Virus record (IMG/VR): IMGVR_UViG_3300036715_004471
Span: 248,001 to 312,000 of that record
Length of the DNA: 64,000 bases
Reading direction: 5' to 3' (one strand)
Shown here: positions 1 to 64,000 of the stretch, in pieces
Layout of the letters: each line of letters opens with the position of its first letter
Position numbering within the stretch: the first letter of the stretch is position 1
The notes under the pieces: generated by a model
The model's input: the letters and a program-made list of their open reading frames with translations, nothing else
Database searches by the model: none
Told to the model about the DNA's origin: nothing
Position numbers and translations under genes: made by a program

Positions 1-371
1 CATTTTTTATAAGCTTTTACTAATTCTTCTTCCGGAAAAATATCTCCATTAGAATTCTTATATGGCTTGATGCTTGGATCATTAGATGTCCAGCGCCAAG
101 TGCCACCTCTTTTATCCCAACCAACTTGTACTTGTTCTCCTCTAGCATTTAGCTTGAGAGTACCATCATCGTTGAGAGAAGATGCCTCAGCAGCATGCAT
201 CATAACAGCTGAGAAATACAAAAAGTCTTCAGCCTTAGGAGCTATCTTCTTAAGATTAGCGGCTGTTTTTCTAAAATTTTCCAATACTTCAGCACTGACT
301 GCCGGAATACAAGATTCTGTATTCTCAATTCTGCTGATTTCAATAAGTTCACCCAATTTGACAAATGGCAT
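1..371 (-). CDS. 5' part of a gene running off the left edge; probable prohead/capsid maturation protease
   Basis: Not in ORF track. My translation from ATG 371: MPFVKLGELIE...FRKTAANLKK...YKNSNGDIFPEEELVKAYKK(W), open to position 1. The NxNGDxFxxEEL motif resembles phage prohead proteases; lies in the portal/terminase module. Confidence 0.45.
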   Translation of the reverse strand, partial: MPFVKLGELIEISRIENTESCIPAVSAEVLENFRKTAANLKKIAPKAEDFLYFSAVMMHAAEASSLNDDGTLKLNARGEQVQVGWDKRGGTWRWTSNDPSIKPYKNSNGDIFPEEELVKAYKK

Positions 372-374
372 TAT

Positions 375-536
375 TTATCTCCCTGATTTCTTCTCTATTG
401 AAGTATCAGCACTGTCGTCCTCAGACTGCTTAGTTAATTTCTTTGACAAGTCATTAACAGATTGTTTTTGTTGTTCTGTTAATTCTTCTTCATCAAGAAC
501 AGTCATTATTTTTCCATCACCATGTTTTATAAACAT
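375..536 (-). CDS. small hypothetical protein (53 aa)
   Basis: ATG 536 preceded by GGAG; stop 3 nt before the next ATG. Confidence 0.6.
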   Translation of the reverse strand: MFIKHGDGKIMTVLDEEELTEQQKQSVNDLSKKLTKQSEDDSADTSIEKKSGR

Positions 537-640
537 CTTAACTCTCCGTCTGAGAGAATCATAATAAGTACAATTACTATAAGGAATTATTGCTATAACG
601 TGCAACTTACTCTCTCGTATACAACATTATTACCAAATTT

Positions 641-1288
641 TTAACCTACTTGTGTTCTCTCTTTTATTATTTCGTTTAGTTGATCTTGTCTTTTATTGAA
701 AAGATCTAGTATCAAAGGCGTTTTCTTCTGCACTCGCATTTGTAAATCGTCACTAACAGTATCAACCCAGCTTTTAGCCAAAATGTTGGATTGAATGTGA
801 GATTTGATTCTTTCATCAATGATCTCATCTATTTCTTCACACTGTTTTTGAATATTTTCAATTGAAGTTACTACAGTTTTGGCAAATTCTTTTGATTCCA
901 AATCATTAAAAACATCTGCAAAACTATTAACTTTTACTTCTAAATCATCAATTGAAGATATGAAAGACTTCATTAATTTTAGTGTTTGAGTATCTGAAGA
1001 AAAAACTTGCATTACATTAATACATTTGAATGCCGCAACCTTAAATTCATTAAAATTCTCAATTGATTTGTCTCTAAATCTTCTAATAGCTGCACGTGCC
1101 TTTTGAACATCATCGGGAGACATTTCTGGATTATCTTTGAATGGAGTTTTCATAATATCCAAATGATTGGATGCCATGTCTAACATTTTCAATGAATGAT
1201 TAAAACATAATAAGGCTCGTTCTGCCTGCATCTTTTCAGAATCAGAAACATCATATGTCATTTGAACAGAATAGCCCTTTTTAATCAT
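641..1288 (-). CDS. hypothetical helical protein
   Basis: Start MIKKGYS (1288) overlaps the upstream stop (ATGATTAA). Confidence 0.7.
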   Translation of the reverse strand: MIKKGYSVQMTYDVSDSEKMQAERALLCFNHSLKMLDMASNHLDIMKTPFKDNPEMSPDDVQKARAAIRRFRDKSIENFNEFKVAAFKCINVMQVFSSDTQTLKLMKSFISSIDDLEVKVNSFADVFNDLESKEFAKTVVTSIENIQKQCEEIDEIIDERIKSHIQSNILAKSWVDTVSDDLQMRVQKKTPLILDLFNKRQDQLNEIIKERTQVG

Positions 1289-2033
1289 AGAAAAACCCGC
1301 CATAATTCTCAGTTGGACCAAAACCTCTAGCACCAGCATCATTATCAAATGTTCCAACTTGAGGAATTGCGTCTTCTGAAGGATGTTCTTTTATTGGCTT
1401 ATTGGGATGGTAATTTTCTCTGGTAGGAGATTGGTCGTCAATATAATTATATACAGCGTCCATTGGATTTTGTCTAGTTTGACTTAAATATGGAGCAAAT
1501 GATCCTTGATGTCCTTCATCTAAAAAAGAGTCTCTATTATCACTCTTATATTCTCTCTCGTTCGAGACAATATCAGCTTGATTAACATCTTTAATAGGTT
1601 TGCAATTTCTAATAAGCTTTTTATAAGTATTTATTACATGTGGCGGTAACCCAACTCCAAATCCTAATGATTCTGCTTCTTGAATAGCCTTTTCAGAATC
1701 TTTACCCAAAAATTTACACTCTATAAGCGCACAAGCTAATCCCGTACGATCTTTACCATGTAAACAATGGATAAAAGTTGGACCACCTGTTAGAAATAAC
1801 TTATTAAAATCATGACTTAAAAAATCTAATAATGATTTACGAGTATAGTCTATTGGAACCATTACATGAATAATGCCGACCGCTTTACAAATACGATCTA
1901 TCTTGTCTCCCGATTCTTTATCTAGGGAAACAATCTTTTTGATACCAAATTTTTTTAGATTAGCTACATCTTGAGGAGAAGGGGCGCTGCCACGATATAA
2001 TTCATTTGTTACTTTCTTAAACCTATGAATCAT
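1281..2033 (-). CDS. protein-tyrosine/dual-specificity phosphatase family protein with C-terminal extension
   Basis: P-loop HCLHGKDRTG (CX5R); N-terminal LYRGSAP and GIKKIVSL typical of small DSP/PTP domains. Confidence 0.85.
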   Translation of the reverse strand: MIHRFKKVTNELYRGSAPSPQDVANLKKFGIKKIVSLDKESGDKIDRICKAVGIIHVMVPIDYTRKSLLDFLSHDFNKLFLTGGPTFIHCLHGKDRTGLACALIECKFLGKDSEKAIQEAESLGFGVGLPPHVINTYKKLIRNCKPIKDVNQADIVSNEREYKSDNRDSFLDEGHQGSFAPYLSQTRQNPMDAVYNYIDDQSPTRENYHPNKPIKEHPSEDAIPQVGTFDNDAGARGFGPTENYGGFFYD

Positions 2034-2770
2034 ATCAGATTCCTTGTAATGTTATTTAAGACCTTTCTAATATATTGAGCATCATGATTAAATAACACAT
2101 GTTTAATGAAAGTAATAGATTGACCCATAGTTGCAGTAGCCGGCATATTCTTTATTGCCATCTCTTGTTCATTCAAATGATAAATCTTTGTTCTTAATTT
2201 AGGTAAAACAAAATCCCTTTTTTCCGCAGGTAATTTATTCAAAGTAAATCTAACAATGTCTGCCAAATACTTTCCTACTAGTATCGGATCTCCCAATTCA
2301 CTGAGGGCAGCATTTTTAACTAGTTTCTTCTTTATTTTGATAGGATGACTTTTATTGAATTTAATCAAAGAGTTTTGTAAGGCAATTTTCTCCGGTTTTT
2401 GCAATTTCTTTTTAACAGCCTTATCAAATTCTTTTTTGAATAGTTGCAAAAAATATATAACTTGTTCTTTAGAAGCTTCTTTTCTTAAACGACGCATAAT
2501 AGCAGAATATGAAAAATCATCAATTTGAGTCAAATCAATAACTTTTTCGTCCTGAGCATCACTCTTGTCTTTGAAATATTCTACTTGCTTTAATCTTTTT
2601 TCTGCACCTGATCTAGAACCAGAAGTTCCCAAATTCTTTCCTTTACCAGAAAGAACACGATACTTACCACTAGGCAATTTTTTAATACGCCCCTCTTTTA
2701 TGGTCAAGCACAATTGTTCATATTGGCTTGCCATTTTGGTTATTTGTTCTAGATTGTATGTCATAGTCAT
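2030..2770 (-). CDS. hypothetical protein
   Basis: 246-aa ORF with 4-nt overlaps to both neighbours; basic segment IKKLPSGKYRVLSGKGKNLGT...AEKRLKQVEYFK. Confidence 0.75.
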   Translation of the reverse strand: MTMTYNLEQITKMASQYEQLCLTIKEGRIKKLPSGKYRVLSGKGKNLGTSGSRSGAEKRLKQVEYFKDKSDAQDEKVIDLTQIDDFSYSAIMRRLRKEASKEQVIYFLQLFKKEFDKAVKKKLQKPEKIALQNSLIKFNKSHPIKIKKKLVKNAALSELGDPILVGKYLADIVRFTLNKLPAEKRDFVLPKLRTKIYHLNEQEMAIKNMPATATMGQSITFIKHVLFNHDAQYIRKVLNNITRNLI

Positions 2771-3159
2771 TTCGCAAAAGCAGCTTTAACATCCAAAGAC
2801 TCTTTACTTCTTAATAACATGTCTTCCAAAATACCATTACCATCAACTTCTGTAAGAGCCCTGATGGCTCTTTCATTTATAAACAAAATATTGCCTAATT
2901 TAACTTTTTTGTTTTTGCCTTTTGAATCAACATAAGCGCCATTGATAACCAAACACTCTCTATATGCACTTATTACTTTTCCACAAAGAATAGCGGGATA
3001 AGAAGTAGAAATTTGTTCAGTGCTAACTTCTTCATAAGAATCTCCAAGATAGATTTCTATAAATCTATCCTTGAATAATTCGGCGAGAAATTCAGCAAAT
3101 GTTTTTCCTGATCCTGCTAATTTGCCAGCTAATTCTTGAACTTCTATTTCAGTTGCCAT
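2767..3159 (-). CDS. hypothetical protein
   Basis: 130-aa ORF, tightly packed in operon. Confidence 0.7.
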   Translation of the reverse strand: MATEIEVQELAGKLAGSGKTFAEFLAELFKDRFIEIYLGDSYEEVSTEQISTSYPAILCGKVISAYRECLVINGAYVDSKGKNKKVKLGNILFINERAIRALTEVDGNGILEDMLLRSKESLDVKAAFAK

Positions 3160-3166
3160 TGTTCCC

Positions 3167-4144
3167 TTAGATAAACTTAAGTAAGAATTTTTTATGTTGA
3201 TGTTCGGCAGACTTCAAATTTATTTGACTATGTATAGATTTTTGTTCTGCAAAACATTCAGTATTAACAAGGACTTTTCCAATTTTATTAGTAGCTACTT
3301 GAAAAGCCTCGACAACCGAATTAGTCAACTGTTTCGTAACTTCTAAACATTCTATAGATGGTCCTGGAATATTACATTCTATTTCAACTTCTTGACCATC
3401 TGTATGAGTATATGCGTTTGCCATCAATTCTTCTTCTAATGCTGAGCAAAGTATTCTTGCAAACTCTACTGAATTAGTATAACTATCAGAATTGACTTTC
3501 ACTAAGATGTTATTATATGGCAACATCTTTTTGTATAATCTTTTGTTTTTTCTTTCAGAGGCAGCAACCATTTGTAAATAGCTATCCAAAATATTGGTCA
3601 ATGAATTATCATTTGCCGGAACTTTAGGAACCATAGCTATACTACTTTCTGCATTAGATTTAGAATATTGAGAATATAATTTCGTCAAACTTTTGGTGTA
3701 AGGTTCTTCGTTGGCAGTATAATATCCGGCGGCTTTTAATGCTTTTGAAAATTTTACTGGATCAGGATTTAAAATATGTTGCCAAGCTTCAGAATATTTT
3801 TTTCCACTAATGAATTTCAAATAATCTTCTGCACCCATTTGTAAAGATGGATAAGCTCTATATTTAAGATTCATCTTTTTCCAGGACCCAGGTTTAACTT
3901 GTTCTTTTGTAGTCAAATCATCAAAATAATCGTATGGTCCTTTGCTATCCGTAGTAATATTACCTACGTTGTAATTCCACATACTTTTTCTATGACCTGT
4001 TTCAAGGGCATTCTGTGCCAAAACCATAGCAACTTGTTCTTTAGAGGGAGTATCTCCAAATAGTTTTCTCCATGCCCCCGAAATGGCTTGAGCCATTTGA
4101 GAAGCCGAAATATCTGTTTTGACACGGCGAACTCTGTTTCCCAT
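3167..4144 (-). CDS. GH73/FlgJ-like glucosaminidase (peptidoglycan hydrolase) domain plus unknown C-terminal domain
   Basis: AQNALETG (catalytic Glu), NYNVGNI, YRAYPS, KALKAAGYYTA match the FlgJ/glucosaminidase pattern. Confidence 0.75.
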   Translation of the reverse strand: MGNRVRRVKTDISASQMAQAISGAWRKLFGDTPSKEQVAMVLAQNALETGHRKSMWNYNVGNITTDSKGPYDYFDDLTTKEQVKPGSWKKMNLKYRAYPSLQMGAEDYLKFISGKKYSEAWQHILNPDPVKFSKALKAAGYYTANEEPYTKSLTKLYSQYSKSNAESSIAMVPKVPANDNSLTNILDSYLQMVAASERKNKRLYKKMLPYNNILVKVNSDSYTNSVEFARILCSALEEELMANAYTHTDGQEVEIECNIPGPSIECLEVTKQLTNSVVEAFQVATNKIGKVLVNTECFAEQKSIHSQINLKSAEHQHKKFLLKFI

Positions 4145-4145
4145 G

Positions 4146-5432
4146 TTATCCCTTGATAGATTTTACTATTTGAAATAGCTTCAAAGCTGTTTCCGGATCA
4201 GAGCCTTGAATAGATTTCGCATATCTAGCAATATGAACTGCTAAGAATTTTGGCGATTCCTCCCCTAATGTTTCTAAAGAATCAAAAAATTGTTTATGTG
4301 CCGGGGCTAACTTTGTCTGTGTAGTGCGTGTAGAATTTGGAGATGGTTGGGGAGCCGTAATAGGATCAGCATCAGGATCCTGTACGCCTTGATCTGTTAT
4401 TTCTCCTGTGATTGGGTTAACATTTCTCATTCTCCCCTGATCAATAACATGAGGCGGCATTTGTGGAATTTTTGGAAGAGGAGGTGCTATTTGTGGAACT
4501 TTTCCAAGAGGACGAGATAATGGTTTATTTTGAACTAAAGTGATTGTTTGATCAGGATCAGGATTAATACCGCTACCGCCACCAGCTGGTGGAGCTGTAA
4601 CTTCTTTTTTTCCTAATTCATCTGGCTTGGTAGTAGTATCAACTTTAGTTGGAGCACTAAACTCTGGTCTCTCAATAAATCCTTTAACATGCTCAGTATA
4701 GAATTTCTTAAATCCTTTATCGCCATTTTCGAAGACATTAAAATTATTGGTTATTTTGTCTGACAAATTAATATATGCATCAGGATTTCTGGTAGCTCTG
4801 GCTTTTGCCATATCTTTCAAACTACTTAAAATGATACTCAATAGTTTTTCTGATTGTGCCAATAGAGATGTCGCATCATCTTTTAATTTCTTTATCTTGT
4901 GTGGGTATCTTTTTTCCCAAGCAGCTAAAGCCCTTCCTCTTTCAGTAGCAATGTTAGTAAAGAAATCTAACAAATTAGCTTCTTTTACAAAATAAGGCTG
5001 TAGGGAAGCGCTTTTTAATCTTCCGTTCAAATCTTGTAAATGTTTCTTTGTCTCATCATCCATATCTTGGAAAAGAAATTTCTCATGAGTTTTGTCAACA
5101 TTACTTTTGAATAAACCTAATAGGTGAGCAATATCATAAACCTTCTTATGAAATCTACCTAAATCTGCAACAACCCTCATGTATTCGCGTCTGTTTAAAT
5201 TAGACTTGATAGACTTAAGAACATCTTTCAAACTAGTAGCATCAGATGGAGCAGAAGCATCACCAACTTGTTCACCAGCAGCAATAGCTCTAACTCCATC
5301 ATCTACATTACGTAGATGATCCATAATTTGTTTGAATTCTGGATTAAAGTATTTTTCAGTGGCAATACCACTGACATTTGTCATCTCTCTTAACTTGTTA
5401 AGAAGACTTCTTTTTTGGGCAGTTTTCTGCAT
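4146..5432 (-). CDS. hypothetical, probably virion-associated protein with Pro-rich linker
   Basis: Start MQKTAQ preceded by AGAGG; directly downstream of portal. Confidence 0.7.
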   Translation of the reverse strand: MQKTAQKRSLLNKLREMTNVSGIATEKYFNPEFKQIMDHLRNVDDGVRAIAAGEQVGDASAPSDATSLKDVLKSIKSNLNRREYMRVVADLGRFHKKVYDIAHLLGLFKSNVDKTHEKFLFQDMDDETKKHLQDLNGRLKSASLQPYFVKEANLLDFFTNIATERGRALAAWEKRYPHKIKKLKDDATSLLAQSEKLLSIILSSLKDMAKARATRNPDAYINLSDKITNNFNVFENGDKGFKKFYTEHVKGFIERPEFSAPTKVDTTTKPDELGKKEVTAPPAGGGSGINPDPDQTITLVQNKPLSRPLGKVPQIAPPLPKIPQMPPHVIDQGRMRNVNPITGEITDQGVQDPDADPITAPQPSPNSTRTTQTKLAPAHKQFFDSLETLGEESPKFLAVHIARYAKSIQGSDPETALKLFQIVKSIKG

Positions 5433-5529
5433 AATAAAAACCCTCTGCATATATGTACCGGAATCTGTAAAACAATACAAGATTATACATACGTAGAGGG
5501 TTATTAACTATTTTGGATTAAATTCCTTA

Positions 5530-7377
5530 TTATTTTGGTGGCGGTCCACTTGGAGGAGGAGGTGGTGCTGAAGGAGGCTCTCCACCCAAAGGTCCGGAAG
5601 GCATTGGTGGAGGCATTCCTCCGCCTGGAGGCGCGCCCAAATCTAATCCTGGCATTCCACCTGGAGGTGGAGCTCCCATTTGTCCTGGCACAGTTCCATC
5701 TGCACCTGGTTGTGCAGGATTTTGTGATTGAGGAATTTCATCTTCATCATCCAAAGCTCTCAAAGAATTCAGATCAAGAGTGTCCAAAGACATTTGTTCT
5801 TTCTTAGCAATAGCATTTTGAATGGCTTCTTTACGTATCTTTCTAGTTTCATCTTCAAATTCTAAACCCATAGAACGATATAAAGTGTGAACTGATGCTC
5901 TTTTTTGATCGGCAGTTCCTTGTGTCAAGGTAACTAAAGTATTTATATAATCACCAGCATCAAATAATGACATATGATTCCAATCAATCTCTGGAACAAT
6001 TAATTGTTTTTCTCCATTGGAATAATCATAAAATCCTTGAATCTTAGAGATTGGGGCAAAAATCTTTCTTTTCAACCAAGTTGACATCATATTACGAAAT
6101 TGCATGTAACGCTGTCTCAAAACATCTAATGCTACACCACCGTTTGCATACGTAGTATCAGCACCACCATCCATTAAGACTGGTGGAACTTGTAATCCAA
6201 CATATATTTCTTTGATTATTTGAGTGATATCTCCAGAAATATCATATATGCCTTGACCATATCCAACTCTTTCAACTGCCACTCCTGCATGAGTAAAGAT
6301 TTTGAAATCTTTATCATATTGAGCTTCTTCGAAAATGCTTCTCCAAGCTTCTAAATCAGCAAATGTAGGATGAAGAGCATCATTTCCTTCTCCACCAATT
6401 TTTACTAAAGTTAATGGATTGATCATGTTATCTGCTTGAGCATACTTAGATTCTCTCAATTTATCGAATAACATAAGCTGTCTAAAAATACAAACAGGAA
6501 GCCCCGTGCCCCTGATTTCATAAGGGCTGATTCTTCTGGCTAAATGAGAAACATGAAAATTATCCAAAGGAATATTTTCGCCACGCTTTACAGAATCAAT
6601 AATGTGTTGATTAAGTTGTTTACGTTGTTCAATATCAGTTGATTTATTGGAAAAAATGATTTTCTTTAAATTCTCATCAGGATGTAACATGATAATTGGT
6701 TCATTAGCCACCACAGTACGTTTTACCAACATATAATCTGGGTTTTGAATCAATAATCTACTCCACTTACCCCTGCTTTCATCCAATTCAGCATAAACAA
6801 AAGATTCTCCCAAAAGCCAATACTCTTGAGCAATCTGCACGCAAATATTCATTAAATCAATTTCCTCAATCATGTCATTGAAGAATTTCTCAATATCTTT
6901 ATTGGGACATTTAATATTCAATTTGCTAATTGGATATGTACTATGAAGGTTAATAGCATTATGTACGAATGGATTCAAAGCATAAAAACTGCGACACCAA
7001 GCATTAATAGTAGCTCTATCTCTAGGAAGATTTAAGTTGCTATTAAGCCAAAGTGGAGAATATACTTCGGGAGCCTGCTTAACAGTGTCTCCATTTCCAC
7101 CACGATAACCGCCACCACTAACAATTTGAGCATATTTTTTCATGCCCACAGAAGCGGTAACAAATGAATTATGAGTTAAGTCATTTTCTTTATTAGAAGG
7201 ACCCGAACCATCTCTGAAGAAACCTTGTTCTACCTCATCTGCTAATCCGTCTCTACGTACGCTAGAAACGCCTTGAGCCATTAGAGCACTAACTTGGGGA
7301 ACAGTTGATCTTTTTTGCATAAACTGTTCTGAATTAGATGGTCCAACCCACCGTTTTGAAGATTTATTTACAGCCAT
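5530..7377 (-). CDS. portal protein (putative) with Pro/Gly-rich C-terminal tail
   Basis: 615 aa, immediately downstream of the terminase; NPFVHNAINLH, HLARRISPYEIRGT and NPLTLVKIG segments resemble large-phage portals. Confidence 0.7.
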   Translation of the reverse strand: MAVNKSSKRWVGPSNSEQFMQKRSTVPQVSALMAQGVSSVRRDGLADEVEQGFFRDGSGPSNKENDLTHNSFVTASVGMKKYAQIVSGGGYRGGNGDTVKQAPEVYSPLWLNSNLNLPRDRATINAWCRSFYALNPFVHNAINLHSTYPISKLNIKCPNKDIEKFFNDMIEEIDLMNICVQIAQEYWLLGESFVYAELDESRGKWSRLLIQNPDYMLVKRTVVANEPIIMLHPDENLKKIIFSNKSTDIEQRKQLNQHIIDSVKRGENIPLDNFHVSHLARRISPYEIRGTGLPVCIFRQLMLFDKLRESKYAQADNMINPLTLVKIGGEGNDALHPTFADLEAWRSIFEEAQYDKDFKIFTHAGVAVERVGYGQGIYDISGDITQIIKEIYVGLQVPPVLMDGGADTTYANGGVALDVLRQRYMQFRNMMSTWLKRKIFAPISKIQGFYDYSNGEKQLIVPEIDWNHMSLFDAGDYINTLVTLTQGTADQKRASVHTLYRSMGLEFEDETRKIRKEAIQNAIAKKEQMSLDTLDLNSLRALDDEDEIPQSQNPAQPGADGTVPGQMGAPPPGGMPGLDLGAPPGGGMPPPMPSGPLGGEPPSAPPPPPSGPPPK

Positions 7378-7424
7378 GAAACCTCTGTCATATCCTATAC
7401 CTTAACTCTAATTCCATAAATAAC

Positions 7425-7432
7425 ATATATCA
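7425..7432 (-). promoter_or_regulatory. TGATATAT putative extended -10 element upstream of portal
   Basis: Intergenic copy of an octamer recurring at gene boundaries. Confidence 0.45.
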
Positions 7433-7437
7433 TTAGA

Positions 7438-9318
7438 TTAAAATCTACGTCCAATATGCCCAGTGGTAATCAGTGGCTTGTTGGCTTCTTGAAACGTTTG
7501 TTGTTGAATCATTGGATTATTATTCTTGAAACCTTTAGTTAAGATAAACTTATAAGCCAAATAAGCATTTAATAAAGCCATAAATCCATCGTTTGGAGTA
7601 CCGCCTTTTACATAATGAATACTATGATCTCCATATTTAGAAATAGAAGGACTAATTTCCATACTAGCACAATGCTCGATTAACCAAGCAATTTTTTCAT
7701 AATCTCCAAAAGGAAACTTAACGTTACCCTTTTTCATTAATTCATAAAATTCACCAATATAATGATCTCTTTCAAAAACAATCTCTTTAGGAAAAGCATC
7801 AGCAGTATATTTAACGTGACCATTGACTTTATTATGAGCACGGGAAACTAGATAACGATCTCCATAAACATTATGCAACATTGAAGAAAAATCTTGAGAG
7901 AAACCAATATCTCCAACCGCCAACTGCACACTATATTGTCTCATAATTTGGTCAATTAAACCTTTCTTACTTTCCATATCATTTCTTTTGAATTTTGTTG
8001 CAAATTCAATGGATAATAAGTTTGGTCCTTTTGCTATTAATACTACGGCTGTGCTATAAGATTGACCTGTTAATTTAACTTTTTCTGGATTTGCTAACTG
8101 CTCTAAATCTGAACGAGCACCATAATCGATCCCTAAAACAACCAATTGATCTTTACTAGGTTCTATTCTGGCTCTAAATTTTCTACCGGGCTCGCCGCAC
8201 ATTTCCCTAATTTCTTCTACTGAAATTGGAGAGGCATCACCTTGATAAAATTCTCCCAATACTTCATTTTGATACACGCGTTCAGTGTTGATAGGATGTT
8301 TGCCCGGCTTTTCATTAATCAAATCTTCTCTGGTAAACATGGGCATGTAAATCTGATTGATATGAAAACCTATCATTTGACAATCTGGATCTTGTTCTGA
8401 TTTCAAAGCAATCCACTTGCCTCTTTCAGCAGCTTCGCGCTTATCTTGTTCATGACCACAATGAACACATTTAACTATGAATCCATGTATCCATATTTTT
8501 TCCCAATCATCACTTCCAGGAGTATATAATGGAAAATGATTCTCACATTTTTCACATCCTAAATAGAAGTATTGCTGAGATGATGATTGCCACATCTTGT
8601 GAAAATCAGAGCCTTTACGACGCGGCGTTCCAAAGTATACTTGTACACCTTTAGTTGGTTTACCATACTTAGCCGTAGTTAATACCTTCAAAGAGTTACC
8701 AATAGCCATACTGGTAGTCTTCTGAACTTCATCAAAAAATAACACATCAGCCGTACGACCCATGATGCGATCTCCATCCAAACCTACAGATTCTACCCAA
8801 ATATGATTTCCATTTACAAATTGTTTGAAATGCAAAGAATCATTGGTTGCACTGGTTTGATCTAATAATGATTGCATGTATGATTTAGGTCTCGCTGCTT
8901 TTTTACTTTCTTCTGGATTAGCTGGAAGAGACGAAGAAATCATTTGATTCAATTTAGTTTTAGAATAGGCGGCAGCTAATTCTAATTGAGGAAAAGCATG
9001 AATTACTCTAATTGGCGGCTTATCACCACTTCCAAAAATACCAGAGCCCATGAAGTACATTTCTAAAGCACCTGCCATGGTTGTTCCTCCAACCTGACGT
9101 CCCTTTACCATAATAACTGGTTTGGCATTTGGCTCTAAAGCTTTTATTCCAATGTATCTATAGATATCAGAAAAAGGTTTATACCCGTTGCCACTCAGAC
9201 GAAATGGTTTTCCATCTAGAGTAAGATAGTGCTCTACAAAAGCCACGGGATCAAGCATTATAAGTTGTCTTTTTAACTTTTCAAATAGTTCTTTGTCATC
9301 AATATTTAATGTCGGCAT
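7438..9318 (-). CDS. terL: terminase large subunit (lambda GpA-like)
   Basis: Walker A region VKGRQVGGTT, Walker B LFFDEVQ, CxxC pairs CEKC/CVHC between the domains, nuclease LGIDYG. Confidence 0.9.
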   Translation of the reverse strand: MPTLNIDDKELFEKLKRQLIMLDPVAFVEHYLTLDGKPFRLSGNGYKPFSDIYRYIGIKALEPNAKPVIMVKGRQVGGTTMAGALEMYFMGSGIFGSGDKPPIRVIHAFPQLELAAAYSKTKLNQMISSSLPANPEESKKAARPKSYMQSLLDQTSATNDSLHFKQFVNGNHIWVESVGLDGDRIMGRTADVLFFDEVQKTTSMAIGNSLKVLTTAKYGKPTKGVQVYFGTPRRKGSDFHKMWQSSSQQYFYLGCEKCENHFPLYTPGSDDWEKIWIHGFIVKCVHCGHEQDKREAAERGKWIALKSEQDPDCQMIGFHINQIYMPMFTREDLINEKPGKHPINTERVYQNEVLGEFYQGDASPISVEEIREMCGEPGRKFRARIEPSKDQLVVLGIDYGARSDLEQLANPEKVKLTGQSYSTAVVLIAKGPNLLSIEFATKFKRNDMESKKGLIDQIMRQYSVQLAVGDIGFSQDFSSMLHNVYGDRYLVSRAHNKVNGHVKYTADAFPKEIVFERDHYIGEFYELMKKGNVKFPFGDYEKIAWLIEHCASMEISPSISKYGDHSIHYVKGGTPNDGFMALLNAYLAYKFILTKGFKNNNPMIQQQTFQEANKPLITTGHIGRRF

Positions 9319-9344
9319 ATCAAAATAACGTTATATGCAGGAAT

Positions 9345-10004
9345 ATGACTTCACAGAAAAATAGGGATCCAGTACAATGTATCAAATGCCACGTTATGTT
9401 AAAACTAGAAGAAAATTGGAAAGAGTATCTTAAAAAGAGGGGAAATTATATATGTGACACTTGTTTTTCGGACTATGGTAAAACATATTATCAAAAAGAT
9501 TCTGTATCAAATTCCAATAAACAATTGGCGCGCTCACGTGTTAAAAAAAGCGCTGTAATTTTCGCGTACGGTGACAAATGCGCTATTTGTCAAGAAGATG
9601 ATTATGACAAATTGACAATTGTTAATTTGAATGGTCCCAAACATAAACATGGAAATATCTATGATTGGCTGTATGATCATGTAACAAAAAAAGACAATTA
9701 TCAAGTACTATGTTACAACTGTGAAAAAAGCAAAATCTCTTATAAAGATAAGTATGCCTTGGAAAATAAGAAGATTGTAATGGAAAAATTTGGGGGATGT
9801 TGTATTGAATGTCAAGAAGATAAAATTGAAAAATTGATTCTACAAAAGACAATTGGCGGTGAGGATCACCGCCAATTACATTCTGGTTCAAATCTATATA
9901 GATGGTTAATTAAAAATCATTATCCGATTGAATTACAGGTTGTTTGTTTTAATTGTTATTTTAGTAAGCTCAATAGGAAAGTATTAGATCTTGACCGGAT
10001 TTAA
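9345..10004 (+). CDS. degenerate tandem HNH-like (His-Me finger) endonuclease, opposite strand
   Basis: Two copies of (Y/F)GxxCxxC...LYxWL...QVxC(Y/F)NC; start 9345 has AGGA upstream; canonical DH lost in both copies. Confidence 0.6.
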   Translation: MTSQKNRDPVQCIKCHVMLKLEENWKEYLKKRGNYICDTCFSDYGKTYYQKDSVSNSNKQLARSRVKKSAVIFAYGDKCAICQEDDYDKLTIVNLNGPKHKHGNIYDWLYDHVTKKDNYQVLCYNCEKSKISYKDKYALENKKIVMEKFGGCCIECQEDKIEKLILQKTIGGEDHRQLHSGSNLYRWLIKNHYPIELQVVCFNCYFSKLNRKVLDLDRI

Positions 10005-10637
10005 TCCGTGGAATGCATCCATATTTGATGGATCGATATCTGTGTCATTGGTATCATCACCTTTACCTAGATTATTATATTGTGCATCATCGGCATAATT
10101 CTTACTTTTTTCTTCTAGATTCATTCTACTGACAGCTCTAACCAAATTATCTTCTTCCCAATCACTAGCATCTGAAACGTCACCATCATGAATAGATTTT
10201 ATTTTTTGAATGATAGCCGGAACAGGTAAGTTACCTCTAGTGGAGGTAATATAATTTCTAGCAGTTTCTTTGGCTCTTGGGCACTTGGTAAATACTATAG
10301 GAGCCATAGGTACTTTTTTATCAATGGCGCCATTATTATCTGAAGCGGTTTTTTTCTTGCTTGAGCCTTCATTGCCTGAAGTTTTACTTATATTGTTTAA
10401 GTAATCAGTTAATCCGCTTCTATTTTTCATATCATCTACGGCTGCTTGTACAGAAGGATATTTTGGTTTACCATTCATAATAGTAGTGATTTGTTCAAAA
10501 ATAGATTGATCTACTTTTTTAGGCTGAACGGCATCTTTTTGCAAAGATTTTTCAAACCTATTTAACCAATTATCTTCATCAATATGAGAATCTGAATTTC
10601 TGGATATGACTGATTGATGTCTGGAGTATTTTGACAT
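9984..10637 (-). CDS. hypothetical protein
   Basis: Start MSKYSR with AAGGA upstream. Confidence 0.7.
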   Translation of the reverse strand: MSKYSRHQSVISRNSDSHIDEDNWLNRFEKSLQKDAVQPKKVDQSIFEQITTIMNGKPKYPSVQAAVDDMKNRSGLTDYLNNISKTSGNEGSSKKKTASDNNGAIDKKVPMAPIVFTKCPRAKETARNYITSTRGNLPVPAIIQKIKSIHDGDVSDASDWEEDNLVRAVSRMNLEEKSKNYADDAQYNNLGKGDDTNDTDIDPSNMDAFHGLNPVKI

Positions 10638-10642
10638 GATTT

Positions 10643-11551
10643 TTATCCTTTGTAATTGGCTGCCCAATCGAAATTATCTGATGATGCTGTATCAACATCT
10701 TCATCTGGCATGTATCCTCTATCACCGCGCATTGGATATCCCATATCATATAGGAACCATCTGACTTCTGCCTTCTCTCTATCGTTCAGGCTCCATTTTT
10801 TAACTTGTTCTGCATATGTATACTCTATGTCATGTCCGGCAGAGACCATGCTATTTATACAAATCCTACCAATGCCAGAAATTAACAAAGGCACGGTCAC
10901 AAAAACTCCCTGCACGCCAGTAATTTTTTGACCTTCTTTAACTAATCCACTTTCTACATTGTCTGCTCTCTTCTTACGACGACCCTTAGTACTTTTCTTA
11001 ACTTTATCTAATCTATCATGCAATCTAGATAAACCATCATCAATTTTTGATCTAACTTCTTCAATTTTGTTAGCATCTAATTCGCCATCCAAATCCAATC
11101 TCATAGCCTTGGAAATTTCGCTATCTAATCTTTCCATGTATGATACTGCTCTTTCCAAACCTGCTGAATCATATCCAGAGTGCTTTGGAACATCATCAAT
11201 TCTTGTTTTAATCCAAGCAACAAAGCCGTGTGGTCCGTGATACTCCCAATCCCATTTTTCATTCTTTTTTGGTTTGGCTTCATTTTGATCCTCAGCTGGA
11301 GCCTCATCTACAACTTCTAATTGTGGAAGCTCTGGATCTTTAGTTCCATCTGGAGCGCCTGGCAAATCACCAAGTGATATTTCTAATTCGCCTTCATCTC
11401 CAACGCGCAACTCACCTTCATCACCATGTTCCTGAGCAGACATATCTACTTCTAATGGAACAATAGGAATAACAGAATTCTGGCTACTCTCATGATGAAC
11501 AGAGCCGGGATCTACAACTATTAATTCTTGTGCTGTTGATTTTAGTGACAT
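10643..11551 (-). CDS. hypothetical protein (acidic N-terminus)
   Basis: Start MSLKSTAQ with GAGG upstream. Confidence 0.7.
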   Translation of the reverse strand: MSLKSTAQELIVVDPGSVHHESSQNSVIPIVPLEVDMSAQEHGDEGELRVGDEGELEISLGDLPGAPDGTKDPELPQLEVVDEAPAEDQNEAKPKKNEKWDWEYHGPHGFVAWIKTRIDDVPKHSGYDSAGLERAVSYMERLDSEISKAMRLDLDGELDANKIEEVRSKIDDGLSRLHDRLDKVKKSTKGRRKKRADNVESGLVKEGQKITGVQGVFVTVPLLISGIGRICINSMVSAGHDIEYTYAEQVKKWSLNDREKAEVRWFLYDMGYPMRGDRGYMPDEDVDTASSDNFDWAANYKG

Positions 11552-11604
11552 TTTCAATACCTCTGAAGAACTTTTGAAATACAATTATATGTAAGAATAA
11601 TCCG

Positions 11605-11997
11605 TTAAATCCACATTTCATTATAAAATGTGTTTCCAGAATCTGTCTCACCATATTGTGGTTGTTCGGGACTTGGACTATCCAAATCTTCTTGTGGAGA
11701 AATACCATCAGGTAAACCATAAAGAGATGGTTCGGCAGGACTTAAATACTTTTTTATTAAAGCATCAATATCAACAGGCTCATCTTCCACATAATCTCTT
11801 CCAAAATCTAATGTGCTTGGGTCTTTTCCTTCAAAATCATTTTCTAGCAAATATTCATCTAGATTCCCGCCAATTTGGGCGCCATCACTATATGAACCAC
11901 TTTCCCAATTGATAAAACTATCTCCTACTTGTTCATCTACCGGAAAATCAATAGCAGTTTTGACAATTGAATTTATGACCTCTGCTCTTACTCTCAT
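11605..11997 (-). CDS. hypothetical acidic protein
   Basis: 130-aa ORF in operon. Confidence 0.65.
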   Translation of the reverse strand: MRVRAEVINSIVKTAIDFPVDEQVGDSFINWESGSYSDGAQIGGNLDEYLLENDFEGKDPSTLDFGRDYVEDEPVDIDALIKKYLSPAEPSLYGLPDGISPQEDLDSPSPEQPQYGETDSGNTFYNEMWI

Positions 11998-12000
11998 GTT

Positions 12001-12324
12001 TTAAGAACGTTGCTTTCTATTTGAGTCATTATCTTCAATCCAAAAATCATCTGCTTTATATTTGTCCTGCATATGTTTACGTTTAGCATCTCTGAATTCT
12101 TTAATGCTTTTATATTTATGCATGTGATGCCATCCAGCACCAGGACCTAATTTAGGTTTTCCATCTACACCTTCAACATCATATAAATCAAAATTTCTGT
12201 AGAAAGGTTCTTTGAAACGAGGTTGAACTAAAATAGCCTTTTCTGCCTTATACTTTTTCTTTTTAGGGGTTGGCTCATTGCCGCCTCCGCCCCCTTGAAA
12301 ATATGCTGTTTTATTTTGAGACAC
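12001..12324 (-). CDS. hypothetical basic protein
   Basis: GTG start after AAGGTGG, overlapping the upstream stop. Confidence 0.65.
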   Translation of the reverse strand: MSQNKTAYFQGGGGGNEPTPKKKKYKAEKAILVQPRFKEPFYRNFDLYDVEGVDGKPKLGPGAGWHHMHKYKSIKEFRDAKRKHMQDKYKADDFWIEDNDSNRKQRS

Positions 12325-13084
12325 TTATTCCACCTTTAACATGTTTGTTATAATATGGATACATAATCTCAGTAATAGGAACATAATTCCATATATTCAT
12401 TTTAGTCAAATTATAACTAGCACGGTCGGCATCTCTTTTGAAAGCCTCGTTCAATTTATCATTCAATGATTTTTCGGTAGCAATTCTAACTGAATTTGGA
12501 TTCTTTTTAACGAAATCTACTATTGACTGATCAATATCAAAACCCAATTTAGAAGCCAAATACACTGCTCTAATAACTCTGTTCTTATTTGAAGTTAATG
12601 TTATCTGTGGACTCAGACAAGTTTTAATTTTCTTTTCTTTGATATCCTTAAATCCGGCACGTGTCGGATCAATAATATTTTTTAAATCCAAAGATAACAG
12701 TAAAGCATTACAAGTAAAATCTCGACTAAACATTTCTTTTTGCATTTCTGTTGGATTTGCAATACCTTGTTTATTCAAAATAACTTCAATGCCGGGCGCA
12801 TTGAAGTTTGAAGAAAAATCTATTTTCAAGTTTCCCACATGGATAGTGCTATGACCATCTTCCATGGTTTTCCTATTAATGTTGTATCTTTTCTTAAATT
12901 CTTCTGCAAACCGTTGTGATAACAAATCTACAGATTTATCTCCAGTAGTAACATCTAAATCAGAAATATTATCTAGTCTTTTTAAGTACTTATCTCTGGG
13001 CGTACCTCCGCAAATATAAGGCTCGGAAGCCTTAATCTCTTGTTGGACCGCTTTCATAGTAGAAAGTAACTCACGTAATTTCAT
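12311..13084 (-). CDS. class II tRNA nucleotidyltransferase / poly(A) polymerase family protein (short, atypical template motif)
   Basis: GGTPRD...DLD (D42/D44), third carboxylate D89, SRDFTCNA, NRVIRA...KLGF. EDxxR position reads SNKNR. Confidence 0.85.
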   Translation of the reverse strand: MKLRELLSTMKAVQQEIKASEPYICGGTPRDKYLKRLDNISDLDVTTGDKSVDLLSQRFAEEFKKRYNINRKTMEDGHSTIHVGNLKIDFSSNFNAPGIEVILNKQGIANPTEMQKEMFSRDFTCNALLLSLDLKNIIDPTRAGFKDIKEKKIKTCLSPQITLTSNKNRVIRAVYLASKLGFDIDQSIVDFVKKNPNSVRIATEKSLNDKLNEAFKRDADRASYNLTKMNIWNYVPITEIMYPYYNKHVKGGISVSK

Positions 13085-13086
13085 AA

Positions 13087-14913
13087 TTATCTAGCTGGTG
13101 CGGCTGTAGGTTTAGCTGGTTGAGGTGCTTCCGGTGGAGCAGGGGGCTTACTTAAATCTTCTTCGATATCAACTTCTGGAGTCTCTTTTGCCGGCTGCAT
13201 AGATTCTGCTAATTCACGATCAGCTTGCTCTGCTCTCATCTTTTTCTTAGTCTTATCCTTCTGTTCTTGCATTTCTAATTTTTGCCTAAATGCTTCATCT
13301 TCTGGAGATGTGCTTTTATTATCGCCTCTCAAATCTAAATCTTTTCCTTCTATTCCACCTTCCAATTTAGATAAAATATCATCTAAACGTGTAGCAATAT
13401 AGTTGTTTGATTCCAATGCTTTGTTAATAGCTTCTGATAAAGAAGGGAAGTATGCCGCCCAACCTTTACTATCTAACATCATATCAATGATTGAAAGTTG
13501 TCTTGGAATTTCTCTAGTTTTATAGACTTTGGCAATGTCTTTCAATTTGCTAATAATATCATTAACTGTTACATTAGCAAAAGCCGAATCAATGATTCTA
13601 TCAAAATCTCTTGATTCTGGTGAAGAACCTGCATCTACTTCGGCTACATTATCAGTAGAAGGTTTTAGTGTTTTTGATGGTTTTGGTGGAACCACTGGTG
13701 CGACTGGAGGTTTAGCCGGCATTTTAGATGCAGGTGGCGGAGGAACTTCTTGCGCTTCTGTAACCAATACCTCATCTTCAATATCATTAACATCTAAACT
13801 ATCGCTAACTTCTAAGATATCATCTTCTGATGCATGTTCATCATCTTTTTCACCTGGATCAAGATTCTTCAAAAATAAATCAATGCCTTTTGGTGTTGAT
13901 TCATTTGGTGCGCTTTCTGGAGGTGTTTGAGGCATTCCCGGACCAATAGATGGCAATCCTCCAGGAGCGCCAGTATTTTGTGTTGGAGGCGCTGGAGAAA
14001 CAGGAGTTATAGGCGCACCCACATCATTAGTTCCAGTTCCCGGAGGTGGCGGGTTATTGGCTTGAGAAATTGAAAATAGCAAATTAGCGGCTTTAACAAA
14101 ACCCTTCTTATTCATGATATTAGCCTCACGAATAATCATATCTTCATACAATTTAGTAGAGATACTAATCTTATTTACCATTTGAATTTTCTTTTTCAAT
14201 TGATAAATAATTTCCAATAGAGACTCAAATTCTTTTCCTGCAAAAATTTGTCCCTCATGTGTTCTTAATAATTTTTCTGCCGAATCTAATCTTCCAACAA
14301 TCTTATTTCTTTGCTTCTCTATAATACGTTTCTTTTCGGAAGCAGGAAGCTCGTCGGCAATAGAATCACGAGCCATATCAATGTCTTGTCCTTGGACAGA
14401 AGGCGTCTGTTCTTTTTGAGGATCTTGTTTGATATGCAAAAAATAACCTGGAGAACCATTTTCATACCATAATTGAGCCGTTTTGTATTTCAAATGAGTG
14501 TTTCCTTCGTAAAATTTCAACCAATTAAGAAAATCATAAGTTTCCATTGGATTCCAACCATTAGTGGCTTGTCTAATAGCGGCTATACGATTGGCACCAT
14601 TTCTTTCCTTATAATAAACTTCTCTAACTGTTTGTAACCATTTTGCAGTATCACGCGCTCCCGGAATATGAGAATATTGTTCATTATTTGGATAAGCTTT
14701 CTTATCTCCAACAATATCTCCTCTGCCTGTACCGTCTAAAAACTCTGAATCAAATCCACCATATGGATTTTTTATTTTTCCAAAGAAGTCCAATAGTTTT
14801 TGGATCTTAGCTTCCATTTCTGGTGTATAAACCTGATCTTGCTCCTCTGGAGCTACCCAAGTTTTATCTACCATTTTTGACCAAGGCATATCTGGTTTTA
14901 CTTTAATAGTCAT
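13087..14913 (-). CDS. large hypothetical protein with Pro-rich and acidic linkers
   Basis: 608-aa ORF in head module. Confidence 0.75.
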   Translation of the reverse strand: MTIKVKPDMPWSKMVDKTWVAPEEQDQVYTPEMEAKIQKLLDFFGKIKNPYGGFDSEFLDGTGRGDIVGDKKAYPNNEQYSHIPGARDTAKWLQTVREVYYKERNGANRIAAIRQATNGWNPMETYDFLNWLKFYEGNTHLKYKTAQLWYENGSPGYFLHIKQDPQKEQTPSVQGQDIDMARDSIADELPASEKKRIIEKQRNKIVGRLDSAEKLLRTHEGQIFAGKEFESLLEIIYQLKKKIQMVNKISISTKLYEDMIIREANIMNKKGFVKAANLLFSISQANNPPPPGTGTNDVGAPITPVSPAPPTQNTGAPGGLPSIGPGMPQTPPESAPNESTPKGIDLFLKNLDPGEKDDEHASEDDILEVSDSLDVNDIEDEVLVTEAQEVPPPPASKMPAKPPVAPVVPPKPSKTLKPSTDNVAEVDAGSSPESRDFDRIIDSAFANVTVNDIISKLKDIAKVYKTREIPRQLSIIDMMLDSKGWAAYFPSLSEAINKALESNNYIATRLDDILSKLEGGIEGKDLDLRGDNKSTSPEDEAFRQKLEMQEQKDKTKKKMRAEQADRELAESMQPAKETPEVDIEEDLSKPPAPPEAPQPAKPTAAPAR

Positions 14914-14918
14914 AGTGG

Positions 14919-15677
14919 TTACTCATTAATCTTTTTGTTTATGGTCTCATTGAGTAACTTAGCTTCTGCCAGCCTCATTTCTGAACTGGTACCAGACTCT
15001 TTATCTGGTGCTTTTAATTTAGCCATTTTCTCGTTAAAGACTTCCATGAAATATAAAGAAGTTTCCAAATCCATTTGAGAAAGAACTTCTTTGATTACAT
15101 CATGAAATACAGAAATATGCTGATCTACCACCTGCAAAGTAACGTTATGTTGTATTACTTGATCGGCGGCTGGTGTCTCTGTGAATTTATGACACTTATC
15201 TAATAGATTGCCTAGCACTTCTGCATAGTCAATCATTAATCTATCAATTCTAGTATTTATGTTTCGTGGATCTTCTTGAATCTCATCAAAAACTTGCGCA
15301 AAACGAGTTTCTAATCCAATTACCATTCTCTTGATAGTTTGTCTAATATCTAATTCTTCTTCTGCTGACTTTAACATAATAGTTTTGTAAGCAGGGGAAT
15401 TTTTAACAGTTAGTTGCAAATTATCTTCTGTAGAAGTGGCAAGAGCAACCTTGCTTTTGACAAGATCCTCCTGAATCAAACTATAAATATCTAAATAATT
15501 ATCTTGGAATGATTTAATAGATTTTTCAGCGATAACAAATTTTGCTTCGCTGACATTGGTGTATTTTGATTTTAACCAATCATAAATATCCTTAGATGAT
15601 ATTCCAAGGAATAGTTTAGAAATAATTTCATCCTTGTCGGGATGGTCCAATATTTTCTTGAGTGCTGTTTTGTTCAT
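14919..15677 (-). CDS. hypothetical protein; possible terminase small subunit
   Basis: N-terminal HTH-like ILDHPDKDEII..L..G.S...I..WL, central helical hairpin, head-module location. Function is inference only. Confidence 0.35.
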   Translation of the reverse strand: MNKTALKKILDHPDKDEIISKLFLGISSKDIYDWLKSKYTNVSEAKFVIAEKSIKSFQDNYLDIYSLIQEDLVKSKVALATSTEDNLQLTVKNSPAYKTIMLKSAEEELDIRQTIKRMVIGLETRFAQVFDEIQEDPRNINTRIDRLMIDYAEVLGNLLDKCHKFTETPAADQVIQHNVTLQVVDQHISVFHDVIKEVLSQMDLETSLYFMEVFNEKMAKLKAPDKESGTSSEMRLAEAKLLNETINKKINE

Positions 15678-15817
15678 TGTTCACTTTTTTCATGTTTCTT
15701 TAAAACATCTAATAAAACTTCACAATAACTAAGCATTAATTTGTCATTTTTTATGTCATGAGGGTTTGTTTGAATTTCATTGAAAACTTGACTAATTCTT
15801 TTTCTATACATATGCAT
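15674..15817 (-). pseudogene. disrupted mini-paralog of the central region of ORF 14919-15677
   Basis: Encodes RISQVFNEIQTNPHDIK and, past a stop/frame disruption near 15735-15755, SYCEVLLDVLKKH; aligns to RFAQVFDEIQEDPRNI...DYAEVLGNLLDKCH. Ends in an ATGA overlap with that gene. Confidence 0.6.
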
Positions 15818-15819
15818 AA

Positions 15820-15828
15820 ATTATAACA
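15820..15828 (-). promoter_or_regulatory. extended -10 promoter TGTTATAAT
   Basis: Perfect TGnTATAAT just after the endonuclease stop. Confidence 0.6.
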
Positions 15829-15829
15829 T

Positions 15830-16732
15830 TCATTTCTCATTTTTATTTTTCCAATCTGATTCCCAAATAGATACTAAATTATACCCGGCATTTTTTATCA
15901 TTTTCTCTCTTACCATAGTATCTTTATACAGATCACCACATCTTTTATTATTTTTGTGATTCATTGTTTCTGCATCGTAAATTTTCGGATTTCCGTGAAA
16001 ATAATCGCCATAAAATTCATAAATGGTATTGGTTTGTGGGTCAAAACCATCTGGTTTTATATACGAATCATTCATATAAATTCTACAATGTCTATGTATA
16101 TTATCATTAGATATACCCAAACTATCCAACCATTCCATTTCTGGTTTAGATGAATTGCTTGAACAGGTGGGGCATCCAACACCATTCAAATATGAATCCG
16201 GACATTGCCAAAAAGAACCATGCTTGCGGCATGATATTTCAATGTCAGTTCTGGCGTTTAAATATTCTCCTGGATAAGTGTATTTATCATTATGAATAGC
16301 ATTTGCTTCTTTAACAAATTGTAATTTTGTTTTCTTAACAGTGCCGGCGCATTTTGGACATCCATTTCCTTGTAGATGCTTATCAGGTGTTTGTAAAAAC
16401 ATGTCATGAATTTTACAATGTATTTTGATTTTGATTTTGGATCCCTTATAATCTTCCAAATATATATACTTGTTATTATGAATAATATTAGCTTTTTTTA
16501 TGAAATCTTCACTTGATTTTCTGAACAAATTCTTTCTGTATTCTATAGCACAATTAGGGCACCCACATCCTTGTAAATGACTACTTGGAATTTGTTCAAA
16601 AATTCCATGAATTGGACATTCAATACCTATTTTAATAGAATCACCGCAATAAGTATAAGGATATTTATACTTATTGCGGTGAATTTTATTAGCTTGTTCG
16701 ACAAATTGTAAATTTGTTTTCTTTAAACACAT
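15830..16732 (-). CDS. free-standing homing-type endonuclease: three Cys/His zinc-binding repeats plus C-terminal Vsr/PD-(D/E)XK-like domain
   Basis: Three repeats F..AN.IH..KY.Y...C..H..F.Q.P...L.G.GCP.C; C-terminal DGFD...IYEFYGDYFHGNP...SIWESDW. Paralog at 36856-37773. Confidence 0.75.
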   Translation of the reverse strand: MCLKKTNLQFVEQANKIHRNKYKYPYTYCGDSIKIGIECPIHGIFEQIPSSHLQGCGCPNCAIEYRKNLFRKSSEDFIKKANIIHNNKYIYLEDYKGSKIKIKIHCKIHDMFLQTPDKHLQGNGCPKCAGTVKKTKLQFVKEANAIHNDKYTYPGEYLNARTDIEISCRKHGSFWQCPDSYLNGVGCPTCSSNSSKPEMEWLDSLGISNDNIHRHCRIYMNDSYIKPDGFDPQTNTIYEFYGDYFHGNPKIYDAETMNHKNNKRCGDLYKDTMVREKMIKNAGYNLVSIWESDWKNKNEK

Positions 16733-16771
16733 ATAATAATGAGTTATTATTCCTAGAATACCTTCCCTAGT

Positions 16772-17482
16772 TTAATTATTTTGTCCCAAACGTCCGCTTC
16801 TAGTATCGAAAATTGCATGAGTAGGAACGCCTAAACCTTGAGTTTGTTGTGACACATCGCCACCAGGAACCTTGGTTCCATTATTTAACTCAAAACCAGT
16901 TTCAAAATTGTATGTTTTTTTATCCATTTCACATTGCCAAATATGCTCACCTACACGAGATATTTGAACACCCGCATGATCAGGACAATATCTTGTGCTT
17001 AAAGGAGCTTCAAGAATATTAAACTGTTTTATAAACTTGCTCTTATCAATTGCCTTTTCTGAGTCTGCAATTTTATTGGTTTTTGCTAATTCTTTACGAG
17101 GATCTTCATATTTCTTTTTCAACTCTTCTAATCTATTATCTTCTAGATCTTTTCTAGCAGCTAAAGCATTAGGTGGAGCAGCAATAGTCAACAACAACTC
17201 ATCAATTACAGATGCTTGTTTTTTTAATTCTGGATCGCCAGATGAATATAGCGCAGTAGCAAGAGCAGCCATGCCGTCTATCGAATCCGGAGTAATTACA
17301 GATTCAACAGGTTCAATAGCATCTACTTGCTCGGCGGCATTTTTTAACAATTGGGCAGCTAAAACACAAGATTCAGCCACTATGTTAGCGCAAGTGTCAT
17401 CACCTTCTGCTAACATAAGTGCTTCGTTGTTTGGACTCTCTAGCCAAGAAGCCATAGTATTCAATAATTCAGCTATTCTCAT
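16772..17482 (-). CDS. hypothetical protein with C-terminal Cys/His motif
   Basis: YCPDH...WQC near the C-terminus. Confidence 0.7.
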   Translation of the reverse strand: MRIAELLNTMASWLESPNNEALMLAEGDDTCANIVAESCVLAAQLLKNAAEQVDAIEPVESVITPDSIDGMAALATALYSSGDPELKKQASVIDELLLTIAAPPNALAARKDLEDNRLEELKKKYEDPRKELAKTNKIADSEKAIDKSKFIKQFNILEAPLSTRYCPDHAGVQISRVGEHIWQCEMDKKTYNFETGFELNNGTKVPGGDVSQQTQGLGVPTHAIFDTRSGRLGQNN

Positions 17483-18467
17483 AGGTACCCTTTAATAAAA
17501 GTTTGTCAAGAAACTTCAAAACACCGTCGCTTCGAATAAGGCGTTGACGATCTTCTTCAATTATTCTTTGAGCATGTGCATCATCTCTTTGTTGAATCAA
17601 TGGTTGCATACGCTCTCTTTCAAGCCTGGCAGCCTCTTCTTTACGCAATTTTGATTTCTCTTTTAGTTCTTTAATTTTAGCTAACTCATCTTCTGAAACT
17701 TCGGTTTCAGGCTCTGCTCCATGTTCAAAATAACTATCATTATCAGACAACCTTTGTCTGATAAGTTGAGCTAGATATTCTACCTCTCTGCTTAATTCGG
17801 GAGCATCCGCAGGACGATGACCTCTATCTATGGCATTGATAACAGTTGTTAGTTTTTGTCTTAATTCTGGATACTCCAAAACTTTCGTTACAATATCTAA
17901 AGTAGTTAACCCCATAGCTTGAGCTTCTGGAGTAATCAAAAATCTCTGTATTTTATCTTTACTTAATTCTTTTCTTTGAGGTTCAATTAAACCACCTGCT
18001 AATGACCCTTCTGGAACTAAGGTTTTTAATTTTATAGCAGCTTTTTCTAATAATCCAAAGATCCTGGTTAAAGCAGTTTCATACTTTGATTTTATATGTT
18101 CTCTGTATTGAATATCACTTTGTCTTTTGATTCTGATAGCATCATGAATAAAGTTTCTAACCTTTTTCTCTGGATCTTTTTTATATTCAGAAATGATTTT
18201 TAGAACTTCATTCACTTGTGTAAAAAGTGTGGGAGCATCGTAATCATTTATGTTTTTCACCAAATCTTCCATTATTTCAACTAATTTGGTAGTTTCTGGT
18301 TCATTAAACTCTTTTGATACTTTACTAATAACCGGTTCTTTTGCAGTTTCTGATACATGTAGCTGATAAGCTAGCTTAATTTCCTTCTTAGCCTCATCTA
18401 ATTTAGTAGAAGCTAATTTGAGAACATATTTAACCTCAACAGCTTTTGCTAGCCTCTCTGTTGTCAT
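17469..18467 (-). CDS. hypothetical coiled-coil protein
   Basis: 332-aa ORF overlapping the next gene. Confidence 0.7.
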   Translation of the reverse strand: MTTERLAKAVEVKYVLKLASTKLDEAKKEIKLAYQLHVSETAKEPVISKVSKEFNEPETTKLVEIMEDLVKNINDYDAPTLFTQVNEVLKIISEYKKDPEKKVRNFIHDAIRIKRQSDIQYREHIKSKYETALTRIFGLLEKAAIKLKTLVPEGSLAGGLIEPQRKELSKDKIQRFLITPEAQAMGLTTLDIVTKVLEYPELRQKLTTVINAIDRGHRPADAPELSREVEYLAQLIRQRLSDNDSYFEHGAEPETEVSEDELAKIKELKEKSKLRKEEAARLERERMQPLIQQRDDAHAQRIIEEDRQRLIRSDGVLKFLDKLLLKGTYENS

Positions 18468-18472
18468 TTGTA

Positions 18473-20080
18473 TTACCCAAAAATCTTGTAGTTGTTAAAT
18501 GTAACAGCTTCGTAACCTTCTTCCATACCTTTCCTATATAGAGGTCTGCAATTACCTTCTTTATCAATGTAAGTCTTATGAACCGGTAGTCCAGTGTGTG
18601 AACAAATTGGATGTTCACTGGAAGCACTTTTAATCATTTTGTTGCAAGTTGGTTCGGCAGAAGCGTTAGCGACCTTGCCTGATAATCCTTGAACAAAAGC
18701 TTGGAATCCAAAGGCATATGCTTTTGCATCTCTAGAATTTGCTAATACATTCAAAGCATCTTCAGCACCTTCATGATTTCCTTCACTTAGTGCTTTCTTA
18801 ATATTAGTAATTAATTCACTTGGTTTAAGATTATACACAGGTGAGGCGGAGGCAGCAGCTTTGAAGTCAGAATGGTTACTCTTAACTAGAGTGTTTATGG
18901 TTTCTTCGCTGAAAGAACCAACAGTTCCATTACATAGCATTACAGATGGTGAAGAGATCTTACCATTTGCAACCTTAATTGGCACAGTAAATCCTACACG
19001 ACCATTATTTAATGCAACGCTCAAATAAATTGCGCCCGGCTCTGATCCTGATACTGTAATTTGCGGATTTTTATATCCAAATCCAAGAATTTCACGAGCA
19101 ACACATTCGCGAGCTAATTTTACAACTTGTTCTCCAAATTGTAACATTGCCGTACCTTGTGGCGAAGCAAATTTCTCTTCAAATGATTGGAATTCATCAG
19201 ATTTTGGTAGTTCAACATCTTTTACAGATGCTTCTGCCATCTTTTGACCAACAATCTGATTGTGAAAGAATTCTGACTTTCCCTGTCTAGTAGCATTAAG
19301 TTTAGTCAATGCTAATTCAGCCGCACTAATTTCTCTATTTTCAGTAGATGCTTGAGTTAGTAAACTCAAGATAGATGTTCCGCTAGCTTTTAATTTGCTA
19401 CCAGCATTAGTGGTAACATACTTTTTAACATTAGTATGATCCAAATCTTGTGGACCAGTATTACCCATAAAAACAGATGCTTCTGAAAGTTTTCCGCGAT
19501 GAATTTCTACTGGAACATAAAATCCAGTAACACCTTTTGGAGTTTCGTATTCTGCTCTAATCATTAAAAACTTATCATTACCATCTTCCATTACTAATGA
19601 AGATGGTCTCAAGTTCCAAGAATCTAAAGTAGAAGCAACGGTTTTTATAGCTTGATTAGCCAAACTTTGATTATACATCTTAACAGGGGAACCATCAAAA
19701 ACACTATTTAAAGCATTTGATAAAATTTGATCTCCTACCTGATAAGGGTTAAGCATGGCAGCATCATCTCTTTCATAAGTCTTGATATTAGGCTCATTAT
19801 CAATGATACCTAACTCATCTTGAAAAAGCTCAGCCACTTTGTTATTACGTGAATACAATTTATTGTATAGTGATTTGAAATCAGCCTTTTTAATAAAAAG
19901 TGTGTTATTGGATGCCATTTTTTCGATTACTCTAGACATGGATCCCAAAGTCTGATCTTGGGGGTAGAGGTTCACGTACTTAGCCAATTTAGCCGCAAGA
20001 ATTGGTGTAGCCAATTTTTCATTGTCGTCTATTGATTTAGCTAGTGAACTTACTAATTGCTGAATTTTTTCGAGACTCAT
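18473..20080 (-). CDS. large hypothetical protein with C-terminal Cys/His motif
   Basis: 535 aa; CNK...CSHTGLPVH...CRP. Confidence 0.75.
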   Translation of the reverse strand: MSLEKIQQLVSSLAKSIDDNEKLATPILAAKLAKYVNLYPQDQTLGSMSRVIEKMASNNTLFIKKADFKSLYNKLYSRNNKVAELFQDELGIIDNEPNIKTYERDDAAMLNPYQVGDQILSNALNSVFDGSPVKMYNQSLANQAIKTVASTLDSWNLRPSSLVMEDGNDKFLMIRAEYETPKGVTGFYVPVEIHRGKLSEASVFMGNTGPQDLDHTNVKKYVTTNAGSKLKASGTSILSLLTQASTENREISAAELALTKLNATRQGKSEFFHNQIVGQKMAEASVKDVELPKSDEFQSFEEKFASPQGTAMLQFGEQVVKLARECVAREILGFGYKNPQITVSGSEPGAIYLSVALNNGRVGFTVPIKVANGKISSPSVMLCNGTVGSFSEETINTLVKSNHSDFKAAASASPVYNLKPSELITNIKKALSEGNHEGAEDALNVLANSRDAKAYAFGFQAFVQGLSGKVANASAEPTCNKMIKSASSEHPICSHTGLPVHKTYIDKEGNCRPLYRKGMEEGYEAVTFNNYKIFG

Positions 20081-20100
20081 TTAGCATCCTATAATGTTTG

Positions 20101-20556
20101 TTAGACCAATTCCGGATATTTGTTTAGAACTGCTTCCTTAGAAGCCGCTGATAATTCATTAAGCAATGCCTTTACCAATTTCTTGTTCTCAGCTAATCTA
20201 GTTGGTAAGTAATCTTTTACTTTACTGATCTCACTACTAGGTATCCCTAGCTTGGAAGATGCTACCCTTACTATAGGGTCACCTTTATAAGAAATCTGTA
20301 AATCACCAGCAGTCTTGCTAATTGCGACATCCCAAACCGCAGCAGTCTTCTCATCTTCTGGTTGGTAAAGTGATACAATGTATTCGCCATCATCAGAGCT
20401 TTGAACTTGCCATAAATCAGCGCCACTGTCTCCGTCCTTAAATCTTACAACATCGAACGCAACAGTTTCAAGGCGATCTTTCACATCTTCAAGTCTATAG
20501 GCTTTTTTGTAAAGTTTGTTCTCCAGCCTTGAGTAATCTATTGAAAATTTTGACAT
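20101..20556 (-). CDS. hypothetical protein
   Basis: Start MSKFS after GGGAG. Confidence 0.7.
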   Translation of the reverse strand: MSKFSIDYSRLENKLYKKAYRLEDVKDRLETVAFDVVRFKDGDSGADLWQVQSSDDGEYIVSLYQPEDEKTAAVWDVAISKTAGDLQISYKGDPIVRVASSKLGIPSSEISKVKDYLPTRLAENKKLVKALLNELSAASKEAVLNKYPELV

Positions 20557-20632
20557 TACGTCTCCCGTAAACACAATATACCTACCATAGATAAAGAAAT
20601 ATTGATAAATTCTCTACTTTTTAATAGAAGGG

Positions 20633-20755
20633 TTACAAATCCAATACCATAACATCCATTACACAGTGTAATAGATTTCTTTCAAATACCTTTGTGAAAT
20701 TATATTTCTTTAAAGGGTTTTTGGCGTAATTTATACAGGGTTTTACTAATTCCAT
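20633..20755 (-). CDS. possible 40-aa ORF (MELVKPCINY...)
   Basis: TAATG-coupled to the upstream stop; below the ORF-track cutoff; no recognisable motif. Confidence 0.3.
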   Translation of the reverse strand: MELVKPCINYAKNPLKKYNFTKVFERNLLHCVMDVMVLDL

Positions 20756-21195
20756 TACCAAAAAGCCCTTATCTTAAGTTTTCTCACTATTTCATTAAAT
20801 CTATTTTCATCTGAAAATATTTCATATAAATTAGTTATCTTCACAGTGTCTTCGCCACCCCGAACTGAATAAAATATTCCAAGTGCTGTTAACATCTCTC
20901 TTGATTTCTCTATTAACTTTTTACGATCTTCGACGGCTTGATTGATAGAGTTAATAGATTTGACTTTATCTTTTAATCTTTGTATATCTCGTCCAAGGAG
21001 TGAAAATATTTCGGTAGATTCTTCTTTAGTCAATTCATTTGCTTCGGATGCCTCAGTTGCCTCTTTCATAAGATTGCCTATATAAGTTATTGCAACTGTT
21101 AATCCTTTTGTGTCATGCCTGCTATGTGCAGGCATTTTCCATAATTTCTCTATGATTTCGCGAAACTTACTGCTCATTTCATGGAATTCACTCAT
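20755..21195 (-). CDS. hypothetical protein ending ...EIVRKLKIRAFW
   Basis: C-terminal motif shared with 21200-21385 and 26685-27104. Confidence 0.75.
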   Translation of the reverse strand: MSEFHEMSSKFREIIEKLWKMPAHSRHDTKGLTVAITYIGNLMKEATEASEANELTKEESTEIFSLLGRDIQRLKDKVKSINSINQAVEDRKKLIEKSREMLTALGIFYSVRGGEDTVKITNLYEIFSDENRFNEIVRKLKIRAFW

Positions 21196-21199
21196 CTTA

Positions 21200-21385
21200 T
21201 TACCAAAAGGCTTTCATCTTGAGTTTTCTAACTATTTCATCAATCTTACCCTCATCAAGTAAGATGTCATATAATACTCTAACGCTTATCGAAACGCCAT
21301 CATTAGGTATCTCTAATTTATCTAGCAATTCTGCTTTTTTAGGATCATAATGATAGTTTGAACTTACATATCCATCACTGAACAT
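21200..21385 (-). CDS. small hypothetical protein ending ...EIVRKLKMKAFW
   Basis: Shared C-terminal motif. Confidence 0.75.
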   Translation of the reverse strand: MFSDGYVSSNYHYDPKKAELLDKLEIPNDGVSISVRVLYDILLDEGKIDEIVRKLKMKAFW

Positions 21386-21388
21386 AAA

Positions 21389-21829
21389 TCACCATTTTGA
21401 TTCTCTTATCTCATCCATCTTTTTGAGAATATCTTTGATCTTCTCATCATTCTCAATAATCTTGCGAATTTTCTTCCTAGCTCCACCGTAAATCTTTTTA
21501 CCATTCTTATAGTCAACGTTTCCGTTCAAAGATTTGGTAATAGAGCTTTGATTGACATTTAGCATTTTGGCTATTTCCATTTGGGTATAACCATCAGCAT
21601 ATAATCTAATTACTTCTCTTTGTCTTGGTGTCAAAAGGGTATCAACTACTCTCCAAAATTCTTTTTTGAGTTGATCTTCAAGATTCATTAAATCCTCATT
21701 GTATTCAAATGGATTAAGCCTATTGTAAATACTATCTTCGTTACAAAAAGCCTCCATCATATCGTTTGAGCATACGGTTTCTAATAGAACCCATTGGTAT
21801 TTGTCTGATCTATTTTTTCTACGTTCCAT
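21389..21829 (-). CDS. sigma70 region-4-like HTH protein lacking region 2
   Basis: LTPRQREVIRLYADGYTQMEIAKMLNVNQSSI; GAGGAG before MERRK; 146 aa. Confidence 0.75.
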   Translation of the reverse strand: MERRKNRSDKYQWVLLETVCSNDMMEAFCNEDSIYNRLNPFEYNEDLMNLEDQLKKEFWRVVDTLLTPRQREVIRLYADGYTQMEIAKMLNVNQSSITKSLNGNVDYKNGKKIYGGARKKIRKIIENDEKIKDILKKMDEIRESKW

Positions 21830-21831
21830 AT

Positions 21832-22101
21832 TCACTCCTCGATTAAATCGTTTTCTGAAACTTGAACCCAAGTAGTTTCAGACATACCTTTATCAGTTAT
21901 TTCAAAACTTCTATCTTTTCCGCCCAGTGCAAAATGCTTCTCAGTAGTTTCAATTAGCCAACCTTTCTTTATTAATTCTTCGGCTAACTTATGTGTAGCA
22001 GGTCTACTGTCACACCATACTGATCCATTCATTTTGCACACTTTACACCCTGCAATTAAGTCTAGAAATACCTTTTGCTCTTCCGTCAATACATGTTCCA
22101 T
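21832..22101 (-). CDS. small winged-helix-like protein
   Basis: AEELIKKGWLIE...SFEITDKG wing pattern; GAGG before ATG 22101. Confidence 0.5.
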   Translation of the reverse strand: MEHVLTEEQKVFLDLIAGCKVCKMNGSVWCDSRPATHKLAEELIKKGWLIETTEKHFALGGKDRSFEITDKGMSETTWVQVSENDLIEE

Positions 22102-22133
22102 AAAACCTCGAACTATCATATACCAGATAGTAA

Positions 22134-22889
22134 TTACCCCCTGACAACAAAAGACAAAGATTCGTATTCATTCTTAGCGAAGAACTCGTCAATGTCTTTA
22201 TAATTATCAGGTAAGTAAAAATTTTGAATATTGGCATGCTTGCCAAATTTATCTATGATGCGTTTTCTCCCCTTCTCTCCCGCTTCATCACTATCTAATA
22301 GCAAGATTATATTATCAGTGTATCTGCTAATGACGGAAAATTGATAGGCAGTCATATTAGAATTACCTAAACCGACAACATTTTTCATTCCCTTCTCATG
22401 AGCCTTGATTACATCAAATTGACCCTCTACCACATACACTAGATCATTATCTATGATAGATTGCTTATTTTCATACATTCCAAACAAATAATTACCTTTA
22501 GTAAAAACAGTATTCTTATATTTAGAAATGTTTTTAACTTTTCTTTCATTATCTGGAAGTAGCGACCTTCCAACTATAGCTACGATATTTCCATAAGCAT
22601 CCTTAAAAGGCATTACTAATGGATAATCATCGAAATATGAAAAGTTTACTGTGCGAGGATAAAGAGAATCTTCAATTTCTCTTGAGTAGAAGATTTTCGT
22701 TTCCCTAAGTGAATCTTCTCCAACCAAAGAAGTTAAAGCTTTCAAATTATGAAGATTGGGGAAATATCCAAATTGAAACTTATCCTGACTTTCAGTACTT
22801 AAACGATAGTCAAGATAAGTCTTGCAATCTTGTGCTTCTGGATAGTTATGTAGTAAAAATTGACAAGAACTAATAATTTGATCAAACAT
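22134..22889 (-). CDS. dnaG: DnaG-type primase catalytic core (no zinc-binding or helicase-binding domain)
   Basis: YL..R...F.FGYFP, IVGR, KYKNT...KGNYLFG, TOPRIM VVEGQFDVI and LDSDEAG. Confidence 0.9.
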   Translation of the reverse strand: MFDQIISSCQFLLHNYPEAQDCKTYLDYRLSTESQDKFQFGYFPNLHNLKALTSLVGEDSLRETKIFYSREIEDSLYPRTVNFSYFDDYPLVMPFKDAYGNIVAIVGRSLLPDNERKVKNISKYKNTVFTKGNYLFGMYENKQSIIDNDLVYVVEGQFDVIKAHEKGMKNVVGLGNSNMTAYQFSVISRYTDNIILLLDSDEAGEKGRKRIIDKFGKHANIQNFYLPDNYKDIDEFFAKNEYESLSFVVRG

Positions 22890-22916
22890 AAGTTAAACTT
22901 TCTTAACACTTAGGTT

Positions 22917-23261
22917 TTAGAATTCATCATTTATATTTTTAAGTTTTTCTTTCAACATATTTTTGAATGGTAGACTTAAATGATCCAACGGTTTAGAACA
23001 GGAGGCGCAAACCACGTCATCATTAATTACTTTTGGTCTACCCTCACGTTCACATTTTTTGCATTTCACAGAATATGAGAGATTTTTCTTTTGCTTAAAT
23101 TGCTTTAAATTCTTCATTTGAATTTTAGCAAAATGACTGACATTATCTATTTCTCTATCGCACAAAGAACAATATACTTTATTATCTTTATCTTTGGGAT
23201 CCAGGTATGGTTCTTGTGTTTTTCCGCATCCCTTATTTGTACAACTCATAGCAAACGGCAT
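22917..23261 (-). CDS. zinc-ribbon protein
   Basis: Four Cys pairs (CTNKGC, CSLC, CKKC, CASC). Confidence 0.7.
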   Translation of the reverse strand: MPFAMSCTNKGCGKTQEPYLDPKDKDNKVYCSLCDREIDNVSHFAKIQMKNLKQFKQKKNLSYSVKCKKCEREGRPKVINDDVVCASCSKPLDHLSLPFKNMLKEKLKNINDEF

Positions 23262-23264
23262 AAT

Positions 23265-24272
23265 TTAATCCTTATCTAAATGATCTATGTCACTTGGATC
23301 GTAAGTTTGATGACCATTCAACACATTGATTAACCTAGATATTATCTCTACATCTTCTGGATAAGTAACATCTATTATTACTTTTTGAGATCCTACACCA
23401 TTAACACCTAGGTTAGGTATCTTTATTTCATCTTTGTTTCTAGAACAAGGGGGAATTATTAATTCTTTTTCTCCCATAATGGTTTTTACTTGAACATTAA
23501 TACCCTGTAACGCATCTAGAAAAGATAGATTTAAGTGTGAAACAACATCTTGTCCTTCCAACGATAATCCTTCTTCTGGAATAACTGTTAAATGAAGGTG
23601 TGCTTCTGAATATTGATCCATGCCCATAAAGCTATTAACATAATGTCCAAAACCATTCAGCCTCAAAATGTTTCCTGACACTACGCCAGGTGGCACATTG
23701 ACACTTCCAGAAACCTGAGTACTAATAGTACCTTTCGATGAACAAGTGCGACATTGATTAATAGGGATTCTTCCAAAACATTTATCACATGTCCTGGTAA
23801 ACATCATGTTTCCCTGTTTACCAATAATTTGCCCTTTTCCTCCACACTTATCACATCCATTATTAGATTGTATCTGTCCTTGACCATTACAATCTGCACA
23901 CTTACCATTTCTGGTAAAAGAAATTTCCTTTTGACAACCCAAAATAGATTCTTTGAATGATAAGGTGATTTGAAGTACAATATGTTCTATTTGTGTCTGC
24001 TGTCTTCCTCCAAAAGGATTTATATTGATTCCAGGAAATCCTTGAAATGGATTAAACCCAGATTCTTGTATCACTGGCTCAGGATCGGTGCCTTTTCCAT
24101 TAACAACACACCGATAAGCTTCATTAATCTTTTTGAATTTATTTTCAGCACCATCTTCTTTATTAACATCAGGATGATACTTTTTAGTAAGTTCTCTATA
24201 TTTCTTTTTAGCATCTTCCGGAGAAGTTTCCGGAGATAATTCTAATATTGAATATGCTTCTTGCAAATTCAT
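23265..24272 (-). CDS. dnaJ: DnaJ chaperone (type I)
   Basis: J-domain KYHPD, G/F stretch, four CxxCxGxG-type repeats, C-terminal domain. Confidence 0.92.
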   Translation of the reverse strand: MNLQEAYSILELSPETSPEDAKKKYRELTKKYHPDVNKEDGAENKFKKINEAYRCVVNGKGTDPEPVIQESGFNPFQGFPGININPFGGRQQTQIEHIVLQITLSFKESILGCQKEISFTRNGKCADCNGQGQIQSNNGCDKCGGKGQIIGKQGNMMFTRTCDKCFGRIPINQCRTCSSKGTISTQVSGSVNVPPGVVSGNILRLNGFGHYVNSFMGMDQYSEAHLHLTVIPEEGLSLEGQDVVSHLNLSFLDALQGINVQVKTIMGEKELIIPPCSRNKDEIKIPNLGVNGVGSQKVIIDVTYPEDVEIISRLINVLNGHQTYDPSDIDHLDKD

Positions 24273-24826
24273 TTGCGTTTACCTTTAGCCTTACCTGTTA
24301 ATACAAATGCATAATACAGAGCAACGGCAATACCGTCAGCCCTATCTCTATTTTCTTCTTTTATGCCACCCTTATTCTTACCCTTAGTGATTCTCTCATA
24401 GGGAAACGTAATTCCTAAATGTTTTGCCACAAGCTCCGGCATATCTTCTTTTTTTGGCAGCACTTTAGAAGTTTTCAATCCATGTCTGATTGTCATAACA
24501 TTGAACAACCCGGGATTGGATTTCAAATAGTCATAACTAGTTAAACAAACCATACGATTGAATGTTGTCAACATTACTACAGTTGTAGCCGTACTTTTAG
24601 GCATGAATTTTATTAAATCTTCTACGCCAATATAATCTGGTTTTGATTTATTGATAATCTCCTGAATTTTATCCCTAGTATCTACTATACGATCAACTAT
24701 TGAACCTATTTTCACAGGTTTGAAATAACCCGAATCAATATACTTGATAGTGTTATCTTCTTGAATTTCTAACTCACACCATCCAATTGTCGAACTAGAC
24801 ACGTCAAAGCCAAGCACTGTCTTCAT
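24269..24826 (-). CDS. RuvC-like Holliday junction resolvase
   Basis: LGFDVSSSTIGW, IGVED, C-terminal DRADGIAVA. Confidence 0.8.
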   Translation of the reverse strand: MKTVLGFDVSSSTIGWCELEIQEDNTIKYIDSGYFKPVKIGSIVDRIVDTRDKIQEIINKSKPDYIGVEDLIKFMPKSTATTVVMLTTFNRMVCLTSYDYLKSNPGLFNVMTIRHGLKTSKVLPKKEDMPELVAKHLGITFPYERITKGKNKGGIKEENRDRADGIAVALYYAFVLTGKAKGKRK

Positions 24827-25434
24827 TTTATCTCCTTACTTTTCAAGAACGAAACAATGCTCTCTAATTCTACAAGTGTAGCATTATTTTTTATTCTGTT
24901 GGCTTTATGAGATATAACGACAATATTACCTTTAACGTATCCTTTTTCTGGAACAATACGATCCAAAGATGGCGAATCATCTTTGGTTTTTCCTACATTT
25001 GTTACAAGTAACATACCAAATATGGGACATTTACCATCGCTCGGGTAAATGTCTACTACATCTTGTTTGGTAATATCAAATATTATGCCAGAAGCTTTAG
25101 AGCGCTGTTTAGCCGAGTAATAAATAAATCTACACGGATCTTCTTGTCTTTTTTTATGTATCCATTGTTTATGAAACGCTTTGCGCTCCAGACTACTATC
25201 GTAAATACGCAGTTTTTCTTTATTCTTTTCTCTATATTCTTTATTTTTCTTACTTATATCATTTTTGTATTGTTGATAGTACTCTTTTGCTTGCGCACTT
25301 TTTGCTTCTTTCCTGCGATCATTTTGTTGACGAGCATGGGCTCGACACAAAGAACATAATTTGAAATATTCACCATTTGGCTTTGCAAATGAGGAATCAT
25401 TAAATTCTCCACGACAAGTATTACATATTCTCAT
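24823..25434 (-). CDS. HNH-variant homing-type endonuclease
   Basis: N-terminal CxxC pairs; CPIFG...SPSLDRIVPEKGYVKGNIVVISHKANRIKN. Confidence 0.75.
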   Translation of the reverse strand: MRICNTCRGEFNDSSFAKPNGEYFKLCSLCRAHARQQNDRRKEAKSAQAKEYYQQYKNDISKKNKEYREKNKEKLRIYDSSLERKAFHKQWIHKKRQEDPCRFIYYSAKQRSKASGIIFDITKQDVVDIYPSDGKCPIFGMLLVTNVGKTKDDSPSLDRIVPEKGYVKGNIVVISHKANRIKNNATLVELESIVSFLKSKEIK

Positions 25435-25486
25435 GTCTGAATGATATAATATTGGTAGAAGTTTCGGCAAATATTACTATAGGTTA

Positions 25487-25494
25487 ATATATCA
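25487..25494 (-). promoter_or_regulatory. TGATATAT putative extended -10 element
   Basis: Directly after the SSB terminator, upstream of the endonuclease-ruvC-dnaJ run. Confidence 0.45.
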
Positions 25495-25496
25495 GG

Positions 25497-25537
25497 AAAA
25501 AGAAAAAGGGGTCCTGAGTTCGCTCAGGACCCCCTTT
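25497..25537 (-). terminator. rho-independent terminator after SSB gene
   Basis: Minus strand GGGGTCCTGAG-CGAA-CTCAGGACCCC followed by TTTTTCTTTTT. Confidence 0.9.
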
Positions 25538-25557
25538 GATGTTATTGTATCAGTTGA

Positions 25558-26283
25558 TTATGCTTGGTTATCATAATCTGGAAATGATTCTTCTAATTCT
25601 TCATCATCTGCCATGCTTACTGGAGCTGTTTTAGTGTTAGCTTTTACAACTGGTTTAGCAGCCGCCTTTTTTGCTGCTGCCGGAGCGGCAGTTGGAATAG
25701 CTTCGCCCTCACCAAAAATCTTATCCAATCTCTTTTGGACAACATCTGAAGTTGGAGGAGTTACTCTACGCTTCAAATCATCAAAGTCAACATCATCTTT
25801 GACCTTTTGATCTTCTGCCGAAAGAGGCTCTTTTGGAATTGGTTGTACTGAGTAATAACCAGTAGCTCCACCGTTTTTATCAACTACGATGTTAAGATCG
25901 TACTTGGTAGGATCGCCCCAACGGTCAGCTTTTCTGGCTAGTTTTCTAATTTGAGAGAAAACCGCAAAGGAAACATCCAAAATCTTGTAAGTACCAGTCT
26001 TACGGCTCAAGACACCATACAACCAACGAAGCTTGGCTTTATCACCAGAGGCACAAACAGGGCAGCTACCGTGAATGGCTGAGCATGGAACCTTTTGACC
26101 AAAATCTTTTGGATTTGAAGGGTCTTTCTTCACCTTATGTACAGAATATTGGAATGGATTGGTTAGCAATCTTAATTCGTTATCACCTTCATCCAATCTC
26201 ATGAAGAGGTCTTTGGAATTGGTGGTCTTTTTGTCACTGTAAATCTCGTCGTTATAAGAAATTTCACCGAATGTTGATGTCAT
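25558..26283 (-). CDS. single-stranded DNA-binding protein (T4 gp32-like)
   Basis: LDEGDNELRLL, C..IHGSCPVC zinc site, YKILDV, GDPTKYDL, acidic aromatic tail. Confidence 0.7.
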   Translation of the reverse strand: MTSTFGEISYNDEIYSDKKTTNSKDLFMRLDEGDNELRLLTNPFQYSVHKVKKDPSNPKDFGQKVPCSAIHGSCPVCASGDKAKLRWLYGVLSRKTGTYKILDVSFAVFSQIRKLARKADRWGDPTKYDLNIVVDKNGGATGYYSVQPIPKEPLSAEDQKVKDDVDFDDLKRRVTPPTSDVVQKRLDKIFGEGEAIPTAAPAAAKKAAAKPVVKANTKTAPVSMADDEELEESFPDYDNQA

Positions 26284-26365
26284 TTTGATCTCCTACTGTT
26301 ATCTATTTTGTACAAAACGTACTTGTTTCTTTTTAACACATTGATCGTATTTACGACCTTATCAA

Positions 26366-26671
26366 TTATCTTGATGCAAACTTGACGAAGCGGGTACGAG
26401 TACGATCGTTAGCTCTTCCGAATCTAACTGATACGCCTCTTGTGCGTAATCTATTTGCTATCCTATTTATAACCACTCTTAGTGCACTTGGCGAACCAGG
26501 GAGGTTATTTACTTTTGTCTGACTTCTGTTGTAAACTCTAGCTAGAATAGAGTCTAATTGTGTCATTGTGCCTCTCCAATTATGAGAGGTCTCAAGTGAC
26601 CTTAGAACGCCTTCTAGAACCAAGTTATCAACCGAATTTGTCTTACCATTAGATGTCATTTTATTGCTCAC
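26366..26671 (-). CDS. small basic hypothetical protein
   Basis: Arg-rich 101-aa ORF. Confidence 0.6.
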   Translation of the reverse strand: MSNKMTSNGKTNSVDNLVLEGVLRSLETSHNWRGTMTQLDSILARVYNRSQTKVNNLPGSPSALRVVINRIANRLRTRGVSVRFGRANDRTRTRFVKFASR

Positions 26672-26684
26672 TTTCCTATTTTTA

Positions 26685-27104
26685 TTACCAAAAAGCTTTC
26701 AAATTATTGAATCTTTTTATCAACTCTGGATCACAGAGTCCTAATGCAACATGCCTGTAATCCGCATAATCACATTCTTGATAGTTATCTGCAATTGCTA
26801 ACGTTTTGCCTTCCGAAATATCTCTTGTAAAAATTACGTTAGCGCCCCAAATACTTATGTTTTTATTGACGGTAATATTAACTTCTTCAAACATCGAAGA
26901 AACTTCTATTATTTGAATGGGATTCATTACCCAATAATCAACTACTAAGTCCCACCTATCAACTAGCATTTTGGTTTCGATTAAAAATCTTTTGAATCCC
27001 TTTTTATAATCTAATCCATTTGTATAATTATACAGAGTAATACTGTTTGTAGATTTGGTTTCGGCAGCTTCCAGCAAGATGCCGAGGTCTTTCAATACAT
27101 CCAT
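26685..27104 (-). CDS. hypothetical protein ending ...IKRFNNLKAFW
   Basis: Shared C-terminal AFW motif. Confidence 0.7.
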   Translation of the reverse strand: MDVLKDLGILLEAAETKSTNSITLYNYTNGLDYKKGFKRFLIETKMLVDRWDLVVDYWVMNPIQIIEVSSMFEEVNITVNKNISIWGANVIFTRDISEGKTLAIADNYQECDYADYRHVALGLCDPELIKRFNNLKAFW

Positions 27105-27106
27105 AA

Positions 27107-27427
27107 TTATTTTTGCTTAAATACCAGGCTGCGCATGTACGAGATTTTGTGCCACGGTACCAATACCTCCAATATTAAGTCTTTGGGGGTGGAAGTCAAG
27201 ATGTCGACAAAGTTTTTTATTATCTCGTCCTCCGTCGAATCAGAAAAAATTCCTTTAACCTGCACAAAACCCTGTAAAAGCTCCGGTTTATCCAGAGTAA
27301 TGAATTTTTTTACATTCTTATTCTTAGAAGAATCATCCATAATAATCAAATAGGACGGCTTCTTAGCTATGGCAACTGTACCCATTAATCCAGTTACTTG
27401 TATTGCAATATCACTAGGTCCTGACAT
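27107..27427 (-). CDS. hypothetical protein
   Basis: TAATG-coupled to recA. Confidence 0.65.
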   Translation of the reverse strand: MSGPSDIAIQVTGLMGTVAIAKKPSYLIIMDDSSKNKNVKKFITLDKPELLQGFVQVKGIFSDSTEDEIIKNFVDILTSTPKDLILEVLVPWHKISYMRSLVFKQK

Positions 27428-28623
27428 TATGATTTAGCCTTTCTTCCTCTTTTTTTAGGTTCTGAAGAATCATCTTCAACTTCATCAATTGCTTTTTGCA
27501 ATTTAGCGGCAGCTTGTTCAAGAAGCTTTAATTCCCACTTTGTGTTACGGGCTTCCGCAATTTTGTCTGCCAATTCTTGAGCTAAATCAGTGTCTTCTTT
27601 CAAGGCATCACAAAACTTATTATAACCTACCCACTTATGCTCGCCATATTCATGGGTAACTGAAGATGTTTTTGATACTACGCCATAATCAACAGATAAT
27701 TGTGCAATTTCTTCGTGCCTATCAATAACACCAATACCAAAATCAATTCTAAACTCGCACTTGCGTGGCCAAGGTCCAAATTTCGACTTTTCAATCGTAG
27801 CTCTTATGGTTTGACCAATCTTGTTTTCTTTTTCATCCAAAATACGAGCATCAGCACGATTGACTGGTTCAAAATATACGTTAGCACTCAAAAAATGTGC
27901 GTAAGTGTTACCACCAGAATATGTATGATCTGATGCGTATGGATCCATATTAGCTTTCTTGTGATTGATAATAATAAATGGAACCTTAGCCTTATTTACT
28001 TCCAAGGAAAGCTTACGGAAAGTGGTAGTCAAGAATCTTGCTAAAAGCGCCATATTCATTTTACCAACAGCAGAAATATCTTCTCCTGGAGGTATAATAG
28101 ATCCCAAAGAATCCAATACAATTAAGTTAATGTTGAAGTCGCCAGAAGCTACCTTATCCAATAACCCTTCTTTTGATTTACCTTTCAAAATATGTGTCTT
28201 GGTATCTTCTTTCGGAACACCCAAAACCATTTCAAAACACTTACGACCATTTACAGCCGTATCACCTTCTACAAGAATAATCTTAGTAGTATCTAAGCCA
28301 AGTGATGCTGCCCAAGTAGGATCAAACGTTTGTTCCGCGTCAATGAATACCTGTTGAGCTGATGGATCTTCTATTTGTGCTTCTTTGATAGCAATCATTG
28401 CCATCAACGTTTTACCGCTACCTGGCGCGCCATAAAACTGAATCAATCTTCCCTTAGGGAGACCGCCAGAAGATAGGGCGTCATCTAATAGTAAGGAACC
28501 AGAAGAAATTGCTGGAACCTTTTGACCCACAGTTTCATGAGCCATTCTGAAATCTAATTGTTCGTCTGAATCTGCAAAACTTTTGAAAAAGGCATCTAAT
28601 TTATTCGACATTTTATCTCCCAT
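27427..28623 (-). CDS. recA: RecA-family recombinase
   Basis: Walker A GAPGSGKT, FIDAEQ, Walker B IVLDS, IEKSKFGP; insertion before Walker B; basic tail KKRGRK. Confidence 0.93.
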   Translation of the reverse strand: MGDKMSNKLDAFFKSFADSDEQLDFRMAHETVGQKVPAISSGSLLLDDALSSGGLPKGRLIQFYGAPGSGKTLMAMIAIKEAQIEDPSAQQVFIDAEQTFDPTWAASLGLDTTKIILVEGDTAVNGRKCFEMVLGVPKEDTKTHILKGKSKEGLLDKVASGDFNINLIVLDSLGSIIPPGEDISAVGKMNMALLARFLTTTFRKLSLEVNKAKVPFIIINHKKANMDPYASDHTYSGGNTYAHFLSANVYFEPVNRADARILDEKENKIGQTIRATIEKSKFGPWPRKCEFRIDFGIGVIDRHEEIAQLSVDYGVVSKTSSVTHEYGEHKWVGYNKFCDALKEDTDLAQELADKIAEARNTKWELKLLEQAAAKLQKAIDEVEDDSSEPKKRGRKAKS

Positions 28624-29138
28624 TATTCGTAGCCTTCGGGAATTTTCTCCGTTGTTGTGGCGCCAAGACTATATCCAAGGATCGTCTTTCTGAGCCCGCT
28701 AGCAATATCTTTGAAATGATGATGAGATTTTATTAAAATCTCGTATTTTCTTTCCAATACTAACTTGCTGCCTTTAGCTTTTGCTAATTTTATTTGCACC
28801 GCTTCAACTTCTGGAGAAGATTCGCCAGCCCACTTTTTCATGTCCGCCGTAGTTCTAGAACCGTCGGGCGCATGATACTCTAATGATACTTTGTTTTTTG
28901 TACTGTTTACTTTTGCTTCTAAATAACCTACTGTTTTTACTATTTTCCCTAGATATCCCGTAATAACATCGGCGCCTCGTAAAGCCTGTTGTTGTAACAG
29001 TTCTGCGTGAGACAAATCTATTGCGTCAATATCTTGTAATTTCTCCAACACTAATTGAATTTCTGTTAGGTCGAAATTTGAAAAATCTTCTTCCAATTCA
29101 GATCCCATAAAATCCGAAAGTCTTACTTGTTGGCTCAT
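28623..29138 (-). CDS. helical protein, possible UvsY-like recombination mediator
   Basis: Coiled-coil protein coupled to recA; assignment by position and pattern only. Confidence 0.35.
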   Translation of the reverse strand: MSQQVRLSDFMGSELEEDFSNFDLTEIQLVLEKLQDIDAIDLSHAELLQQQALRGADVITGYLGKIVKTVGYLEAKVNSTKNKVSLEYHAPDGSRTTADMKKWAGESSPEVEAVQIKLAKAKGSKLVLERKYEILIKSHHHFKDIASGLRKTILGYSLGATTTEKIPEGYE

Positions 29139-29187
29139 ATTCTTTCCTTCTTAATCAATGTACAATATCTAACTATGTCTCGACAAA

Positions 29188-29487
29188 TTACTTCTTAATT
29201 TTTTCTTTAATCTGATCACATAAATCATCAATTTGAGCGTGCATTAATCTCAAATGTTGATGTTGCATCAAAGACATTAAGAACAAAAATACTTCGAAGG
29301 AAGTTTGTCTTTTAGAAGGAGGTTTCAAAAAAATGATAATTCCATTATTATCCACCTCAAATAAATCGATAAATAAGTCTTCTCCCTTGTTGGTGCCTAT
29401 TGTATAAGATTTAGCGATCTTCTCATACATTAACCACTCATCCTGGGTCATGTCAACCTTTTTATTATCTATGATTCTAAAAGACAT
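29188..29487 (-). CDS. hypothetical protein
   Basis: 99-aa ORF. Confidence 0.7.
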   Translation of the reverse strand: MSFRIIDNKKVDMTQDEWLMYEKIAKSYTIGTNKGEDLFIDLFEVDNNGIIIFLKPPSKRQTSFEVFLFLMSLMQHQHLRLMHAQIDDLCDQIKEKIKK

Positions 29488-29496
29488 TTTTAACCT

Positions 29497-30333
29497 TTAT
29501 GCTCTGGAGAAACCGCCGCCGCCCGATAAGAAATTCTTTCTGGAACCGGATACTCTATTCTGTAATTGTTGCAATTTTGCTAAATCAGCTTGAGATCCTT
29601 TGCCACCACTCTGTGCCATATTAGCCATTCTTAAAACAGATGCTGGAATTTCATCTTCTCCAGTGAATTCTGAATCAGGAAGCGCCGAATTAATCATATC
29701 GCCGCCGCCAATCATAGCTTGCATTTCTGCAACAGCACTAGGATCTGCTGACTCCATCATTTCTGGAGAAATGATTCCTGCCATTCCAGATTGGTTAACA
29801 ACGGTAGCGCCTTCTCTTCTAATTTGTTGTGCCATAGCCTTAAGATGTTGAGTCTTTTCAGTAACACTCTTGAAACCTTCGATATTTGGCTTAACAGCTT
29901 CGGCTCTACTATAAAATCCATTGGTTTTTTCTTCTGACTGAATTTTTTCAGCTACAATTTCTTGTTCACCAGCCTCAGTAGTTACCTTAACCTTGAATTT
30001 TTTGTTTTTACGTTTTTCAAAATCTTCCGTATCTAAATCAAGACCTTGCTTGAATTTTTCAACGGCTTCTTGTTTTAGAGAATCAAAATATTCTTGAGGA
30101 ATATAAGAAGCTAATTTATCAGAAGTTGTTTTGATGTAATTATGATTGGATAACATCCAATCATCTAATTGGTCCTGATAAGGAGTTAAATCGTCCATAG
30201 TATCACACAATGATGAAAATAATTCTTTCAATTCTTCATCCATTATGAATCTGCCACAGAAGGGGCACGTATTAATATCAATAGCGTGTTTCCATTTTGG
30301 ATCTATTTGCATTTCACAAGATATACACTTCAT
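29497..30333 (-). CDS. hypothetical protein with N-terminal zinc ribbon
   Basis: MKCISC...CPFC. Confidence 0.7.
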   Translation of the reverse strand: MKCISCEMQIDPKWKHAIDINTCPFCGRFIMDEELKELFSSLCDTMDDLTPYQDQLDDWMLSNHNYIKTTSDKLASYIPQEYFDSLKQEAVEKFKQGLDLDTEDFEKRKNKKFKVKVTTEAGEQEIVAEKIQSEEKTNGFYSRAEAVKPNIEGFKSVTEKTQHLKAMAQQIRREGATVVNQSGMAGIISPEMMESADPSAVAEMQAMIGGGDMINSALPDSEFTGEDEIPASVLRMANMAQSGGKGSQADLAKLQQLQNRVSGSRKNFLSGGGGFSRA

Positions 30334-30334
30334 A

Positions 30335-31015
30335 TTAATCCTTAACACTCAATACCTTCTGAGCATGTTTAACTATAGAGAAGAATATATCTCTTTTCTT
30401 ATTTTCCGCACGTGTTTTTATGAATGCAACTTTATCCTGCACCTTTTCTTTCCAAGTTTTCTTAACTGGCGGTGGTGGAGGCGCCTCTAATTGTTTCAAC
30501 AAAGCTTTAGTTATGGCATTGATATTTTGCAAAGCTTCTTGACGATGTTTTTTATTTTCATCCACAGCAATCTCCGTTGCGACAACGTTTCTTTCATAAG
30601 ATACCCCAGTCCTGTTAATACCTGACTGACAAGATCCATTAAATTGCTTAAAATGCTTATCAAGATGAGCTTTGGTATGAGGATTTAATTTGATTTTGTT
30701 TTTTTCTACCTCTTTGCTGGCTTTTTCTCTTACTTCGCGTAAATATTGATTACGAGTTTCCGCCTCATCATTAACAACTGGAACTGTTACATATACAGGC
30801 TCATCAACAGATTCAACACTATTTTCTAAAGCTTCAATATTGTAATCATTAAACTCACTATCATGTCTTTTAGTTACTTCTCTGGCTAGTTCCATTACTT
30901 TCTCTATAGACTCTTCTAACCTAAGAAGTTTGACAGGATCTTCTTCAAATTCAGACGCATCCACTTCAATTACAAATCCATCTTCATCAACACTTAAGAT
31001 TTTCTCATCACTCAT
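30335..31015 (-). CDS. acidic/coiled-coil hypothetical protein
   Basis: 226-aa ORF. Confidence 0.7.
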   Translation of the reverse strand: MSDEKILSVDEDGFVIEVDASEFEEDPVKLLRLEESIEKVMELAREVTKRHDSEFNDYNIEALENSVESVDEPVYVTVPVVNDEAETRNQYLREVREKASKEVEKNKIKLNPHTKAHLDKHFKQFNGSCQSGINRTGVSYERNVVATEIAVDENKKHRQEALQNINAITKALLKQLEAPPPPPVKKTWKEKVQDKVAFIKTRAENKKRDIFFSIVKHAQKVLSVKD

Positions 31016-31026
31016 AAATCTCCCAA

Positions 31027-31926
31027 TTACTTCTTTTTAGAAGGTTTTCTGCCTCTTCTTGCTTTAACCACTTGAGAATGTAATTGATTAGCCACTGTTT
31101 CCATAGCCTTACTGACTGAATCTAATTCTTTTTGTGTTGGCTTAAACGCCCTTCTGGCATCAACTGCTGGAGTTAAAGTTGGTGAAGCAGCGATTGTAGA
31201 AGATATCTTACTTGATACATCTTCTAAATTAAAAATTGGCAGGTCGCCAATAGTATTGTTACTAGAGTCGGTATAGTTTAATTGTGGAGTTAATTCAATT
31301 CTGTTAACAATACCATCGGCACCTGCACTGCTATATGTCTTAATAGAATTATTAAGACTTATCACACCACCTGTAGTGGTTGCAAAAGCAGCTGTTAAAT
31401 CTTTTAGCAAATCTTGCACTTCTATAGTGGGAGCCGTACCATCAGAAAGATGTTGCGCCAGCTCTTGAGTCTCTAATGATTCTGAAGCTTCTGCTAATTT
31501 ATCGAATTCATCATCGTCAGCAATCAGCATTGCTAGCTTAGGCTTCTCTCCTTTAGGTTTTAGGAACTTCTGAAAATGCTTTTGAACATCTTCTGGTTTA
31601 GGTTTGTTCCTAGAATATTTGGGAAGATCATTGACCATTGAATTCAATTTCAAAGAAAAATTAGATAGAATATAAGCGGCAAAGTCTTCTAGAGAAGCGT
31701 TGCTTTTACTAAATTCTACAGTTTTCTTAAGAAATGTAGACATTGCCTCATTAGGTTGGCTGATACTACCTGCCATGTTGCTATCCAAGTTTTCAGATTC
31801 ATCCTGCACAATTATTGTGCCAGAATCAGATTGATAAGCCTTGATTGGTAATTTGCCGTCTTTGAACCACCTATAAGCGGTCAAATAAGAAATGCCCTGC
31901 TTTTTTGCCCAATCTGAAAGTTTCAT
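31027..31926 (-). CDS. MerR-like (IS607 TnpA-type) HTH fused to an unknown region
   Basis: MKLSDWAKKQGISYLTAYRWFKDGKLP...SGTIIV; no serine-recombinase catalytic motif follows. Confidence 0.7.
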   Translation of the reverse strand: MKLSDWAKKQGISYLTAYRWFKDGKLPIKAYQSDSGTIIVQDESENLDSNMAGSISQPNEAMSTFLKKTVEFSKSNASLEDFAAYILSNFSLKLNSMVNDLPKYSRNKPKPEDVQKHFQKFLKPKGEKPKLAMLIADDDEFDKLAEASESLETQELAQHLSDGTAPTIEVQDLLKDLTAAFATTTGGVISLNNSIKTYSSAGADGIVNRIELTPQLNYTDSSNNTIGDLPIFNLEDVSSKISSTIAASPTLTPAVDARRAFKPTQKELDSVSKAMETVANQLHSQVVKARRGRKPSKKK

Positions 31927-32025
31927 AATCTTATTCCTTGTTATGCATATACAGATAATATCATTTATTTCATTTTTTGATTCTTAGCTGCTTTTGCGAT
32001 TCATTTTATTATTGATTACTATCTT

Positions 32026-32033
32026 ATATATCA
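32026..32033 (-). promoter_or_regulatory. TGATATAT putative extended -10 element overlapping the dnaE stop
   Basis: Recurring boundary octamer. Confidence 0.4.
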
Positions 32034-35000
32034 ATCATCTTGCTCTTCTTCAAGATCAATTAACCCCTCATCGTATAAAGAGTCTTCAATTTGTTCGAGT
32101 AAATTGCGAGTTTCGGTAAGTTTAGTGATAGCTTCTTGAACAAGTTTCACTTTCGAATCTTTCAGATTTACCTTTTTGGCTTTAAGGTCATCTGGCAAAC
32201 TTGGAATCATAGAAATATTGAACATATCTTCTAGAATAAGACCCATATCATCTTCATAGTTATTGGTATTTCCGCAAAAACTTAATGCAATACCCACATC
32301 AAATACTGCTTTACTATGAATTTCTTTAAGTCTATTTTGTACAATCTTCCATCTATCAGGAAAAATAGTACAAAAACACTGTTCGCCATAAGCATCTTCG
32401 ACAATTGCTTTGATCATAGATTGACCATAATATTTACTGGTTTCTTTCTTGACTTTGAATTCAAAGAAACTCCTAACCAAAGCTTTGATAGGATACAATC
32501 TGGTTTTGTCTTTTGCTCTTTTAACATCTGCTATTGTCTTATGCTCATCCTTAAAGAACTTGCCATAAGCTTCAGCAGGTTTACAAACGAAAGATTCTCC
32601 CAAATAATACTGTTCCAAAGCATACAACTCTGACAGCTTCCATTCTGCTTCTTTTGGCCAAGGATAAATAAATTCTTCTTTGTTAAGATCATGCTTCTTT
32701 AACCAAACTTGCAATTTCTTTCTATAATCTGAACAATATAGATAAATTGATTTTCTGGAAATTCCGAAATGGTCCATACTACCAGCAGCAGCTAATGCCT
32801 GAATAGCATTTGCTCTAACTTTTCTAGAATCTACTCTAACCATGAAATCGAAAAAGTTATTGAATGGTCTTTTTTCAATAATATCTTTGATTGCATCTTC
32901 GCCAACAAACTTCAAAGCATCCAAACCAGTTAACAACTTATTGTCTTTGGATATGGTGTAACTTAATTGTGATTTGTTAATATCTGGCGGAACAATCTTA
33001 ACATTATGTTGCCTTAACTCCTTCTTGATTTTTTCAATATTAGCCTTAGCATCAGGGGTGTTAGATTTAACTTCTGCCATTAAGTTTGCCATCAAGAACT
33101 CTACTGGATAATGAGCTTTTAAATAAGCTGTCTTATAACTAGTCATAGAATAAAGTACACTGTGGGACATATTAAAACCATAGCCCTGGAACTTATCTAC
33201 AACCTCATCCCAAATCTTCTTAGCGATTTCCTCACTAATATCATTCTTAACTGCATCATTAATGAATTCCAATCTCCATTGTTGAGCCTTTTTGGGATTC
33301 TTTCCTTTTTCTTTCGTTAATTTACGAAGACGATCTGCGGAATGCAAGTTCCAACCGGCAACATCTTGCGCTAAATACATTAAAGATTCTTCATACAAAC
33401 CAAATCCATAAGTATTATTAAACGCTCTTCCTAAGGAAGGGTGCAATAATGCGAATGGCTTTTTACCATCTTTGGTTGCAATAAAATCGCTACGCATATC
33501 TCTTGCAGACGGTCTTGCTAAAGAATTGACATAGCTAATATCATTGACGGATTTTGGTTTGATCTTACGACATAAATCAATAGTACCACCACTGGTACCT
33601 AATTGAAATACACAGAATGTATTTCCATGAGAAATTAAGTCGTAAGACAATTGGTCATATTCTTCATAATTCAAAGGATCTGGTGGGAGAGGCTTGCCAG
33701 ATTCCTTAATTAGTTGTAAGGTTTGTCCAATGATATCTAGAGTCGAAAGACCCAAAGTATCCATTTTAACTAAACCATTTTCTTCTGCTTTATCTTTATC
33801 GTATTCGATAGCCAAAGCACCATCTTTATCTTTTCTTAACGGAACTAATCCTGTCAATGGTCTAGCAGAAATAATAATACCACCAGCATGAGTAGACCAT
33901 GCCCTATATTTGCCACAGATTTCCTTATATCTAATGAATTCAGGATACTTTTTACAATATTCCGTGAACAAAGGTACTTTGTTCAAAGCGTCATCAATAG
34001 AATGAATATCTGCTGGAAGACAATCTGCAACATCATTTCCAATTCTAATAGCCTCCTCACGGGAGCCACCTAATTCACATGATCTTGCAATATCTCTAAC
34101 ATAAACTTTTGGTGTAATGGTATTAACGTTAGAAACGTGAGCTACGCTATCTTCGCCATATTTCTTTTTTAAGTAATCTTGTACTAATGCGCGTCCTGAT
34201 GGAGCAAAATCAGTATCAATATCAGGAAAACTTGATTTTTCTTTATTGTGGAATCTGGCAAAAATCAAGTTATACTTAATTGGATCTGCTTGATGAATTC
34301 CTAACAAGAAGGCAATTAAAGAACCTCCTACTGAACCACGACCTTCACCAACTGCTATATCATGGCGACGTGCCCAATCAATATAATCTGCCACAATTAA
34401 CATATAGCTAGAAAATCCATGATATTCTAGTACGTCCAATTCTTCTGCAATGCGTTTATTGTAAATATCACGTTCTTCGTCAGAAAGAATATTAACTCTA
34501 GAATCAAACTTAATTTCGCACCTATAACGAAGAAATAATTTGTCTTCATCTAGTTTTTGTAATTCTTCTGGCAGTTTAGATGCCCAAGTACGAAAAACTA
34601 AATAATCAACCTCATCTTTAACAGGGAAAATTGGCAATTCTTTTCCAGAAGGATTAGAGTATTTTGGATCTATCCAATTGGGGAATTCGCATAGAGAAGC
34701 AAAATGTACACTGTTGGCACAAACTTGTTCAGCAAATTCTTCACCGAAATTTCTAGAAAAGAAGTTTTTTACTTCATCACCAGACTTGAGATAAAAATCT
34801 GGAACATTATATTTAAGCCTGAAATTAGAATATGCCGGCTGATGCGATCCAATTGCTAAGAAAACATCATGGATATCATGATCTTCTTTCTTAAGGTAAT
34901 GAGCATTACAAGCAGCAACTAAACGAATATTATATTTCTTACCTAATTCAATTAATCTACGATTAAGGAATCTTTGATCAATTTTATCAGAATAGAAATT

Positions 35001-35546
35001 AGAACCTCGATCCATATTGTTTGGCAGAATTTCAATTCCTAAATTGTCTCCAAATATATCTTTTAGTTTGAGAAGAGTTTTTTCTGCCTCATCAAACTTA
35101 CCGTTGGTCAACAATTGTGAAACAATACCATTACCGCAAGCGGTCAAACAAATTAGACCTTCGCCGTAAGTCTCTAATAGTTTCCAGTCAACCACAGGAT
35201 AAACTCTTTTACCTAAAAAAGCACCTTGGTCGAAACCTTTTTTATTGATTGTTAATAGATTTTTGTAACCTATTGCATTCTTTGCCAATAAAATTACATG
35301 GCGGAATTTATCTTCCACATTATCAGAAGAATTTTGAAAATAGCATTCACACCCCATGATTAACTTAATCCCTGTTTCTTTGGAAGCCTTCAGAGCGTCC
35401 CATGCAGAAGCAAGTGTACCGTGATCTGTGATTGCAATCGCTGATTGCCCAAGCTCTTTAGCTCTTAAAAAGAGCTCCTTGGGAGAAATAAGAGAATCTA
35501 GAATAGAAAAATACGTTTGATTGTGTAACGATACAAAATCAGTCAT
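32031..35546 (-). CDS. dnaE: DNA polymerase III alpha subunit (family C)
   Basis: PHP (LHNQ, ITDHG, GCE), GRGSVGGSL, PDIDTDF, KMDTLGL, YGFNMSHS, C-terminal OB; no intein. Confidence 0.96.
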   Translation of the reverse strand: MTDFVSLHNQTYFSILDSLISPKELFLRAKELGQSAIAITDHGTLASAWDALKASKETGIKLIMGCECYFQNSSDNVEDKFRHVILLAKNAIGYKNLLTINKKGFDQGAFLGKRVYPVVDWKLLETYGEGLICLTACGNGIVSQLLTNGKFDEAEKTLLKLKDIFGDNLGIEILPNNMDRGSNFYSDKIDQRFLNRRLIELGKKYNIRLVAACNAHYLKKEDHDIHDVFLAIGSHQPAYSNFRLKYNVPDFYLKSGDEVKNFFSRNFGEEFAEQVCANSVHFASLCEFPNWIDPKYSNPSGKELPIFPVKDEVDYLVFRTWASKLPEELQKLDEDKLFLRYRCEIKFDSRVNILSDEERDIYNKRIAEELDVLEYHGFSSYMLIVADYIDWARRHDIAVGEGRGSVGGSLIAFLLGIHQADPIKYNLIFARFHNKEKSSFPDIDTDFAPSGRALVQDYLKKKYGEDSVAHVSNVNTITPKVYVRDIARSCELGGSREEAIRIGNDVADCLPADIHSIDDALNKVPLFTEYCKKYPEFIRYKEICGKYRAWSTHAGGIIISARPLTGLVPLRKDKDGALAIEYDKDKAEENGLVKMDTLGLSTLDIIGQTLQLIKESGKPLPPDPLNYEEYDQLSYDLISHGNTFCVFQLGTSGGTIDLCRKIKPKSVNDISYVNSLARPSARDMRSDFIATKDGKKPFALLHPSLGRAFNNTYGFGLYEESLMYLAQDVAGWNLHSADRLRKLTKEKGKNPKKAQQWRLEFINDAVKNDISEEIAKKIWDEVVDKFQGYGFNMSHSVLYSMTSYKTAYLKAHYPVEFLMANLMAEVKSNTPDAKANIEKIKKELRQHNVKIVPPDINKSQLSYTISKDNKLLTGLDALKFVGEDAIKDIIEKRPFNNFFDFMVRVDSRKVRANAIQALAAAGSMDHFGISRKSIYLYCSDYRKKLQVWLKKHDLNKEEFIYPWPKEAEWKLSELYALEQYYLGESFVCKPAEAYGKFFKDEHKTIADVKRAKDKTRLYPIKALVRSFFEFKVKKETSKYYGQSMIKAIVEDAYGEQCFCTIFPDRWKIVQNRLKEIHSKAVFDVGIALSFCGNTNNYEDDMGLILEDMFNISMIPSLPDDLKAKKVNLKDSKVKLVQEAITKLTETRNLLEQIEDSLYDEGLIDLEEEQDD

Positions 35547-35606
35547 GACTTATCCTTGTTAAGGTATTATGACAATAATACACATCAGGCTTATGTAAAA
35601 GCACTT

Positions 35607-35625
35607 TGCCCTAATAAATAGGGCA
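35607..35625 (-). terminator. short hairpin upstream of dnaE (possible terminator or processing site)
   Basis: TGCCCTA-TTTAT-TAGGGCA; U-tract weak and displaced. Confidence 0.35.
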
Positions 35626-35661
35626 CGTGTGTTTGTCAGGGAATACCGGTGAAAATGAAAC

Positions 35662-36327
35662 TTACCCGCACAGTATAGATTTTAGACTTTTTTCGTCAAG
35701 GTCATCGCCATTTTCGAAAATATAGTCAATGTTTTTAAATTGCGCTTTCCAAAATTCTTTATTTTCAGATTTTTTAGTTAGAATCTCTTTCAAATCTGAA
35801 AAGTAAAGTCTTTTCTTTTGGAAAAGAGCATGAGAAACTAAAACAACTGCTTCCCAATGTTGTTGAACCTCATAATGAGTTTCTTTAATTAACTTTTTTT
35901 TGAGATTATATCTTTTTCTGCCTGGTGTTGCTAATTGTTTAATCAACGCCGCAGCAGCCATAGTATCACTTGATGATCCATTTTTCCAAAATCCGGGAAA
36001 TTTATCGGATCCTGAAACATTTTTAAAATGATACTTTTCGGCAATCAAACCTGCGTAATTAACACAGATATCTGATTTCATTAATTGTTTTGATAGCTCA
36101 GAATCTTCTACTTCCATGGCTATTGGATAGTTAAAATGTGTAAAACCACATATTCTTTTTGATTTCTTATCTTCAAAAATATGCACCATATTAACCTTCA
36201 TATAGTGCAATAGCCCATAAATCGTATGACCAGCCTCATGATAAGCGGTAGATATCAATTCATGTGTGTGAGTGACTTTCTTTCTAATATTTTCTATGGA
36301 TCCTGAGCTATTAGCAGTCATATTCAC
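35662..36327 (-). CDS. stand-alone M41 (FtsH-protease-like) zinc metallopeptidase domain
   Basis: TAYHEAGH (HEXXH), YAGLIAE, GSSSD (cf. FtsH GASND). Confidence 0.75.
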   Translation of the reverse strand: MNMTANSSGSIENIRKKVTHTHELISTAYHEAGHTIYGLLHYMKVNMVHIFEDKKSKRICGFTHFNYPIAMEVEDSELSKQLMKSDICVNYAGLIAEKYHFKNVSGSDKFPGFWKNGSSSDTMAAAALIKQLATPGRKRYNLKKKLIKETHYEVQQHWEAVVLVSHALFQKKRLYFSDLKEILTKKSENKEFWKAQFKNIDYIFENGDDLDEKSLKSILCG

Positions 36328-36602
36328 CCTATTGTTTGAAGTAATGCCTCAAGATCATTAAGTTTTTGGTCGCATTCCGCAGCCTTACACTTTACTTGAA
36401 GTCGGTCCGAGCCGATCGGACCCGTCACTATAAAGTCCGAATTATCGGCATATAGGATTCCAGCTTTAGTAAAATGTTGATGCTCGTTGAATCCAACCTT
36501 GACCAACCCCGCCAAATGTACTTTGGTTAAGGGTTGGTCAGTCTTAAAGATTATTGACATTCTTCCACAACAGGATTGAATAGTAAACTTTTCAACCTTC
36601 AT
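36324..36602 (-). CDS. hypothetical protein
   Basis: 92 aa, Cys-containing, ATGA overlap. Confidence 0.65.
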   Translation of the reverse strand: MKVEKFTIQSCCGRMSIIFKTDQPLTKVHLAGLVKVGFNEHQHFTKAGILYADNSDFIVTGPIGSDRLQVKCKAAECDQKLNDLEALLQTIG

Positions 36603-36605
36603 GAA

Positions 36606-36851
36606 TTAATCCCAACTTATATACAATGTATCACATACAAAAGTAATTTTATAACCTTTAGATTCAAAATGATTCCGAATGGCTTTAAGATTATTCTTTA
36701 TGGTATGAGTAGATGATTTGTCTTCTAGTTTTTTTATTCCTTTATTAGAAAGATGTTCTATTTTCCTTTCTAAGTTATTAATAACTTTATTAGGTTGAGA
36801 GTTTTCTTCATTTATTTTATCGTCTATTTTTTTATTATCAGAGGCTGTCAT
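36606..36851 (-). CDS. hypothetical protein
   Basis: Start MTASD just after the endonuclease stop. Confidence 0.6.
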   Translation of the reverse strand: MTASDNKKIDDKINEENSQPNKVINNLERKIEHLSNKGIKKLEDKSSTHTIKNNLKAIRNHFESKGYKITFVCDTLYISWD

Positions 36852-36855
36852 ATAA

Positions 36856-37773
36856 TTATTCTTTCTTATTAAAATCAGATTCCCATATTGAAACGATATT
36901 ATACTTGGCATTTTTTAATGCCAACTCTCTGTCTACTGTTTTTTTATATAAACTACCAAAAGTTTTTTTAACTGTAAGATTCATTTTTTGTGAATCATAT
37001 TTTTTAGGATTACCATGCCAATAATCTCCATAAAACTCATAAATAGTATTAGTATTAAAGTCAAAAGCATCTACTATATAATTTTTACCATTAATCTTGA
37101 TAGTTTTATGTCTGAATTCTTCAGGAACAGATAAACTATCTAACCATTTAATTTCTGCTTTAGATATTAAATGGTTACATGTCGGGCAACCTTGTCCACA
37201 TAAATGTTTTACTGGTTGTTGCGAAAACAAACCATGTTTTTTACATGCGATCAATACTTTATCAAAAGAATTAGAATAAACAACCTTAGAGTAATCATAT
37301 TTATTATCATGAATGACAGATGCTTGATCAATAAATTCCTTAGTACTTTTAGATAACTTATTTTTTATTGATTGTATTGCGCAAGTAAAACATCCTTTAC
37401 CAAGAAGATGATTTTGTGGTGTTTGATTAAACTCGCCATGAATTAAACAAATTATTATTATTTTAGTATGATTATTTTTGTAATTGACTTTAGAATAATC
37501 ATATTTTTTATCATGCACTATTATGGATTGATCTACAAAATTTTTAAAACCTAATGATCTTGTAGTATTGCTACTTAATTTACCACATTTTGGACAACCT
37601 TGTCCACATAAATGATTGGTTGGAGATTGTTCGAATATACCATGTATATTACATATAATACTAACCTTAGTATGAGAATCTTTAAATACAACTTTTGTAT
37701 AATTAAAAGTATTTCCGTGTTTTAATTGGGCTTTTTTAATAAAACGTAACTCTTTAGTATCTATTTTAGACAT
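36856..37773 (-). CDS. free-standing homing-type endonuclease (three zinc repeats plus Vsr-like domain)
   Basis: Same architecture as 15830-16732; YEFYGDYWHGNP...SIWESDF. Confidence 0.78.
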   Translation of the reverse strand: MSKIDTKELRFIKKAQLKHGNTFNYTKVVFKDSHTKVSIICNIHGIFEQSPTNHLCGQGCPKCGKLSSNTTRSLGFKNFVDQSIIVHDKKYDYSKVNYKNNHTKIIIICLIHGEFNQTPQNHLLGKGCFTCAIQSIKNKLSKSTKEFIDQASVIHDNKYDYSKVVYSNSFDKVLIACKKHGLFSQQPVKHLCGQGCPTCNHLISKAEIKWLDSLSVPEEFRHKTIKINGKNYIVDAFDFNTNTIYEFYGDYWHGNPKKYDSQKMNLTVKKTFGSLYKKTVDRELALKNAKYNIVSIWESDFNKKE

Positions 37774-37808
37774 AATTAAAATATGTAATTATTAATAGAT
37801 ACTAAAGA
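37751..37808 (-). promoter_or_regulatory. 15-bp perfect inverted repeat enclosing the endonuclease start codon
   Basis: Arms 37751-37765 (tctttagtatctatt) and 37794-37808 (aatagatactaaaga); ATG 37773 lies in the 28-nt loop. Confidence 0.75.
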
Positions 37809-37814
37809 TGTTAT

Positions 37815-38141
37815 TTACTTATCTGAAATGTCCACACCCTTACCTTCAAGTAAAAATAATGCATACTTGATTTTTGCCATCTGAACTTTAGCAGCATCAC
37901 GATAAGGGGCTTCTAATTCCTTCTTGATTTCCTTAGCAGCATTTAACTTAATGTCGCCTTCTTTTTCTTTTTCTATTGTATAAATATTGCCTTCACAAGT
38001 CACAATGATCTTTTTCAATGATTCTGGACTGGCTGCATCAGCGGAATCTTTAAACTCAGGTATATCTTTAATTACCTTAGCCCACTTCTCTGGAAAAGCA
38101 AACATCTCATTATCGGCGCTATCATTTTGTTTCTTACTCAT
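37815..38141 (-). CDS. hypothetical helical protein
   Basis: 108-aa ORF. Confidence 0.7.
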   Translation of the reverse strand: MSKKQNDSADNEMFAFPEKWAKVIKDIPEFKDSADAASPESLKKIIVTCEGNIYTIEKEKEGDIKLNAAKEIKKELEAPYRDAAKVQMAKIKYALFLLEGKGVDISDK

Positions 38142-38152
38142 TTTATTCTTCC

Positions 38153-39400
38153 TTATTCAACAATATTAATCTTCTTAGCGATGAAATCCAATGCGTATTC
38201 ATCTTTGATTCTAGAGAATAGAATTTGTAAATAACCAGTTCTATTCATCTCTTTAATTGCATTATCTACTGAATCTTTTGTTTGAGTTTTCATTAAATTC
38301 TGTTTGATGACTTCAAACACTTCTTGATCTGTAATTTGTGCATCTAGTTCAGATTCTCTTACTTTATCCAAGATAAGAGCCAATTTTACATTTTTTTCTG
38401 CAATTTCAATGTATCTTTGTTTATCTTCTTCTGCCATGGCGTCCCAATCAGCCTTAGCATTATGTACTAAGTATTGAGCCTCTGACAAACTTAACCAATT
38501 TGGAACAGTGAAGTTATTATCAGCTACCAAACGAGCAGAAATAGCCTCTATGATTTGCATTTTGAAATTATTTGTCATTCTAGTCATTGACATACCATTG
38601 ACATGCTCTCTTAATTCTGCAAAATCTTTCTTGCCTAATTTGTGCGCCAGAGTATCATCTAATGGACACGGCTCCGTTTTTGAACCCATATTCAAAGTGA
38701 CTTTGAAATGAAGAGTCTTGCCAGCTAAAGATGGTAAACCATGTTCTGGAACTACCAAATCAAATTCTCTAGTTTCTCCCAATGTCATACCAACCAAACT
38801 GTCATCAAAATTCATTAATTGGCTGCGACCAACAGTTAACATCTCACCTTCGGCGGAAAGATTGTTAATCTTTTTTCCGTCGAGAGTTCCCTCATAGTCT
38901 ATAATGATATTGTCGCCAGGTTGAACCGTGTCACTTTCGGTATATGGAGAGACTTCACCAAACTTAACTCTAAGTTCTTGAAGTAACTTTTCGGCAAAAT
39001 CAACTTCTGTAGTATCAGAGTGTGGTTTTGGAATATCCATTCCCACATAAGAAGCTAATGTAAAATCTGGCTTAACATGAATTTCAAATTCACATGTGAA
39101 TTTGCCATCTGCCATCAAAACAGACTTAAACAGAGGGGCGCCGTGTGGTCTTAATTTCTTTTCGAAAATGGTATTGTGATACGCATCTTCTGCTAAACCT
39201 CTTTTTAGAGACTCTTCTATTTGGGATCTATAATGCATCTTAATAGCATCTAAAGATCCTTTACCGGGTCTAAATCCGGGAACAGGAGCTTTCTTAAAAG
39301 CTTGTAGAACTTGACCACGTTTGTCTAGAATTTCTCCAGCATCAGCCACATATTGTATGCTTAACTTGCATGACTCTAGCTCTTTAACTTCGATTTCCAT
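38153..39400 (-). CDS. tig: trigger factor
   Basis: Ribosome-binding loop VPGFRPGK, FKBP-like domain (GDNIIIDYEG), C-terminal domain; AGAGGA before ATG 39400. Confidence 0.92.
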   Translation of the reverse strand: MEIEVKELESCKLSIQYVADAGEILDKRGQVLQAFKKAPVPGFRPGKGSLDAIKMHYRSQIEESLKRGLAEDAYHNTIFEKKLRPHGAPLFKSVLMADGKFTCEFEIHVKPDFTLASYVGMDIPKPHSDTTEVDFAEKLLQELRVKFGEVSPYTESDTVQPGDNIIIDYEGTLDGKKINNLSAEGEMLTVGRSQLMNFDDSLVGMTLGETREFDLVVPEHGLPSLAGKTLHFKVTLNMGSKTEPCPLDDTLAHKLGKKDFAELREHVNGMSMTRMTNNFKMQIIEAISARLVADNNFTVPNWLSLSEAQYLVHNAKADWDAMAEEDKQRYIEIAEKNVKLALILDKVRESELDAQITDQEVFEVIKQNLMKTQTKDSVDNAIKEMNRTGYLQILFSRIKDEYALDFIAKKINIVE

Positions 39401-39427
39401 ATTTCCTCTTACCAAAATGTCTTTAAC

Positions 39428-40216
39428 TTAACCGTATGTTACTTCGCCATAAATATTCTGACCATAAGATTTAGCTTTGCCCTCTGGACAAAGATTCAAA
39501 TAATCGCAGAAATTACATAGAGCCGTTGGATTAGGCATATATTCTTTTTCTGTTAAAATCTGTTCAGCATATTCAAGATACTTATCTTGAATTTTCATAA
39601 TCTCTGGAACGGCGAATTCTGTAGTAATATATTCAAAATCATGTCTGAGCAAAATGTAAGATGCTCTAACTTTCTCAATTGAAGGATCTTCCGAAATTAT
39701 AACATAGGCATATGTTAACAATTGGAAAAAATCGTCTTTCAAGTATTTTTTATTTTTGACCGTCTTATAGTCGCAGACATGCACTACACCATCGTCATCG
39801 ATCTGGATTCTGTCAATCATCCCATTTAAGATAATTTTACCATCCACTAAAAATTCGAAATTCTTTTCGCACGCAATTACGTTGGCGGACAAATTATTTT
39901 TTTTATCTGTGGTAACAATCTTTAAATATTGATCAATAATCTTCCAACAATCCTTCTTCATCTCTGGAGTCATAGCTGACTTATATTCTACTACAGCATC
40001 TTTGAAAGATTTGGACATAACTACACTATAAGCTTCCTGAGAACCATTAAGATAAGCATTGTGAAAATCCTCTAATACCTTATGACAAAACTTTCCAAAG
40101 GTATGGAATTCCCAATCTTTTCTTGGCAATTTCTCAACATAAGCATACTTAAACTTAGCCTTACAATCCAAAAATGTTTTTGTTTTGGATACGGACAATC
40201 TTAATTCATTTGACAT
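39428..40216 (-). CDS. PD-(D/E)XK exonuclease with 4-Cys Fe-S ligands (AddB/Cas4-like)
   Basis: LSVSK..FLDCKAKF, GMIDRI, CDYKT, CNFCDYLNLCP. Confidence 0.85.
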   Translation of the reverse strand: MSNELRLSVSKTKTFLDCKAKFKYAYVEKLPRKDWEFHTFGKFCHKVLEDFHNAYLNGSQEAYSVVMSKSFKDAVVEYKSAMTPEMKKDCWKIIDQYLKIVTTDKKNNLSANVIACEKNFEFLVDGKIILNGMIDRIQIDDDGVVHVCDYKTVKNKKYLKDDFFQLLTYAYVIISEDPSIEKVRASYILLRHDFEYITTEFAVPEIMKIQDKYLEYAEQILTEKEYMPNPTALCNFCDYLNLCPEGKAKSYGQNIYGEVTYG

Positions 40217-40252
40217 GTCGTCACGCGTCTTTCAAATAATGTGTAATACGCA

Positions 40253-40260
40253 ATATATCA
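40253..40260 (-). promoter_or_regulatory. TGATATAT putative extended -10 element
   Basis: Intergenic, upstream of the nuclease-tig run. Confidence 0.45.
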
Positions 40261-40281
40261 TCACGAAAATACTAATAATTT

Positions 40282-41037
40282 TCAATGATAAACGAAATCA
40301 TTTACAATAAAATTATTCATAATGTTTAAACAAATAGTATTGTCATCTCCACACAAATATTGACAATTTGACATAAATGACAAATTATTAATTTCATTAG
40401 CAGTAAAATTTCTTTTTATTTGTTTACCTTTCATAGAATGAAAATCATAACAGCATAATAAATACTTATTATGTGTTAAAGGCATTATGTGATAAGTATC
40501 ATTTACATAATTTTTATCCCTCACGGAATAGATAATACTATCTGGACAAATTAATAGTTCATCTGTAGTTTTGATAAAATAATGATTGTGTTGCATATTA
40601 TAATAAAATATTGGAAAAAGTGCACGAATCAAACTATCAATAGTTTGATTTCTTATCATTTTGTCCTTAAAATTCTTCTTATTTCTTTTTAGGGCAGCAT
40701 CTAAATTATTTGGATTTCTACATATATTCATAGCTATGTATGTAGCCATGATCTTTTTTTCGTTATCTTCATTTATAAGATAACTTGATGATTTGATTCC
40801 TTCTAAAAAAGTATTAAAACTACATTCACATTTAGTAAACTCATTTTCTAATGATTTAAAAATTGATTTTTTTGTGCGATTCATACTCTCAGTAGAATAC
40901 TTCTTATCACTCCACCTATTTGATTTATTTTTATCCCAAAGATATAATTCTGTTTTTCTACAAGATTGAGCGGGTGTTTTAGAGAATTTAGAGGATCGTC
41001 TACATTCTACATGATGTGCATCAATAAGTTTATTCAT
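40282..41037 (-). CDS. hypothetical protein, DUF4238-like
   Basis: N-terminal HHV, LYLWDK, LENEF..CE, ICRNP, ICPDS loosely fit DUF4238. Confidence 0.4.
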   Translation of the reverse strand: MNKLIDAHHVECRRSSKFSKTPAQSCRKTELYLWDKNKSNRWSDKKYSTESMNRTKKSIFKSLENEFTKCECSFNTFLEGIKSSSYLINEDNEKKIMATYIAMNICRNPNNLDAALKRNKKNFKDKMIRNQTIDSLIRALFPIFYYNMQHNHYFIKTTDELLICPDSIIYSVRDKNYVNDTYHIMPLTHNKYLLCCYDFHSMKGKQIKRNFTANEINNLSFMSNCQYLCGDDNTICLNIMNNFIVNDFVYH

Positions 41038-41702
41038 CTTCTATTACCATCAATTATATTCTGTTTAGCCGAGTACGGTCTTAAGTTTTCTAATGCCCAA
41101 CATTTCTTAAAATTGTCGTCTTCCATAGAAGTATACATAAATTTTGAATGAGGAACAATATGATCAATTTGCCATGTCCAAGTAGACTGATCATCGTCTT
41201 TCCATTTATCTACACAATAAATACCATAATTGTTCCATGACATCCAAGATTCGAATTGTTTCTCTAAATGTTTTTTTAATTCATCAATTGAATATTGTAA
41301 AAATCTAAAAAATGATTGTCTATTCTTCTTGATACAAGAACGAATATTAGAAGATATACTTTCTTTCATTCTAAAAATTGAATCATTGCTGCGACGTGTA
41401 TATGTATTCTTTTTAACACGAGCCTTTACAGCTTCTTTATTATTTTGATACCATTGTTTCTTTGTATTTGAATCTTGTTCTTTATTTAATGCATGATATT
41501 TAGTTTGCTTAATAGCAATAGATTTTCTATTTTTTTCTTTATACTTGTGCGATTTTTTGTTCAGCCTATCTTTATCGCAATCTTTGCAAGTCTTATACCA
41601 ATATGAGCACAAGACTCCATTTCTTTTATTGCTGCCTTGAGAAAAATTATCTATTGTTAATTGCTTACTAAGAAGACAAACCTTACATATTTGAAATTCC
41701 AT
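41034..41702 (-). CDS. HNH homing-type endonuclease
   Basis: ELKKHLEKQF..WMSWNNYG, WQIDHIVP, LENLRPYSAKQN; N-terminal CxxC pairs. Confidence 0.85.
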   Translation of the reverse strand: MEFQICKVCLLSKQLTIDNFSQGSNKRNGVLCSYWYKTCKDCDKDRLNKKSHKYKEKNRKSIAIKQTKYHALNKEQDSNTKKQWYQNNKEAVKARVKKNTYTRRSNDSIFRMKESISSNIRSCIKKNRQSFFRFLQYSIDELKKHLEKQFESWMSWNNYGIYCVDKWKDDDQSTWTWQIDHIVPHSKFMYTSMEDDNFKKCWALENLRPYSAKQNIIDGNRR

Positions 41703-41750
41703 GATATCTCCAAATGGTAACCATTCGAAATATCAAACTATTGATAGATT

Positions 41751-42734
41751 TTAGAATAACACTCTACGTGTAAAAGGCAACCATTCGAAAATATATTTAT
41801 TTCCCTCACCACCGCCTGCCGTGGCAATATTGGAAAGATTGCCATTGAAAGTGCCAGTAGGCTGATAAGGTGCTTTGGAAATAATCCACCTATTAGTCCA
41901 AGTGTCTAAATAATAATAGGTAATTGTATTATCACGTGGATTATAATGTGATCTCAAGAAAGATCCACTAACTGGTGGAGCATCTAATCCACTCGTATAA
42001 AAAGCATTTCCATCACGTGCACGTTCAGTATTTTCTAAAGTGAAAAATTGCCTATTTATTTGTATTGGTCCATTAGGATCTTCTTTTGAAAAGTCTTGAA
42101 AAATTACGAACGCCCTTGGATCGAACACGCTTGTAAATTGTGTACTTTCTTCTGGGGCAGCAGGCTGATTTTCAATCTTAACTTGAGCTGGCAAATTACC
42201 AACAATTGCCTCGCCAGTTGCATTTCTAGTAGTGTAAACAATGTTATAATTTTCTGAAGTATAAGGTTTGTTAGTAAATGCGTTTGGATAACCATCTGCA
42301 TCAAAACCTGTTGATTTGGTTGACACCGCCGGGTCATTAACATTTGTACCAGCATCACCCGGATTTAAGAAATTCCCCACAGGTTGAGCGGGTGGCGTAC
42401 CAAAAGGATACAAACCCGGAATATTAGAGCCAGCGGGAGCATCTGTAGCTGAATGAGCTAATCTAGTGTTACTTAGTATATTGGTAGTATATTCGTCAAC
42501 AATAACAGGAGATGAATCTGCCCCATTGGTAGCCATTATACTTAAAATTACAGATAACTGATTAATAGGTAATAGTATTGGTCCAGTATATATATTAGAA
42601 AACAAAGTTGGCGTACTACCATTTAATGTATAAAAAATAGAAGAAGGAATATTAGAAGTGATTGTGACACTTTTAGGTATACCAGCAATTACTTGTTCTG
42701 CTGATTCAGTAATGGTTAAGTTAATTACAGCCAT
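41751..42734 (-). CDS. protein with N-terminal chitobiase/Fn3-associated beta-sandwich; probably structural
   Basis: IFYTLNGSTPT...YTGPI motif. Confidence 0.6.
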   Translation of the reverse strand: MAVINLTITESAEQVIAGIPKSVTITSNIPSSIFYTLNGSTPTLFSNIYTGPILLPINQLSVILSIMATNGADSSPVIVDEYTTNILSNTRLAHSATDAPAGSNIPGLYPFGTPPAQPVGNFLNPGDAGTNVNDPAVSTKSTGFDADGYPNAFTNKPYTSENYNIVYTTRNATGEAIVGNLPAQVKIENQPAAPEESTQFTSVFDPRAFVIFQDFSKEDPNGPIQINRQFFTLENTERARDGNAFYTSGLDAPPVSGSFLRSHYNPRDNTITYYYLDTWTNRWIISKAPYQPTGTFNGNLSNIATAGGGEGNKYIFEWLPFTRRVLF

Positions 42735-42735
42735 G

Positions 42736-43053
42736 TTAAACTACAACGTTTAGAAATCTTGGGTTTGGTTGGCTCATTCTCTTTTTTAACATAATTCTAT
42801 ATACTTTATGAGCAGCGCGGCGGAAGGTTTTGGCGATTTCCAAATAAAGCCCTTCACCCTCTCTTCTATATAAAATTATGAGTTGGTCGTAATAATCTAA
42901 TAATTCTAAATGGGGAGGAGTCCCCTTATAGGTACCATTACTTATTGCTACCAATTTATTGAGGGAGGCAATTAATAGGTTCTTATAGAACTTTTCCTGC
43001 CCTCCCGATACATATCTTGGAACAAATTCCTTCTTAAACAGCTCCACGTTCAT
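42736..43053 (-). CDS. hypothetical protein
   Basis: 105-aa ORF. Confidence 0.65.
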   Translation of the reverse strand: MNVELFKKEFVPRYVSGGQEKFYKNLLIASLNKLVAISNGTYKGTPPHLELLDYYDQLIILYRREGEGLYLEIAKTFRRAAHKVYRIMLKKRMSQPNPRFLNVVV

Positions 43054-43085
43054 GTATAAATGTTTAAATAACCATTATAGTGTAA

Positions 43086-43355
43086 TTATTTTTTGACTTG
43101 ACGAGAAATGCGCAATAAAACCAAATATCCAAGAAGGTCTAAAACTACATCTTCACCAGCGTTGTTTCCACGAGCCAAACGAGATAGTTTATCATCAAGG
43201 CGCACAAGTATTTGTTCTTCAGGAGAAGCTTTTGAAAAAACACGTACTGGTTCTAGAGCACTATTACCATAAGCACGGTTTTTTTCTATCAACATGTCAG
43301 CAAGAGCATTACATTCTTCACGAACCAATAATTCAAAATCATTATCTTTTTTCAT
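43086..43355 (-). CDS. DUF1599 / nucleotide-modification-associated helical protein
   Basis: KNRAYGNS...RLDDKLSRL...DVVLDLLGY. Confidence 0.75.
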   Translation of the reverse strand: MKKDNDFELLVREECNALADMLIEKNRAYGNSALEPVRVFSKASPEEQILVRLDDKLSRLARGNNAGEDVVLDLLGYLVLLRISRQVKK

Positions 43356-43357
43356 AA

Positions 43358-45565
43358 TTACCAACTATTAACTACTCTGGCTTTAGATATCATATTAAGA
43401 TCTTGCTCAACTAAAATACCATTAGCAAATTTGTTTTTTAATCTATCATTGTGTGTAATAACTAGAATTGTAAAATCTTTCTGGAAAAACTTTACAATAT
43501 CGGCAAATGAATCTACGCTGGCTTTATCTAAAGATTGATCAATCTCATCTAATAATAGCAGCTTGATATTAGTTCCAAATATATCTTGTAAAAGATAATT
43601 CAACCCAATTTTTAAACTAAAAGTCACAGCTAGCTTCATTGCTCCGGAAAGTTGTTCATAATACCTATCTTTACCATTCACATGGTAATGAATATCCAAA
43701 GTATCTGATTCTGTGCCATCCCCCTTTGTCTTTTCGATAAAAAAAGATAACTGTAATCCAGGTCTCAATTTATTCAACAAATCATTAGCTTTTAATTGTA
43801 AATCATCCAATACATTTTGTATTATCAGATTTGGAATTCCCGTGGTAGAAAATGCCTGTATCACGTTTGGGTACATAGCATGTTTCTTTTCTAAATCTTG
43901 CAATCTAATTTTCAAACTATTCATTCGAACTATTTCTTTATTCTTTTGTTCGATGTTATGCTTGATCACAGCCCTGGAAGCTGTCAAATGCGCAATTTCT
44001 TTGTTTAGAGAGGCAATTTCAGAATTTGTCCCAACGATCTTTGACCTCTGAGTATCTATGCGCGTCATGATTTCATTAGCTTCAGAAATGGATGACATAG
44101 CAATCATTGCTTTAATCTCATCTAATTCAGACAATTTATTATTCAAATCGTCCAAAAACTTATCATACAAACCAGAATAATCTGCATGAAGATTCTTTTT
44201 ATCTTGCAACTCTTTATTTTTAAGCGTAAGCTTATTGTTCAATTCATCTAATTGTTGCTTAGATCGTGTTAAAGAATTCATCTTTAATTGATAATTATTA
44301 ACTTCTCCATTGAGAAGTGCGATTTCTTTTTTCGCCACAGCAATATTGTGTTGACATTTTTCCATATTCTTAGCAACTTGCTCTAAGCAAACTTTCTTAT
44401 GTTCTTGTGTCATTGGCTGACGACAATGTTTGCATACGCTATCATCTGGAAATGGAATTTTCAAATCTTCATAATCAGCAATATTATTCTGCACCGAAAC
44501 ATTTAGATATGCCAATTTTTGTTTATGCTCGCTAATTTGTTCGGCTAAAGAATTGATTTCAGAAAAATCTATCTCACTTAAACTATTAGATAGTTCTTTA
44601 GATTTCTTTACCTCATCTATTAGTTCTTTTGCCTGCTTAACGGCAGCATTCTTTTTGCCTTGATAATCTTTTACTGATAATTCTAATCTTGATTTTTCTA
44701 CCAAAAGAACTTTTTCTTTTTCTATCAGAGATATGGATTTACTTTCCAAATCTTTATGAGTACGCAACAATTCGCTTAATTCACTGTTCAGCAGTGTTAA
44801 ATTTGCTGTTGGAGATTCTAGTGTTTTAATCAAAGATTCTATCTTAGTCTCTACTTCTAGAGACTGTTCTTGAAGCTCTTCTAGATCAACACCTGCGGAC
44901 ATTAGAGAATCAATCAATATTTTATGTTTATCTATTTCTTTTACCAAAACAGAAGAACGGTCTTTTGCTATTTTTTCCAGTTTTGAATAAATAGCAAGAT
45001 TCAAAGCGTCCTTAAAAAGGGCTTTTCTTTTTTCCGGAGTAGATGTAGTTAAACCTGAAAAATCATTTTGCACAAAATGCACGATACTTCTAAAGGTTTT
45101 GAAGTTAATCTTGATTAACTTTTCTAATTCTTTTTCTGTATCGGCTGCGCGGCGACCAGAAATATCCTTCCAGAATTTGTCATCTGATATCGGATCAGAT
45201 TTCAGATCGTGATATACTTCTATTTCGGAACCAACAACGGAATTTCTTTGTAAAAGAGTTAAATCAGTACTACCTTTTTTTGTTCTTTTACGAATTATTC
45301 TATATTCCTGCTCACCAATTAAAAAATCAAAAGTGATCATACAAATATTTGCATCATCTCTGATGATTTTTTCTAGATTGACATCTGCTTGATTAAAAAG
45401 AACATATTCTATAGCCTTAAAAATAGATGATTTACCTACACCATTAGAGAAAGAATCATTATTTTCCATTTTGCCGACAATTAGAGCCGATTGGAATTGA
45501 GAAAAATCCACAAAACTCTTTTCGTGACACATGAAGTTTTCAATGTATAATTTTGACGGAATCAT
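43358..45565 (-). CDS. sbcC: SbcC/Rad50 (gp46-like) ATPase
   Basis: NGVGKSS, coiled coil with zinc hook CKHC, signature LSGAM, LLLDE, ITHN. Confidence 0.92.
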   Translation of the reverse strand: MIPSKLYIENFMCHEKSFVDFSQFQSALIVGKMENNDSFSNGVGKSSIFKAIEYVLFNQADVNLEKIIRDDANICMITFDFLIGEQEYRIIRKRTKKGSTDLTLLQRNSVVGSEIEVYHDLKSDPISDDKFWKDISGRRAADTEKELEKLIKINFKTFRSIVHFVQNDFSGLTTSTPEKRKALFKDALNLAIYSKLEKIAKDRSSVLVKEIDKHKILIDSLMSAGVDLEELQEQSLEVETKIESLIKTLESPTANLTLLNSELSELLRTHKDLESKSISLIEKEKVLLVEKSRLELSVKDYQGKKNAAVKQAKELIDEVKKSKELSNSLSEIDFSEINSLAEQISEHKQKLAYLNVSVQNNIADYEDLKIPFPDDSVCKHCRQPMTQEHKKVCLEQVAKNMEKCQHNIAVAKKEIALLNGEVNNYQLKMNSLTRSKQQLDELNNKLTLKNKELQDKKNLHADYSGLYDKFLDDLNNKLSELDEIKAMIAMSSISEANEIMTRIDTQRSKIVGTNSEIASLNKEIAHLTASRAVIKHNIEQKNKEIVRMNSLKIRLQDLEKKHAMYPNVIQAFSTTGIPNLIIQNVLDDLQLKANDLLNKLRPGLQLSFFIEKTKGDGTESDTLDIHYHVNGKDRYYEQLSGAMKLAVTFSLKIGLNYLLQDIFGTNIKLLLLDEIDQSLDKASVDSFADIVKFFQKDFTILVITHNDRLKNKFANGILVEQDLNMISKARVVNSW

Positions 45566-46761
45566 TCCTTACCCTCGGATTTGAATGTCTGATAAATTTC
45601 CATTGCCAAATTAATAAACTCATCTTTCTGGGAAGGATGAATATAAGTTTCACCATATTTATTGATGGCAATAGGTACGTCCATTTTAGTATTCAAAGTA
45701 TTGGAAGTGTCCTTCTTTATAAGAACAGCTTTTTTAGACTCTGAAATGCCTGAAATATTGAATGCCCCCTGTGAAGTAAGGTATTTCTCAACTTTTGATT
45801 TATCAATTGATTTAAGATCAGATGATTCGAGTGCAATATCCACTTTAACAATAGATTTGTCCCACGTTTCTTCTAAGCTTTTAATTTGTGATAAAACATA
45901 AGCTGTTGTGTCTTTTGTATCTTTTGGTACAGAAATCGTAACTTTCTTCAAAGCACGTGTTGGAAGATATTGAGTTGTAAATTCCTTATCAGAATTCGTA
46001 TCTAACAAAACTATATATTTCTTTTGATCCGTTTCACCAAAATTAGAAATATCCATACTGCCAATATGGGCAACATACGGGTTATTCTTATTCATGACTT
46101 GAGGTTTATGAACATGACCCATCCAAACGTAATCATATCCTTTAAACATTTCAATTGGACAGAACAATTCATTGGTAATGTCATCAATTTCATCGCCAAC
46201 AGGTATAGAACCCTCTATTGCTAAATGTCCAATCAATACTTTTTTATAGGTCTTTGGCATAGCAGCTTGCTCATAAATCAAGCTATCTTGCAAAAGAGCA
46301 ATTGCTGCCTGATTTGATGGTGTTCCAAAAGATTTACGATCTCTGAACGGAACAAAAGTAAAAGCAGTGGTTCCAATAACAATCGTATCTATGTTTTTGT
46401 AGACATGAATTCCATCCATTTCAGATTCACTGATAATATCTAATGGAGATGAATACACAAACCCACTACGTAACATGTCATGATTACCTAAAATCAAATG
46501 AACATGGACGTCGTTAGCTTGACATCTTTTTAACCAAGAAATAAACAATGTTATCAATGCGGGATGTGGGCGAGGATCTTCGAAAATATCTCCAGTCACA
46601 ACGATATGCTCAGAAGATGATTCTACTGCTTGATCCAAAGTCCAATCAAGAAGATTAAGTTGATCAGCAATGCGACTATTTAAGTTTGAACCGATACCAG
46701 TTTTACCAATATTGACCCCTTTACCCAAATGTACATCGCCTAAAATTATAACATTGGACAT
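45562..46761 (-). CDS. sbcD: SbcD/Mre11 (gp47-like) nuclease
   Basis: GDVHLG, GDIFE, GNHD, GHL, GHVH. Confidence 0.92.
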   Translation of the reverse strand: MSNVIILGDVHLGKGVNIGKTGIGSNLNSRIADQLNLLDWTLDQAVESSSEHIVVTGDIFEDPRPHPALITLFISWLKRCQANDVHVHLILGNHDMLRSGFVYSSPLDIISESEMDGIHVYKNIDTIVIGTTAFTFVPFRDRKSFGTPSNQAAIALLQDSLIYEQAAMPKTYKKVLIGHLAIEGSIPVGDEIDDITNELFCPIEMFKGYDYVWMGHVHKPQVMNKNNPYVAHIGSMDISNFGETDQKKYIVLLDTNSDKEFTTQYLPTRALKKVTISVPKDTKDTTAYVLSQIKSLEETWDKSIVKVDIALESSDLKSIDKSKVEKYLTSQGAFNISGISESKKAVLIKKDTSNTLNTKMDVPIAINKYGETYIHPSQKDEFINLAMEIYQTFKSEGKE

Positions 46762-47378
46762 GGTACGTAATCTTTTATACTTTCTTTGAGTTGATCAACT
46801 ACTGAACGTAAAGCTTCATTATTAAGATTGTGCTTCGCATTTATAGTGTCATATACCATGCAGATATCTTCGATAAATGTACGTGATTTTTCATCATTAT
46901 TAAGTTGTCTAAAACTTCGTACACCATTTGAGAAATTCAACATAATCTCTAATTTTTCAGAGAAGTTATCCCTATCAATCACAACGGCATCTTCATCAGA
47001 ATCAGACTTAAAAATATCCAATATCTTGTATGCCGCTTTTACTCTAGATATTTTGTCCATGTTGGATACAAAATCACAACATCTTACCCCTGTTTTGCAA
47101 CCAAAACACCAAAAACTATTTGTTTGTGGATAAAAATAAAAGGAGGGCGAATTTTCTCGTCCTCCTTTATGAGATGAAAAGGGGCAGATTACTTTTCTAT
47201 TCTGTTCATCTAGCCTTAAACCATACAATTTAAATAGTTTAGTTAGGGGAACTGAATCTGCCCTTTTGATTAAGTCTTGGTAAAACTTCTTTCCTGCAAC
47301 AGTTTCTGAAGAGTTTCCATAATACCGAGATGTTTCGCTATCGCTAACGGATCCTGAACTATCTGATAATTTGTACAT
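46746..47378 (-). CDS. CHC2 (DnaG-type) zinc-binding domain plus unknown helical domain
   Basis: CPFSSH...NSPSF......FWCFGC...DFV. Confidence 0.85.
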   Translation of the reverse strand: MYKLSDSSGSVSDSETSRYYGNSSETVAGKKFYQDLIKRADSVPLTKLFKLYGLRLDEQNRKVICPFSSHKGGRENSPSFYFYPQTNSFWCFGCKTGVRCCDFVSNMDKISRVKAAYKILDIFKSDSDEDAVVIDRDNFSEKLEIMLNFSNGVRSFRQLNNDEKSRTFIEDICMVYDTINAKHNLNNEALRSVVDQLKESIKDYVPCPML

Positions 47379-47449
47379 AGCTGTGAATATTTGCTAAAAT
47401 TCTCTTTTTCCTCAGAAATTAAAAGCAATAATAATTCTTTGGTGATCAT
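47270..47449 (-). CDS. 59-aa helical protein overlapping the zinc-finger gene in another frame
   Basis: ATG 3 nt after the upstream stop; MITKELLLLLISEEKENF...RSFTKT*; below the ORF-track cutoff. Confidence 0.55.
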   Translation of the reverse strand: MITKELLLLLISEEKENFSKYSQLCTNYQIVQDPLAIAKHLGIMETLQKLLQERSFTKT

Positions 47450-47452
47450 AGT

Positions 47453-47947
47453 TTATTCACTGGCTTTTTTCTTGTCAAGAGCCTGTGTAATTTTCGTAGA
47501 AATTAGGGTGTCCATTTTTTTATCAATTTGAGATAGTGTGTATTCTAAATCATTGATTCTATCTCTTTGAGAAAAACAGGTTCTTAATAATAAGGTTATC
47601 CAACTCAAAGATCCCATATCATTTTGCTCAGCAGGATCATCATTAATCTCAATTGCTAATTGAATCATTCTTGTCAGAAGTTCTTTTTCTAATTCTGAAC
47701 TAAAAATGGTTTTATTAGTCTTAAGAGTCTTATCCATCATAGATTTATTGAATTGCAATGCCAATTCAGCAGCTTTAACTTTATGACCAGAAGCTCTTTC
47801 CTGAATTGTATTAACTTTCCTATCCAATTCTTCTTGCGTTGGTTTTTTTGGTATTGAGTCGAAAATAGATTTTTGAGTACTAACATTCTTCAAACCTATT
47901 TTTTTAGACTGTGTAGAAGGAACATCATCTTCTTCATCAAAAGGCAT
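47453..47947 (-). CDS. hypothetical coiled-coil protein
   Basis: 164-aa ORF. Confidence 0.7.
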   Translation of the reverse strand: MPFDEEDDVPSTQSKKIGLKNVSTQKSIFDSIPKKPTQEELDRKVNTIQERASGHKVKAAELALQFNKSMMDKTLKTNKTIFSSELEKELLTRMIQLAIEINDDPAEQNDMGSLSWITLLLRTCFSQRDRINDLEYTLSQIDKKMDTLISTKITQALDKKKASE

Positions 47948-47956
47948 GATAACTCC

Positions 47957-48298
47957 TTATTTCTTTACCTTAGGCGGAGCCAAAGTAACTGCAATAAATC
48001 TATCTACTTGCTCTGTTTGATACTTAGGTGAAACCGCAGTTTCTAATGCAGGTAATGCGGATGTAGCCTTAGTCAAAGCAGTTAAATGAAGTTTTGATGG
48101 ATCAATAAGAACTTGCTTATAATACAAGTGTACAAATTGATTATCCAACGCAAACATTTCTAACTTAAGATTCTTTATCTCATCCCAAATTTTATCAGCA
48201 TCAGACTTAACGGGAGCGGCAGGTGCAGGTGCCGGTGCCACTACAACAGGTGTTTCTACAACAGGGGCGACGACTTTTTTCTTAGCTTTCTTATCCAT
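47957..48298 (-). CDS. hypothetical protein
   Basis: Pro/Ala-rich N-terminus; GGAG upstream. Confidence 0.7.
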   Translation of the reverse strand: MDKKAKKKVVAPVVETPVVVAPAPAPAAPVKSDADKIWDEIKNLKLEMFALDNQFVHLYYKQVLIDPSKLHLTALTKATSALPALETAVSPKYQTEQVDRFIAVTLAPPKVKK

Positions 48299-48614
48299 TT
48301 ATATCTCCTATAGAATCACATATATCAGCAAACGCTTTCCTCAGCGCACTAGTTAAAATCAACCCGTTAATTCTACGTAATTCTTTTCCATTATTTAATA
48401 TGATAATAGTTGGAATAGATGTTACGTTGAATCTTTTACAAAAAACCTTGAAAAAATCCACATCAACGGCAAAAAACCCCATATCCTTGTACTTCTCTTC
48501 CATCTTGGAAAGCATGCTCATCATTTTTTTATGATGAGGCATCCATGAGGAATAAAAATACAAAGACTGGAGTCCTGTAATTATTATGTCTTTTTCTTGA
48601 GTTAAGAAAATCAT
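48291..48614 (-). CDS. thioredoxin-fold protein lacking both active-site cysteines
   Basis: YFYSSWMPHHK at the WCGPCK position; VDVD, SIPT cis-Pro loop, GKELRRING. Confidence 0.8.
   Translation of the reverse strand: MIFLTQEKDIIITGLQSLYFYSSWMPHHKKMMSMLSKMEEKYKDMGFFAVDVDFFKVFCKRFNVTSIPTIIILNNGKELRRINGLILTSALRKAFADICDSIGDING
48320..48327 (-). promoter_or_regulatory. TGATATAT putative extended -10 element in the 3' end of the thioredoxin-like gene
   Basis: About 20 nt upstream of the next start. Confidence 0.35.
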
Positions 48615-48832
48615 TTCAAATCTTCTACAATTTTATCCAAATCACCTGACACATTTGCTTTCTGCAAAAGAGTCATTGATAACACTTCGGTAATACTTCT
48701 AATTTCCCCTTGTAACTCAAGATCTGTAAATATCTTCTTAGCAAGTAATATATTTTCTATGGCTTTCAATCTTATTAAGACATCCGCCATCAATACATCA
48801 TTTGTCAATTGTTGTGCTTCTTGTTTTTCCAT
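48611..48832 (-). CDS. hypothetical protein
   Basis: 73-aa ORF, ATGA overlap. Confidence 0.65.
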   Translation of the reverse strand: MEKQEAQQLTNDVLMADVLIRLKAIENILLAKKIFTDLELQGEIRSITEVLSMTLLQKANVSGDLDKIVEDLK

Positions 48833-48858
48833 AAGTCCTCAAGGTAGCTATATAACTT

Positions 48859-49389
48859 TTACTTAGTGCAACATTTTTTATATTTCTTACCAGAACCACA
48901 AATACATGGTTCATTGGGTCCAACTTTTTTTTTGGATGAAACTGTTACTACTTGGGGAGCCAAGTGATCAATAAATAGCTTACTAGTAAGATGATCTATC
49001 TCATGTTGACAAACTACGGCTATCAAACCTGTGGCTATAAAACTATGGGGATAAACTAAGTTGTTAACTATATGAACTTCTTGAAATCTAATAGTATCTT
49101 CTACTCTTCCAGGAAAAGATAAACAACCCTCCTGTCTAAAGACAGTTGGGTCATATCCTTGAGCAATTTGACAATTGATTAAATTGAAATTTAAATCTTT
49201 ATTAACTCTAACTATTGCTATGTTTTTGGCAATACCTATTTGGGGGGCTGCTAAACCTATGCCCGGAACACCTAGTTTTGCAGAATGTTCTAACTCTTTT
49301 TCCAGAATAGAAACTAATTCTCCAACTTCATCTAGTACAACATCATCACACTTTACTCGAAGTAAATCTTCGTTATTCTTTATGATCAT
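48859..49389 (-). CDS. def: peptide deformylase with C-terminal SEC-C motif
   Basis: GIGLAAPQIG, EGCLSFPG, QHEIDHL; tail KVGPNEPCICGSGKKYKKCC. Confidence 0.93.
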   Translation of the reverse strand: MIIKNNEDLLRVKCDDVVLDEVGELVSILEKELEHSAKLGVPGIGLAAPQIGIAKNIAIVRVNKDLNFNLINCQIAQGYDPTVFRQEGCLSFPGRVEDTIRFQEVHIVNNLVYPHSFIATGLIAVVCQHEIDHLTSKLFIDHLAPQVVTVSSKKKVGPNEPCICGSGKKYKKCCTK

Positions 49390-49401
49390 TTAACTTTCCA
49401 A

Positions 49402-49599
49402 TTATTTACCCTTACATGCACAGCCTCTAGGTTGTTTGGTTGATAAAATGATTTTCTTCAAACAAACAGCGCATTTTTTTTCTATTGCAGAGCAAGAATC
49501 ACATAATACTGATAAATTGTTTAATACAATACTTTGGCACTTAATACAGTTTTTGGTTGTATGTAAAAATAATAGTTTTGAACAAGTAGGACATAGCAT
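49402..49599 (-). CDS. small Cys-rich zinc-binding protein
   Basis: Four CxxC pairs plus a CxC in 65 aa. Confidence 0.65.
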   Translation of the reverse strand: MLCPTCSKLLFLHTTKNCIKCQSIVLNNLSVLCDSCSAIEKKCAVCLKKIILSTKQPRGCACKGK

Positions 49600-49636
49600 A
49601 ACTACTATTCTAGTATATTCACTGGAGATTCAATCT

Positions 49637-49786
49637 ATGGAATTATTCTTTCCCTTTATTCACAAGAAGCAAGAAAAAGAACATGTAAAACAAATATCAT
49701 TGTATATTGATGACATTCCTGACATTATTGAACAAAAAACTGAAATTGAAGAACCAGAAAGAATTGCCATTATAGAAATACTTTAA
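49637..49786 (+). CDS. 49-aa plus-strand protein
   Basis: GGAG upstream of ATG 49637; MELFFPFIHKK...ERIAIIEIL; fills a gap between minus-strand genes. Confidence 0.55.
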   Translation: MELFFPFIHKKQEKEHVKQISLYIDDIPDIIEQKTEIEEPERIAIIEIL

Positions 49787-50044
49787 TCATTTCTTCAATG
49801 ATTTCAATATTTCTCTAGCTTCTTCAAAATATTTCTTGGCTTCAGCAGTTTTTAGATATGAATTAACAATACTGCGCACCTCACGATAATCATCGGTTGG
49901 ATCGGACTTATCTAAACAGGCTTTACAAATCTTAAATTTAGTGATATTTATACTTGACAAGGCTACAGAGTGTAGTTGTTCAGTATCTTCATCAGCAAAT
50001 TCTTCAGCACATACTATGCAATTGTAACTTACCTGTTGGGTCAT
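49787..50044 (-). CDS. small zinc-finger protein
   Basis: CIVC...CKAC. Confidence 0.7.
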   Translation of the reverse strand: MTQQVSYNCIVCAEEFADEDTEQLHSVALSSINITKFKICKACLDKSDPTDDYREVRSIVNSYLKTAEAKKYFEEAREILKSLKK

Positions 50045-50105
50045 GGTGCATCCTATATATCCATTGAGACTATATAGTATTCATAATTATTGAATGAAAA
50101 ATATC

Positions 50106-50145
50106 ATGAAAGGAGGTAATGGGACCCATTATTGCCTCCTTTCAT
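50106..50145. other. 40-nt hairpin pairing a perfect SD with an anti-SD; possible terminator or regulatory RNA
   Basis: atgaaaggagg/cctcctttcat (11 bp), 3-nt bulge, taatgg/ccatta (6 bp). Confidence 0.7.
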
Positions 50146-50163
50146 ATCAAATGACACCAAACT

Positions 50164-50676
50164 TTATATATTTCTTAAGAAATCGTCCCAATCATGGTGC
50201 CAGTGTTCCTGAGGATCAGCCAAATAATGATTTGCTGAAAATGAGGGATGCGTTGGTTTTTTCAACAAAATCATCGCCGCTTGTTCGGGGGTCCTATCAG
50301 CTTTTTTGTTGTTACAGATTTGGCAACAAACTACACAGTTGGTAAAAGAAGTAACACCTTTTTGTGCACGTGGTAAAACGTGATCAATAGTGATTTGAGA
50401 AGCGGTTAACTTCTTGTTACAATACTGGCAAGTACTTCTATCTCTTTTCACCAAAGCCTTGCGGCTAAAGTTAGCGTTAAAGTAGTTTCTTTTAACATGA
50501 GTCTTTAATCTTATGATAGAAGGGTGCTTAATGTGACCAGTACCCCAAATGATTTCATCATCCCAATTAGAAATAACTTCTACCTTATCTTTGATAAGGT
50601 GTTTAATAACTTTTCTTTCTGGAATGAAGTTAAGCACTTCATAACTTGCATTCAATAGTAACGTTTTCTTTGACAT
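50164..50676 (-). CDS. HNH endonuclease (McrA-like small bacterial type)
   Basis: LLLNASYE, RDRSTCQYC, TIDHVLP, NCVVCCQICNNKK. Confidence 0.88.
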   Translation of the reverse strand: MSKKTLLLNASYEVLNFIPERKVIKHLIKDKVEVISNWDDEIIWGTGHIKHPSIIRLKTHVKRNYFNANFSRKALVKRDRSTCQYCNKKLTASQITIDHVLPRAQKGVTSFTNCVVCCQICNNKKADRTPEQAAMILLKKPTHPSFSANHYLADPQEHWHHDWDDFLRNI

Positions 50677-50708
50677 AGCTACAACATTAGCCTCCGATAA
50701 TGCGGTTG

Positions 50709-51410
50709 TTACAGTTTGGCGAGTGACACCGCGATATCTTCGCCATTACATATTTCGTTTCCCAAACAAGTCCAATTGGGGCGAACTCTTCTAGCAAACA
50801 ATTCTAATTTTTCAGTGTTTGGAAACATGGTTTCCAAAGAAACTTGTAAATGTTCTGGCTTTGAAGAATGCTTCAAATTCTCACCAAAAGAAACAGAACG
50901 TTGGGACCTATTTGTTAATTTTTTATAAATACCAGTATTGTTAATACCAATCAAACAAATCTCATGTGTTTGTCTAAACAAACGACCCATACCAAAACTT
51001 AACAAATCATCCATAGGAATTAACTTAGATGTATCATTACATAATTTTGTTATGAGGGACCAATTTGGCTTACCGCCTTCTTTGAAGGATGTTTTCAGTA
51101 CTTTTACCAAATTTGTCACGATGGGTTTAAATAGATTTTTCTTATTTTTTACCCACACATACGTCTGCTTGTGCTTAAAACCCCAGGCAGACATAATATT
51201 CAGACCGTCTTGCAGCATGGATGATGGAACCCACAGCGCTAAAAGAGTTCCAGTAGGATCGGAATAATCTGAAATTGGTAACTCTTTAATAGACCGCAAA
51301 GACATAGTACTATAATTTGCTCTTGCTCCACGAGCTACATCGGACATTTTTAAGGAATCCTTAAAATCCCAGGGCGGGTCAGCCACTATAACTTGGTATT
51401 TTGATGACAT
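50709..51410 (-). CDS. MT-A70 family N6-adenine methyltransferase
   Basis: IVADPPW, LALWV, WGF, HSSKP, LELFARR; long insertion after WVKNK. Confidence 0.9.
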   Translation of the reverse strand: MSSKYQVIVADPPWDFKDSLKMSDVARGARANYSTMSLRSIKELPISDYSDPTGTLLALWVPSSMLQDGLNIMSAWGFKHKQTYVWVKNKKNLFKPIVTNLVKVLKTSFKEGGKPNWSLITKLCNDTSKLIPMDDLLSFGMGRLFRQTHEICLIGINNTGIYKKLTNRSQRSVSFGENLKHSSKPEHLQVSLETMFPNTEKLELFARRVRPNWTCLGNEICNGEDIAVSLAKL

Positions 51411-51467
51411 GTGATTGATTTCTCCACATGTCAATATATGGATCCGTTATTAAGTTGAATAACGTTT

Positions 51468-52220
51468 TCACGCTTTGATAATCATTGTTTGAAGTTCCAA
51501 TGGAGACTTTGATCCATCCACCTGAATATCTTGGACAATTTCCAACTTCTCTTTGTTTAAAGATTCTCTTTTACGAACAAAAACTCTATATGTGCCAATT
51601 GGCAAAGATTGCATCCATTTGCCCGCCCCATTTGTTCTAGTTTTAACTACTGTTTGCATATTTTCAGATTGTATAATCTCGACATCAGCTAAAAATACTG
51701 ACTTGCCATTTTTATCAACAATTCTTTGCATAACAGGAATGTTATTGCCGGAAGGCGCCGGTTGATCTGCCTTTTTCTTTGAAGGAATTTCCGTAAACTT
51801 TGTGGCTTGATTGGGGACCACTACTTCTGGCTCCATCAATTTAGGAATTTGTGTAGGAAATTTAGGAGCTACAACAGCAGTACTAGATGATCTCTTTAAG
51901 TAAGCGTCATCTCCCGAGTATGTTTCAGGTCTAGAAGTTCTTCTGAATCCTTGAGGTTCTCTTTCAATAGGAAGGGCATGTTCGGGAGCCACTGTAATCT
52001 GCCTATTGTCATCTGACAAAGGTCTTGTATCAACTGCCTCAACCTTAATAACTGGAGGAGAAATAATAGTAGGCTTATCAGCCTTTTCTAAAAGAGAGTT
52101 AACTTTGTTAGACAATATCTTGATGTTTAAGTCTTGTGTTCTAACAATACTCATTAATACATCAATTTTTGCCTCAAGTTCTAATAAAACTTCAGAAGCT
52201 TTTCTAGGTTCTTTTTCCAA
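51468..52220 (-). CDS. coiled-coil plus C-terminal transthyretin/prealbumin-like beta-sandwich protein
   Basis: IVDKNGK..LADVEI...TRTNGAGKW...LPIGTYRV. Confidence 0.5.
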   Translation of the reverse strand: MEKEPRKASEVLLELEAKIDVLMSIVRTQDLNIKILSNKVNSLLEKADKPTIISPPVIKVEAVDTRPLSDDNRQITVAPEHALPIEREPQGFRRTSRPETYSGDDAYLKRSSSTAVVAPKFPTQIPKLMEPEVVVPNQATKFTEIPSKKKADQPAPSGNNIPVMQRIVDKNGKSVFLADVEIIQSENMQTVVKTRTNGAGKWMQSLPIGTYRVFVRKRESLNKEKLEIVQDIQVDGSKSPLELQTMIIKA

Positions 52221-52229
52221 GGGAACTCC

Positions 52230-52928
52230 TCAATCCAAAAATACACCAATCTTGATCTTAACTTTTTTCAAAACTAATAGATCTTCAACTGGTACCGGAT
52301 TACCATCGCATATCTCATGCTCTCCAAAAATCAACGCTCTAGTTTCTTCTTGAATAACACTTAATGGTCCAAACGCGAATATGACACCATTAACTAATAG
52401 TATATGCTCATCATCTTCAATATTAGCCCGAGATAATGTTGATAAATCAGTGTCCTTTATAACTTCCTGTAAATCTTTTTCGGTCATAAAAGGCTTGGTA
52501 GGCTGAGGAACTTTTTCAACATGATTTGTTGAAAACCCCAAAGCTTGATCTGTAACAAATTCATTATTATCAATCATTTCATGCTGAAATGAAGAATCAT
52601 CAGACAAATCATCTATCAATTCTCCATCTACTGATGACCAGGTATGTTCCATATTGTTACCAACATTAGGAACTGGACCCCTTCCCCTACCGACTGGGGA
52701 AGGGATAACCTTAGCATATGGCTGTCTAATAGGAGGACGTGGTGCTCTTGGATTCGTCGGCGGAAGCTTAGTAGTAGATTGCTTAATCAATACATGATCC
52801 GGAACTACGGCACTTGCAAATTCTTCAGGTTCGATACCCCTTAATTGATATTGAGGAACATACTTCTTTGCAACATCAGGGGTTTCTCTATCAGAATTTT
52901 TATATACTTTTACGTTTCTATTAGACAT
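52230..52928 (-). CDS. hypothetical protein
   Basis: 232-aa ORF with Pro-rich segment. Confidence 0.7.
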   Translation of the reverse strand: MSNRNVKVYKNSDRETPDVAKKYVPQYQLRGIEPEEFASAVVPDHVLIKQSTTKLPPTNPRAPRPPIRQPYAKVIPSPVGRGRGPVPNVGNNMEHTWSSVDGELIDDLSDDSSFQHEMIDNNEFVTDQALGFSTNHVEKVPQPTKPFMTEKDLQEVIKDTDLSTLSRANIEDDEHILLVNGVIFAFGPLSVIQEETRALIFGEHEICDGNPVPVEDLLVLKKVKIKIGVFLD

Positions 52929-52935
52929 TTGATCC

Positions 52936-53280
52936 TTATTCTGCTTGAGAATCTTTTCTAGAGGAAGATCTTGGTTTATTTGAGTTTAATTCCATTATCT
53001 TTCTTTTCATCTCATTGCGCTTCCTTCTCCTCTTTTGAGAAGGTTTTTCATATGTCTGCCTTTCTTTATAAGCAGACAAAATTCTTTCTTTTTGCACCAA
53101 AGCCCTAAAAGCACGAAGAGCTTTGTCAAAATTGTTATTGTAAACTCTAACTTCTAATGGTTGAGCGAGAACTGCTTCGTTCTCTTTTGAATCATGGCTA
53201 ACGATTTCACCTCCTTTTTGAGCCTTTTTGAAGGTTTTTCCGCTTTTCTTAAATCCACTATCTTTTGACATAACTATCAA
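52936..53280 (-). CDS. rpsU: ribosomal protein bS21 with N- and C-terminal extensions (start 53280 or 53271)
   Basis: VRVYNNNFDKALRAF...ERQTYEKPSQKRRRKR. Confidence 0.88.
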   Translation of the reverse strand: MIVMSKDSGFKKSGKTFKKAQKGGEIVSHDSKENEAVLAQPLEVRVYNNNFDKALRAFRALVQKERILSAYKERQTYEKPSQKRRRKRNEMKRKIMELNSNKPRSSSRKDSQAE

Positions 53281-53293
53281 CTAACCTACTATT

Positions 53294-54610
53294 TCACTTG
53301 AAATACTTATCTGTGTCCACTATCTTACTGGCGTTAAGAATATTTTTATCCTTAACTAAACAACTCAAGGCACTTTCTATGTCTTTTTCTGTTGGAGCCT
53401 TACGATTATGAGCTAAAGCCTCAAACATTGCCGAAATATAAAGTTCCTTTAAGTAAGCATAAGAAAACGCTGACTTCTCTGCAAACTTAGCTAGTTCTCG
53501 ACACTTCTTAACAGACAAGAGTGCTCCGAACCATCTCTTAAGATATATATAAGCCATTTCTTGGTTTGGAAGAGGAATTTCGAATTTTCTATCAAATCTA
53601 GATGGTCTATCAGTAATATTAGATTTTAATTTCTTAACATCATTGGCTGTCGCAATAACTAACAAACCATTTTTTGCAGAAATACCATCCATCAAATTCA
53701 AAAACGAAGAAATATCTACATTCTTTTCTAACATAGAATCCAAATCCTCAAAATACAATAATGAGGGGCTTTGTTCTTCTGCATAAGAAAAGGCTTCTCT
53801 TACCGCCTCGTCATTTGCTCCAGGAACAATAGTAACTGGTTTGAAATTGTATAAAGACATAACTGTCTTTATAATAGATGTTTTACCGTTACCTGGTTTG
53901 CCATATAACAAAATACCACGCTTCCAAGGTATTTTGTTATCTATGTAAAACTGTTTAGAAGCCAAAAAATTCTCTACCAAATTCTTTAATTCATTCTTGA
54001 TACTATCAGGTAAGAATAGTCCATCCCAAGTATGATCTTTGGTATATGGCACATCTTCACCATCAACAACCCTAATATGAAGATTACTTCTATCTCTACT
54101 CTGAACCCATTTATCAAATGAATTTCTCAGAGCAACATATCCTTCATAATTTTTATTTGAACACACAACAAAGAAACTTACTTCATCTTCTTGTTGGTTT
54201 CCCTTATGAAATAAAGCGGCATGAATGAATTCTAAATTCTTATGCTTGATCAAGAAGACACCTTGAACGAAGAACTTTTCAAAATCATGCTCCGTTTGCC
54301 AAGAGATAATAGAATCTTTATACAAACATTCTACCTTGATATCGCTTTCCTCGCAAAATTTCATGAATTGACCATCAATAATAATTCTATTATGAATGTA
54401 TCTATTTATTCCTACAGTATCTTTGAGAGCAGATTTGAAATTATCCTCCACCCATTTCATTAGATCAATAAAATTAGCAGTAGGTCTCGTGTCCTCCAAC
54501 TTATTGAATAAGCCACTATCCATTAGAGCTAATAATTTCTCTTTAGATAGATGTTCTTGGCTTTCCAAATCAGAAGGGGTTAAGTAGTCTTTATTTTCTT
54601 TGACACTCAT
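53294..54610 (-). CDS. AAA+ ATPase (BCS1-like) with unknown N-terminal domain
   Basis: RGILLYGKPGNGKT, LYFEDLD, LNLMDG, DRPSRFDR. Confidence 0.88.
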   Translation of the reverse strand: MSVKENKDYLTPSDLESQEHLSKEKLLALMDSGLFNKLEDTRPTANFIDLMKWVEDNFKSALKDTVGINRYIHNRIIIDGQFMKFCEESDIKVECLYKDSIISWQTEHDFEKFFVQGVFLIKHKNLEFIHAALFHKGNQQEDEVSFFVVCSNKNYEGYVALRNSFDKWVQSRDRSNLHIRVVDGEDVPYTKDHTWDGLFLPDSIKNELKNLVENFLASKQFYIDNKIPWKRGILLYGKPGNGKTSIIKTVMSLYNFKPVTIVPGANDEAVREAFSYAEEQSPSLLYFEDLDSMLEKNVDISSFLNLMDGISAKNGLLVIATANDVKKLKSNITDRPSRFDRKFEIPLPNQEMAYIYLKRWFGALLSVKKCRELAKFAEKSAFSYAYLKELYISAMFEALAHNRKAPTEKDIESALSCLVKDKNILNASKIVDTDKYFK

Positions 54611-54634
54611 TTATATTTTGATTAACCCGGTCCT

Positions 54635-56416
54635 TCATTTACAAGATTTTGTATTCCTACACTTAGGAAATGCAGAGCATGCTAAAAACTTTTCGCCTGT
54701 TGACTTTGCCACACGAGTGCTCATAGGAGAACTGCATTTGTCACAAAGTGTACCACCATGTCCTAAATATGCCTTATCCAATTCAGATTTGAATCCTGGA
54801 TAAAACTTTTTCAACATGTCAATATGATTTATTTTTCCACTTTCAATTTCATCCAAAGATTTTTCCATCTTAGCGGTGTAATCATAATCCATGAATGTAA
54901 AATAATTTGATAAAACATTTGTTATTGTTTTGCCCAAATCTGTAGCATGAAAAACATTACCCTTCTTTTCAACATAATTTCTTGCAGAAATTTTACTTAA
55001 TAGATCTGCATATGTAGCCGGTCTACCAATTCCTCTTCTTTTAAGCTCACTCATTACTTTATTAATTGAGTAACGTGGTGGTGGTTGAGTTTGCTTTTTT
55101 TCCATACGTACTGGAATTTTACCAGACAGATAAACTAAATCTCCCACTTCTAAATTGGGAATCTCAATTTTATTCTTATCATCAACTCCCAAAATCTCAA
55201 GAAATCCTTTAGATTTTAGAGCCTTACCTGAAGCTTTAACTTCTGCTGATTTATCTCCAGACACATGAGCCGTTACTTTTAATGTATTGTATACAGCAGG
55301 CAACATCTGGCTAGCCACAAAGTATTTCCATATAGTGGAATATACTAGCTTTTCATTCTTATCTACAATTTCATAATTGTTGTTATCAATCACAAAATTA
55401 ACATCACACGGGTGGATACACTCATGTGCATCTTGAGTTTCGTCTTCATTTTTGAAGATATTAGGTTTACTGGGTCTGGAAAAATTGTTTTGATCTAACC
55501 AATCATGCGCCATTTTCATAGTTTCTCCTTCAATTCTCACCGAATCTGTTCTATGATAGGAGATGTACTTATTCTCAAAGAGAGATTGGGCTGCCTTCAT
55601 GGTTTCTTCTGGATCAAGATTATGAAGAGAACTCATTGCTTGTAATAATGTAGCAGTAATCAATGGCGGAGGCGCTGGTTTCTTTTCCTCTTCAGCTTTT
55701 ACTTCGGTAACTATATATTCTTTGTTTGCGGATAATCTATCATGCATTGCCTTCGCAACTTTGGCGTTGATTAACCTGCCAGAATATTTTGTAACGAAAG
55801 GCTCTTTACCGTTTTTATCAAGATTAACTTGAATCGTATAAAACTCTTCGGGCACAAATGCTTCTATTTCTAGCTCACGATCAATAATCATTCTTGTAAC
55901 TACGGACTGTACGCGACCAGCTGATAACTTGGGTCCGAAAAAATTCATTAAAAATGGTGATGCACTAAATCCAACTAAACGATCTAGAATACGACGAGCC
56001 TCTTGAGCATGAAAGATATTTAAATCAACATCTCTAAGTTCATTCAAAGATTTTAATAGTGCCGGTTTAGTTATCTTACTATAAGTCATCCTTTTAATTG
56101 GTTTACCCATATCTTCTAATCTTTTAGAAAGATGCCAAGCGATTGCTTCGCCCTCTCTATCAGGATCGCTTGCAATAATAATTCTATCACATTTTTTAGA
56201 CGCATTCATTAGGTTTTTCAACACTGAAACTTTATCATCCGATAAAACATAATGAGGTTTGAAATCATTATCAATGTCTACACCTATACCGTGACTGCCA
56301 CCGCTAGCTAATTCTGTTATGTGCCCTACGCTGGCTTCTACAAGATATTCTTGTCCAAGAATATCTTGGATACTTTTTGCTTTTGTTCCTGATTCAACTA
56401 TTATCAATGTTTTCAT
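54635..56416 (-). CDS. topA: type IA DNA topoisomerase
   Basis: LIIVES, ASDPDREGEAI, AGRVQS, active-site ISYHRTDS, GRPATY, C4 zinc ribbon. Confidence 0.95.
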   Translation of the reverse strand: MKTLIIVESGTKAKSIQDILGQEYLVEASVGHITELASGGSHGIGVDIDNDFKPHYVLSDDKVSVLKNLMNASKKCDRIIIASDPDREGEAIAWHLSKRLEDMGKPIKRMTYSKITKPALLKSLNELRDVDLNIFHAQEARRILDRLVGFSASPFLMNFFGPKLSAGRVQSVVTRMIIDRELEIEAFVPEEFYTIQVNLDKNGKEPFVTKYSGRLINAKVAKAMHDRLSANKEYIVTEVKAEEEKKPAPPPLITATLLQAMSSLHNLDPEETMKAAQSLFENKYISYHRTDSVRIEGETMKMAHDWLDQNNFSRPSKPNIFKNEDETQDAHECIHPCDVNFVIDNNNYEIVDKNEKLVYSTIWKYFVASQMLPAVYNTLKVTAHVSGDKSAEVKASGKALKSKGFLEILGVDDKNKIEIPNLEVGDLVYLSGKIPVRMEKKQTQPPPRYSINKVMSELKRRGIGRPATYADLLSKISARNYVEKKGNVFHATDLGKTITNVLSNYFTFMDYDYTAKMEKSLDEIESGKINHIDMLKKFYPGFKSELDKAYLGHGGTLCDKCSSPMSTRVAKSTGEKFLACSAFPKCRNTKSCK

Positions 56417-56450
56417 TTATTAACGTCTTTCAATATTTTCGTATATAAAG

Positions 56451-56855
56451 ATGGATATGCACAAAAATATCACTACTTTTTTTGATGAAATGCTTAAAGA
56501 TGTTAAGTGCCAGCAAGATACTCGCGCCTACATCGTTAGCATTTATGGGAAATACAAAAAATCGGACTGTGACTTGTCTAAAGATAGTGTCACTTTGCTT
56601 TTTGCGCAAGCCCGTCTAAAACAAGATTTTTCTGCCTACCAGAATTTAGGAGATTGGATATTTTTTGCAAATACTATGGCGCCCAATCATCTTAGATTTT
56701 CGAGTAAAGATTATTATGATACTATCGCTAGACTATCATACTATTCCTGTTACAAAATGATCAATAGACAATGGAAATTATTTGAAGAACTTTCAGATAA
56801 CTTCATTGAATTAGAATCTCAAGTTAAGAATAAACTCAAAATTATTCATCTTTAA
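56451..56855 (+). CDS. hypothetical protein, divergent from topA, resembling a bacterial family
   Basis: LGDWIFF...DYY...SY...LFEELSDNF pattern recalled from bacterial hypotheticals (unverified). Confidence 0.65.
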   Translation: MDMHKNITTFFDEMLKDVKCQQDTRAYIVSIYGKYKKSDCDLSKDSVTLLFAQARLKQDFSAYQNLGDWIFFANTMAPNHLRFSSKDYYDTIARLSYYSCYKMINRQWKLFEELSDNFIELESQVKNKLKIIHL

Positions 56856-57283
56856 AAGGCAAATTTGTTTTTGTGTTTATGTCTTGATTTTCTTTGAGAA
56901 ATCTCTGGTCTATTTGAAATAGATTTTTCAGCAAAAGACCAAACAGAAGATCCGCATTCACAAGTCAAATGCTCTACTAAATCAAAAACTGGGTTGGTAC
57001 CCCTTGTTCTGTGCAATTTAGGATTATATCCTTTATAAGCAACAGGATGGTTATAATAACCAATTTTGTTGGCGGATATAAAATCATCCAAAACATAATC
57101 TTCTGGAGACATTCTAGTCATATATTTTTTCACGAAATCAAATAATTCTCTATTCTTATATGGATCATACCACATAATAGGATTTCTAGAATAAAAATAG
57201 TATTTTGGTCTGCCGCCACACGCAATGCAACAGGTGCGACTTAAAAAGGAACTAGACAGGTTGATTGATTTTGTTTTTTTCAT
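56852..57283 (-). CDS. hypothetical Cys-containing protein
   Basis: CCIAC...CECG. Confidence 0.65.
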   Translation of the reverse strand: MKKTKSINLSSSFLSRTCCIACGGRPKYYFYSRNPIMWYDPYKNRELFDFVKKYMTRMSPEDYVLDDFISANKIGYYNHPVAYKGYNPKLHRTRGTNPVFDLVEHLTCECGSSVWSFAEKSISNRPEISQRKSRHKHKNKFAF

Positions 57284-58611
57284 GTATTATCTATCATAGC
57301 GGCAGCACGATCGACAATTTTTTTACGAAGTCTATTCACATAAACCATTCCGCCCATTTGATAATGTGGGGGAATTCTTAAATGTGTTACCACTATTTCC
57401 TTACCTGGTATTATATCCTTCATCTTAAGTTTGGAAAATCCATACTCTTCAACATTATTTATAAGAGATTCTTTAGTATTTTTATCATAAACCGACAAAA
57501 GTTTGCCAATATAATATGGTTTAGTATAAGCTGCCTTACGACCACCAATATAGAATTCTTTTGTATTGTTTTTAACCTCTAACTTGTCAGAAACAATTCC
57601 ATCAAATTCGCTAATACCATCAAATAAAGATAATTCATCATCCAACAAAGATTCTATTTTGTAGATTTTACCATTCTTCTTAAAAGAATACGGTAATGAC
57701 TTCTCTAAAATGTTAATATATTCTTGGAATATTTTTTGCTGAAACCCGCCACTCCTACTGGCATGCAATAAATAATCCACCATTTCAATAGGATATTTAT
57801 CTAATAGTTCCAAAAACGCTTGATAACAACACAATTTATTATGAACAGTAAACTCAGAACTGGAGTATGCGACACTATTCATTTGAGAATTAATAACATC
57901 TTTCAACAAGATAACCTTGCCATTTAACTCTTGCAAAACTTCAATTTTATTTAAAATATCAATATCAGGATCGATAATGTTATTTTTCATGGAGGTACTA
58001 TTATCAATAGTTGCGTCTAAAATCAATTTTTCTGGATTTGATTGTATTGTTGGATGATTCATCCTTTTCAAGGATGACCAATTACCAACAAAACAACAAT
58101 CTAAATAGGGGCATGTCACTCTCATCAAATTATCTAAAGGATGAGGAATGAATCTTTCACAGTCAGCACAACGATATCCGTGTTTATTATGGCTAGCAAA
58201 TGTTTTAAACAGCGTAACCTTCTTCTGGTCAGTTGTCTGTTCTATTTTATCTTCGCAATCTTTACAATTGAAAAGCGTGCCAGATGTCAATATATTCTTA
58301 TTTTTAAAGAAAAGACACCCAGGACATAAATATTCCGTTTTCTTCTTAAAAGAAACAAATGCTCTTTTTTGACAAAAAGCATTAACAATATAAAACAAAT
58401 ATGATCCTAAATCTTGTTGCGGATCTTCTTTATTAAAAAAAGAAACACATCCGGTTTTCAATTCATCCATAACCTCAGCGATCATAGCTTGAATTGACAC
58501 CGGATTATCATTATGAAAATGTGTTCGATGAACAGTAGCAATACCTTGCTTATGTTCATCCAAAAACTGATTAACTAATGTATCAATATCTAATAAATTA
58601 TTAACTTCCAT
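57280..58611 (-). CDS. hypothetical protein with central multi-CxxC zinc domain
   Basis: CPGC, CKDC, CADC, CPYLDC; TAATG-coupled to the FtsK-like gene. Confidence 0.75.
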   Translation of the reverse strand: MEVNNLLDIDTLVNQFLDEHKQGIATVHRTHFHNDNPVSIQAMIAEVMDELKTGCVSFFNKEDPQQDLGSYLFYIVNAFCQKRAFVSFKKKTEYLCPGCLFFKNKNILTSGTLFNCKDCEDKIEQTTDQKKVTLFKTFASHNKHGYRCADCERFIPHPLDNLMRVTCPYLDCCFVGNWSSLKRMNHPTIQSNPEKLILDATIDNSTSMKNNIIDPDIDILNKIEVLQELNGKVILLKDVINSQMNSVAYSSSEFTVHNKLCCYQAFLELLDKYPIEMVDYLLHASRSGGFQQKIFQEYINILEKSLPYSFKKNGKIYKIESLLDDELSLFDGISEFDGIVSDKLEVKNNTKEFYIGGRKAAYTKPYYIGKLLSVYDKNTKESLINNVEEYGFSKLKMKDIIPGKEIVVTHLRIPPHYQMGGMVYVNRLRKKIVDRAAAMIDNT

Positions 58612-59609
58612 TATAGATTACCAAAATACTTACATACCTCAGCTGCATCAGTATATGCAATCTGAAATCTTTCTAAGGAACGAAAATTATCTCTAAGAAG
58701 AGCATCGCCTTTTCCCATAAGGTTTTCTGCTCCAACCGCGTCTAATACTACTTTACTATCTACATGACTAGCTACTCTACAAGCAATACGAGCTGGAAAA
58801 TTAGCTTTAATGGTTCCATTGATAATATTTACTGAGGGTCTTTGAGTAGCTAATATGATGTGTATCTTAGCAGCTCTGCATTTCTGCGCCAGCTTACAAA
58901 GTTTTCCATAAAATTCATTATTAGAATCTTGCACGATCAGATCTGCAAACTCATCTACAATAAGAACAATTGGTGGAAACTTTCGTTTGCTATTATCATG
59001 CATCATAGAATATCTGAATTCCATAGTCTCAATCAACATATCAAGTACATCCAAAGCTTCATGATACGAATATGATACATTAATATCATTACTTATCTTT
59101 TTATCATACTCGATAAATTCTACGCTTTTAGGATCTACTAAGAAAAGTTTCACCTTATTGTAATTGAAAAGATTAGCAATCAAATTGTGAAGCAATGTGC
59201 TTTTGCCTGAACCTGTGGTACCAGAAATAATTAAATGTGGATTTTGAGCTAAATCCATCCACATCCTCTGTCCATTCAAAGACTGCCCCAATAAGCACAT
59301 AAGATCACCACTAGGAATATCTGTATTGGTAAAATAATCAAACAAATTCAATACTTTAGTGCGAGGGGCAGCAAACTCTAACCTTACAATTCCTTCTTGG
59401 TGAAGGATTCTTACATTAGGTTTACTGGGTGAACGCAGAGCCAAAGATATCTCATCTACAAACTTGCTAATATCTTTTACTTTTGCTTGAGGCTTGAGGG
59501 TCAAATCATAAAAGAAATAATTATCTATAACCTGATAGTTAACACAACTTGCCTGAATATTGAAATTACGCAGTATTTTGTTGAAATCCTGCACATAGGT
59601 ATAGCTCAT
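58611..59609 (-). CDS. FtsK-like motor (alpha and beta domains only)
   Basis: PHLIISGTTGSGKS, IVDEFADL, ATQRPS, GAENLMGKGD; no TM or gamma domain. Confidence 0.9.
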   Translation of the reverse strand: MSYTYVQDFNKILRNFNIQASCVNYQVIDNYFFYDLTLKPQAKVKDISKFVDEISLALRSPSKPNVRILHQEGIVRLEFAAPRTKVLNLFDYFTNTDIPSGDLMCLLGQSLNGQRMWMDLAQNPHLIISGTTGSGKSTLLHNLIANLFNYNKVKLFLVDPKSVEFIEYDKKISNDINVSYSYHEALDVLDMLIETMEFRYSMMHDNSKRKFPPIVLIVDEFADLIVQDSNNEFYGKLCKLAQKCRAAKIHIILATQRPSVNIINGTIKANFPARIACRVASHVDSKVVLDAVGAENLMGKGDALLRDNFRSLERFQIAYTDAAEVCKYFGNL

Positions 59610-59662
59610 TACTTAACCATGCCCTTATTCTTTGATGGGAGGCTCTCCGAATTTTGTTGAAT

Positions 59663-60055
59663 TTAAAATTTGTGTTGCGATAGAATTGTGCGCAATTCTC
59701 CGGAAGTTGGAGAAATTATTCCCACTTTATTGCCAATCATAATTCCAGAAGAATTTATGGTGCCATGTGGGAATTCAATTACTAAATCACTAGTATCATT
59801 TGGTCCGATGGCAGAAGTACTATATGGTTCACCCTTATGAATCGCAATGATTTTACCAGCCTTACAAAAAACAATATCTAATGGGCTTGGAGTATTTTTC
59901 ATCCAAAATTTATTGTTTTGTGGAGATGGATAAACAAATGACATGACTGGCGGTGGCCATTCTACATTCATTAACCCTTGTTGCTGTTCCTGCTGAGAAA
60001 TAGCAAAATAAGTAGGAAAAACACTATCATCGACATAAATATAACCTTTACGCAT
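59663..60055 (-). CDS. DUF192 family protein
   Basis: QQGLM...FWMKNTPSPLDIVF. Confidence 0.85.
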   Translation of the reverse strand: MRKGYIYVDDSVFPTYFAISQQEQQQGLMNVEWPPPVMSFVYPSPQNNKFWMKNTPSPLDIVFCKAGKIIAIHKGEPYSTSAIGPNDTSDLVIEFPHGTINSSGIMIGNKVGIISPTSGELRTILSQHKF

Positions 60056-61578
60056 TATCTTCTGCCTTGATAAATATCAGCCAAATCTCTGTAACGTCTT
60101 CTATCTATTAGCTGTTGAAGACGTTTACGTTGATCATCATTTAAGTTTGGTCCATAATTGGTTATCTTACCAGAATCCAAAAGATCCATGAAAGGTTGAT
60201 CAAAACCTTTTCCTCTTAAAGTTCCTTCTAATCCATTCATCAAATGAACCATTCTTTTTAACTTAAAATCTACATCTCCAGCTAATTTCATCAAATGATC
60301 AACATTCATTTCCTTTTCTAATGAATCCATCATTGTATCTATAATTTTTCTAGCAGCATCCGCCGCATTATAGATATCTAATCTGTGAGCAGAAGTTTTA
60401 TCGAGTGGACTTATCTGATGCTTTAATTTACTTATCCATCTTTGGATGGCTAATTGTCCTACAGCCTCAAGATGCTCAGCAATTACAAAACCCTTAGCTT
60501 TTTTAGCTTCAAAAATTTCCTTGAAAGATTGTCCATTAGTTCCGTTAGCTGCATTAAGTTGAGCCAATACATTAGCATATTCTGTCGTAAGAATATCTCC
60601 AGTTTGATCTCTATATGGTCCCTTTTCTACCCTATACTTACCGATCAATCTAATCAATTCTTTCATATTGATGTCGGTAAAATTAGCAGAATACTTCTTA
60701 TAATCATCTATAATACCATCTGGTCCAGATGGTGGAGGAGATGGTACAGAAGGTGCTTGAACTGGTGGAGTAGCTACAGCAGAAACCGTAGAAGCTGTGT
60801 CTGGTTTTTTTGTCTTTGGAGAAGCTGGTTTGGCTGTATCAGTAACAATGCTATCACGACCATCTTCTTTAGAAGAAATTTCGCCGCCAGATTCAGATAA
60901 TCTTTCAAAATAAGTTTCATTATAAGCTTTAATTCCAGTTTTGAAAAAATCCCAATTGCCCATAATTTTAGTTAATAATCTATTACTAGTAAAAATACTT
61001 TCTGGCGAGCTTTCAACGATATAAGATTCTAGTCTTACTAAATCTTTATAGATTTCAACCGCTGACTTTAACATAGCCATTCTATATTTTCTTGTTCTAG
61101 CGGCAGGGCTTCTACCAACACTTGGATTAAGAAGGTGGGCAAAAAATCTAGTAAAAACATTAGATCCTAATGCAACCATTTCATATACTTCTGCCTGAGC
61201 AGCCAACTGCTTACTCAAATCTGTAGGCGAAGTATCACCTGCTGGTGGAACCGAAGGCATTCGAACCAATGTTTGTTTTGGTTGTTTCTTTTTTCTACTT
61301 TTTGAATAGCTTAATTGTTCTTGAACTAACGCATTACCTTTTTGAGCAATTTCCTGAAAATCACCCGCAAGGGCACCAATGATAGTGACCGGATCACCAG
61401 GAATTGGTTCCTTAATGGATGATTTTTCAGGATAGAACTTAGAAGGTTTGCCATTCATCATATCTTTAAGACGGAATAAGTTATCAGCAAATTCTGATAC
61501 TTGCTTATTCCAGATCTTTTTATTCTGCCTCAATTTCTCTTGAACAGGATCGGATGATGGTTTAGCGGTTTTAATCAT
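60055..61578 (-). CDS. large helical hypothetical protein with Pro-rich linker
   Basis: 507 aa; starts MIKTAK like head-module proteins. Confidence 0.75.
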   Translation of the reverse strand: MIKTAKPSSDPVQEKLRQNKKIWNKQVSEFADNLFRLKDMMNGKPSKFYPEKSSIKEPIPGDPVTIIGALAGDFQEIAQKGNALVQEQLSYSKSRKKKQPKQTLVRMPSVPPAGDTSPTDLSKQLAAQAEVYEMVALGSNVFTRFFAHLLNPSVGRSPAARTRKYRMAMLKSAVEIYKDLVRLESYIVESSPESIFTSNRLLTKIMGNWDFFKTGIKAYNETYFERLSESGGEISSKEDGRDSIVTDTAKPASPKTKKPDTASTVSAVATPPVQAPSVPSPPPSGPDGIIDDYKKYSANFTDINMKELIRLIGKYRVEKGPYRDQTGDILTTEYANVLAQLNAANGTNGQSFKEIFEAKKAKGFVIAEHLEAVGQLAIQRWISKLKHQISPLDKTSAHRLDIYNAADAARKIIDTMMDSLEKEMNVDHLMKLAGDVDFKLKRMVHLMNGLEGTLRGKGFDQPFMDLLDSGKITNYGPNLNDDQRKRLQQLIDRRRYRDLADIYQGRR

Positions 61579-61607
61579 ACACTATAATGGTACATTATTG
61601 CTAACCA

Positions 61608-62330
61608 TTATAATTCTGGATAATTATCCAATAACTTCTTAATTTCTTGACATTTAACAATTGAAAATTGGTTGTTTTCTCTAACTCCAGATTCCATATC
61701 TATATAATATGGTATTTCATCTGAATTTTCTTTTTCAATCAATTTAACAATTTTGACCACATTATCTGGTTTTATTCCACCAGCAAAACCAGTAAAAATA
61801 TCTGGGTCAGGAGGCGCTACTTGTTCAATTTCTCTTCCAAACCCACCAGACGAATCATTTAACCAGGAAAGAGATATCTCTCCTGTCGCTTGCATACGCT
61901 CCAAAAAGACTTCATTAAACTTCTTTTTAGTTCCGTTTTTTTGCAAAATGATACAATAGTTGTATTTCGAAGCCACTCTCAAGATGGAATTTGATAGTTG
62001 TTTGTGATCAGTATACTTCTTAATATTCAAATTCAATTGAATACGATTTGACTTATCACACAATTCCAAAACATGTAGATCTTCTATCAAAAATCTGTCT
62101 ATAGAAGATCCACATAAATGGATAGAATGGTAAACTTTATTTTCATCTGCCCAAGATAAGAATTTCTTACAAAGATCATGACCCGGGTATCTAGTATGAG
62201 TATCATTCTTAGAATCACTGTATAGAACACTAAATTCATAAGGAACATTAGCGTCCTTAAATTCCAATAGATCCTCAAATTTTGTTTGACGGTCTACTCC
62301 AACAAATGATACTAAAACTAGATTTTTCAT
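61608..62330 (-). CDS. TrpF/PRAI-like TIM-barrel protein
   Basis: HLCG, RIQLN, DSSGGFG, FAGGIKPDNV, IDMESGVR. Confidence 0.65.
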   Translation of the reverse strand: MKNLVLVSFVGVDRQTKFEDLLEFKDANVPYEFSVLYSDSKNDTHTRYPGHDLCKKFLSWADENKVYHSIHLCGSSIDRFLIEDLHVLELCDKSNRIQLNLNIKKYTDHKQLSNSILRVASKYNYCIILQKNGTKKKFNEVFLERMQATGEISLSWLNDSSGGFGREIEQVAPPDPDIFTGFAGGIKPDNVVKIVKLIEKENSDEIPYYIDMESGVRENNQFSIVKCQEIKKLLDNYPEL

Positions 62331-62911
62331 AAAACCTCGTCAATTATTCCATATTCTAATGCTTGTTTGACATCCAACCAAACATCTCTTGTACAATCTT
62401 GTTTAATCTTTTCTAATGGGTGACCAGTGTGTTTTGCCAACATCTTCATAATATTATCATTATTGTCTTTTAAAAATTGATAATAGTTCTTTGAATTAGT
62501 CATATCATGACCGGGGATTGGGAATCCGGCTTGAATACCATGAATCATGATTTTAGAATGTTTGAAAGCACATCTTTCTCCAGGAGTGCCTGCGGCTAAA
62601 ATTACTGCTGCCGCAGAATAACATTTACCCAAACAAACTGTTCTTACAGGAGATTTAATCATTTGCATGACGTCGTAAATATTGGTTAGCCCAGCAGCAT
62701 CACCACCATTACAATGTAAGTAGATAGATATTTCTTCGTCAGAAACATTATCATAATACAACAATAAAGCGGCAAGATCAGAAGCAGACTGCTTAGTCAC
62801 ATTCTCATTCAAAAAGATAATTCTATCCTTAGATAGTTTAATATAAGTTTCTGCATATCCAGGAAACTTAGGAGGCATTGCGTGCGCATGTTCGTTAAAA
62901 TTGATTGACAT
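62327..62911 (-). CDS. clpP: ClpP peptidase, catalytic triad intact
   Basis: CLGKCYSAAA (Ser), IMIHG (His), TRDVW (Asp); AAAGG before ATG 62911. Confidence 0.92.
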   Translation of the reverse strand: MSINFNEHAHAMPPKFPGYAETYIKLSKDRIIFLNENVTKQSASDLAALLLYYDNVSDEEISIYLHCNGGDAAGLTNIYDVMQMIKSPVRTVCLGKCYSAAAVILAAGTPGERCAFKHSKIMIHGIQAGFPIPGHDMTNSKNYYQFLKDNNDNIMKMLAKHTGHPLEKIKQDCTRDVWLDVKQALEYGIIDEVL

Positions 62912-62924
62912 GAAACAATACCTT

Positions 62925-63509
62925 TCACTTATTGAAGGAAACAACTTTATCAATCAAACCATATTTGGCTGCTTGATGGCAAGTCATAAACACTCTTCTA
63001 TTAAAATCTTCTGTTACTTGTTTATAAGTCTTACCAGAAGTTTTGGCAATGATTTCCATCATTTTTTTGTTGTCTCCCATAAACTGGTCTAGAACTTTTT
63101 TGGCGTCTGTTAAATCTGAATAATTAACCCAATCGTGAGTCAATTGATTAATGGCAATTACCGAATTTTTCGTAGCAAATCTCATACCGGGAGTGCCCGC
63201 ACACAGAATGAGTGCAGCTTCATCCATCGCAGATCCAATACACACAGTTTCGATGGGTGCTTGTACTAAACACATCATGTCATAAACCATGAGGACATTT
63301 CTAATGTCACCGCCTTCTGAATTTATGAAAAGAGTTATTTTAGTATTAGGATCTTCTGCATCCTTCAAAAGCAAAGTGGCTACAATATCTGTAGCCAATT
63401 TATCATCTATCACATCACAAACAAATAATATTCTATCATTTGAAAGCTTTTGATAGATATCAATAGGGATATCCCCATGCTCCGTAGCTTCTGTTACAAG
63501 AGTATTCAA
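62925..63509 (-). CDS. ClpP-like subunit lacking the catalytic triad (ClpR-like)
   Basis: CIGSAMDEAA (Ser to Asp), IAINQ (His to Asn), NRRVF (Asp to Arg); INSEGG retained; TTG start. Confidence 0.88.
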   Translation of the reverse strand: MNTLVTEATEHGDIPIDIYQKLSNDRILFVCDVIDDKLATDIVATLLLKDAEDPNTKITLFINSEGGDIRNVLMVYDMMCLVQAPIETVCIGSAMDEAALILCAGTPGMRFATKNSVIAINQLTHDWVNYSDLTDAKKVLDQFMGDNKKMMEIIAKTSGKTYKQVTEDFNRRVFMTCHQAAKYGLIDKVVSFNK

Positions 63510-63511
63510 AA

Positions 63512-63865
63512 TTAAGCTCTCTTTCTTTGTTTTACTTCGGCTTCTCTTTCTTCAGCACACAAAACGCAGGTTTCAAAACAAGGATTTGTTAATAACCTTT
63601 TTTCAGGGATATCATCATCACAATCCTCGCACAAACCATAAGTATTACTTTCAATCTTCCTTAGAGCATTGTTTATTAATGCAACTTTAGCCAAGTCTCT
63701 TGACGATAATTGATTGGCTATTTCAATCAGCAAATTGCCCTGAACCTCATCGGTTTCGTCGCCATCAGTGTCTATATCTGGCAGTTGATTTGCTTTAATT
63801 AATAACTCATTCTTTTGATTTTGTAAATCGTTTTTTATTTGTTGCAAGAAATCTTTATTTTTCAT
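63512..63865 (-). CDS. dksA: DksA/TraR C4 zinc-finger RNAP-binding protein
   Basis: Coiled coil with DETDEV tip; ALRKIESNTYGLCEDC...RL..NP...CVLC. Confidence 0.88.
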   Translation of the reverse strand: MKNKDFLQQIKNDLQNQKNELLIKANQLPDIDTDGDETDEVQGNLLIEIANQLSSRDLAKVALINNALRKIESNTYGLCEDCDDDIPEKRLLTNPCFETCVLCAEEREAEVKQRKRA

Positions 63866-63998
63866 CTTTAATAAACCTCAAATCACTAATGGGTGCTGTA
63901 ATTGTTCCTTTGGGAAAAGGGACTTTTTTATCGTCTGTCCTTTTAATAAAAATCAAATATGCATGGTTGACTGGTTCTTCTAACTTGAAGGCATTAAC
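63855..63998 (-). CDS. 3' end of a gene entering from the right edge
   Basis: Open frame ...VNAFKLEEPVNHAYLIF...RFIKDEK* overlapping the dksA start. Confidence 0.55.
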   Translation of the reverse strand, partial: VNAFKLEEPVNHAYLIFIKRTDDKKVPFPKGTITAPISDLRFIKDEK

Positions 63999-64000
63999 TA

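What the first reader, a model, noticed from the sequence alone, without database searches (positions are those of the whole stretch)
1..20556. Recurrent K-T-A / K-x-A motif near the N-termini and linkers of head-module proteins: candidate prohead-protease processing signal
Seen: KTA occurs nine times in this module's minus-strand ORFs by my count: FRKTAA (ORF <1-371), MQKTAQ (4146), KKTASD (9984), IVKTAI (11605), QNKTAY (12001), KYKTAQ (13087), MNKTAL (14919), and DEKTAA and ISKTAG (20101). Four of these lie within the first ~15 residues. Variants include VKEAN, VKNAA, KSTAQ, VKEGQ, KKYAQ (portal), TKMAS, LKLAS and IKSAS. The distant ORF 60055 also starts MIKTAK. Known: T4 gp21 and phiKZ gp175 cleave head proteins after short x-x-E motifs. 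Inference: this phage may use an Ala-P1 (K-x-A) signal, with the edge ORF as the protease, and 60055-61578 may be an unlinked internal head protein.
Basis: partly seen in the sequence, partly recalled or inferred. Interest (0 to 1): 0.6.

Follow-up and report, generated by a model that had tools for sequence, protein, structure and literature searches.

The report
Head-protein K-x-A motif, likely protease site
In this 446-kb giant phage a short motif (hydrophobic-x-Lys-x-Ala) is enriched and unusually conserved only in head-gene proteins, next to a capsid-maturation protease gene, so it is probably the cut-site signal of that protease, though nobody has shown cleavage.

Summary
As a count, KTA does not survive a look-elsewhere correction: it ranks 107th of 6,539 tripeptides for local clustering. 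The wider K-x-A idea holds up. In 30 orthologue families from about 160 related metagenomic phage loci, K-x-A is among the best conserved i/i+2 residue pairs (5th, 3rd and 2nd of 222 classes), often as an island in variable sequence. In 21 replication-gene control families it is ordinary. The conserved sites extend to hydrophobic-x-K-x-A, often followed by Q, S, A or N. This motif is 2.5-2.7 times enriched only in genome 225-270 kb, which runs from the capsid protein to window 20574. Tail genes, terminase and enzymes lack it. Distant Bacillus phage G shows the same enrichment in its head block only. The edge ORF is a 1,206-aa fusion of a protease and a scaffold-like region. Its protease domain folds like T4 gp21 and the herpesvirus proteases and keeps invariant His133 and Ser184. 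The most likely reading is a new prohead-protease recognition motif. Cleavage is unproven, and the cut could fall after Ala or after Lys. ORF 60055 as a head protein is not supported.

The parts
1..371 (-). First 123 codons of a 1,206-aa protease-scaffold fusion (genome 244751-248371, P0001). The protease core is about residues 45-250, followed by an acidic, helical, scaffold-like region.
   Evidence: phrog_18299, 2.6e-14; phage G gp19, 34% id; invariant H59, H133, S184; T4 gp21 Z 8.3; VZV 7.6; HCMV 6.0
261..269 (-). K35-T-A37 (FRKTAA) in the N-terminal helix before the protease core. Orthologues read KFA, KTA, KVA or KIA. Phage G gp19 has LVKTAA at the homologous place.
   Evidence: The whole block is conserved, so the site itself is not diagnostic.
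240..248 (-). K42-I-A44 (LKKIAP), a second site just before the protease core. Phage G gp19 has VVKIAP.
2309..2317 (-). K152-N-A154 (LVKNAA) in ORF 2030-2770. K and A are 100% conserved, and P2 is 60%.
5418..5426 (-). KTA of MQKTAQ in ORF 4146-5480, the gene after the portal. The true start is Met17 (window 5432). Orthologues read M-[QDE]-K-x-A-Q.
4977..4985 (-). K166-E-A168 (FVKEAN) in ORF 4146-5480. This is a conserved island: pair conservation 0.90 against flank 0.34.
5530..7377 (-). Portal protein. It carries MKKYAQ at residues 79-84 (nt 7129-7137), before the conserved portal core. K and Q are 100% conserved, and P1 is A or G.
7438..9318 (-). Large terminase. It has no hydrophobic-x-K-x-A site (0 observed, 0.96 expected) and serves as an internal negative.
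10344..10352 (-). KTA of KKKTAS in ORF 9984-10637 (true start Met11). K and A are nearly invariant in a gappy, variable, low-complexity linker. In the AF2 model the site sits in the disordered interdomain stretch 87-113 (pLDDT below 50).
10530..10538 (-). K-D-A of LQKDAV in the same protein, at the end of a helix. K is invariant.
11953..11961 (-). KTA of IVKTAI in ORF 11605-11997. K-x-A is kept in only about half of the orthologues. The conserved element is the following IDFPIDD.
12304..12312 (-). KTA of QNKTAY in ORF 12001-12324. K-x-[A/G/S]-Y-F-Q-G is conserved. The same module occurs twice inside the protease-scaffold protein.
14476..14484 (-). KTA of KYKTAQ in ORF 13087-14913. All 36 orthologues keep K-x-A (x = F, T, M, V or Y) inside a conserved block. 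Further conserved sites are at nt 14086-14094 (FVKAAN) and 14695-14703 (GDKKAY).
15663..15671 (-). KTA of MNKTAL in ORF 14919-15677. The Ala is not conserved (A, T, S or M), so this is probably a chance instance. A better conserved site, KSKVAL, is at nt 15444-15452.
17213..17344 (-). ORF 16772-17482 sites LLKNAA (nt 17336-17344) and LKKQAS (nt 17213-17221), both conserved.
20308..20349 (-). DEKTAA and ISKTAG in ORF 20101-20574. Each is kept in most of 5 relatives that are 70-83% identical overall, so this is uninformative. It marks the upstream end of the enriched block.
61564..61572 (-). KTA of MIKTAK in ORF 60055-61578. It lies outside the enriched block in a replication/ATPase/ClpP neighbourhood. 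This is not counted as part of the system.

Best explanation
The window comes from a 446.5-kb megaphage distantly related to Bacillus phage G. Its head-gene block runs from genome ~232.7 to 268.6 kb, which is window -15,240 to +20,574. That block encodes an assemblin-fold serine protease fused to a ~950-residue scaffold-like region. It also encodes a set of proteins that carry a short linear motif: hydrophobic(L/F/I/M/V)-x-Lys-x-Ala(rarely Gly or Ser), often followed by Gln, Ser, Ala or Asn. The motif most likely is the recognition and cleavage signal of that prohead protease. On this reading the protease is built into the procapsid through its scaffold part. It then trims short N-terminal propeptides (about 5-45 residues) from the capsid protein (LVKYA at residues 22-26) and from several candidate internal head proteins. 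It would also trim about 83 residues from the portal, cut exposed linkers such as KKKTAS in ORF 9984, and chop its own scaffold region at 14 or more conserved sites. Shown: the identity and fold of the protease; the head-block-specific enrichment; the specific conservation of K and A with a free middle residue; the replication in phage G; and a disordered-linker location for one site. Inferred: that the motif is cut at all; that this protease does it; and the register. A cut after Ala would give P1 = Ala as in herpesvirus assemblins (own knowledge). A cut after Lys would give hydrophobic(P3)-x-Lys(P1), parallel to T4's L/I-x-Glu and to HK97's cleavage after Lys (own knowledge). KTA itself is only one instance, because position x is unconstrained.
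For: Protease. Conservation in 30 head-side families (86 K-x-A sites): mean within-protein ranks are 0.635, 0.685 and 0.707 (p = 7e-6, 2e-9, 1e-11), placing K-x-A 5th, 3rd and 2nd of 222 classes. In 21 replication-side control families the ranks are 0.467, 0.467 and 0.513 (not significant), 73rd of 124 classes. Head versus control comparison gives p = 9e-5, the top of 148 classes. The signal survives removal of the protease-scaffold protein, holds in each sub-region, and is unchanged at matched depth. 19 of 24 families have mean island rank above 0.5. R-x-A, K-x-S, K-x-T, E-x-A and Q-x-A, and the T4-type and phiKZ-type x-x-E classes, show nothing. At conserved sites K goes to R in only about 2% of orthologue residues and A goes to G or S in about 5%; P2 is free; P5 is hydrophobic in 68% against 34% at non-conserved sites. 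Enrichment of hydrophobic-x-K-x-A against within-protein shuffles: 43 vs 18.6 and 19 vs 6.9 in the block, 137 vs 145.8 elsewhere. Only the three contiguous 15-kb blocks from 225 to 270 kb stand out among 30. Tail proteins, TerL and the enzymes have about zero sites. Phage G head block: 29 vs 10.8 (p = 3e-6), and with [QSAN] 12 vs 2.3 (p = 6e-6); two 50-kb control blocks give ratios 0.5-1.4. The G protease keeps LVKTAA/VVKIAP at the homologous place. The site in ORF 9984 lies in a disordered linker. No paralogy inflates the counts.
Against: There is no experimental cleavage evidence for this phage, its relatives or phage G in the literature I could reach. The KTA count that prompted the finding is not significant after look-elsewhere. 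Many conserved sites sit in uniformly conserved or helical segments where constraint may be structural, for example protease sites 35, 787 and 802 and MCP site 24. Hydrophobic-x-K-x-A sites are also somewhat better conserved than other K-x-A sites in the controls (n = 10), so part of the P5 effect is generic. Shuffles do not model helical periodicity, and head-assembly proteins are helix-rich. Removing only five residues (MQKTA of ORF 4146) is an odd use of a protease. The mobile HNH endonuclease carries three motif instances. The phage G capsid protein has no K-x-A and no N-terminal extension. The complex prediction gave no answer.
Confidence: 0.55

Rival explanations
1. The motif is a real head-specific short linear motif but not a cleavage site. 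It could be a capsid-targeting or scaffold/portal-docking peptide that brings internal proteins into the procapsid. It might be joined to a separate cleavage site, as in the T4 capsid-targeting sequences (own knowledge).
For: The same enrichment and conservation data apply. N-proximal placement is seen in several candidate internal proteins. M-x-K-x-A at the very N-terminus (ORF 4146) fits a docking tag better than a five-residue propeptide.
Against: The motif also occurs many times inside the scaffold region and in interdomain linkers, which fits degradation and processing better than targeting. Near-invariant Lys plus a small residue, with a free residue between them, is typical of a protease subsite pattern. 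A dedicated protease gene sits in the same block and carries the motif before its own core.
Confidence: 0.17
2. There is no specific signal. K-x-A (hydrophobic-x-K-x-A) is a by-product of amphipathic helices in the Lys/Ala/Leu-rich, helix-rich assembly proteins of the head block. It is conserved because the Ala and the hydrophobic residue pack and the Lys is a common helix former.
For: Several sites lie in predicted helices or in uniformly conserved blocks (K34 at a helix end). K-x-L is also mildly elevated in head families. In the controls, sites with a hydrophobic P5 are better conserved than those without. Residue shuffles ignore helical periodicity.
Against: Lys is almost never exchanged for Arg at these sites. 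R-x-A, E-x-A, Q-x-A and K-x-S show no effect in the same proteins. The clearest sites are islands in gappy, low-complexity or disordered sequence (ORF 9984 K96/A98, w-10550:28, w-7907:10). The same motif is enriched in the phage G head block, most of whose proteins have no detectable sequence similarity to this phage's.
Confidence: 0.17
3. Chance. The reader picked a tripeptide and a region after seeing the sequence, and nothing biological underlies it.
For: KTA ranks only 107th of 6,539 tripeptides for local clustering, and shuffles always give more extreme cases. N-terminal M-x-K-x-A is at expectation. One listed site (MNKTAL) is not conserved and another (IVKTAI) is only half conserved.
Confidence: 0.04
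4. The motif is read by another protease, for example the two phage ClpP paralogues (window 62327-63509) working with a host unfoldase, rather than by the assemblin-fold enzyme.
For: Two ClpP genes lie in the window. [quoted passage not shown]
Against: ClpP is not sequence-specific in this way (own knowledge). No ClpX was found in this genome. The ClpP genes lie 40 kb from the enriched block. The assemblin-fold protease is inside the block and bears the motif itself.
Confidence: 0.05

Closest known systems
T4 gp21 and phiKZ gp175 / SPN3US gp245 prohead proteases with their x-x-Glu cleavage motifs
   Same: The protease fold is the same: T4 gp21 is the best structural match (Z 8.3). The logic is the same: a three-residue recognition frame with a free middle position, N-terminal propeptides on many head and internal proteins, many sites in scaffold-type proteins, and the enzyme processing itself (own knowledge; PMC10052503).
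   Different: The recognition residues differ: Lys and Ala, plus a hydrophobic residue two positions upstream, instead of L/I-x-E or S/A/G-x-E. [LI]-x-E and [SAG]-x-E classes show no special conservation here. Pfam Peptidase_S77 does not match anywhere in the genome. The enzyme is fused to a scaffold-like region about 950 residues long.
Herpesvirus assemblins (HCMV, VZV, HSV proteases)
   Same: The fold is the same (VZV Z 7.6, HCMV Z 6.0). The protease is fused to a scaffold protein in one polypeptide. Cleavage is after Ala with a preference at P3 and Ser at P1' (own knowledge). If the cut here falls after Ala, P1 and partly P1' (S, Q or A) agree.
   Different: P3 is Lys here rather than a hydrophobic residue, and the hydrophobic residue sits at P5. 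Sequence identity is only 12-14%. The catalytic triad was not verified in 3D.
HK97 gp4-type prohead proteases (Pfam Peptidase_S78) and protease-scaffold fusions of lambda/P2 type
   Same: It is a His/Ser protease of the same superfamily encoded between the portal and the capsid protein. The His-to-Ser spacing is about 50 residues (H133, S184). The HK97 capsid protein is cut after a Lys (own knowledge), which is the alternative register for this motif. Fusion to a scaffold has precedent (own knowledge).
   Different: Pfam finds no S78 or any other domain in this protein or its homologues. No defined K-x-A-type consensus is known to me or was found in the literature searched.
Bacillus phage G gp19 (head maturation protease) and the phage G head block
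   Same: gp19 is an orthologous protease (34% identity over 214 residues). The K-x-A pair before the core is conserved. The motif is enriched in the same way and only in the head block.
   Different: gp19 is a 300-aa stand-alone protease, not fused to a scaffold. The phage G capsid protein lacks the roughly 41-residue N-terminal extension and has no K-x-A. Most other head-block proteins have no detectable similarity.

Membership tests
Assemblin-fold prohead/capsid maturation serine proteases (T4 gp21, HK97 gp4, herpesvirus assemblin superfamily) | Assemblin / gp21 beta-barrel fold | tested here: met
   AF2 model of residues 1-290 (mean pLDDT 76.5). An unbiased VIA scan of 48,161 chains puts T4 gp21 (Z 8.3, rmsd 3.1 A over 129 residues), VZV protease (Z 7.6) and HCMV protease (Z 6.0) at ranks 1-3. 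Foldseek lists the same proteins first but with weak E-values of 0.03-0.5.
Assemblin-fold prohead/capsid maturation serine proteases | Conserved catalytic His and Ser, with His about 50 residues before Ser | tested here: inconclusive
   H133 (in CxDHKSS) and S184 (in VSMG) are invariant in 26 homologues down to 47% identity, as is H59. Their spatial proximity in the model could not be checked, and the loop at residues 134-138 has pLDDT below 50.
Assemblin-fold prohead/capsid maturation serine proteases | Sequence-profile membership | tested here: met
   phrog_18299 'head maturation protease' at E = 2.6e-14 and phrog_4523 'major head and protease protein' at E = 1e-3. 34% identity to phage G gp19. 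Pfam S77, S78 and all other Pfam models do not match.
Assemblin-fold prohead/capsid maturation serine proteases | Gene located in the head morphogenesis block between the portal and the major capsid protein | tested here: met
   The transcription order on the minus strand is TerL, portal..., protease-scaffold..., decoration-position gene, MCP.
Prohead-protease cleavage motif (as defined for T4, phiKZ, SPN3US) | Motif enriched in head proteins and not in tail or non-structural proteins | tested here: met
   own genome; phage G.
Prohead-protease cleavage motif | Motif positions conserved among relatives while the surroundings vary; sites near N-termini and in exposed linkers | tested here: met
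   29% of conserved sites lie in the first 50 residues, against 15% of all residues. This positional effect is modest.
Prohead-protease cleavage motif | Mature virion proteins begin directly after the motif; cleavage depends on the protease | not testable with these tools
   No proteomic N-terminal data were reachable. The complex prediction gave no answer.
Internal head / ejection protein (claim for ORF 60055-61578) | Encoded with head genes, or shown in virions, and carrying conserved protease sites | tested here: not met
   The neighbourhood is topoisomerase, ATPases, ClpP and DksA. Its 15-kb block is not enriched. It has a single N-terminal K-x-A, kept in four of the five distinct N-termini. 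There are no family hits.

The most novel reading that the evidence does not exclude
A large, globally distributed clade of megaphages of about 350-500 kb, including the only cultivated one (phage G), uses an assemblin-fold prohead protease with a previously undescribed specificity: hydrophobic-x-Lys-x-Ala. The motif then marks the full set of head-internal or ejected proteins. That set would include the unknown proteins upstream of the terminase (window 9984-20574), and it would allow the mature head proteome of uncultivated megaphages to be read from sequence.
Probability: 0.5. Interest if true: 0.65.

Novelty: new variant of a known kind. Interest (0 to 1): 0.55.

Why it matters
Prohead-protease motifs (T4 L/I-x-E, phiKZ and SPN3US S/A/G-x-E) have been the key to working out which proteins of giant phage heads are processed, packaged and ejected. 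No such rule exists for the phage G-like megaphages, most of whose head proteins have no known function. A sequence rule that is head-block specific, conserved across hundreds of environmental relatives and shared with phage G would do three things. It would nominate the substrates, including a block of unknown genes upstream of the terminase. It would correct gene starts. And it can be tested directly in a cultivable system (phage G) by N-terminomics. If the cut falls after Lys, ordinary tryptic proteomics would have missed it, which is a practical warning for such studies. It would also show how far subsite specificity has drifted within a single protease fold, from Glu to Ala or Lys.

Tried and rejected
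- Raw KTA enrichment as evidence: rejected after the look-elsewhere test.
- N-terminal M-x-K-x-A starts as a genome-wide signal: at chance, 4 observed against 3.2 expected.
- Pfam Peptidase_S77 and the Gp23 capsid family in the genome: no match. The capsid protein is HK97-like, found through phage G gp27 and phrog_2522.
- Megablast of the portal/TerL DNA against the phage collection: no match.
- Pfam and PDB sequence searches on the protease domain: nothing.
- Word-index protein search: only close relatives without Pfam domains.
- Complex prediction of the protease core with the N-terminal 45 residues of w-11844: 'no answer', score 0.01. This is not evidence either way.
- Literature: the Gonzalez 2020 phage G structure paper is not held. 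Hua 2017 and the 2025 phage G multi-omics paper give no N-terminal or cleavage data, and no supplement is held. No paper reporting a K-x-A prohead motif was found.
- Viral fold search for ORF 9984 and the Atlas search for ORF 13087: no functional lead.
- ClpXP as the responsible protease: no ClpX in the genome.
- T4-type and phiKZ-type x-x-E motifs: no special conservation.
- A DNA-level motif as the cause: considered and rejected by reasoning, because the middle codon is unconstrained. Not tested separately.
- Paralogy as a source of repeated sites: only two weak paralogue pairs in the block.

Full report
**What the window is.** The window is bases 248,001-312,000 of a single 446,541-bp virus record. 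Nearly all genes are on the minus strand. The closest annotated relative is Bacillus phage G (497 kb). The portal is 34% identical, the major capsid protein 54%, and the edge-ORF N-terminal domain 34% identical to gp19. No other protein of the phage G head block gives a BLAST hit. IMG/VR holds hundreds of environmental relatives, with portal identity of 73-95% and capsid protein identity of 88-95%. Several of these are 350-480 kb records. Names on some protein homologues point to Cytophagaceae and Flammeovirgaceae metagenome bins.

**Check of the observation.** KTA occurs 9 times in window 1-20574, or 10 times when the edge ORF is read to its full length. Genome-wide it occurs 36 times against 34.3 expected from composition, so there is no global excess. 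The module holds 10 against 2.07 expected, a nominal p of 6e-5. When every tripeptide is scanned for its densest window of the same size, KTA ranks 107th of 6,539, and all 30 within-protein shuffles produced at least five tripeptides as extreme. Starts of the form M-x-K-x-A are at expectation, 4 against 3.2, given the strong Lys bias at positions 2-5. So the count that prompted the finding is not, by itself, more than chance.

**What the region holds.** It also holds a tyrosine-phosphatase-like protein (1281-2033), a poly(A)-polymerase/CCA-type nucleotidyltransferase (12311-13084) and an HNH endonuclease (15830-16732) that only 5-6 relatives share. The rest are proteins without family matches. 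The major capsid protein lies outside the window at genome 234204-235217. Between it and the window edge lie nine to ten genes of unknown function.

**The edge ORF.** It continues to 1,206 residues (P0001).

- Residues 106-216 match phrog_18299 'head maturation protease' (E = 2.6e-14). They also match the N-terminus of phrog_2774, a family of roughly 1,260-aa proteins.
- Phage G gp19, its homologue, is annotated as a head maturation protease (PMC12484599).
- Pfam finds nothing in it or in its homologues.
- An AlphaFold2 model of residues 1-290 (mean pLDDT 76.5) was compared with 48,161 representative chains. The top three matches are T4 gp21 (Z 8.3), VZV protease (Z 7.6) and HCMV protease (Z 6.0). 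All other rows match only the C-terminal helical hairpin.
- H59, H133 and S184 are invariant.
- The remaining ~950 residues are acidic and helical, with two ~95-residue repeats.

**The motif in relatives.** I built orthologue alignments for 30 families between genome ~232 and 265 kb from the portal-centred and capsid-centred loci. For every position I measured three things, each ranked within its own protein: joint conservation of residues i and i+2, the same value minus the mean of the flanks, and the same value minus the conservation of the middle residue.

- The 86 K-x-A sites have mean ranks of 0.635, 0.685 and 0.707 (p = 7e-6, 2e-9, 1e-11). K-x-A is 5th, 3rd and 2nd of 222 residue-pair classes, behind only Pro/Gly-containing or aromatic classes.
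- In 21 control families around the DnaE-type polymerase (window 22-46 kb), 41 K-x-A sites have mean ranks of 0.467, 0.467 and 0.513. That places K-x-A 73rd of 124 classes.
- Compared directly between head and control families, K-x-A is the most different of 148 classes (p = 9e-5).
- The effect survives removal of the protease-scaffold protein. It holds separately outside the window, inside it and upstream of the terminase. It is unchanged when the alignments are thinned to 15 sequences. It is spread over 19 of 24 families.
- R-x-A, K-x-S, K-x-T, E-x-A and Q-x-A show nothing, nor do the T4-type [LI]-x-E and phiKZ-type [SAG]-x-E classes.

**Shape of the motif.** At the 38 sites with pair conservation of 0.7 or more, Lys is replaced by Arg in about 2% of orthologue residues and Ala by Gly or Ser in about 5%. 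The middle residue is free (Y, I, T, E, K, L, V, Q, N and others). The residue two positions before Lys is hydrophobic in 68% of sites, against 34% at poorly conserved K-x-A sites. Gln, Ala and Ser are among the commonest residues after Ala. Examples are listed here.

| Protein | Site |
|---|---|
| Capsid protein | LVKYAA, residues 22-27 |
| Portal | MKKYAQ, residues 79-84 |
| ORF 4146 | FVKEAN |
| ORF 2030 | LVKNAA |
| Scaffold region | LVKNAQ |
| w-11844 | FFKIAQ |
| w-6731 | LSKIAS |
| w-7907 | IKKYAD |
| w-10550 | LFKQAQ |

Several sites are islands in poorly conserved, gappy sequence.

- w-10550 site 28: pair conservation 0.93, middle residue 0.02, flanks 0.24.
- ORF 9984 (KKKTAS): pair conservation 0.91, flanks 0.30.
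- For ORF 9984 an AF2 model puts K96-T-A98 (numbered from the true Met) in the only long stretch without secondary structure, residues 87-113. Its pLDDT is below 50 at 91-93 and 97-107. It lies between a helical N-terminal part and a confident C-terminal helical domain.

They differ in quality.

- Well supported: MQKTAQ, KKTASD, QNKTAY and KYKTAQ.
- FRKTAA is conserved, and shared with phage G gp19, but sits in a uniformly conserved helix.
- IVKTAI is kept in about half of the orthologues.
- MNKTAL does not keep its Ala.
- DEKTAA and ISKTAG could be compared in only five close relatives.

**Distribution.** Counts are against within-protein shuffles.

| Region | hydrophobic-x-K-x-A observed | Expected |
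|---|---|---|
| Genome 211-255.4 kb | 43 | 18.6 (p = 9e-7) |
| TerL to window 20574 | 19 | 6.9 (p = 1e-4) |
| Rest of the genome | 137 | 145.8 |

- In 15-kb blocks, only the three contiguous blocks from 225 to 270 kb stand out among 30 (2.5-2.7 times; p = 1e-3 to 5e-5).
- Gene by gene, the enriched stretch runs from about 232.7 kb, two genes beyond the capsid gene, to window 20574.
- The large tail proteins at 205-232 kb have almost no sites. The terminase, phosphatase, nucleotidyltransferase and glucosaminidase have none.
- Paralogy does not explain the counts.
- One oddity is that the mobile HNH endonuclease has three instances.

**Independent replication.** The motif was fixed on this phage and then counted in phage G.

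- Its head block (1-28.8 kb) has K-x-A 69 vs 41.4, hydrophobic-x-K-x-A 29 vs 10.8 (p = 3e-6), and 12 vs 2.3 with [QSAN] after Ala (p = 6e-6).
- Two 50-kb blocks elsewhere give ratios of 0.5-1.4.
- Many of the phage G sites are N-proximal: gp13 ISKTAA (from residue 5), gp20 LKKTAL (8), gp38 LIKKAS (4), gp9 LSKVAA (18), portal MAKQAA (16) and gp21 RKKLAR (8).
- The phage G capsid protein starts about where residue 42 of this phage's capsid protein aligns, and it has no K-x-A.

**Interpretation.** Five facts fit a prohead-protease recognition motif.

- The motif is specific to the head block.
- It is absent from tail and enzyme genes.
- Lys and a small residue are nearly invariant around a free position.
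- It occurs near N-termini, in linkers and repeatedly in the scaffold region.
- It lies next to, and within, an assemblin-fold protease gene.

These are the features by which the T4, phiKZ and SPN3US motifs are known (own knowledge; PMC10052503). I give this reading about 0.55.

The register is open. A cut after Ala would resemble the herpesvirus enzymes, which cut after Ala (own knowledge). A cut after Lys would give hydrophobic(P3)-x-Lys(P1), the same frame as T4's L/I-x-Glu, and would resemble HK97's cut after Lys (own knowledge). In that case tryptic proteomics could not see it.

**Rivals.**

- A docking or targeting motif without cleavage (0.17).
- A by-product of amphipathic helices in helix-rich assembly proteins (0.17).
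- Another protease such as ClpP (0.05). Two ClpP genes are in the window and no ClpX was found.
- Chance (0.04).

**ORF 60055-61578.** It lies among replication-type and ATPase genes in a block without enrichment. Its M-x-K-x-A start is kept in four of the five distinct N-termini. Nothing supports it as a head protein.

**Limits.**

- No cleavage data exist in the papers I could reach.
- The single complex prediction gave no answer.
- The positions counted in the statistics are not phylogenetically independent, so the p-values are guides. The class rankings, the head-versus-control contrast and the phage G replication carry the argument.
- The hydrophobic P5 position was noticed on the same data in which its enrichment was then counted for this genome. 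The phage G count is free of that circularity.

Noticed in passing
window 62327-62953 and 62925-63509 (-): Two tandem, slightly overlapping ClpP paralogues (Pfam CLP_protease, E = 1e-47 and 1e-46), next to a DksA/TraR-type zinc-finger gene (63512-63865). No ClpX was found in the genome. In phage G, ClpP and ClpX were reported in virion proteomics.
   Followed up: partly
genome 415813-416304 (-), i.e. about window +167.8 kb: A second, partial capsid-protein-like ORF of 163 aa, 38% identical to the N-terminal half of phage G gp27, far from the head block.
   Followed up: no
window 12250-12324 (N-terminus of ORF 12001-12324); P0001 residues ~386-460 and ~477-560 (genome 244751-248371): A shared module, K-x-[A/G]-Y-[F/Y]-Q-G...(E/A)PTP...PKYP, occurs at the N-terminus of the 107-aa ORF and twice, as ~95-residue repeats, inside the protease-scaffold protein. 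It occurs nowhere else in the genome or in the phage G head block. Its function is unknown. It may be a docking element.
   Followed up: partly
window 5432 and 10637: Orthologue conservation shows that the longest-ORF starts are wrong. ORF 4146-5480 starts at Met17 (MQKTAQ...), and ORF 9984-10667 starts at Met11 (MSKYSRHQ...).
   Followed up: yes
window 15830-16732 (-): An HNH endonuclease (phrog_681, phrog_559) is present in only 5-6 of the roughly 80 related loci, so it is probably a mobile insertion in the block. It carries three hydrophobic-x-K-x-A instances of its own: FIKKAN, FVKEAN and MIKNAG.
   Followed up: partly
proteins P0054, P0055 (homologues of the protease domain): Some environmental homologues of the protease carry Hint/intein Pfam domains (PF05203, PF01079, PF13403, PF07591, PF14890). 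This suggests inteins inserted in the protease gene of some relatives.
   Followed up: no
whole genome, place not located: The strongest local tripeptide clusters in the genome are Arg-rich (LRR, RRR, LRL, RLR, RHR; p down to 1e-11). Genome GC is 38.7% against 32-36% in the window. This may be a GC-rich island or wrong-frame ORF calls.
   Followed up: no
L002 (genome 236156-238526): w-11844 and w-10550: Both candidate internal head proteins have a conserved hydrophobic, membrane-helix-like stretch: consensus ...VAVLAGIAALLGA in w-11844 and ...GWIFKIALASAGLMVAG in w-10550.
   Followed up: no
window 32031-35546 (-): A DnaE-type (Pol III alpha-like) polymerase of 1,171 aa is conserved at 66-96% identity in relatives. 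Phage G also encodes a Pol III-like polymerase.
   Followed up: no
record level: IMG/VR classes this 446.5-kb record, and several relatives, as 'provirus' with 100% completeness, while one relative (G002, 452 kb) has direct terminal repeats. The provirus label looks doubtful for this clade.
   Followed up: no

What the first reader, a model, noticed from the sequence alone, without database searches (positions are those of the whole stretch)
12311..13084. CCA-enzyme-like nucleotidyltransferase with a rewritten template motif (SNxxR for EDxxR), coupled into the head operon
Seen: catalytic D42/D44/D89 and RDF are intact, but the EDxxR position reads S165-N-K-N-R169, RFA reads YLA, and the protein is only 257 aa with a truncated tRNA-binding body/tail. 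It starts 2 nt after one head-module gene and overlaps the next. Known: in class II CCA enzymes the EDxxR residues hydrogen-bond the CTP/ATP Watson-Crick edge, and altering them changes NTP specificity; several toxin and defence systems attack tRNA 3' ends. Inference: a phage nucleotidyltransferase adding a non-CCA tail or acting on a non-tRNA substrate, possibly delivered in the virion.
Basis: partly seen in the sequence, partly recalled or inferred. Interest (0 to 1): 0.75.

Follow-up and report, generated by a model that had tools for sequence, protein, structure and literature searches.

The report
Minimal phage RNA-tailing enzyme, altered pocket
A giant uncultured phage carries a stripped-down relative of the enzyme that builds the CCA end of tRNAs, with its nucleotide-choosing residues changed and tied to a partner protein that shares a motif with the head-maturation protease; it is a new variant of a known enzyme family, and what it adds, and to which RNA, is still unknown.

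Summary
Window 12311-13084 (-) encodes a 257-aa class II (PolyA_pol/CCA-type) nucleotidyltransferase. Its catalytic residues are intact. S165-N-K-N-R169 stands where EDxxR should be, and most of the body and the whole tail are missing.

It is not a private variant. About 730 homologs of about 250 aa exist, on contigs of up to 477 kb. The gene holds a fixed place upstream of the large terminase and portal genes.

Basal clades of this short family keep xDxxR. The window's clade (99% support) changed four active-site positions together: V25C, I125C, D166N and R/K168N. The key arginine (R169) and all catalytic residues stay fixed, so this is remodelling, not decay.

The downstream gene overlaps the enzyme gene by 14 nt and is fused in frame to it in at least 12 relatives. 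Its N-terminal 29-residue module occurs in only one other protein of the genome, a 1206-aa protein with a head-maturation-protease domain.

Most likely reading: an active RNA 3'-end transferase that adds one kind of nucleotide and is made with, and possibly packaged into, the head. A changed NTP specificity is plausible but unproven; published mutant data point both ways. This is a new variant of a known kind, of moderate interest.

The parts
12311..13084 (-). 257-aa class II nucleotidyltransferase: head, neck and the first body helix only
   Evidence: Pfam PF01743 E 8e-14; model pLDDT 95; Z about 20 to PDB 4wby, 3h3a and 1miv.
12953..13009 (-). Motif A: G26-G-T-P-R-D31 ... D42-L-D44 (catalytic carboxylates). 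C25, just before it, is one of the clade-specific changes (V in canonical short forms).
   Evidence: G26, G27, R30, D42 and D44 are invariant in 84 diverse homologs.
12818..12820 (-). D89, the third catalytic carboxylate, in the invariant K-x-D-F-S-S-N motif
12707..12727 (-). Motif B: S120-R-D-F-T-C-N126. Canonical enzymes read RRDFTIN; the first Arg is Ser in the whole short family, and I125C is specific to this clade.
12557..12592 (-). Motif D region: S165-N-K-N-R169-V-I-R172-A-V-Y-L176, in place of EDxxRxxRxxRF
   Evidence: D166N and R/K168N change together; R169 is conserved in more than 90% of homologs.
12001..12324 (-). Partner gene, basic N-terminal part (107 aa). It overlaps the enzyme ORF by 14 nt and carries the AYFQGGGG-NEPTP-KKKYK module. 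It ends at a TAA (12001-12003) that is AAA or GAA in close relatives.
11605..11997 (-). Partner gene, acidic C-terminal part (130 aa), in frame with the part above. The two parts form one ORF in relatives.
13087..14913 (-). Conserved 608-aa proline-rich, low-complexity protein of unknown function. It ends 2 nt before the enzyme's ATG.
7438..9318 (-). Terminase large subunit (GpA-type)
   Evidence: phrog_675 E 1e-57.
5530..7377 (-). Portal protein
   Evidence: phrog_16240 E 2e-52.
1..371 (-). The first 123 codons of a 1206-aa protein (genome 244751-248371). Its residues 106-214 match a head-maturation protease. It carries two copies of the partner's N-terminal module at residues 385-408 and 476-504; those residues lie outside the window.

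Best explanation
The gene encodes an active, minimal class II RNA 3'-terminal nucleotidyltransferase. It is a core gene, at a fixed position, in a lineage of huge phages (roughly 330-480 kb) known only from metagenomes.

Shown:
- The fold and the catalytic residues are intact.
- The tail and most of the body, the domains that anchor tRNA in canonical enzymes, are absent.
- Orthologs share synteny down to 38% identity.
- One large subclade has a derived, co-ordinated change of four active-site positions.
- The gene is under purifying selection.
- It is translationally coupled, or fused in frame, to the downstream protein.
- That protein shares a specific module with the head-maturation-protease protein.

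Inferred:
- The first template position varies across the whole short family, as in CC-adding enzymes, which need no C-to-A switch. The enzyme therefore probably adds one kind of nucleotide rather than building full CCA.
- With R169 kept and Asn still able to accept an amino-group hydrogen bond, A or C remains the most likely substrate. Relaxed or shifted specificity is possible.
- Substrate binding or localisation is probably supplied by the basic/acidic partner rather than by a body and tail.
- The shared module is probably a head-assembly targeting or protease-processing signal. It lies exactly at the enzyme-partner junction in the fused forms. The enzyme would then be made with, and possibly packed into, the head, and would act on RNA 3' ends (tRNA acceptor ends most likely) early in the next infection or late in this one.
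For: Family and fold.

Active, not decaying:
- G26, G27, R30, D42, D44 and D89 are invariant, and R121, D122 and R169 nearly invariant, in 84 diverse homologs.
- A 98%-identical strain differs by 6 synonymous changes and 1 conservative change.

Core gene: about 730 homologs in the word-indexed search, and 198 representative clusters below E 1e-10. The same gene order holds in L002-L005, including an ortholog with DDPRR.

Derived remodelling:
- The tree puts the query in a clade of 33 representatives with 99% support. Most of them read xNxNR, while basal clades read xDxxR.
- D..K/R-R and N..N-R are paired states.
- The only positions that separate the two groups are residues 25, 125, 166 and 168, plus one inserted residue.

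[quoted passage not shown] Position 1 in this family is S, T, A, N, Y, D and others.

Arg is the main determinant of specificity: PMC2532741.

Partner:
- The same 14-nt ATG...TAA overlap occurs in 14 or more loci.
- In-frame fusions occur in 12 loci from different samples.
- The partner family has about 280 members.

Head link:
- An HMM of the partner's N-terminus hits only the partner itself and the 1206-aa protein among 4144 ORFs of the genome, and it hits that protein's homologs in five relatives (sequences).
- Residues 106-214 of that protein match phrog_18299, head maturation protease, at E 2.6e-14.
- In the canonical clade the enzyme is fused to Peptidase_M15_3 and Phage_lysozyme2 domains (P0212, P0236).

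RNA-end repair flavour: one relative is fused to HAD_SAK domains of 'Swiss Army Knife' RNA-repair proteins (P0256).
Against: - No activity, substrate or localisation data exist, and no RNA run was listed.
- The complex prediction for enzyme plus partner gave no verdict, and the partner is predicted to be largely disordered.
- The immediate neighbours have no recognisable function.
- The protease assignment rests on one PHROG match; Pfam and PDB sequence searches found nothing.
- The shared module could be a common linker or binding motif unrelated to packaging.
- D165 could not be replaced in the human-enzyme selection. An Asn enzyme may therefore not use A or C as assumed.
- The genome's RNA-repair genes (RtcB, RNA ligases) lie far from this gene.
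- Relatives with 0-4 tRNA genes keep the enzyme, so phage tRNAs are not its necessary substrate.
Confidence: 0.5

Rival explanations
1. It is an ordinary tRNA CCA-adding or CCA-repair enzyme in a compact format. SNxxR is a tolerated neutral variant, and the enzyme maintains the 3' ends of host and phage tRNAs as proposed for other jumbo-phage CCA enzymes.
For: - The best sequence and fold matches are all tRNA nucleotidyltransferases.
- The literature treats jumbo-phage homologs as CCA repair enzymes (PMC7824862; PMC7162821).
- R169 is conserved.
- CCA enzymes have a back-up selection mechanism through the RNA primer.
- The genome has 56 tRNA genes and RNA-repair genes.
Against: [quoted passage not shown]
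- The tail and most of the body, which hold the tRNA acceptor and T arms, are missing.
- Scores are far below every NCBIfam equivalog cut-off.
- 48 of the 56 tRNA genes already encode CCA.
- Relatives with 0-4 tRNA genes keep the gene.
- The share of phage tRNA genes that encode CCA does not track the motif state cleanly.
Confidence: 0.2
2. This is the first reader's reading: the remodelled pocket confers a new NTP specificity (U, G or promiscuous). The enzyme then tails tRNAs or other RNAs with a non-CCA sequence, for example to block, mark or protect RNA ends in the conflict with the host.
For: - Four co-ordinated active-site changes occur under purifying selection.
- Rational mutation of the templating Asp and Arg changes the nucleotide added (Cho et al. 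2007, as cited in PMC3925840, and PMC2532741).
- Asn offers a hydrogen-bond donor that Asp lacks (chemistry, my inference).
- Several members of the clade tolerate insertions in the template loop.
Against: - Arg, a hydrogen-bond donor that suits N3 of C and N1 of A, is kept. According, the published switch to G needed replacement of the template positions by residues that bond with GTP.
- PAP D212A kept A-specificity.
- There is no direct evidence for any product.
- There is no similarity to known tRNA-tailing toxins or to defence proteins.
Confidence: 0.2
3. The protein is an inactive remnant or a purely structural domain, and the template change reflects loss of function.
For: - The motif D Asp is lost.
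- The template loop is variable, with insertions in some relatives.
- The protein is truncated.
Against: - All catalytic and NTP-binding residues are invariant across representatives down to 23-30% identity.
- The strain comparison shows a 6:1 ratio of synonymous to non-synonymous changes.
- The model is confidently folded.
- The gene is kept in every genome of the lineage that was examined.
Confidence: 0.05

Closest known systems
[quoted passage not shown]
   Same: - The head and neck fold (Z 18.7-20.2).
- GGxxRD, the DxD...D catalytic triad, the RD of motif B, the templating Arg and the following RxxR/helix.
   Different: - Most of the body and the whole tail are missing: about 257 aa against about 370-440.
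- The template reads S-N-x-N-R instead of E/D-D-x-x-R.
- The first Arg of motif B is Ser.
- Cys stands at positions 25 and 125.
- RF(A) reads YL(A).
- Scores are far below the equivalog cut-offs.
Class II CC-adding enzymes (e.g. A. aeolicus AaS, PDB 3WFO-3WFS)
   Same: The first template position is variable, which is consistent with adding a single nucleotide type without a specificity switch (PMC11784652). The head and neck fold is shared (Z about 17).
   Different: CC-adding enzymes keep the templating Asp (Asp182 in AaS) and have body and tail domains with two tRNA sites. This protein has neither.
Bacterial poly(A) polymerase I (PcnB; PDB 3AQK-3AQN)
   Same: The head and neck fold is shared (Z 14-15). 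PAP I shows that a class II core can act on RNAs other than tRNA.
   Different: PAP I keeps EDxxR and has a C-terminal RNA-binding region. The TIGR01942 score is 38 bits against a cut-off of 305.65.
Annotated tRNA nucleotidyltransferases of cultured and metagenomic large phages (Aeromonas phage 65, Rhodococcus phage NiceHouse, Lak phages; phrog_2244 and phrog_24229)
   Same: They belong to the same Pfam family and are phage-encoded. They are generally read as tRNA 3'-end repair enzymes.
   Different: Identity is only 21-30%. This family is a separate, deep clade of about 250-aa proteins, fixed beside the packaging genes and coupled or fused to a lineage-specific partner.
T4-type head-internal proteins with short N-terminal capsid-targeting leaders removed by the prohead protease (Alt, IPI-III). 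This is an analogy from general knowledge and was not tested here.
   Same: A short conserved N-terminal stretch (10 residues up to YFQ, then GGGG) on the partner recurs inside the protease-bearing head protein. The proteins concerned are enzymatic or disordered and are encoded among head genes.
   Different: There is no sequence relationship. Neither cleavage nor packaging has been shown. In the fused forms the enzyme lies upstream of the putative site.

Membership tests
Class II (PolyA_pol, PF01743) nucleotidyltransferase superfamily | Match to the head-domain profile above the curated cut-off | tested here: met
   52.5 bits against a cut-off of 23, E 8e-14, residues 23-153.
Class II (PolyA_pol, PF01743) nucleotidyltransferase superfamily | Catalytic carboxylates DxD...D/E with the GGxxRD loop | tested here: met
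   G26-G27, R30-D31, D42, D44 and D89 are present and invariant in homologs.
Class II (PolyA_pol, PF01743) nucleotidyltransferase superfamily | Head plus helical neck fold | tested here: met
   Model pLDDT 95. Foldseek E 2.5e-12 and VIA-align Z 20.2 to PDB 4wby.
Class II CCA-adding enzyme | Motif D template E/D-D-x-x-R | tested here: not met
   S165-N166-K-N-R169. Asp is absent in all 120 of the closest homologs. [quoted passage not shown]
Class II CCA-adding enzyme | [quoted passage not shown] | tested here: not met
   Model residues 1-253 align to residues about 1-272 of 4wby, 17-294 of 3h3a and 3-260 of 1miv; nothing lies beyond. Domain roles are taken from PMC3925840.
Class II CCA-adding enzyme | Score above the NCBIfam equivalog cut-off (NF009814, TIGR02692) | tested here: not met
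   57.7 bits against 290, and 48.9 against 438.8.
Class II CCA-adding enzyme | Ordered synthesis of C-C-A on tRNA | not testable with these tools
   This needs an enzyme assay.
A-adding enzyme | EDxxR or DDxxR template, and a score above the equivalog cut-off (NF041569) | tested here: not met
   The template is SNKNR. The score is 24.3 bits against 1440.
CC-adding enzyme | Variable first template position with a conserved templating Asp and Arg | tested here: not met
   The first position is variable and Arg is kept, but Asp is replaced by Asn.
CC-adding enzyme | Absence of the flexible loop between motifs A and B | tested here: inconclusive
   Thirty residues lie between D89 and S120, including two short helices. 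No residue-level comparison with known loops was possible.
Poly(A) polymerase I (PcnB) | Score above the TIGR01942/NF008634 cut-offs, and the C-terminal RNA-binding region | tested here: not met
   38.2 bits against 305.65, and 18.2 against 702. There is no PolyA_pol_RNAbd match.
Nucleotidyltransferase toxins and defence nucleotidyltransferases (MenT/AbiEii and other PADLOC families) | Match to any defence-system profile | tested here: not met
   No PADLOC match at E up to 0.01.
Virion (head-internal) protein | Detected in purified particles, or processed by the prohead protease | not testable with these tools
   Only indirect evidence exists: the module shared with the protease-domain protein, the gene's position, and lysin-domain fusions in relatives.

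The most novel reading that the evidence does not exclude
The enzyme is packed into the capsid through its partner's head-targeting or protease-processing module and is delivered with the DNA. Its remodelled N-x-N-R pocket adds a nucleotide other than the canonical C/A pattern to host RNA 3' ends. It would thus be an injected RNA-tailing enzyme that repairs, caps or disables tRNA acceptor ends at the very start of infection.
Probability: 0.12. Interest if true: 0.85.

Novelty: new variant of a known kind. Interest (0 to 1): 0.55.

Why it matters
Class II nucleotidyltransferases are the textbook case of a protein side-chain 'template' (EDxxR) choosing nucleotides without a nucleic-acid template. 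Here nature supplies a large family under purifying selection in which the templating Asp is replaced, together with three neighbouring active-site positions. Orthologs in the same genomic slot keep the canonical motif. That gives ready-made pairs for asking what each residue contributes.

The family also lacks the domains that measure and hold tRNA, and it is instead fused or coupled to a lineage-specific partner. This raises the question of how substrate choice is achieved.

If the link to the head-maturation-protease protein reflects packaging, this would be an RNA-end-modifying enzyme carried in a phage head. That bears on how huge phages deal with host attacks on the translation apparatus.

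Tried and rejected
- **Complex prediction** of the enzyme with the 107-aa partner part: no verdict, score 0.00, partner pLDDT about 50. This is not evidence either way.
- **Language-model atlas searches** for the 608-aa and 313-aa neighbours: no usable hit. For the C-terminal part of the 1206-aa protein they gave only sub-threshold leads to protease and scaffold families.
- **Pfam, PHROG and NCBIfam scans** of the eleven genes between the sigma-like factor and the terminase: nothing except the enzyme and two homing endonucleases.
- **Fold of the conserved 535-aa neighbour**: middling model (pLDDT 68). The only match is a weak one to the repeat domains of RnlA (E 7e-4, TM 0.11-0.14). No capsid fold was seen.
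- **Idea that motif decay follows genomic encoding of CCA in phage tRNA genes.** It looked good at first: 14% and 37% of tRNA genes encode CCA in two D-type phages, against 81-86% in two N-type phages. It failed with more genomes: N-type G009 25%, G010 56%, and the EQKKR-type G013 10%. Rejected as a clean correlation.
- **Idea that the partner is a split-off body and tail**: rejected. The partner is predicted to be disordered, has no Pfam match, and shows no similarity to the C-terminal domains of class II enzymes.
- **Programmed +1 frameshift at the overlap**: not needed. Relatives have an ATG and a ribosome-binding site in the overlap.
- **TAG recoding** (two CUA suppressor tRNAs): coding density under table 11 is already 0.90-0.99 in the phage part, and the in-frame stop in the partner is TAA, not TAG.
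- **RNA-seq**: none was listed.
- **Close relatives among GenBank phages**: none by DNA. The best terminase match is 24% identical.
Full report
**1. The observation**

Window 12311-13084 on the minus strand is an ORF of 257 codons.

The protein matches the Pfam poly(A) polymerase head domain well above its cut-off (52.5 bits against 23, E 8e-14). It also matches two PHROG families annotated as tRNA nucleotidyltransferase. HMMER alignments to solved structures place SNKNR on the EDPvR of the Aquifex aeolicus A-adding enzyme and of S. pombe cca2, and RAVYLASKLGF on RALRFAGRLNF.

An AlphaFold model built on 84 homologs is very confident (mean pLDDT 95, pTM 0.90). It superposes on class II A-adding, CCA-adding and CC-adding enzymes and on E. 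coli poly(A) polymerase: Foldseek E 2.5e-12 and VIA-align Z 14-20. The whole model covers only about the first 260-290 residues of enzymes that are about 370-440 residues long. It therefore consists of head, neck and one further helix, and most of the body and the whole tail are absent.

The upstream gene ends 2 nt before the ATG. The downstream gene starts at a GTG 14 nt inside the ORF, in the +1 frame, behind AAAGGTGG.

The one loose point is 'head-module gene': the adjacent genes have no recognisable function.

**2. The genome it sits in**

The window is positions 248001-312000 of a 446.5-kb virus record. Nearly all genes run on the minus strand.

In transcription order the region reads as follows.
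- Replication and regulation genes: a DnaE-type Pol III alpha, RecA, a RuvC-like protein, DnaJ, a primase and a sigma-like factor.
- A block of eleven genes, of which only the enzyme and one homing endonuclease get a family name. A second homing endonuclease lies on the opposite strand just before the terminase gene.
- Packaging and head genes: terminase large subunit (7438-9318), portal (5530-7377), a 444-aa protein and a glucosaminidase-domain protein.
- About 12 kb downstream of the enzyme, a 1206-aa protein whose residues 106-214 match a head-maturation protease (phrog_18299, E 2.6e-14).

No cultured phage is close. There is no DNA match, and the best terminase match is 24% identical. Near-identical DNA occurs in microbial-mat, sediment and aquatic metagenomes.

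The genome has one PolyA_pol gene and 56 tRNA genes, 48 of which already encode CCA. It also has an RtcB gene and three RNA-ligase-family genes, all far from this locus. Some of these lie in a 20-130 kb segment with 46-59% GC that may not be phage DNA.

**3. A large, deep family, not a private variant**

A word-indexed search found 729 homologs. The best 120 are 65-100% identical, almost all are 242-260 aa long, and they lie on contigs of up to 477 kb. An exhaustive search of 50%-identity representatives found 198 clusters below E 1e-10.

Gene order around the enzyme is conserved in every long contig examined. This includes an ortholog only 38% identical (P0196 on a 414-kb contig): RecA, primase, sigma-like factor, five to six unknowns, the enzyme, an overlapping downstream gene, two to three unknowns, terminase and portal. 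The enzyme is thus a core gene of this huge-phage lineage, at a fixed position.

It is kept even in relatives with no detectable tRNA gene (394 kb, 92% complete) or with only four (472 kb). So it does not exist merely to serve phage tRNAs.

**4. What happened to the template motif**

In the 120 closest homologs the motif reads [S/T/A]-N-[R/K]-N-R. N166 is present in 114 of 120 (S in 6), and N168 and R169 in all 120.

Across the 50%-identity representatives, the basal clades of the same short family carry the canonical Asp (DDPRR, NDPKR, YDPKR). The query lies in a clade of 33 representatives with 99% local support. In most of these Asp is Asn; a few have S, M, Q or D, and some have insertions in the loop.

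In 80 IMG/VR loci the two states are paired: D..K/R-R or N..N-R.

A scan for positions conserved within, but different between, the canonical and derived groups returned residues 25 (V to C), 125 (I to C), 166 (D to N) and 168 (R/K to N). All four lie in motifs A, B and D. The scan also returned one inserted residue.

The catalytic and triphosphate-binding residues are invariant throughout. A 98%-identical strain in an independent run differs in this gene by six synonymous changes and one conservative change. This pattern is co-ordinated remodelling of an active pocket under selection, not decay.

**5. What the change means for specificity**

The literature points both ways.
- In structures, the templating Asp accepts a hydrogen bond from the 4-NH2 of CTP or the 6-NH2 of ATP. 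The Arg bonds N3 and O2 of C, or N1 of A (PMC3925840).
- In a randomised-library in vivo selection on the human enzyme, whose library included N and S, the Asp and Arg were never replaced. [quoted passage not shown]
- In E. coli poly(A) polymerase, by contrast, E211A and D212A keep more than 90% AMP incorporation, and only R215A loses specificity. CCA enzymes also have a primer-based back-up (PMC2532741).

In the window's protein the Arg is conserved. Asn can still accept an amino-group hydrogen bond, and it adds a donor; this is my inference from chemistry.

My reading is this. The variable first position across the whole short family argues for an enzyme that adds one kind of nucleotide, with no C-to-A switch. 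A or C remains the most likely nucleotide. A shifted or relaxed specificity cannot be excluded and would need an assay.

The protein fails the defining features of every curated class II subtype.
- Template: none of them has SNxxR.
- Domains: the tail and most of the body are missing.
- Curated cut-offs: 57.7 bits against 290 for CCA-adding, 24 against 1440 for A-adding and 38 against 306 for PcnB.
- Defence-system profiles: no match.

**6. The partner**

The downstream gene is the most informative neighbour. In the window it is two in-frame ORFs: 107 aa and basic, then 130 aa and acidic. They are separated by a TAA at 12001-12003. The closest relative has AAA there, and a 98%-identical strain has GAA. 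In about 280 relatives the gene is a single ORF of 215-440 aa.

In at least 14 loci its ATG overlaps the enzyme's stop in the same 14-nt arrangement. In 12 loci from different samples it is fused in frame to the enzyme, giving proteins of 447-783 aa. Further relatives carry a 50-80-aa C-terminal extension with the partner's NYDY...GPGxG...KYKSVxDF-basic motif. Such repeated fusion argues that the two act together.

The partner has no family match and is predicted to be largely disordered, so it is not a detached body and tail.

In the canonical clade the gene in the same position is a different protein, and it is likewise sometimes fused to the enzyme. In two representative clusters that fusion carries a Peptidase_M15_3 domain, in one of them also a phage tail lysozyme domain, and in another cluster a HAD domain of 'Swiss Army Knife' RNA-repair proteins.

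**7. The link to head maturation**

The partner begins M-x-x-N-K-x-A-Y-F-Q-G-G-G-G-x-N-E-P-T-P-x-K-K-K-Y-K. An HMM of this stretch was searched against all 4144 stop-to-stop ORFs of the genome. It finds only the partner itself (E 9e-28) and the 1206-aa protease-domain protein, which has two tandem copies at residues 385-408 and 476-504 (E 2e-6).

The same protein in five related genomes matches twice each (E 4e-18 to 8e-8). Some stretches are nearly identical to the partner consensus, for example SKEAYFQGGGGVNEPTPGKVKY.

In fused enzyme-partner proteins the module lies exactly at the junction. The simplest reading is a shared head-assembly signal, either a protease processing site or a targeting or binding motif. 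This is an inference. It places the partner, and with it the enzyme, in the prohead pathway. The protease assignment itself rests on one PHROG match.

**8. Verdict**

The pocket is really and systematically altered and the tRNA-holding domains are gone. A non-CCA product is not shown. The virion idea has new indirect support.
- The object is a new variant of a known kind: a minimal, partner-dependent class II nucleotidyltransferase with a remodelled template, core to an uncultured huge-phage lineage.
- Interest is moderate (0.55). It offers a natural experiment on protein-templated nucleotide choice and a testable candidate for a head-packaged RNA-end enzyme.

Noticed in passing
window 12001-12003 (-), within 11605-12324: An in-frame TAA splits the partner gene into parts of 107 aa and 130 aa. 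The closest relative (L010) has AAA there and a 98%-identical strain (run X2) has GAA. About 280 relatives have one uninterrupted ORF. The TAA is present in the contig of the probable source run X1.
   Followed up: yes
genome 15230-15303 and 320811-320884 (outside the window); stop codons genome-wide: There are two tRNA genes with the CUA anticodon (amber suppressors). TAG is almost never used as a stop in the 33-37% GC phage part: none among ORFs called between 140 and 320 kb. Coding density under table 11 is already 0.90-0.99, so nothing shows TAG recoding in the phage's own genes.
   Followed up: partly
genome 20-130 kb (outside the window): A segment of about 110 kb has 46-59% GC, mixed gene strands and lower coding density, against 33-37% GC elsewhere. 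IMG/VR labels the record a provirus. The segment may be a host flank or an assembly chimera. One tRNA gene straddles its 20-kb edge and three more lie inside it, as do two of the RNA-ligase hits.
   Followed up: partly
window 9309-10004 (+) and 15830-16732 (-): Two homing-endonuclease-like ORFs (HNH; phrog_681/559 with treble-clef repeats) interrupt the conserved gene block. They are absent at these places in related loci L002 and L005, which carry a GIY-YIG gene elsewhere instead.
   Followed up: partly
window 1-371 (-) and genome 244751-248371: A 1206-aa protein has an N-terminal head-maturation-protease match, two tandem 'AYFQGGGG-NEPTPG-KY' modules and a long C-terminal part of unknown fold. 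It could be a protease-scaffold polyprotein. Whether the modules are self-cleavage sites is untested.
   Followed up: partly
window 18473-20080 (-): A conserved 535-aa protein (about 60-94% identity in at least 120 relatives) has two similar alpha/beta repeat modules. Its only fold match is a weak one to the N-terminal repeat domains of the RnlA endoribonuclease (E 7e-4, TM 0.11-0.14). No capsid fold was seen.
   Followed up: partly
window 1281-2033 (-): A 250-aa protein of the tyrosine/dual-specificity phosphatase families (Y_phosphatase2/3, Tc-R-P) lies downstream of the portal and lysin genes.
   Followed up: no
window 3167-4144 (-): A glucosaminidase-domain protein (PF01832; PHROG endolysin) lies two genes after the portal, among presumed head or virion genes.
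   Followed up: no
related records G012 (L052) and G005 (L055): These near-complete relatives, of 394 kb and 472 kb, have no tRNA gene and four tRNA genes respectively. Others of the lineage have 15-56. The share of phage tRNA genes that encode CCA ranges from 10% to 86% between genomes.
   Followed up: partly
window 23265-24272 (-), 27427-28623 (-), 32031-35546 (-): The phage encodes a full DnaJ (J domain, zinc-finger centre and C-terminal domain), a RecA and a DnaE-type Pol III alpha subunit.
   Followed up: no

What the first reader, a model, noticed from the sequence alone, without database searches (positions are those of the whole stretch)
15674..15828. Apparent intergenic gap encodes a decayed mini-copy of the central hairpin of the downstream (putative TerS) gene
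Seen: the 144 nt between the endonuclease and ORF 14919 encode RISQVFNEIQTNPHDIK and SYCEVLLDVLKKH, about 20 of 43 identical by eye to RFAQVFDEIQEDPRNINTRIDRLMIDYAEVLGNLLDKCHK of ORF 14919. It has its own TGTTATAAT element, an ATG, and an ATGA overlap with the target gene. The frame is broken near homopolymer runs at about 15735-15755. Known: small terminases oligomerise through a central helical hairpin. Inference: either a scar of an allele displaced by homing, or (if the break is an assembly error) a ~48-aa dominant-negative or regulatory mimic.
Basis: partly seen in the sequence, partly recalled or inferred. Interest (0 to 1): 0.6.

Follow-up and report, generated by a model that had tools for sequence, protein, structure and literature searches.

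The report
Small hairpin-protein gene beside homing endonuclease
The supposed intergenic scar in this 446-kb phage is a real small gene: it belongs to a conserved, unannotated family of 45-65-residue helical hairpins related to the central hairpin of the neighbouring 252-residue protein, and it sits with a homing endonuclease at an insertion hot spot.

Summary
The similarity is real. The 47-aa product of 15674-15817(-) matches residues 125-161 of the downstream 252-aa protein ("big252"): 18/37 identical, E 1e-9, and 0 of 20,000 shuffles reach the score.

It is not a broken gap or a decaying scar:
- An intact copy lies in a relative that has diverged by dS of about 0.8, with dN/dS 0.17.
- An exhaustive profile search found seven more stand-alone 50-88-aa proteins of this kind. 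Profile-profile comparison with big252 gives 98.7% probability, E 2e-16.

At this junction the gene occurs as endonuclease+mini in three lineages and as mini alone in one. Most relatives lack both, including a near-identical strain in an independent metagenome.

The window's copy does carry a lesion, but elsewhere. Its A-run at 15799-15803 is one base shorter than in the two relatives checked. This puts the family's start and first 14 codons out of frame and leaves a 45-47-aa ORF from an internal ATG.

The small-terminase label for big252 is unsupported. The TGTTATAAT element is just Cys-Tyr-Asn codons and is not conserved.

The likely role is inferred, not shown: a translationally coupled hairpin mimic that engages big252 or its partner. 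The complex prediction gave no verdict.

The parts
15674..15817 (-). Mini ORF as it stands in the window: 47 aa from ATG 15817, or 45 aa from ATG 15811. It is a helix-loop-helix hairpin paralogous to big252 residues about 115-167.
   Evidence: ORF list. BLASTP E 1e-9. Shuffle z 12.4. The 45-aa form is a called protein on 2 contigs. AF2 hairpin, pLDDT 83. Family HMM E 3e-24.
15799..15840 (-). The family's start codon (ATG 15838-15840, overlapping the endonuclease's end by 11 nt) and first 14 codons. They are now in another frame, within the 29-aa ORF 15751-15840.
   Evidence: The translation of this frame matches the N-terminal consensus of the family, closest to P0004 and L005.
15799..15803 (-). 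A5 run. L005 and L172 have A6 here. The one-base difference is the frameshift that truncates the window's copy.
   Evidence: Sequence comparison. Contigs of the probable source run (X1) show no difference here, and L004, from another IMG/VR data set, is identical at protein level across the mini. No raw reads were available.
15674..15677 (-). ATGA: the mini's stop codon overlaps big252's start codon (translational coupling). L005 has the equivalent TAATG. In L172 the mini overlaps the start of big252 by 41 nt.
15820..15828 (-). TGTTATAAT. These are codons Cys-Tyr-Asn of the family's N-terminus, not a conserved promoter.
   Evidence: L005 has TATCGTAAT and L172 has TGTTATGAC at the same place. 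The sigma-70 scan gives no hit here, and the region has 14 promoter-like sites against 13.5 expected.
15830..16732 (-). Free-standing homing-endonuclease gene, 300 aa. It has three CapR/treble-clef zinc-finger repeats and a C-terminal nuclease domain with a weak, sub-threshold match to the REase_MTES_1575 family.
   Evidence: PHROG 681 (E 4e-42) and 559 (E 2e-39). Pfam CapR, DUF4379 and MTES_1575 match below their cut-offs. The gene is absent from most relatives at this site.
15679..16798 (.). Presence/absence unit: the last 27 nt of up236 (stop codon included), the spacer, the endonuclease and the mini. A near-identical strain has 65 other letters in place of these 1120 nt.
   Evidence: Record 27 of run X4 (an independent aquatic metagenome) covers 15059-15678 with 1 difference. 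It then joins to 16799-17412 with 9 differences.
14919..15677 (-). big252: a conserved all-helical 252-aa protein of unknown function, the parent-type protein of the hairpin.
   Evidence: About 80 homologous loci and a second subfamily of about 65 proteins. AF2 pLDDT 66. No family or fold assignment.
15177..15335 (-). Part of big252 (residues 115-167) that is homologous to the mini family. It contains the motif E.R..Q.FD.IQ..PR.IN...DR....Y, conserved at 90% or more within the segment examined (residues 119-166).
   Evidence: hhalign aligns columns 5-55 of the mini family with 115-167 of big252, probability 98.7%, E 2.3e-16. Conservation line.
16772..17482 (-). up236: the conserved upstream neighbour. 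In most relatives it lies 17-130 nt before big252.

Best explanation
The stretch is a protein-coding gene of a previously unannotated family of stand-alone helical-hairpin proteins. In full length they are about 50-65 aa. They are homologous to the central hairpin (residues about 115-167) of the conserved 252-aa phage protein encoded immediately downstream.

It is an accessory gene whose presence varies between strains. It lies at the up236|big252 junction, a hot spot for homing endonucleases. In this lineage it lies directly behind a zinc-finger (CapR-like) endonuclease, and the two are gained or lost together.

Its translation is chained to its neighbours. In full-length copies the start codon overlaps the end of the preceding gene. 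Its stop codon overlaps the start of big252.

Inferred mechanism: the free hairpin keeps helix 1 of the parent's most conserved motif (E.R..Q.F..IQ..P) but lacks the rest of the protein. It would therefore occupy the surface that big252's own hairpin binds, either a second big252 subunit or a shared partner. Made just ahead of big252, it would tune or cap assembly of big252, as a microProtein does.

The window's own copy has lost its first 14 codons to a one-base change in an A-run. It may be weakened.

Shown: homology, coding constraint, family membership, gene order, presence/absence polymorphism. Inferred: binding, and any effect on big252.
For: - Homology: BLASTP E 1e-9, shuffle z 12.4, hhalign 98.7%, E 2.3e-16.
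- Coding constraint, window versus L005, 40 codons: 10.5 synonymous changes on 21 sites against 12.5 non-synonymous on 99 sites. dS is 0.82, like the neighbours at 0.71-0.88, and dN/dS is 0.17.
- Fisher p is 1e-4 to 1e-3. Of neutral simulations, 83% acquire a stop, and P(12 or fewer aa changes and no stop) = 0.002.
- The two copies reach the core from different ATGs after the A5/A6 change.
- Family: P0002, P0004, P0007, P0008, P0010, P0012 and P0013 are all open and 31-42% identical to one another. All have 5 residues between the conserved P (R in P0010) and D.
- Contexts: endonuclease+mini+big252 in the window/L004, L005 and L170/171. Mini+big252 without the endonuclease in L172.
- Empty site in a near-identical strain.
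- All four junction-type minis fall in one well-supported 7-row clade of big252, each next to a mini-less sister.
- Hairpin fold.
- big252 has no Shine-Dalgarno-like motif in the window, and its start overlaps the mini's stop.
Against: - No expression data: no RNA run holds the stretch.
- The complex prediction gave no verdict.
- The selection estimate rests on one pair and 40 codons.
- The window's copy lacks the family's first 14 residues, including the conserved Glu, and has no ribosome-binding motif of its own.
- Other family members (P0008, P0010, P0012, P0013) have no big252 gene among the called genes of the stretch recovered around them. The family therefore need not act on big252.
- No big252 residue co-varies with the presence of the mini.
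- The function of big252 is unknown.
Confidence: 0.55

Rival explanations
1. In this particular genome the mini is a freshly inactivated pseudogene. The one-base loss in the A-run removed the true start and the first 14 codons. The remaining 47-codon ORF from an internal ATG is fortuitous and not made in useful amounts. The family would be real, but the window's copy dead.
For: - A5 here against A6 in L005 and L172.
- The lost part carries the family's conserved Glu and about half of helix 1.
- No Shine-Dalgarno-like motif lies before ATG 15817 or 15811.
- The upstream ATG that is coupled to the endonuclease now opens a 29-aa dead-end frame.
Against: - Two in-frame ATGs lie right at the break, and the stop-start overlap with big252 is kept.
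- By eye against P0002 and P0004, the window's branch shows no excess of amino-acid changes over L005's.
- The rest of the ORF is free of stops in AT-rich DNA, where 83% of neutral simulations acquire one. A very recent frameshift would leave no such trace, however.
Confidence: 0.25
2. The mini matters only in cis. It would be a short translated spacer that hands ribosomes from the endonuclease (or up236) to big252. It would also interrupt the endonuclease's recognition site at the up236|big252 junction, making carriers immune. This resembles an intron in collaborative homing. The peptide itself would have no function.
For: - Start and stop overlaps on both sides in all full-length copies.
- The junction is a homing hot spot holding at least two nuclease types, plus remnants.
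- Between near-identical strains the differences cluster at the up236 end, as expected around a cleavage site.
- Trans and collaborative homing are documented in T4-type phages (PMC2790892, PMC2988022).
Against: - A spacer would not keep its amino-acid sequence. Helix 2 shows seven synonymous differences and one residue change.
- Other endonucleases occupy the same site without any mini (L011, L036, L064, L077).
- Family members exist at unrelated loci with no recognisable endonuclease gene next to them.
Confidence: 0.12
3. A decaying scar of a big252 allele displaced or partly duplicated during homing.
For: - Partial duplications of target genes do occur next to endonucleases of these phages.
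- In L117 a 38-aa 5' fragment (82% identical) of the downstream gene lies upstream of the endonuclease.
- In L025 an HNH-type endonuclease begins with big252's first 8 codons.
- P0003 is a 73-aa piece of a true long-loop big252.
Against: - dN/dS is 0.17 at dS 0.82.
- The ORF is open in every relative found.
- The mini is about 35% identical to every big252 hairpin, no closer to the resident one.
- It shares a 5-residue loop with all other stand-alone members, whereas the resident subfamily has 7.
- It is retained after loss or absence of the endonuclease in L172.
Confidence: 0.06
4. The mini is a functional small protein that shares only ancestry and fold with big252 and acts on something else. 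Its position next to big252 would be a historical accident of the insertion hot spot.
For: - P0010 and P0012 lie after an MGMT-like gene near DHFR (thymidylate synthase too in L173). P0008 lies before a NUDIX gene. P0013 lies near an ADP-ribosylglycohydrolase gene.
- Antiparallel hairpins are generic interaction modules. The VIA matches at Z about 8 are all unrelated hairpins.
Against: - Four independent lineages keep the mini immediately upstream of big252 and translationally coupled to it.
- The motif conserved in the minis is helix 1 of the best-conserved motif of big252.
Confidence: 0.2

Closest known systems
microProteins (miPs): small single-domain paralogues that engage their larger relatives (PMC5381583, PMC9638782)
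   Same: A protein under 100 aa consisting of one domain that is homologous to an internal helical domain of a larger protein. It is encoded as a separate gene and evolves faster than the parent.
   Different: miPs are described in plants and animals, mostly for transcription factors, and their binding to the parent is demonstrated. Here binding is untested. The host is a huge phage, the gene is translationally coupled to the parent gene, and it is linked to a homing endonuclease.
Free-standing homing-endonuclease cassettes and HEG cargo in phages: T4 seg/mob genes, ICP1 CapR-domain HEGs and HEG-islands (PMC2988022, PMC2790892, PMC10448857)
   Same: An endonuclease with repeated CapR-type zinc fingers sits between two conserved genes. 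Presence and absence differ between near-identical genomes. Differences cluster on one flank. Several nuclease types and remnants occupy the same site. A neighbouring gene travels with the nuclease.
   Different: The passenger is not a core gene or an intron. It is a small paralogue of part of the adjacent core gene, and it can persist without the nuclease (L172). Cleavage site and homing were not tested.
Foreign gene pieces left beside mobile endonuclease ORFs (from my own knowledge: the Allomyces mitochondrial atp6 hybrid gene). In this data set: L117 and L025
   Same: A piece of the target gene lies next to an endonuclease gene.
   Different: Those pieces are terminal fragments of close alleles and decay, or are fused to the gene. 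The mini is an internal domain, anciently diverged, open and under purifying selection.
Small terminase subunits (TerS) and their mimics or hijackers (from my own knowledge: SaPI TerS, Ppi, Rpp)
   Same: big252 has a small N-terminal helical domain followed by long helices. A language-model feature search puts clusters carrying Terminase_5 and Mu Gp27 among the nearest named ones, at score 0.90, which is a lead only.
   Different: No TerS profile, solved structure or fold match was found, and the gene is not next to the large terminase. The terminase reading is therefore unsupported.

Membership tests
Small terminase subunit (TerS), for big252 | Match to a TerS sequence family (Pfam or PHROG terminase small-subunit profiles) | tested here: not met
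   There is no TerS hit for the window protein or for 49 homologues scanned one by one. The only hits are sub-threshold and unrelated. The PDB profile search gives nothing below E 0.1.
Small terminase subunit (TerS), for big252 | Fold: N-terminal helix-turn-helix DNA-binding domain plus central oligomerisation helices resembling solved TerS rings | tested here: inconclusive
   The AF2 model is all-helical with pLDDT 66. Foldseek finds no match at E 0.001 or better. VIA finds only generic hairpins at Z about 8 over residues 104-174, so the N-terminal domain was barely tested. The Atlas feature search gives only a lead: Terminase_5 and Mu Gp27 clusters at 0.90.
Small terminase subunit (TerS), for big252 | Gene immediately upstream of the large terminase gene | tested here: not met
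   The large terminase is at 7438-9318(-) and the portal at 5530-7377(-). big252 is 5.6 kb away, with at least five ORFs between.
Free-standing homing endonuclease cassette | ORF with nuclease and DNA-binding domains lying between conserved genes | tested here: met
   PHROG 681 and 559, E 4e-42 and 2e-39. CapR, DUF4379 and MTES_1575 match weakly. The gene lies between up236 and big252.
Free-standing homing endonuclease cassette | Presence/absence polymorphism at the same site among close relatives | tested here: met
   There is an empty site in L003 (big252 97% identical) and in the X4 contig (1 difference in 620 nt). Most of about 80 loci are empty.
Free-standing homing endonuclease cassette | Site-specific cleavage of the empty allele and biased inheritance in co-infection | not testable with these tools
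   This needs enzyme assays or phage crosses.
microProtein-type domain paralogue | Small single-domain protein homologous to a domain of a larger protein | tested here: met
   The proteins are 45-88 aa and consist of one hairpin. hhalign to big252 residues 115-167 gives 98.7%, E 2.3e-16.
microProtein-type domain paralogue | Physically engages the parent protein or its partner | tested here: inconclusive
   The complex prediction of big252 with the mini scored 0.06 against a mark of 0.32. The tool's verdict is no answer.
Pseudogene or homing scar | Neutral evolution (dN/dS near 1) and disrupted frames in relatives | tested here: not met
   dN/dS is 0.17. The ORF is open in L005, L170/171, L172 and seven further family members. 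Only the window's copy has a 5' frameshift.

The most novel reading that the evidence does not exclude
The endonuclease and the hairpin mini-protein form a two-part selfish module. The nuclease spreads the cassette in mixed infections. The mini-protein interferes with the big252 assemblies of co-infecting rivals, or retunes the carrier's own. That would make it a homing cassette carrying a protein-level weapon or modulator aimed at the very gene it sits beside. If big252 proved to be the missing small terminase of these huge phages, this would be a phage-borne packaging modulator moved by homing.
Probability: 0.1. Interest if true: 0.8.

Novelty: new variant of a known kind. Interest (0 to 1): 0.5.

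Why it matters
- The finding turns an apparent intergenic remnant into a member of an unannotated small-protein family found in huge environmental phages.
- It gives a clean natural series at one junction: empty, mini alone, and endonuclease plus mini, among closely related genomes.
- That series makes two questions testable. Can homing-endonuclease cassettes carry, and be stabilised by, small proteins that mimic part of the adjacent core gene? Do phages use microProtein-style domain paralogues to regulate assembly proteins?
- It also marks big252 and its conserved hairpin motif as a functionally important, uncharacterised core module of these phages.

Tried and rejected
- Complex prediction of big252 with the mini: no verdict (score 0.06). 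It is not used as evidence either way.
- Naming big252: Pfam and PHROGs gave nothing. The PDB sequence profile gave nothing. Foldseek gave nothing at E 0.001 or better. VIA wide gave only generic hairpins. The Atlas gave a weak terminase/HTH lead only.
- The mini family against Pfam and the PDB: nothing.
- The phage GenBank collection: no DNA or protein match for the region.
- The metagenome scan with the two-sequence mini alignment: 600 pattern hits, none confirmed.
- The word-index protein search with the mini found only itself. The family appeared only in the exhaustive HMM search.
- Viral-contig scans with P0004 and P0010: nothing.
- A fusion of the mini to the endonuclease or to big252 by frameshifting: rejected. 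No slippery site is shared by the window and L005, and the frames needed differ between them.
- A mini-like remnant behind the other endonucleases at this site (L011, L036, L064, L077, L094): none.
- A second mini elsewhere in the 446-kb genome: none.
- big252 residues that co-vary with the presence of the mini (allele-specific resistance): none, apart from one variable linker column.
- Origin of the minis from big252 subfamily A or B: unresolved. The loop length is as in B and the identity is slightly higher to A. The quick tree on 54 columns is poorly resolved. The careful tree and the AU test did not finish.
- Small ORFs behind the second endonuclease paralogue (36324-36911): PHROG scan only, with weak unknown-function hits. 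They were not compared with their neighbours.
- RNA families and terminators in 14800-17600: nothing relevant to the mini.

Full report
SETTING

The window is bases 248001-312000 of a 446.5-kb virus record. It encodes a large terminase (7438-9318, minus strand), a portal (5530-7377), a DNA polymerase (32031-35546) and an SbcC-like protein. Almost all genes lie on the minus strand.

The finding lies in this gene run, all on the minus strand:
- up332 (17469-18467)
- up236 (16772-17482)
- a 300-aa endonuclease (15830-16732)
- the stretch in question (15674-15817)
- big252 (14919-15677)
- a 608-aa protein (13087-14913)

THE OBSERVATION

The quoted peptides are there, and the similarity is not chance.
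- BLASTP of the 47-aa product against big252 gives 18/37 identities over residues 125-161, E 1e-9.
- The Smith-Waterman score is 83, against 27.7 +/- 4.5 for 20,000 shuffles. None exceeds 57.
- TGTTATAAT (15820-15828), an ATG (15815-15817) and the ATGA overlap (15674-15677) are all present.
- The reported frame break at 15735-15755 does not exist. Both peptides lie in one uninterrupted 47-codon ORF. A 45-aa form, starting at the second ATG, is already a called protein on two contigs.

RELATIVES AT THE SAME JUNCTION

Scans of viral contigs gave about 80 loci with the conserved block up236-big252-down608. Most have up236 followed by big252 after 17-130 nt, with neither endonuclease nor mini.

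The junction is an insertion hot spot:
- Zinc-finger endonucleases of the window's type, 41-60% identical, sit there in L011/L056, L036-39, L064 and L077. Remnants remain in L017/18, L028 and L094.
- An unrelated HNH-type endonuclease sits there in L025.

The mini occurs:
- with the endonuclease in the window, in the identical L004, and in L005;
- with a 63%-identical endonuclease in L170/L171;
- without any endonuclease in L172. There up236's stop overlaps the mini's start, and the mini overlaps the start of big252.

On a big252 tree, all four junction-type minis fall within one well-supported clade of seven rows. Each is paired with a mini-less sister.

Contigs of an independent aquatic metagenome (run X4) show the empty site in an almost identical background:
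- 15059-15678 has 1 difference.
- It joins to 16799-17412, which has 9 differences.
- The 1120 nt between them are replaced by 65 other letters.

The endonuclease and the mini are therefore gained or lost as one unit between near-isogenic strains. The differences cluster on the up236 side, as expected near a cleavage site (inference).

IS IT A SCAR OR A GENE?

L005 carries an intact 54-codon ORF. Between the window and L005, synonymous divergence is high and uniform across the region: dS is 0.71-0.88 in five neighbouring genes.

The mini core (40 codons) has dS 0.82 but dN 0.14, so dN/dS is 0.17. The same ratio is 0.13 for the endonuclease, 0.03 for big252 and 0.13-0.16 for up332 and down608.

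The contrast between synonymous and non-synonymous changes is significant:
- 10.5 changes on 21 synonymous sites against 12.5 on 99 non-synonymous sites, Fisher p 1e-4 to 1e-3.
- In neutral simulations with the same number of changes, 83% acquire a stop. Only 0.2% stay open with 12 or fewer residue changes.
- Helix 2 alone carries seven synonymous differences against one residue change.

An exhaustive profile search of 1.84 billion representative proteins then found seven further stand-alone proteins of 50-88 aa. It also found one big252 homologue and one 73-aa fragment of a true big252.

The stand-alone proteins align cleanly. As a profile they match big252 residues 115-167 with probability 98.7%, E 2.3e-16.

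They are old:
- Each is about 27-41% identical to big252 hairpins and 31-42% identical to the other minis.
- That is as far apart as the two full-length big252 subfamilies are from each other, at 34%.
- All minis have five residues between the conserved Pro (Arg in P0010) and Asp. This matches big252 subfamily B, whereas the resident subfamily A has seven.

So the mini is not a recent decayed copy of the gene beside it. It is a member of a long-lived small-protein family that shares a domain with big252. Some members lie at other loci:
- P0010 and P0012 lie after an MGMT-like gene near DHFR.
- P0008 lies before a NUDIX gene.
- P0013 lies near an ADP-ribosylglycohydrolase gene.

THE REAL LESION IN THE WINDOW'S COPY

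The family begins with M.NE...L...IE.R. In the window exactly this peptide is encoded from ATG 15838-15840, which overlaps the endonuclease's stop by 11 nt as in L005. But it is in a different frame from the rest.
- The window has five A at 15799-15803. L005 and L172 have six.
- The remaining ORF restarts at ATG 15817 or 15811.
- It lacks about half of helix 1, including the conserved Glu.
- Contigs of the probable source run show no difference here, and L004 from another data set is identical at protein level. Raw reads were not available.
- By eye, the window's branch shows no excess of residue changes over L005's when P0002 and P0004 are used as outgroups.
- Whether the truncated form is functional cannot be told.

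The TGTTATAAT element is simply the Cys-Tyr-Asn codons of that displaced N-terminus. It reads TATCGTAAT in L005 and TGTTATGAC in L172, so it is not a conserved promoter.

STRUCTURE AND THE IDENTITY OF big252

The AF2 model of big252, built on 49 homologues, is all-helical with mean pLDDT 66. It has a long antiparallel hairpin, H111-135 and H143-166.

The mini, modelled on an alignment dominated by those hairpins, gives helix 3-17, a loop, and helix 22-46, with pLDDT 83.

Fold searches return only generic hairpins. No Pfam, PHROG or PDB family matches big252. It is not adjacent to the large terminase.

A language-model feature search lists clusters carrying Terminase_5 and Mu Gp27 among the nearest named ones, at 0.90. 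By the tool's own calibration that is a lead only. The small-terminase label is therefore unsupported.

MECHANISM

Shown:
- The gene encodes a conserved helical hairpin.
- It keeps helix 1 of the parent's best-conserved motif.
- In full-length copies its start overlaps the end of the preceding gene. Its stop or tail overlaps big252's start.
- In the window big252 has no Shine-Dalgarno-like motif of its own.

Inferred: the free hairpin is made stoichiometrically just ahead of big252. It occupies the surface that the parent's hairpin uses, either another big252 subunit or a common partner, and so modulates assembly in the manner of a microProtein (PMC5381583).

Its link to the endonuclease is best read as hitch-hiking of cargo in a homing cassette (PMC10448857, PMC2988022). 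L172 shows that it is kept without the nuclease.

Limits:
- The single complex prediction gave no verdict.
- No big252 residue tracks the presence of the mini. This argues against an allele-specific poison-antidote scheme.

Rivals, each scored in its own section:
- The window's copy is a fresh pseudogene.
- The mini has a purely cis role, in translational coupling and target-site disruption.
- It is a true scar.
- It is a functional protein that acts on something other than big252.

VERDICT

This is a new variant of known kinds, namely a microProtein-like domain paralogue carried as cargo of a free-standing homing endonuclease. It is of moderate interest.

Noticed in passing
window 16641-16682 (inside the 5' part of the endonuclease ORF): A perfect 18-bp inverted repeat with a 6-nt spacer. 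L005 has a 20-nt, 85% complementary repeat at the same place, with a G-to-A change in one arm matched by C-to-T in the other. It is absent in L170. It could be a regulatory hairpin or a binding site.
   Followed up: partly
window 36856-37773(-): A second endonuclease paralogue (47% identical) lies upstream of the DNA-polymerase region. It is followed by two small ORFs of 101 and 92 aa with no informative family match.
   Followed up: partly
window 9309-10004(+): One of the few long plus-strand ORFs in the window (231 aa). It matches HNH-endonuclease PHROGs and abuts the start of the large terminase gene.
   Followed up: no
L025 5324-6004 and 6001-6762: An HNH-type endonuclease at the same junction begins with the same eight residues as big252. 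The 24 nt differ at four positions, all synonymous. The nuclease has captured a copy of the target gene's start.
   Followed up: partly
L117 2364-2477 and 3545-4060: A related endonuclease is flanked upstream by a 38-aa 5' fragment (82% aa, 75% nt identity) of the gene that follows it. This is a genuine homing-type partial duplication at another locus.
   Followed up: partly
L178 1027-1248 (P0003): A 73-aa ORF that is a piece of a true long-loop big252 hairpin region. It sits on a 1.6-kb contig between opposite-strand genes, one with an alanine-dehydrogenase/PNT domain. It is either a fragment in a non-phage context or a chimeric contig.
   Followed up: no
window 15745-15803: Contigs of runs X1 and X2 break here, or run on into unlike sequence, at 15759, 15762 and 15802. 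This suggests co-existing variants that diverge inside or just upstream of the mini.
   Followed up: no
L179/L180 and P0015-P0079: A second subfamily of big252-like proteins, about 65 proteins and 33% identical to the window's. It occurs on contigs of 1-266 kb, so the protein is not confined to 400-kb phages.
   Followed up: partly
window 12311-13084(-): A CCA-adding / poly(A)-polymerase-type nucleotidyltransferase gene lies just downstream of the 608-aa protein.
   Followed up: no
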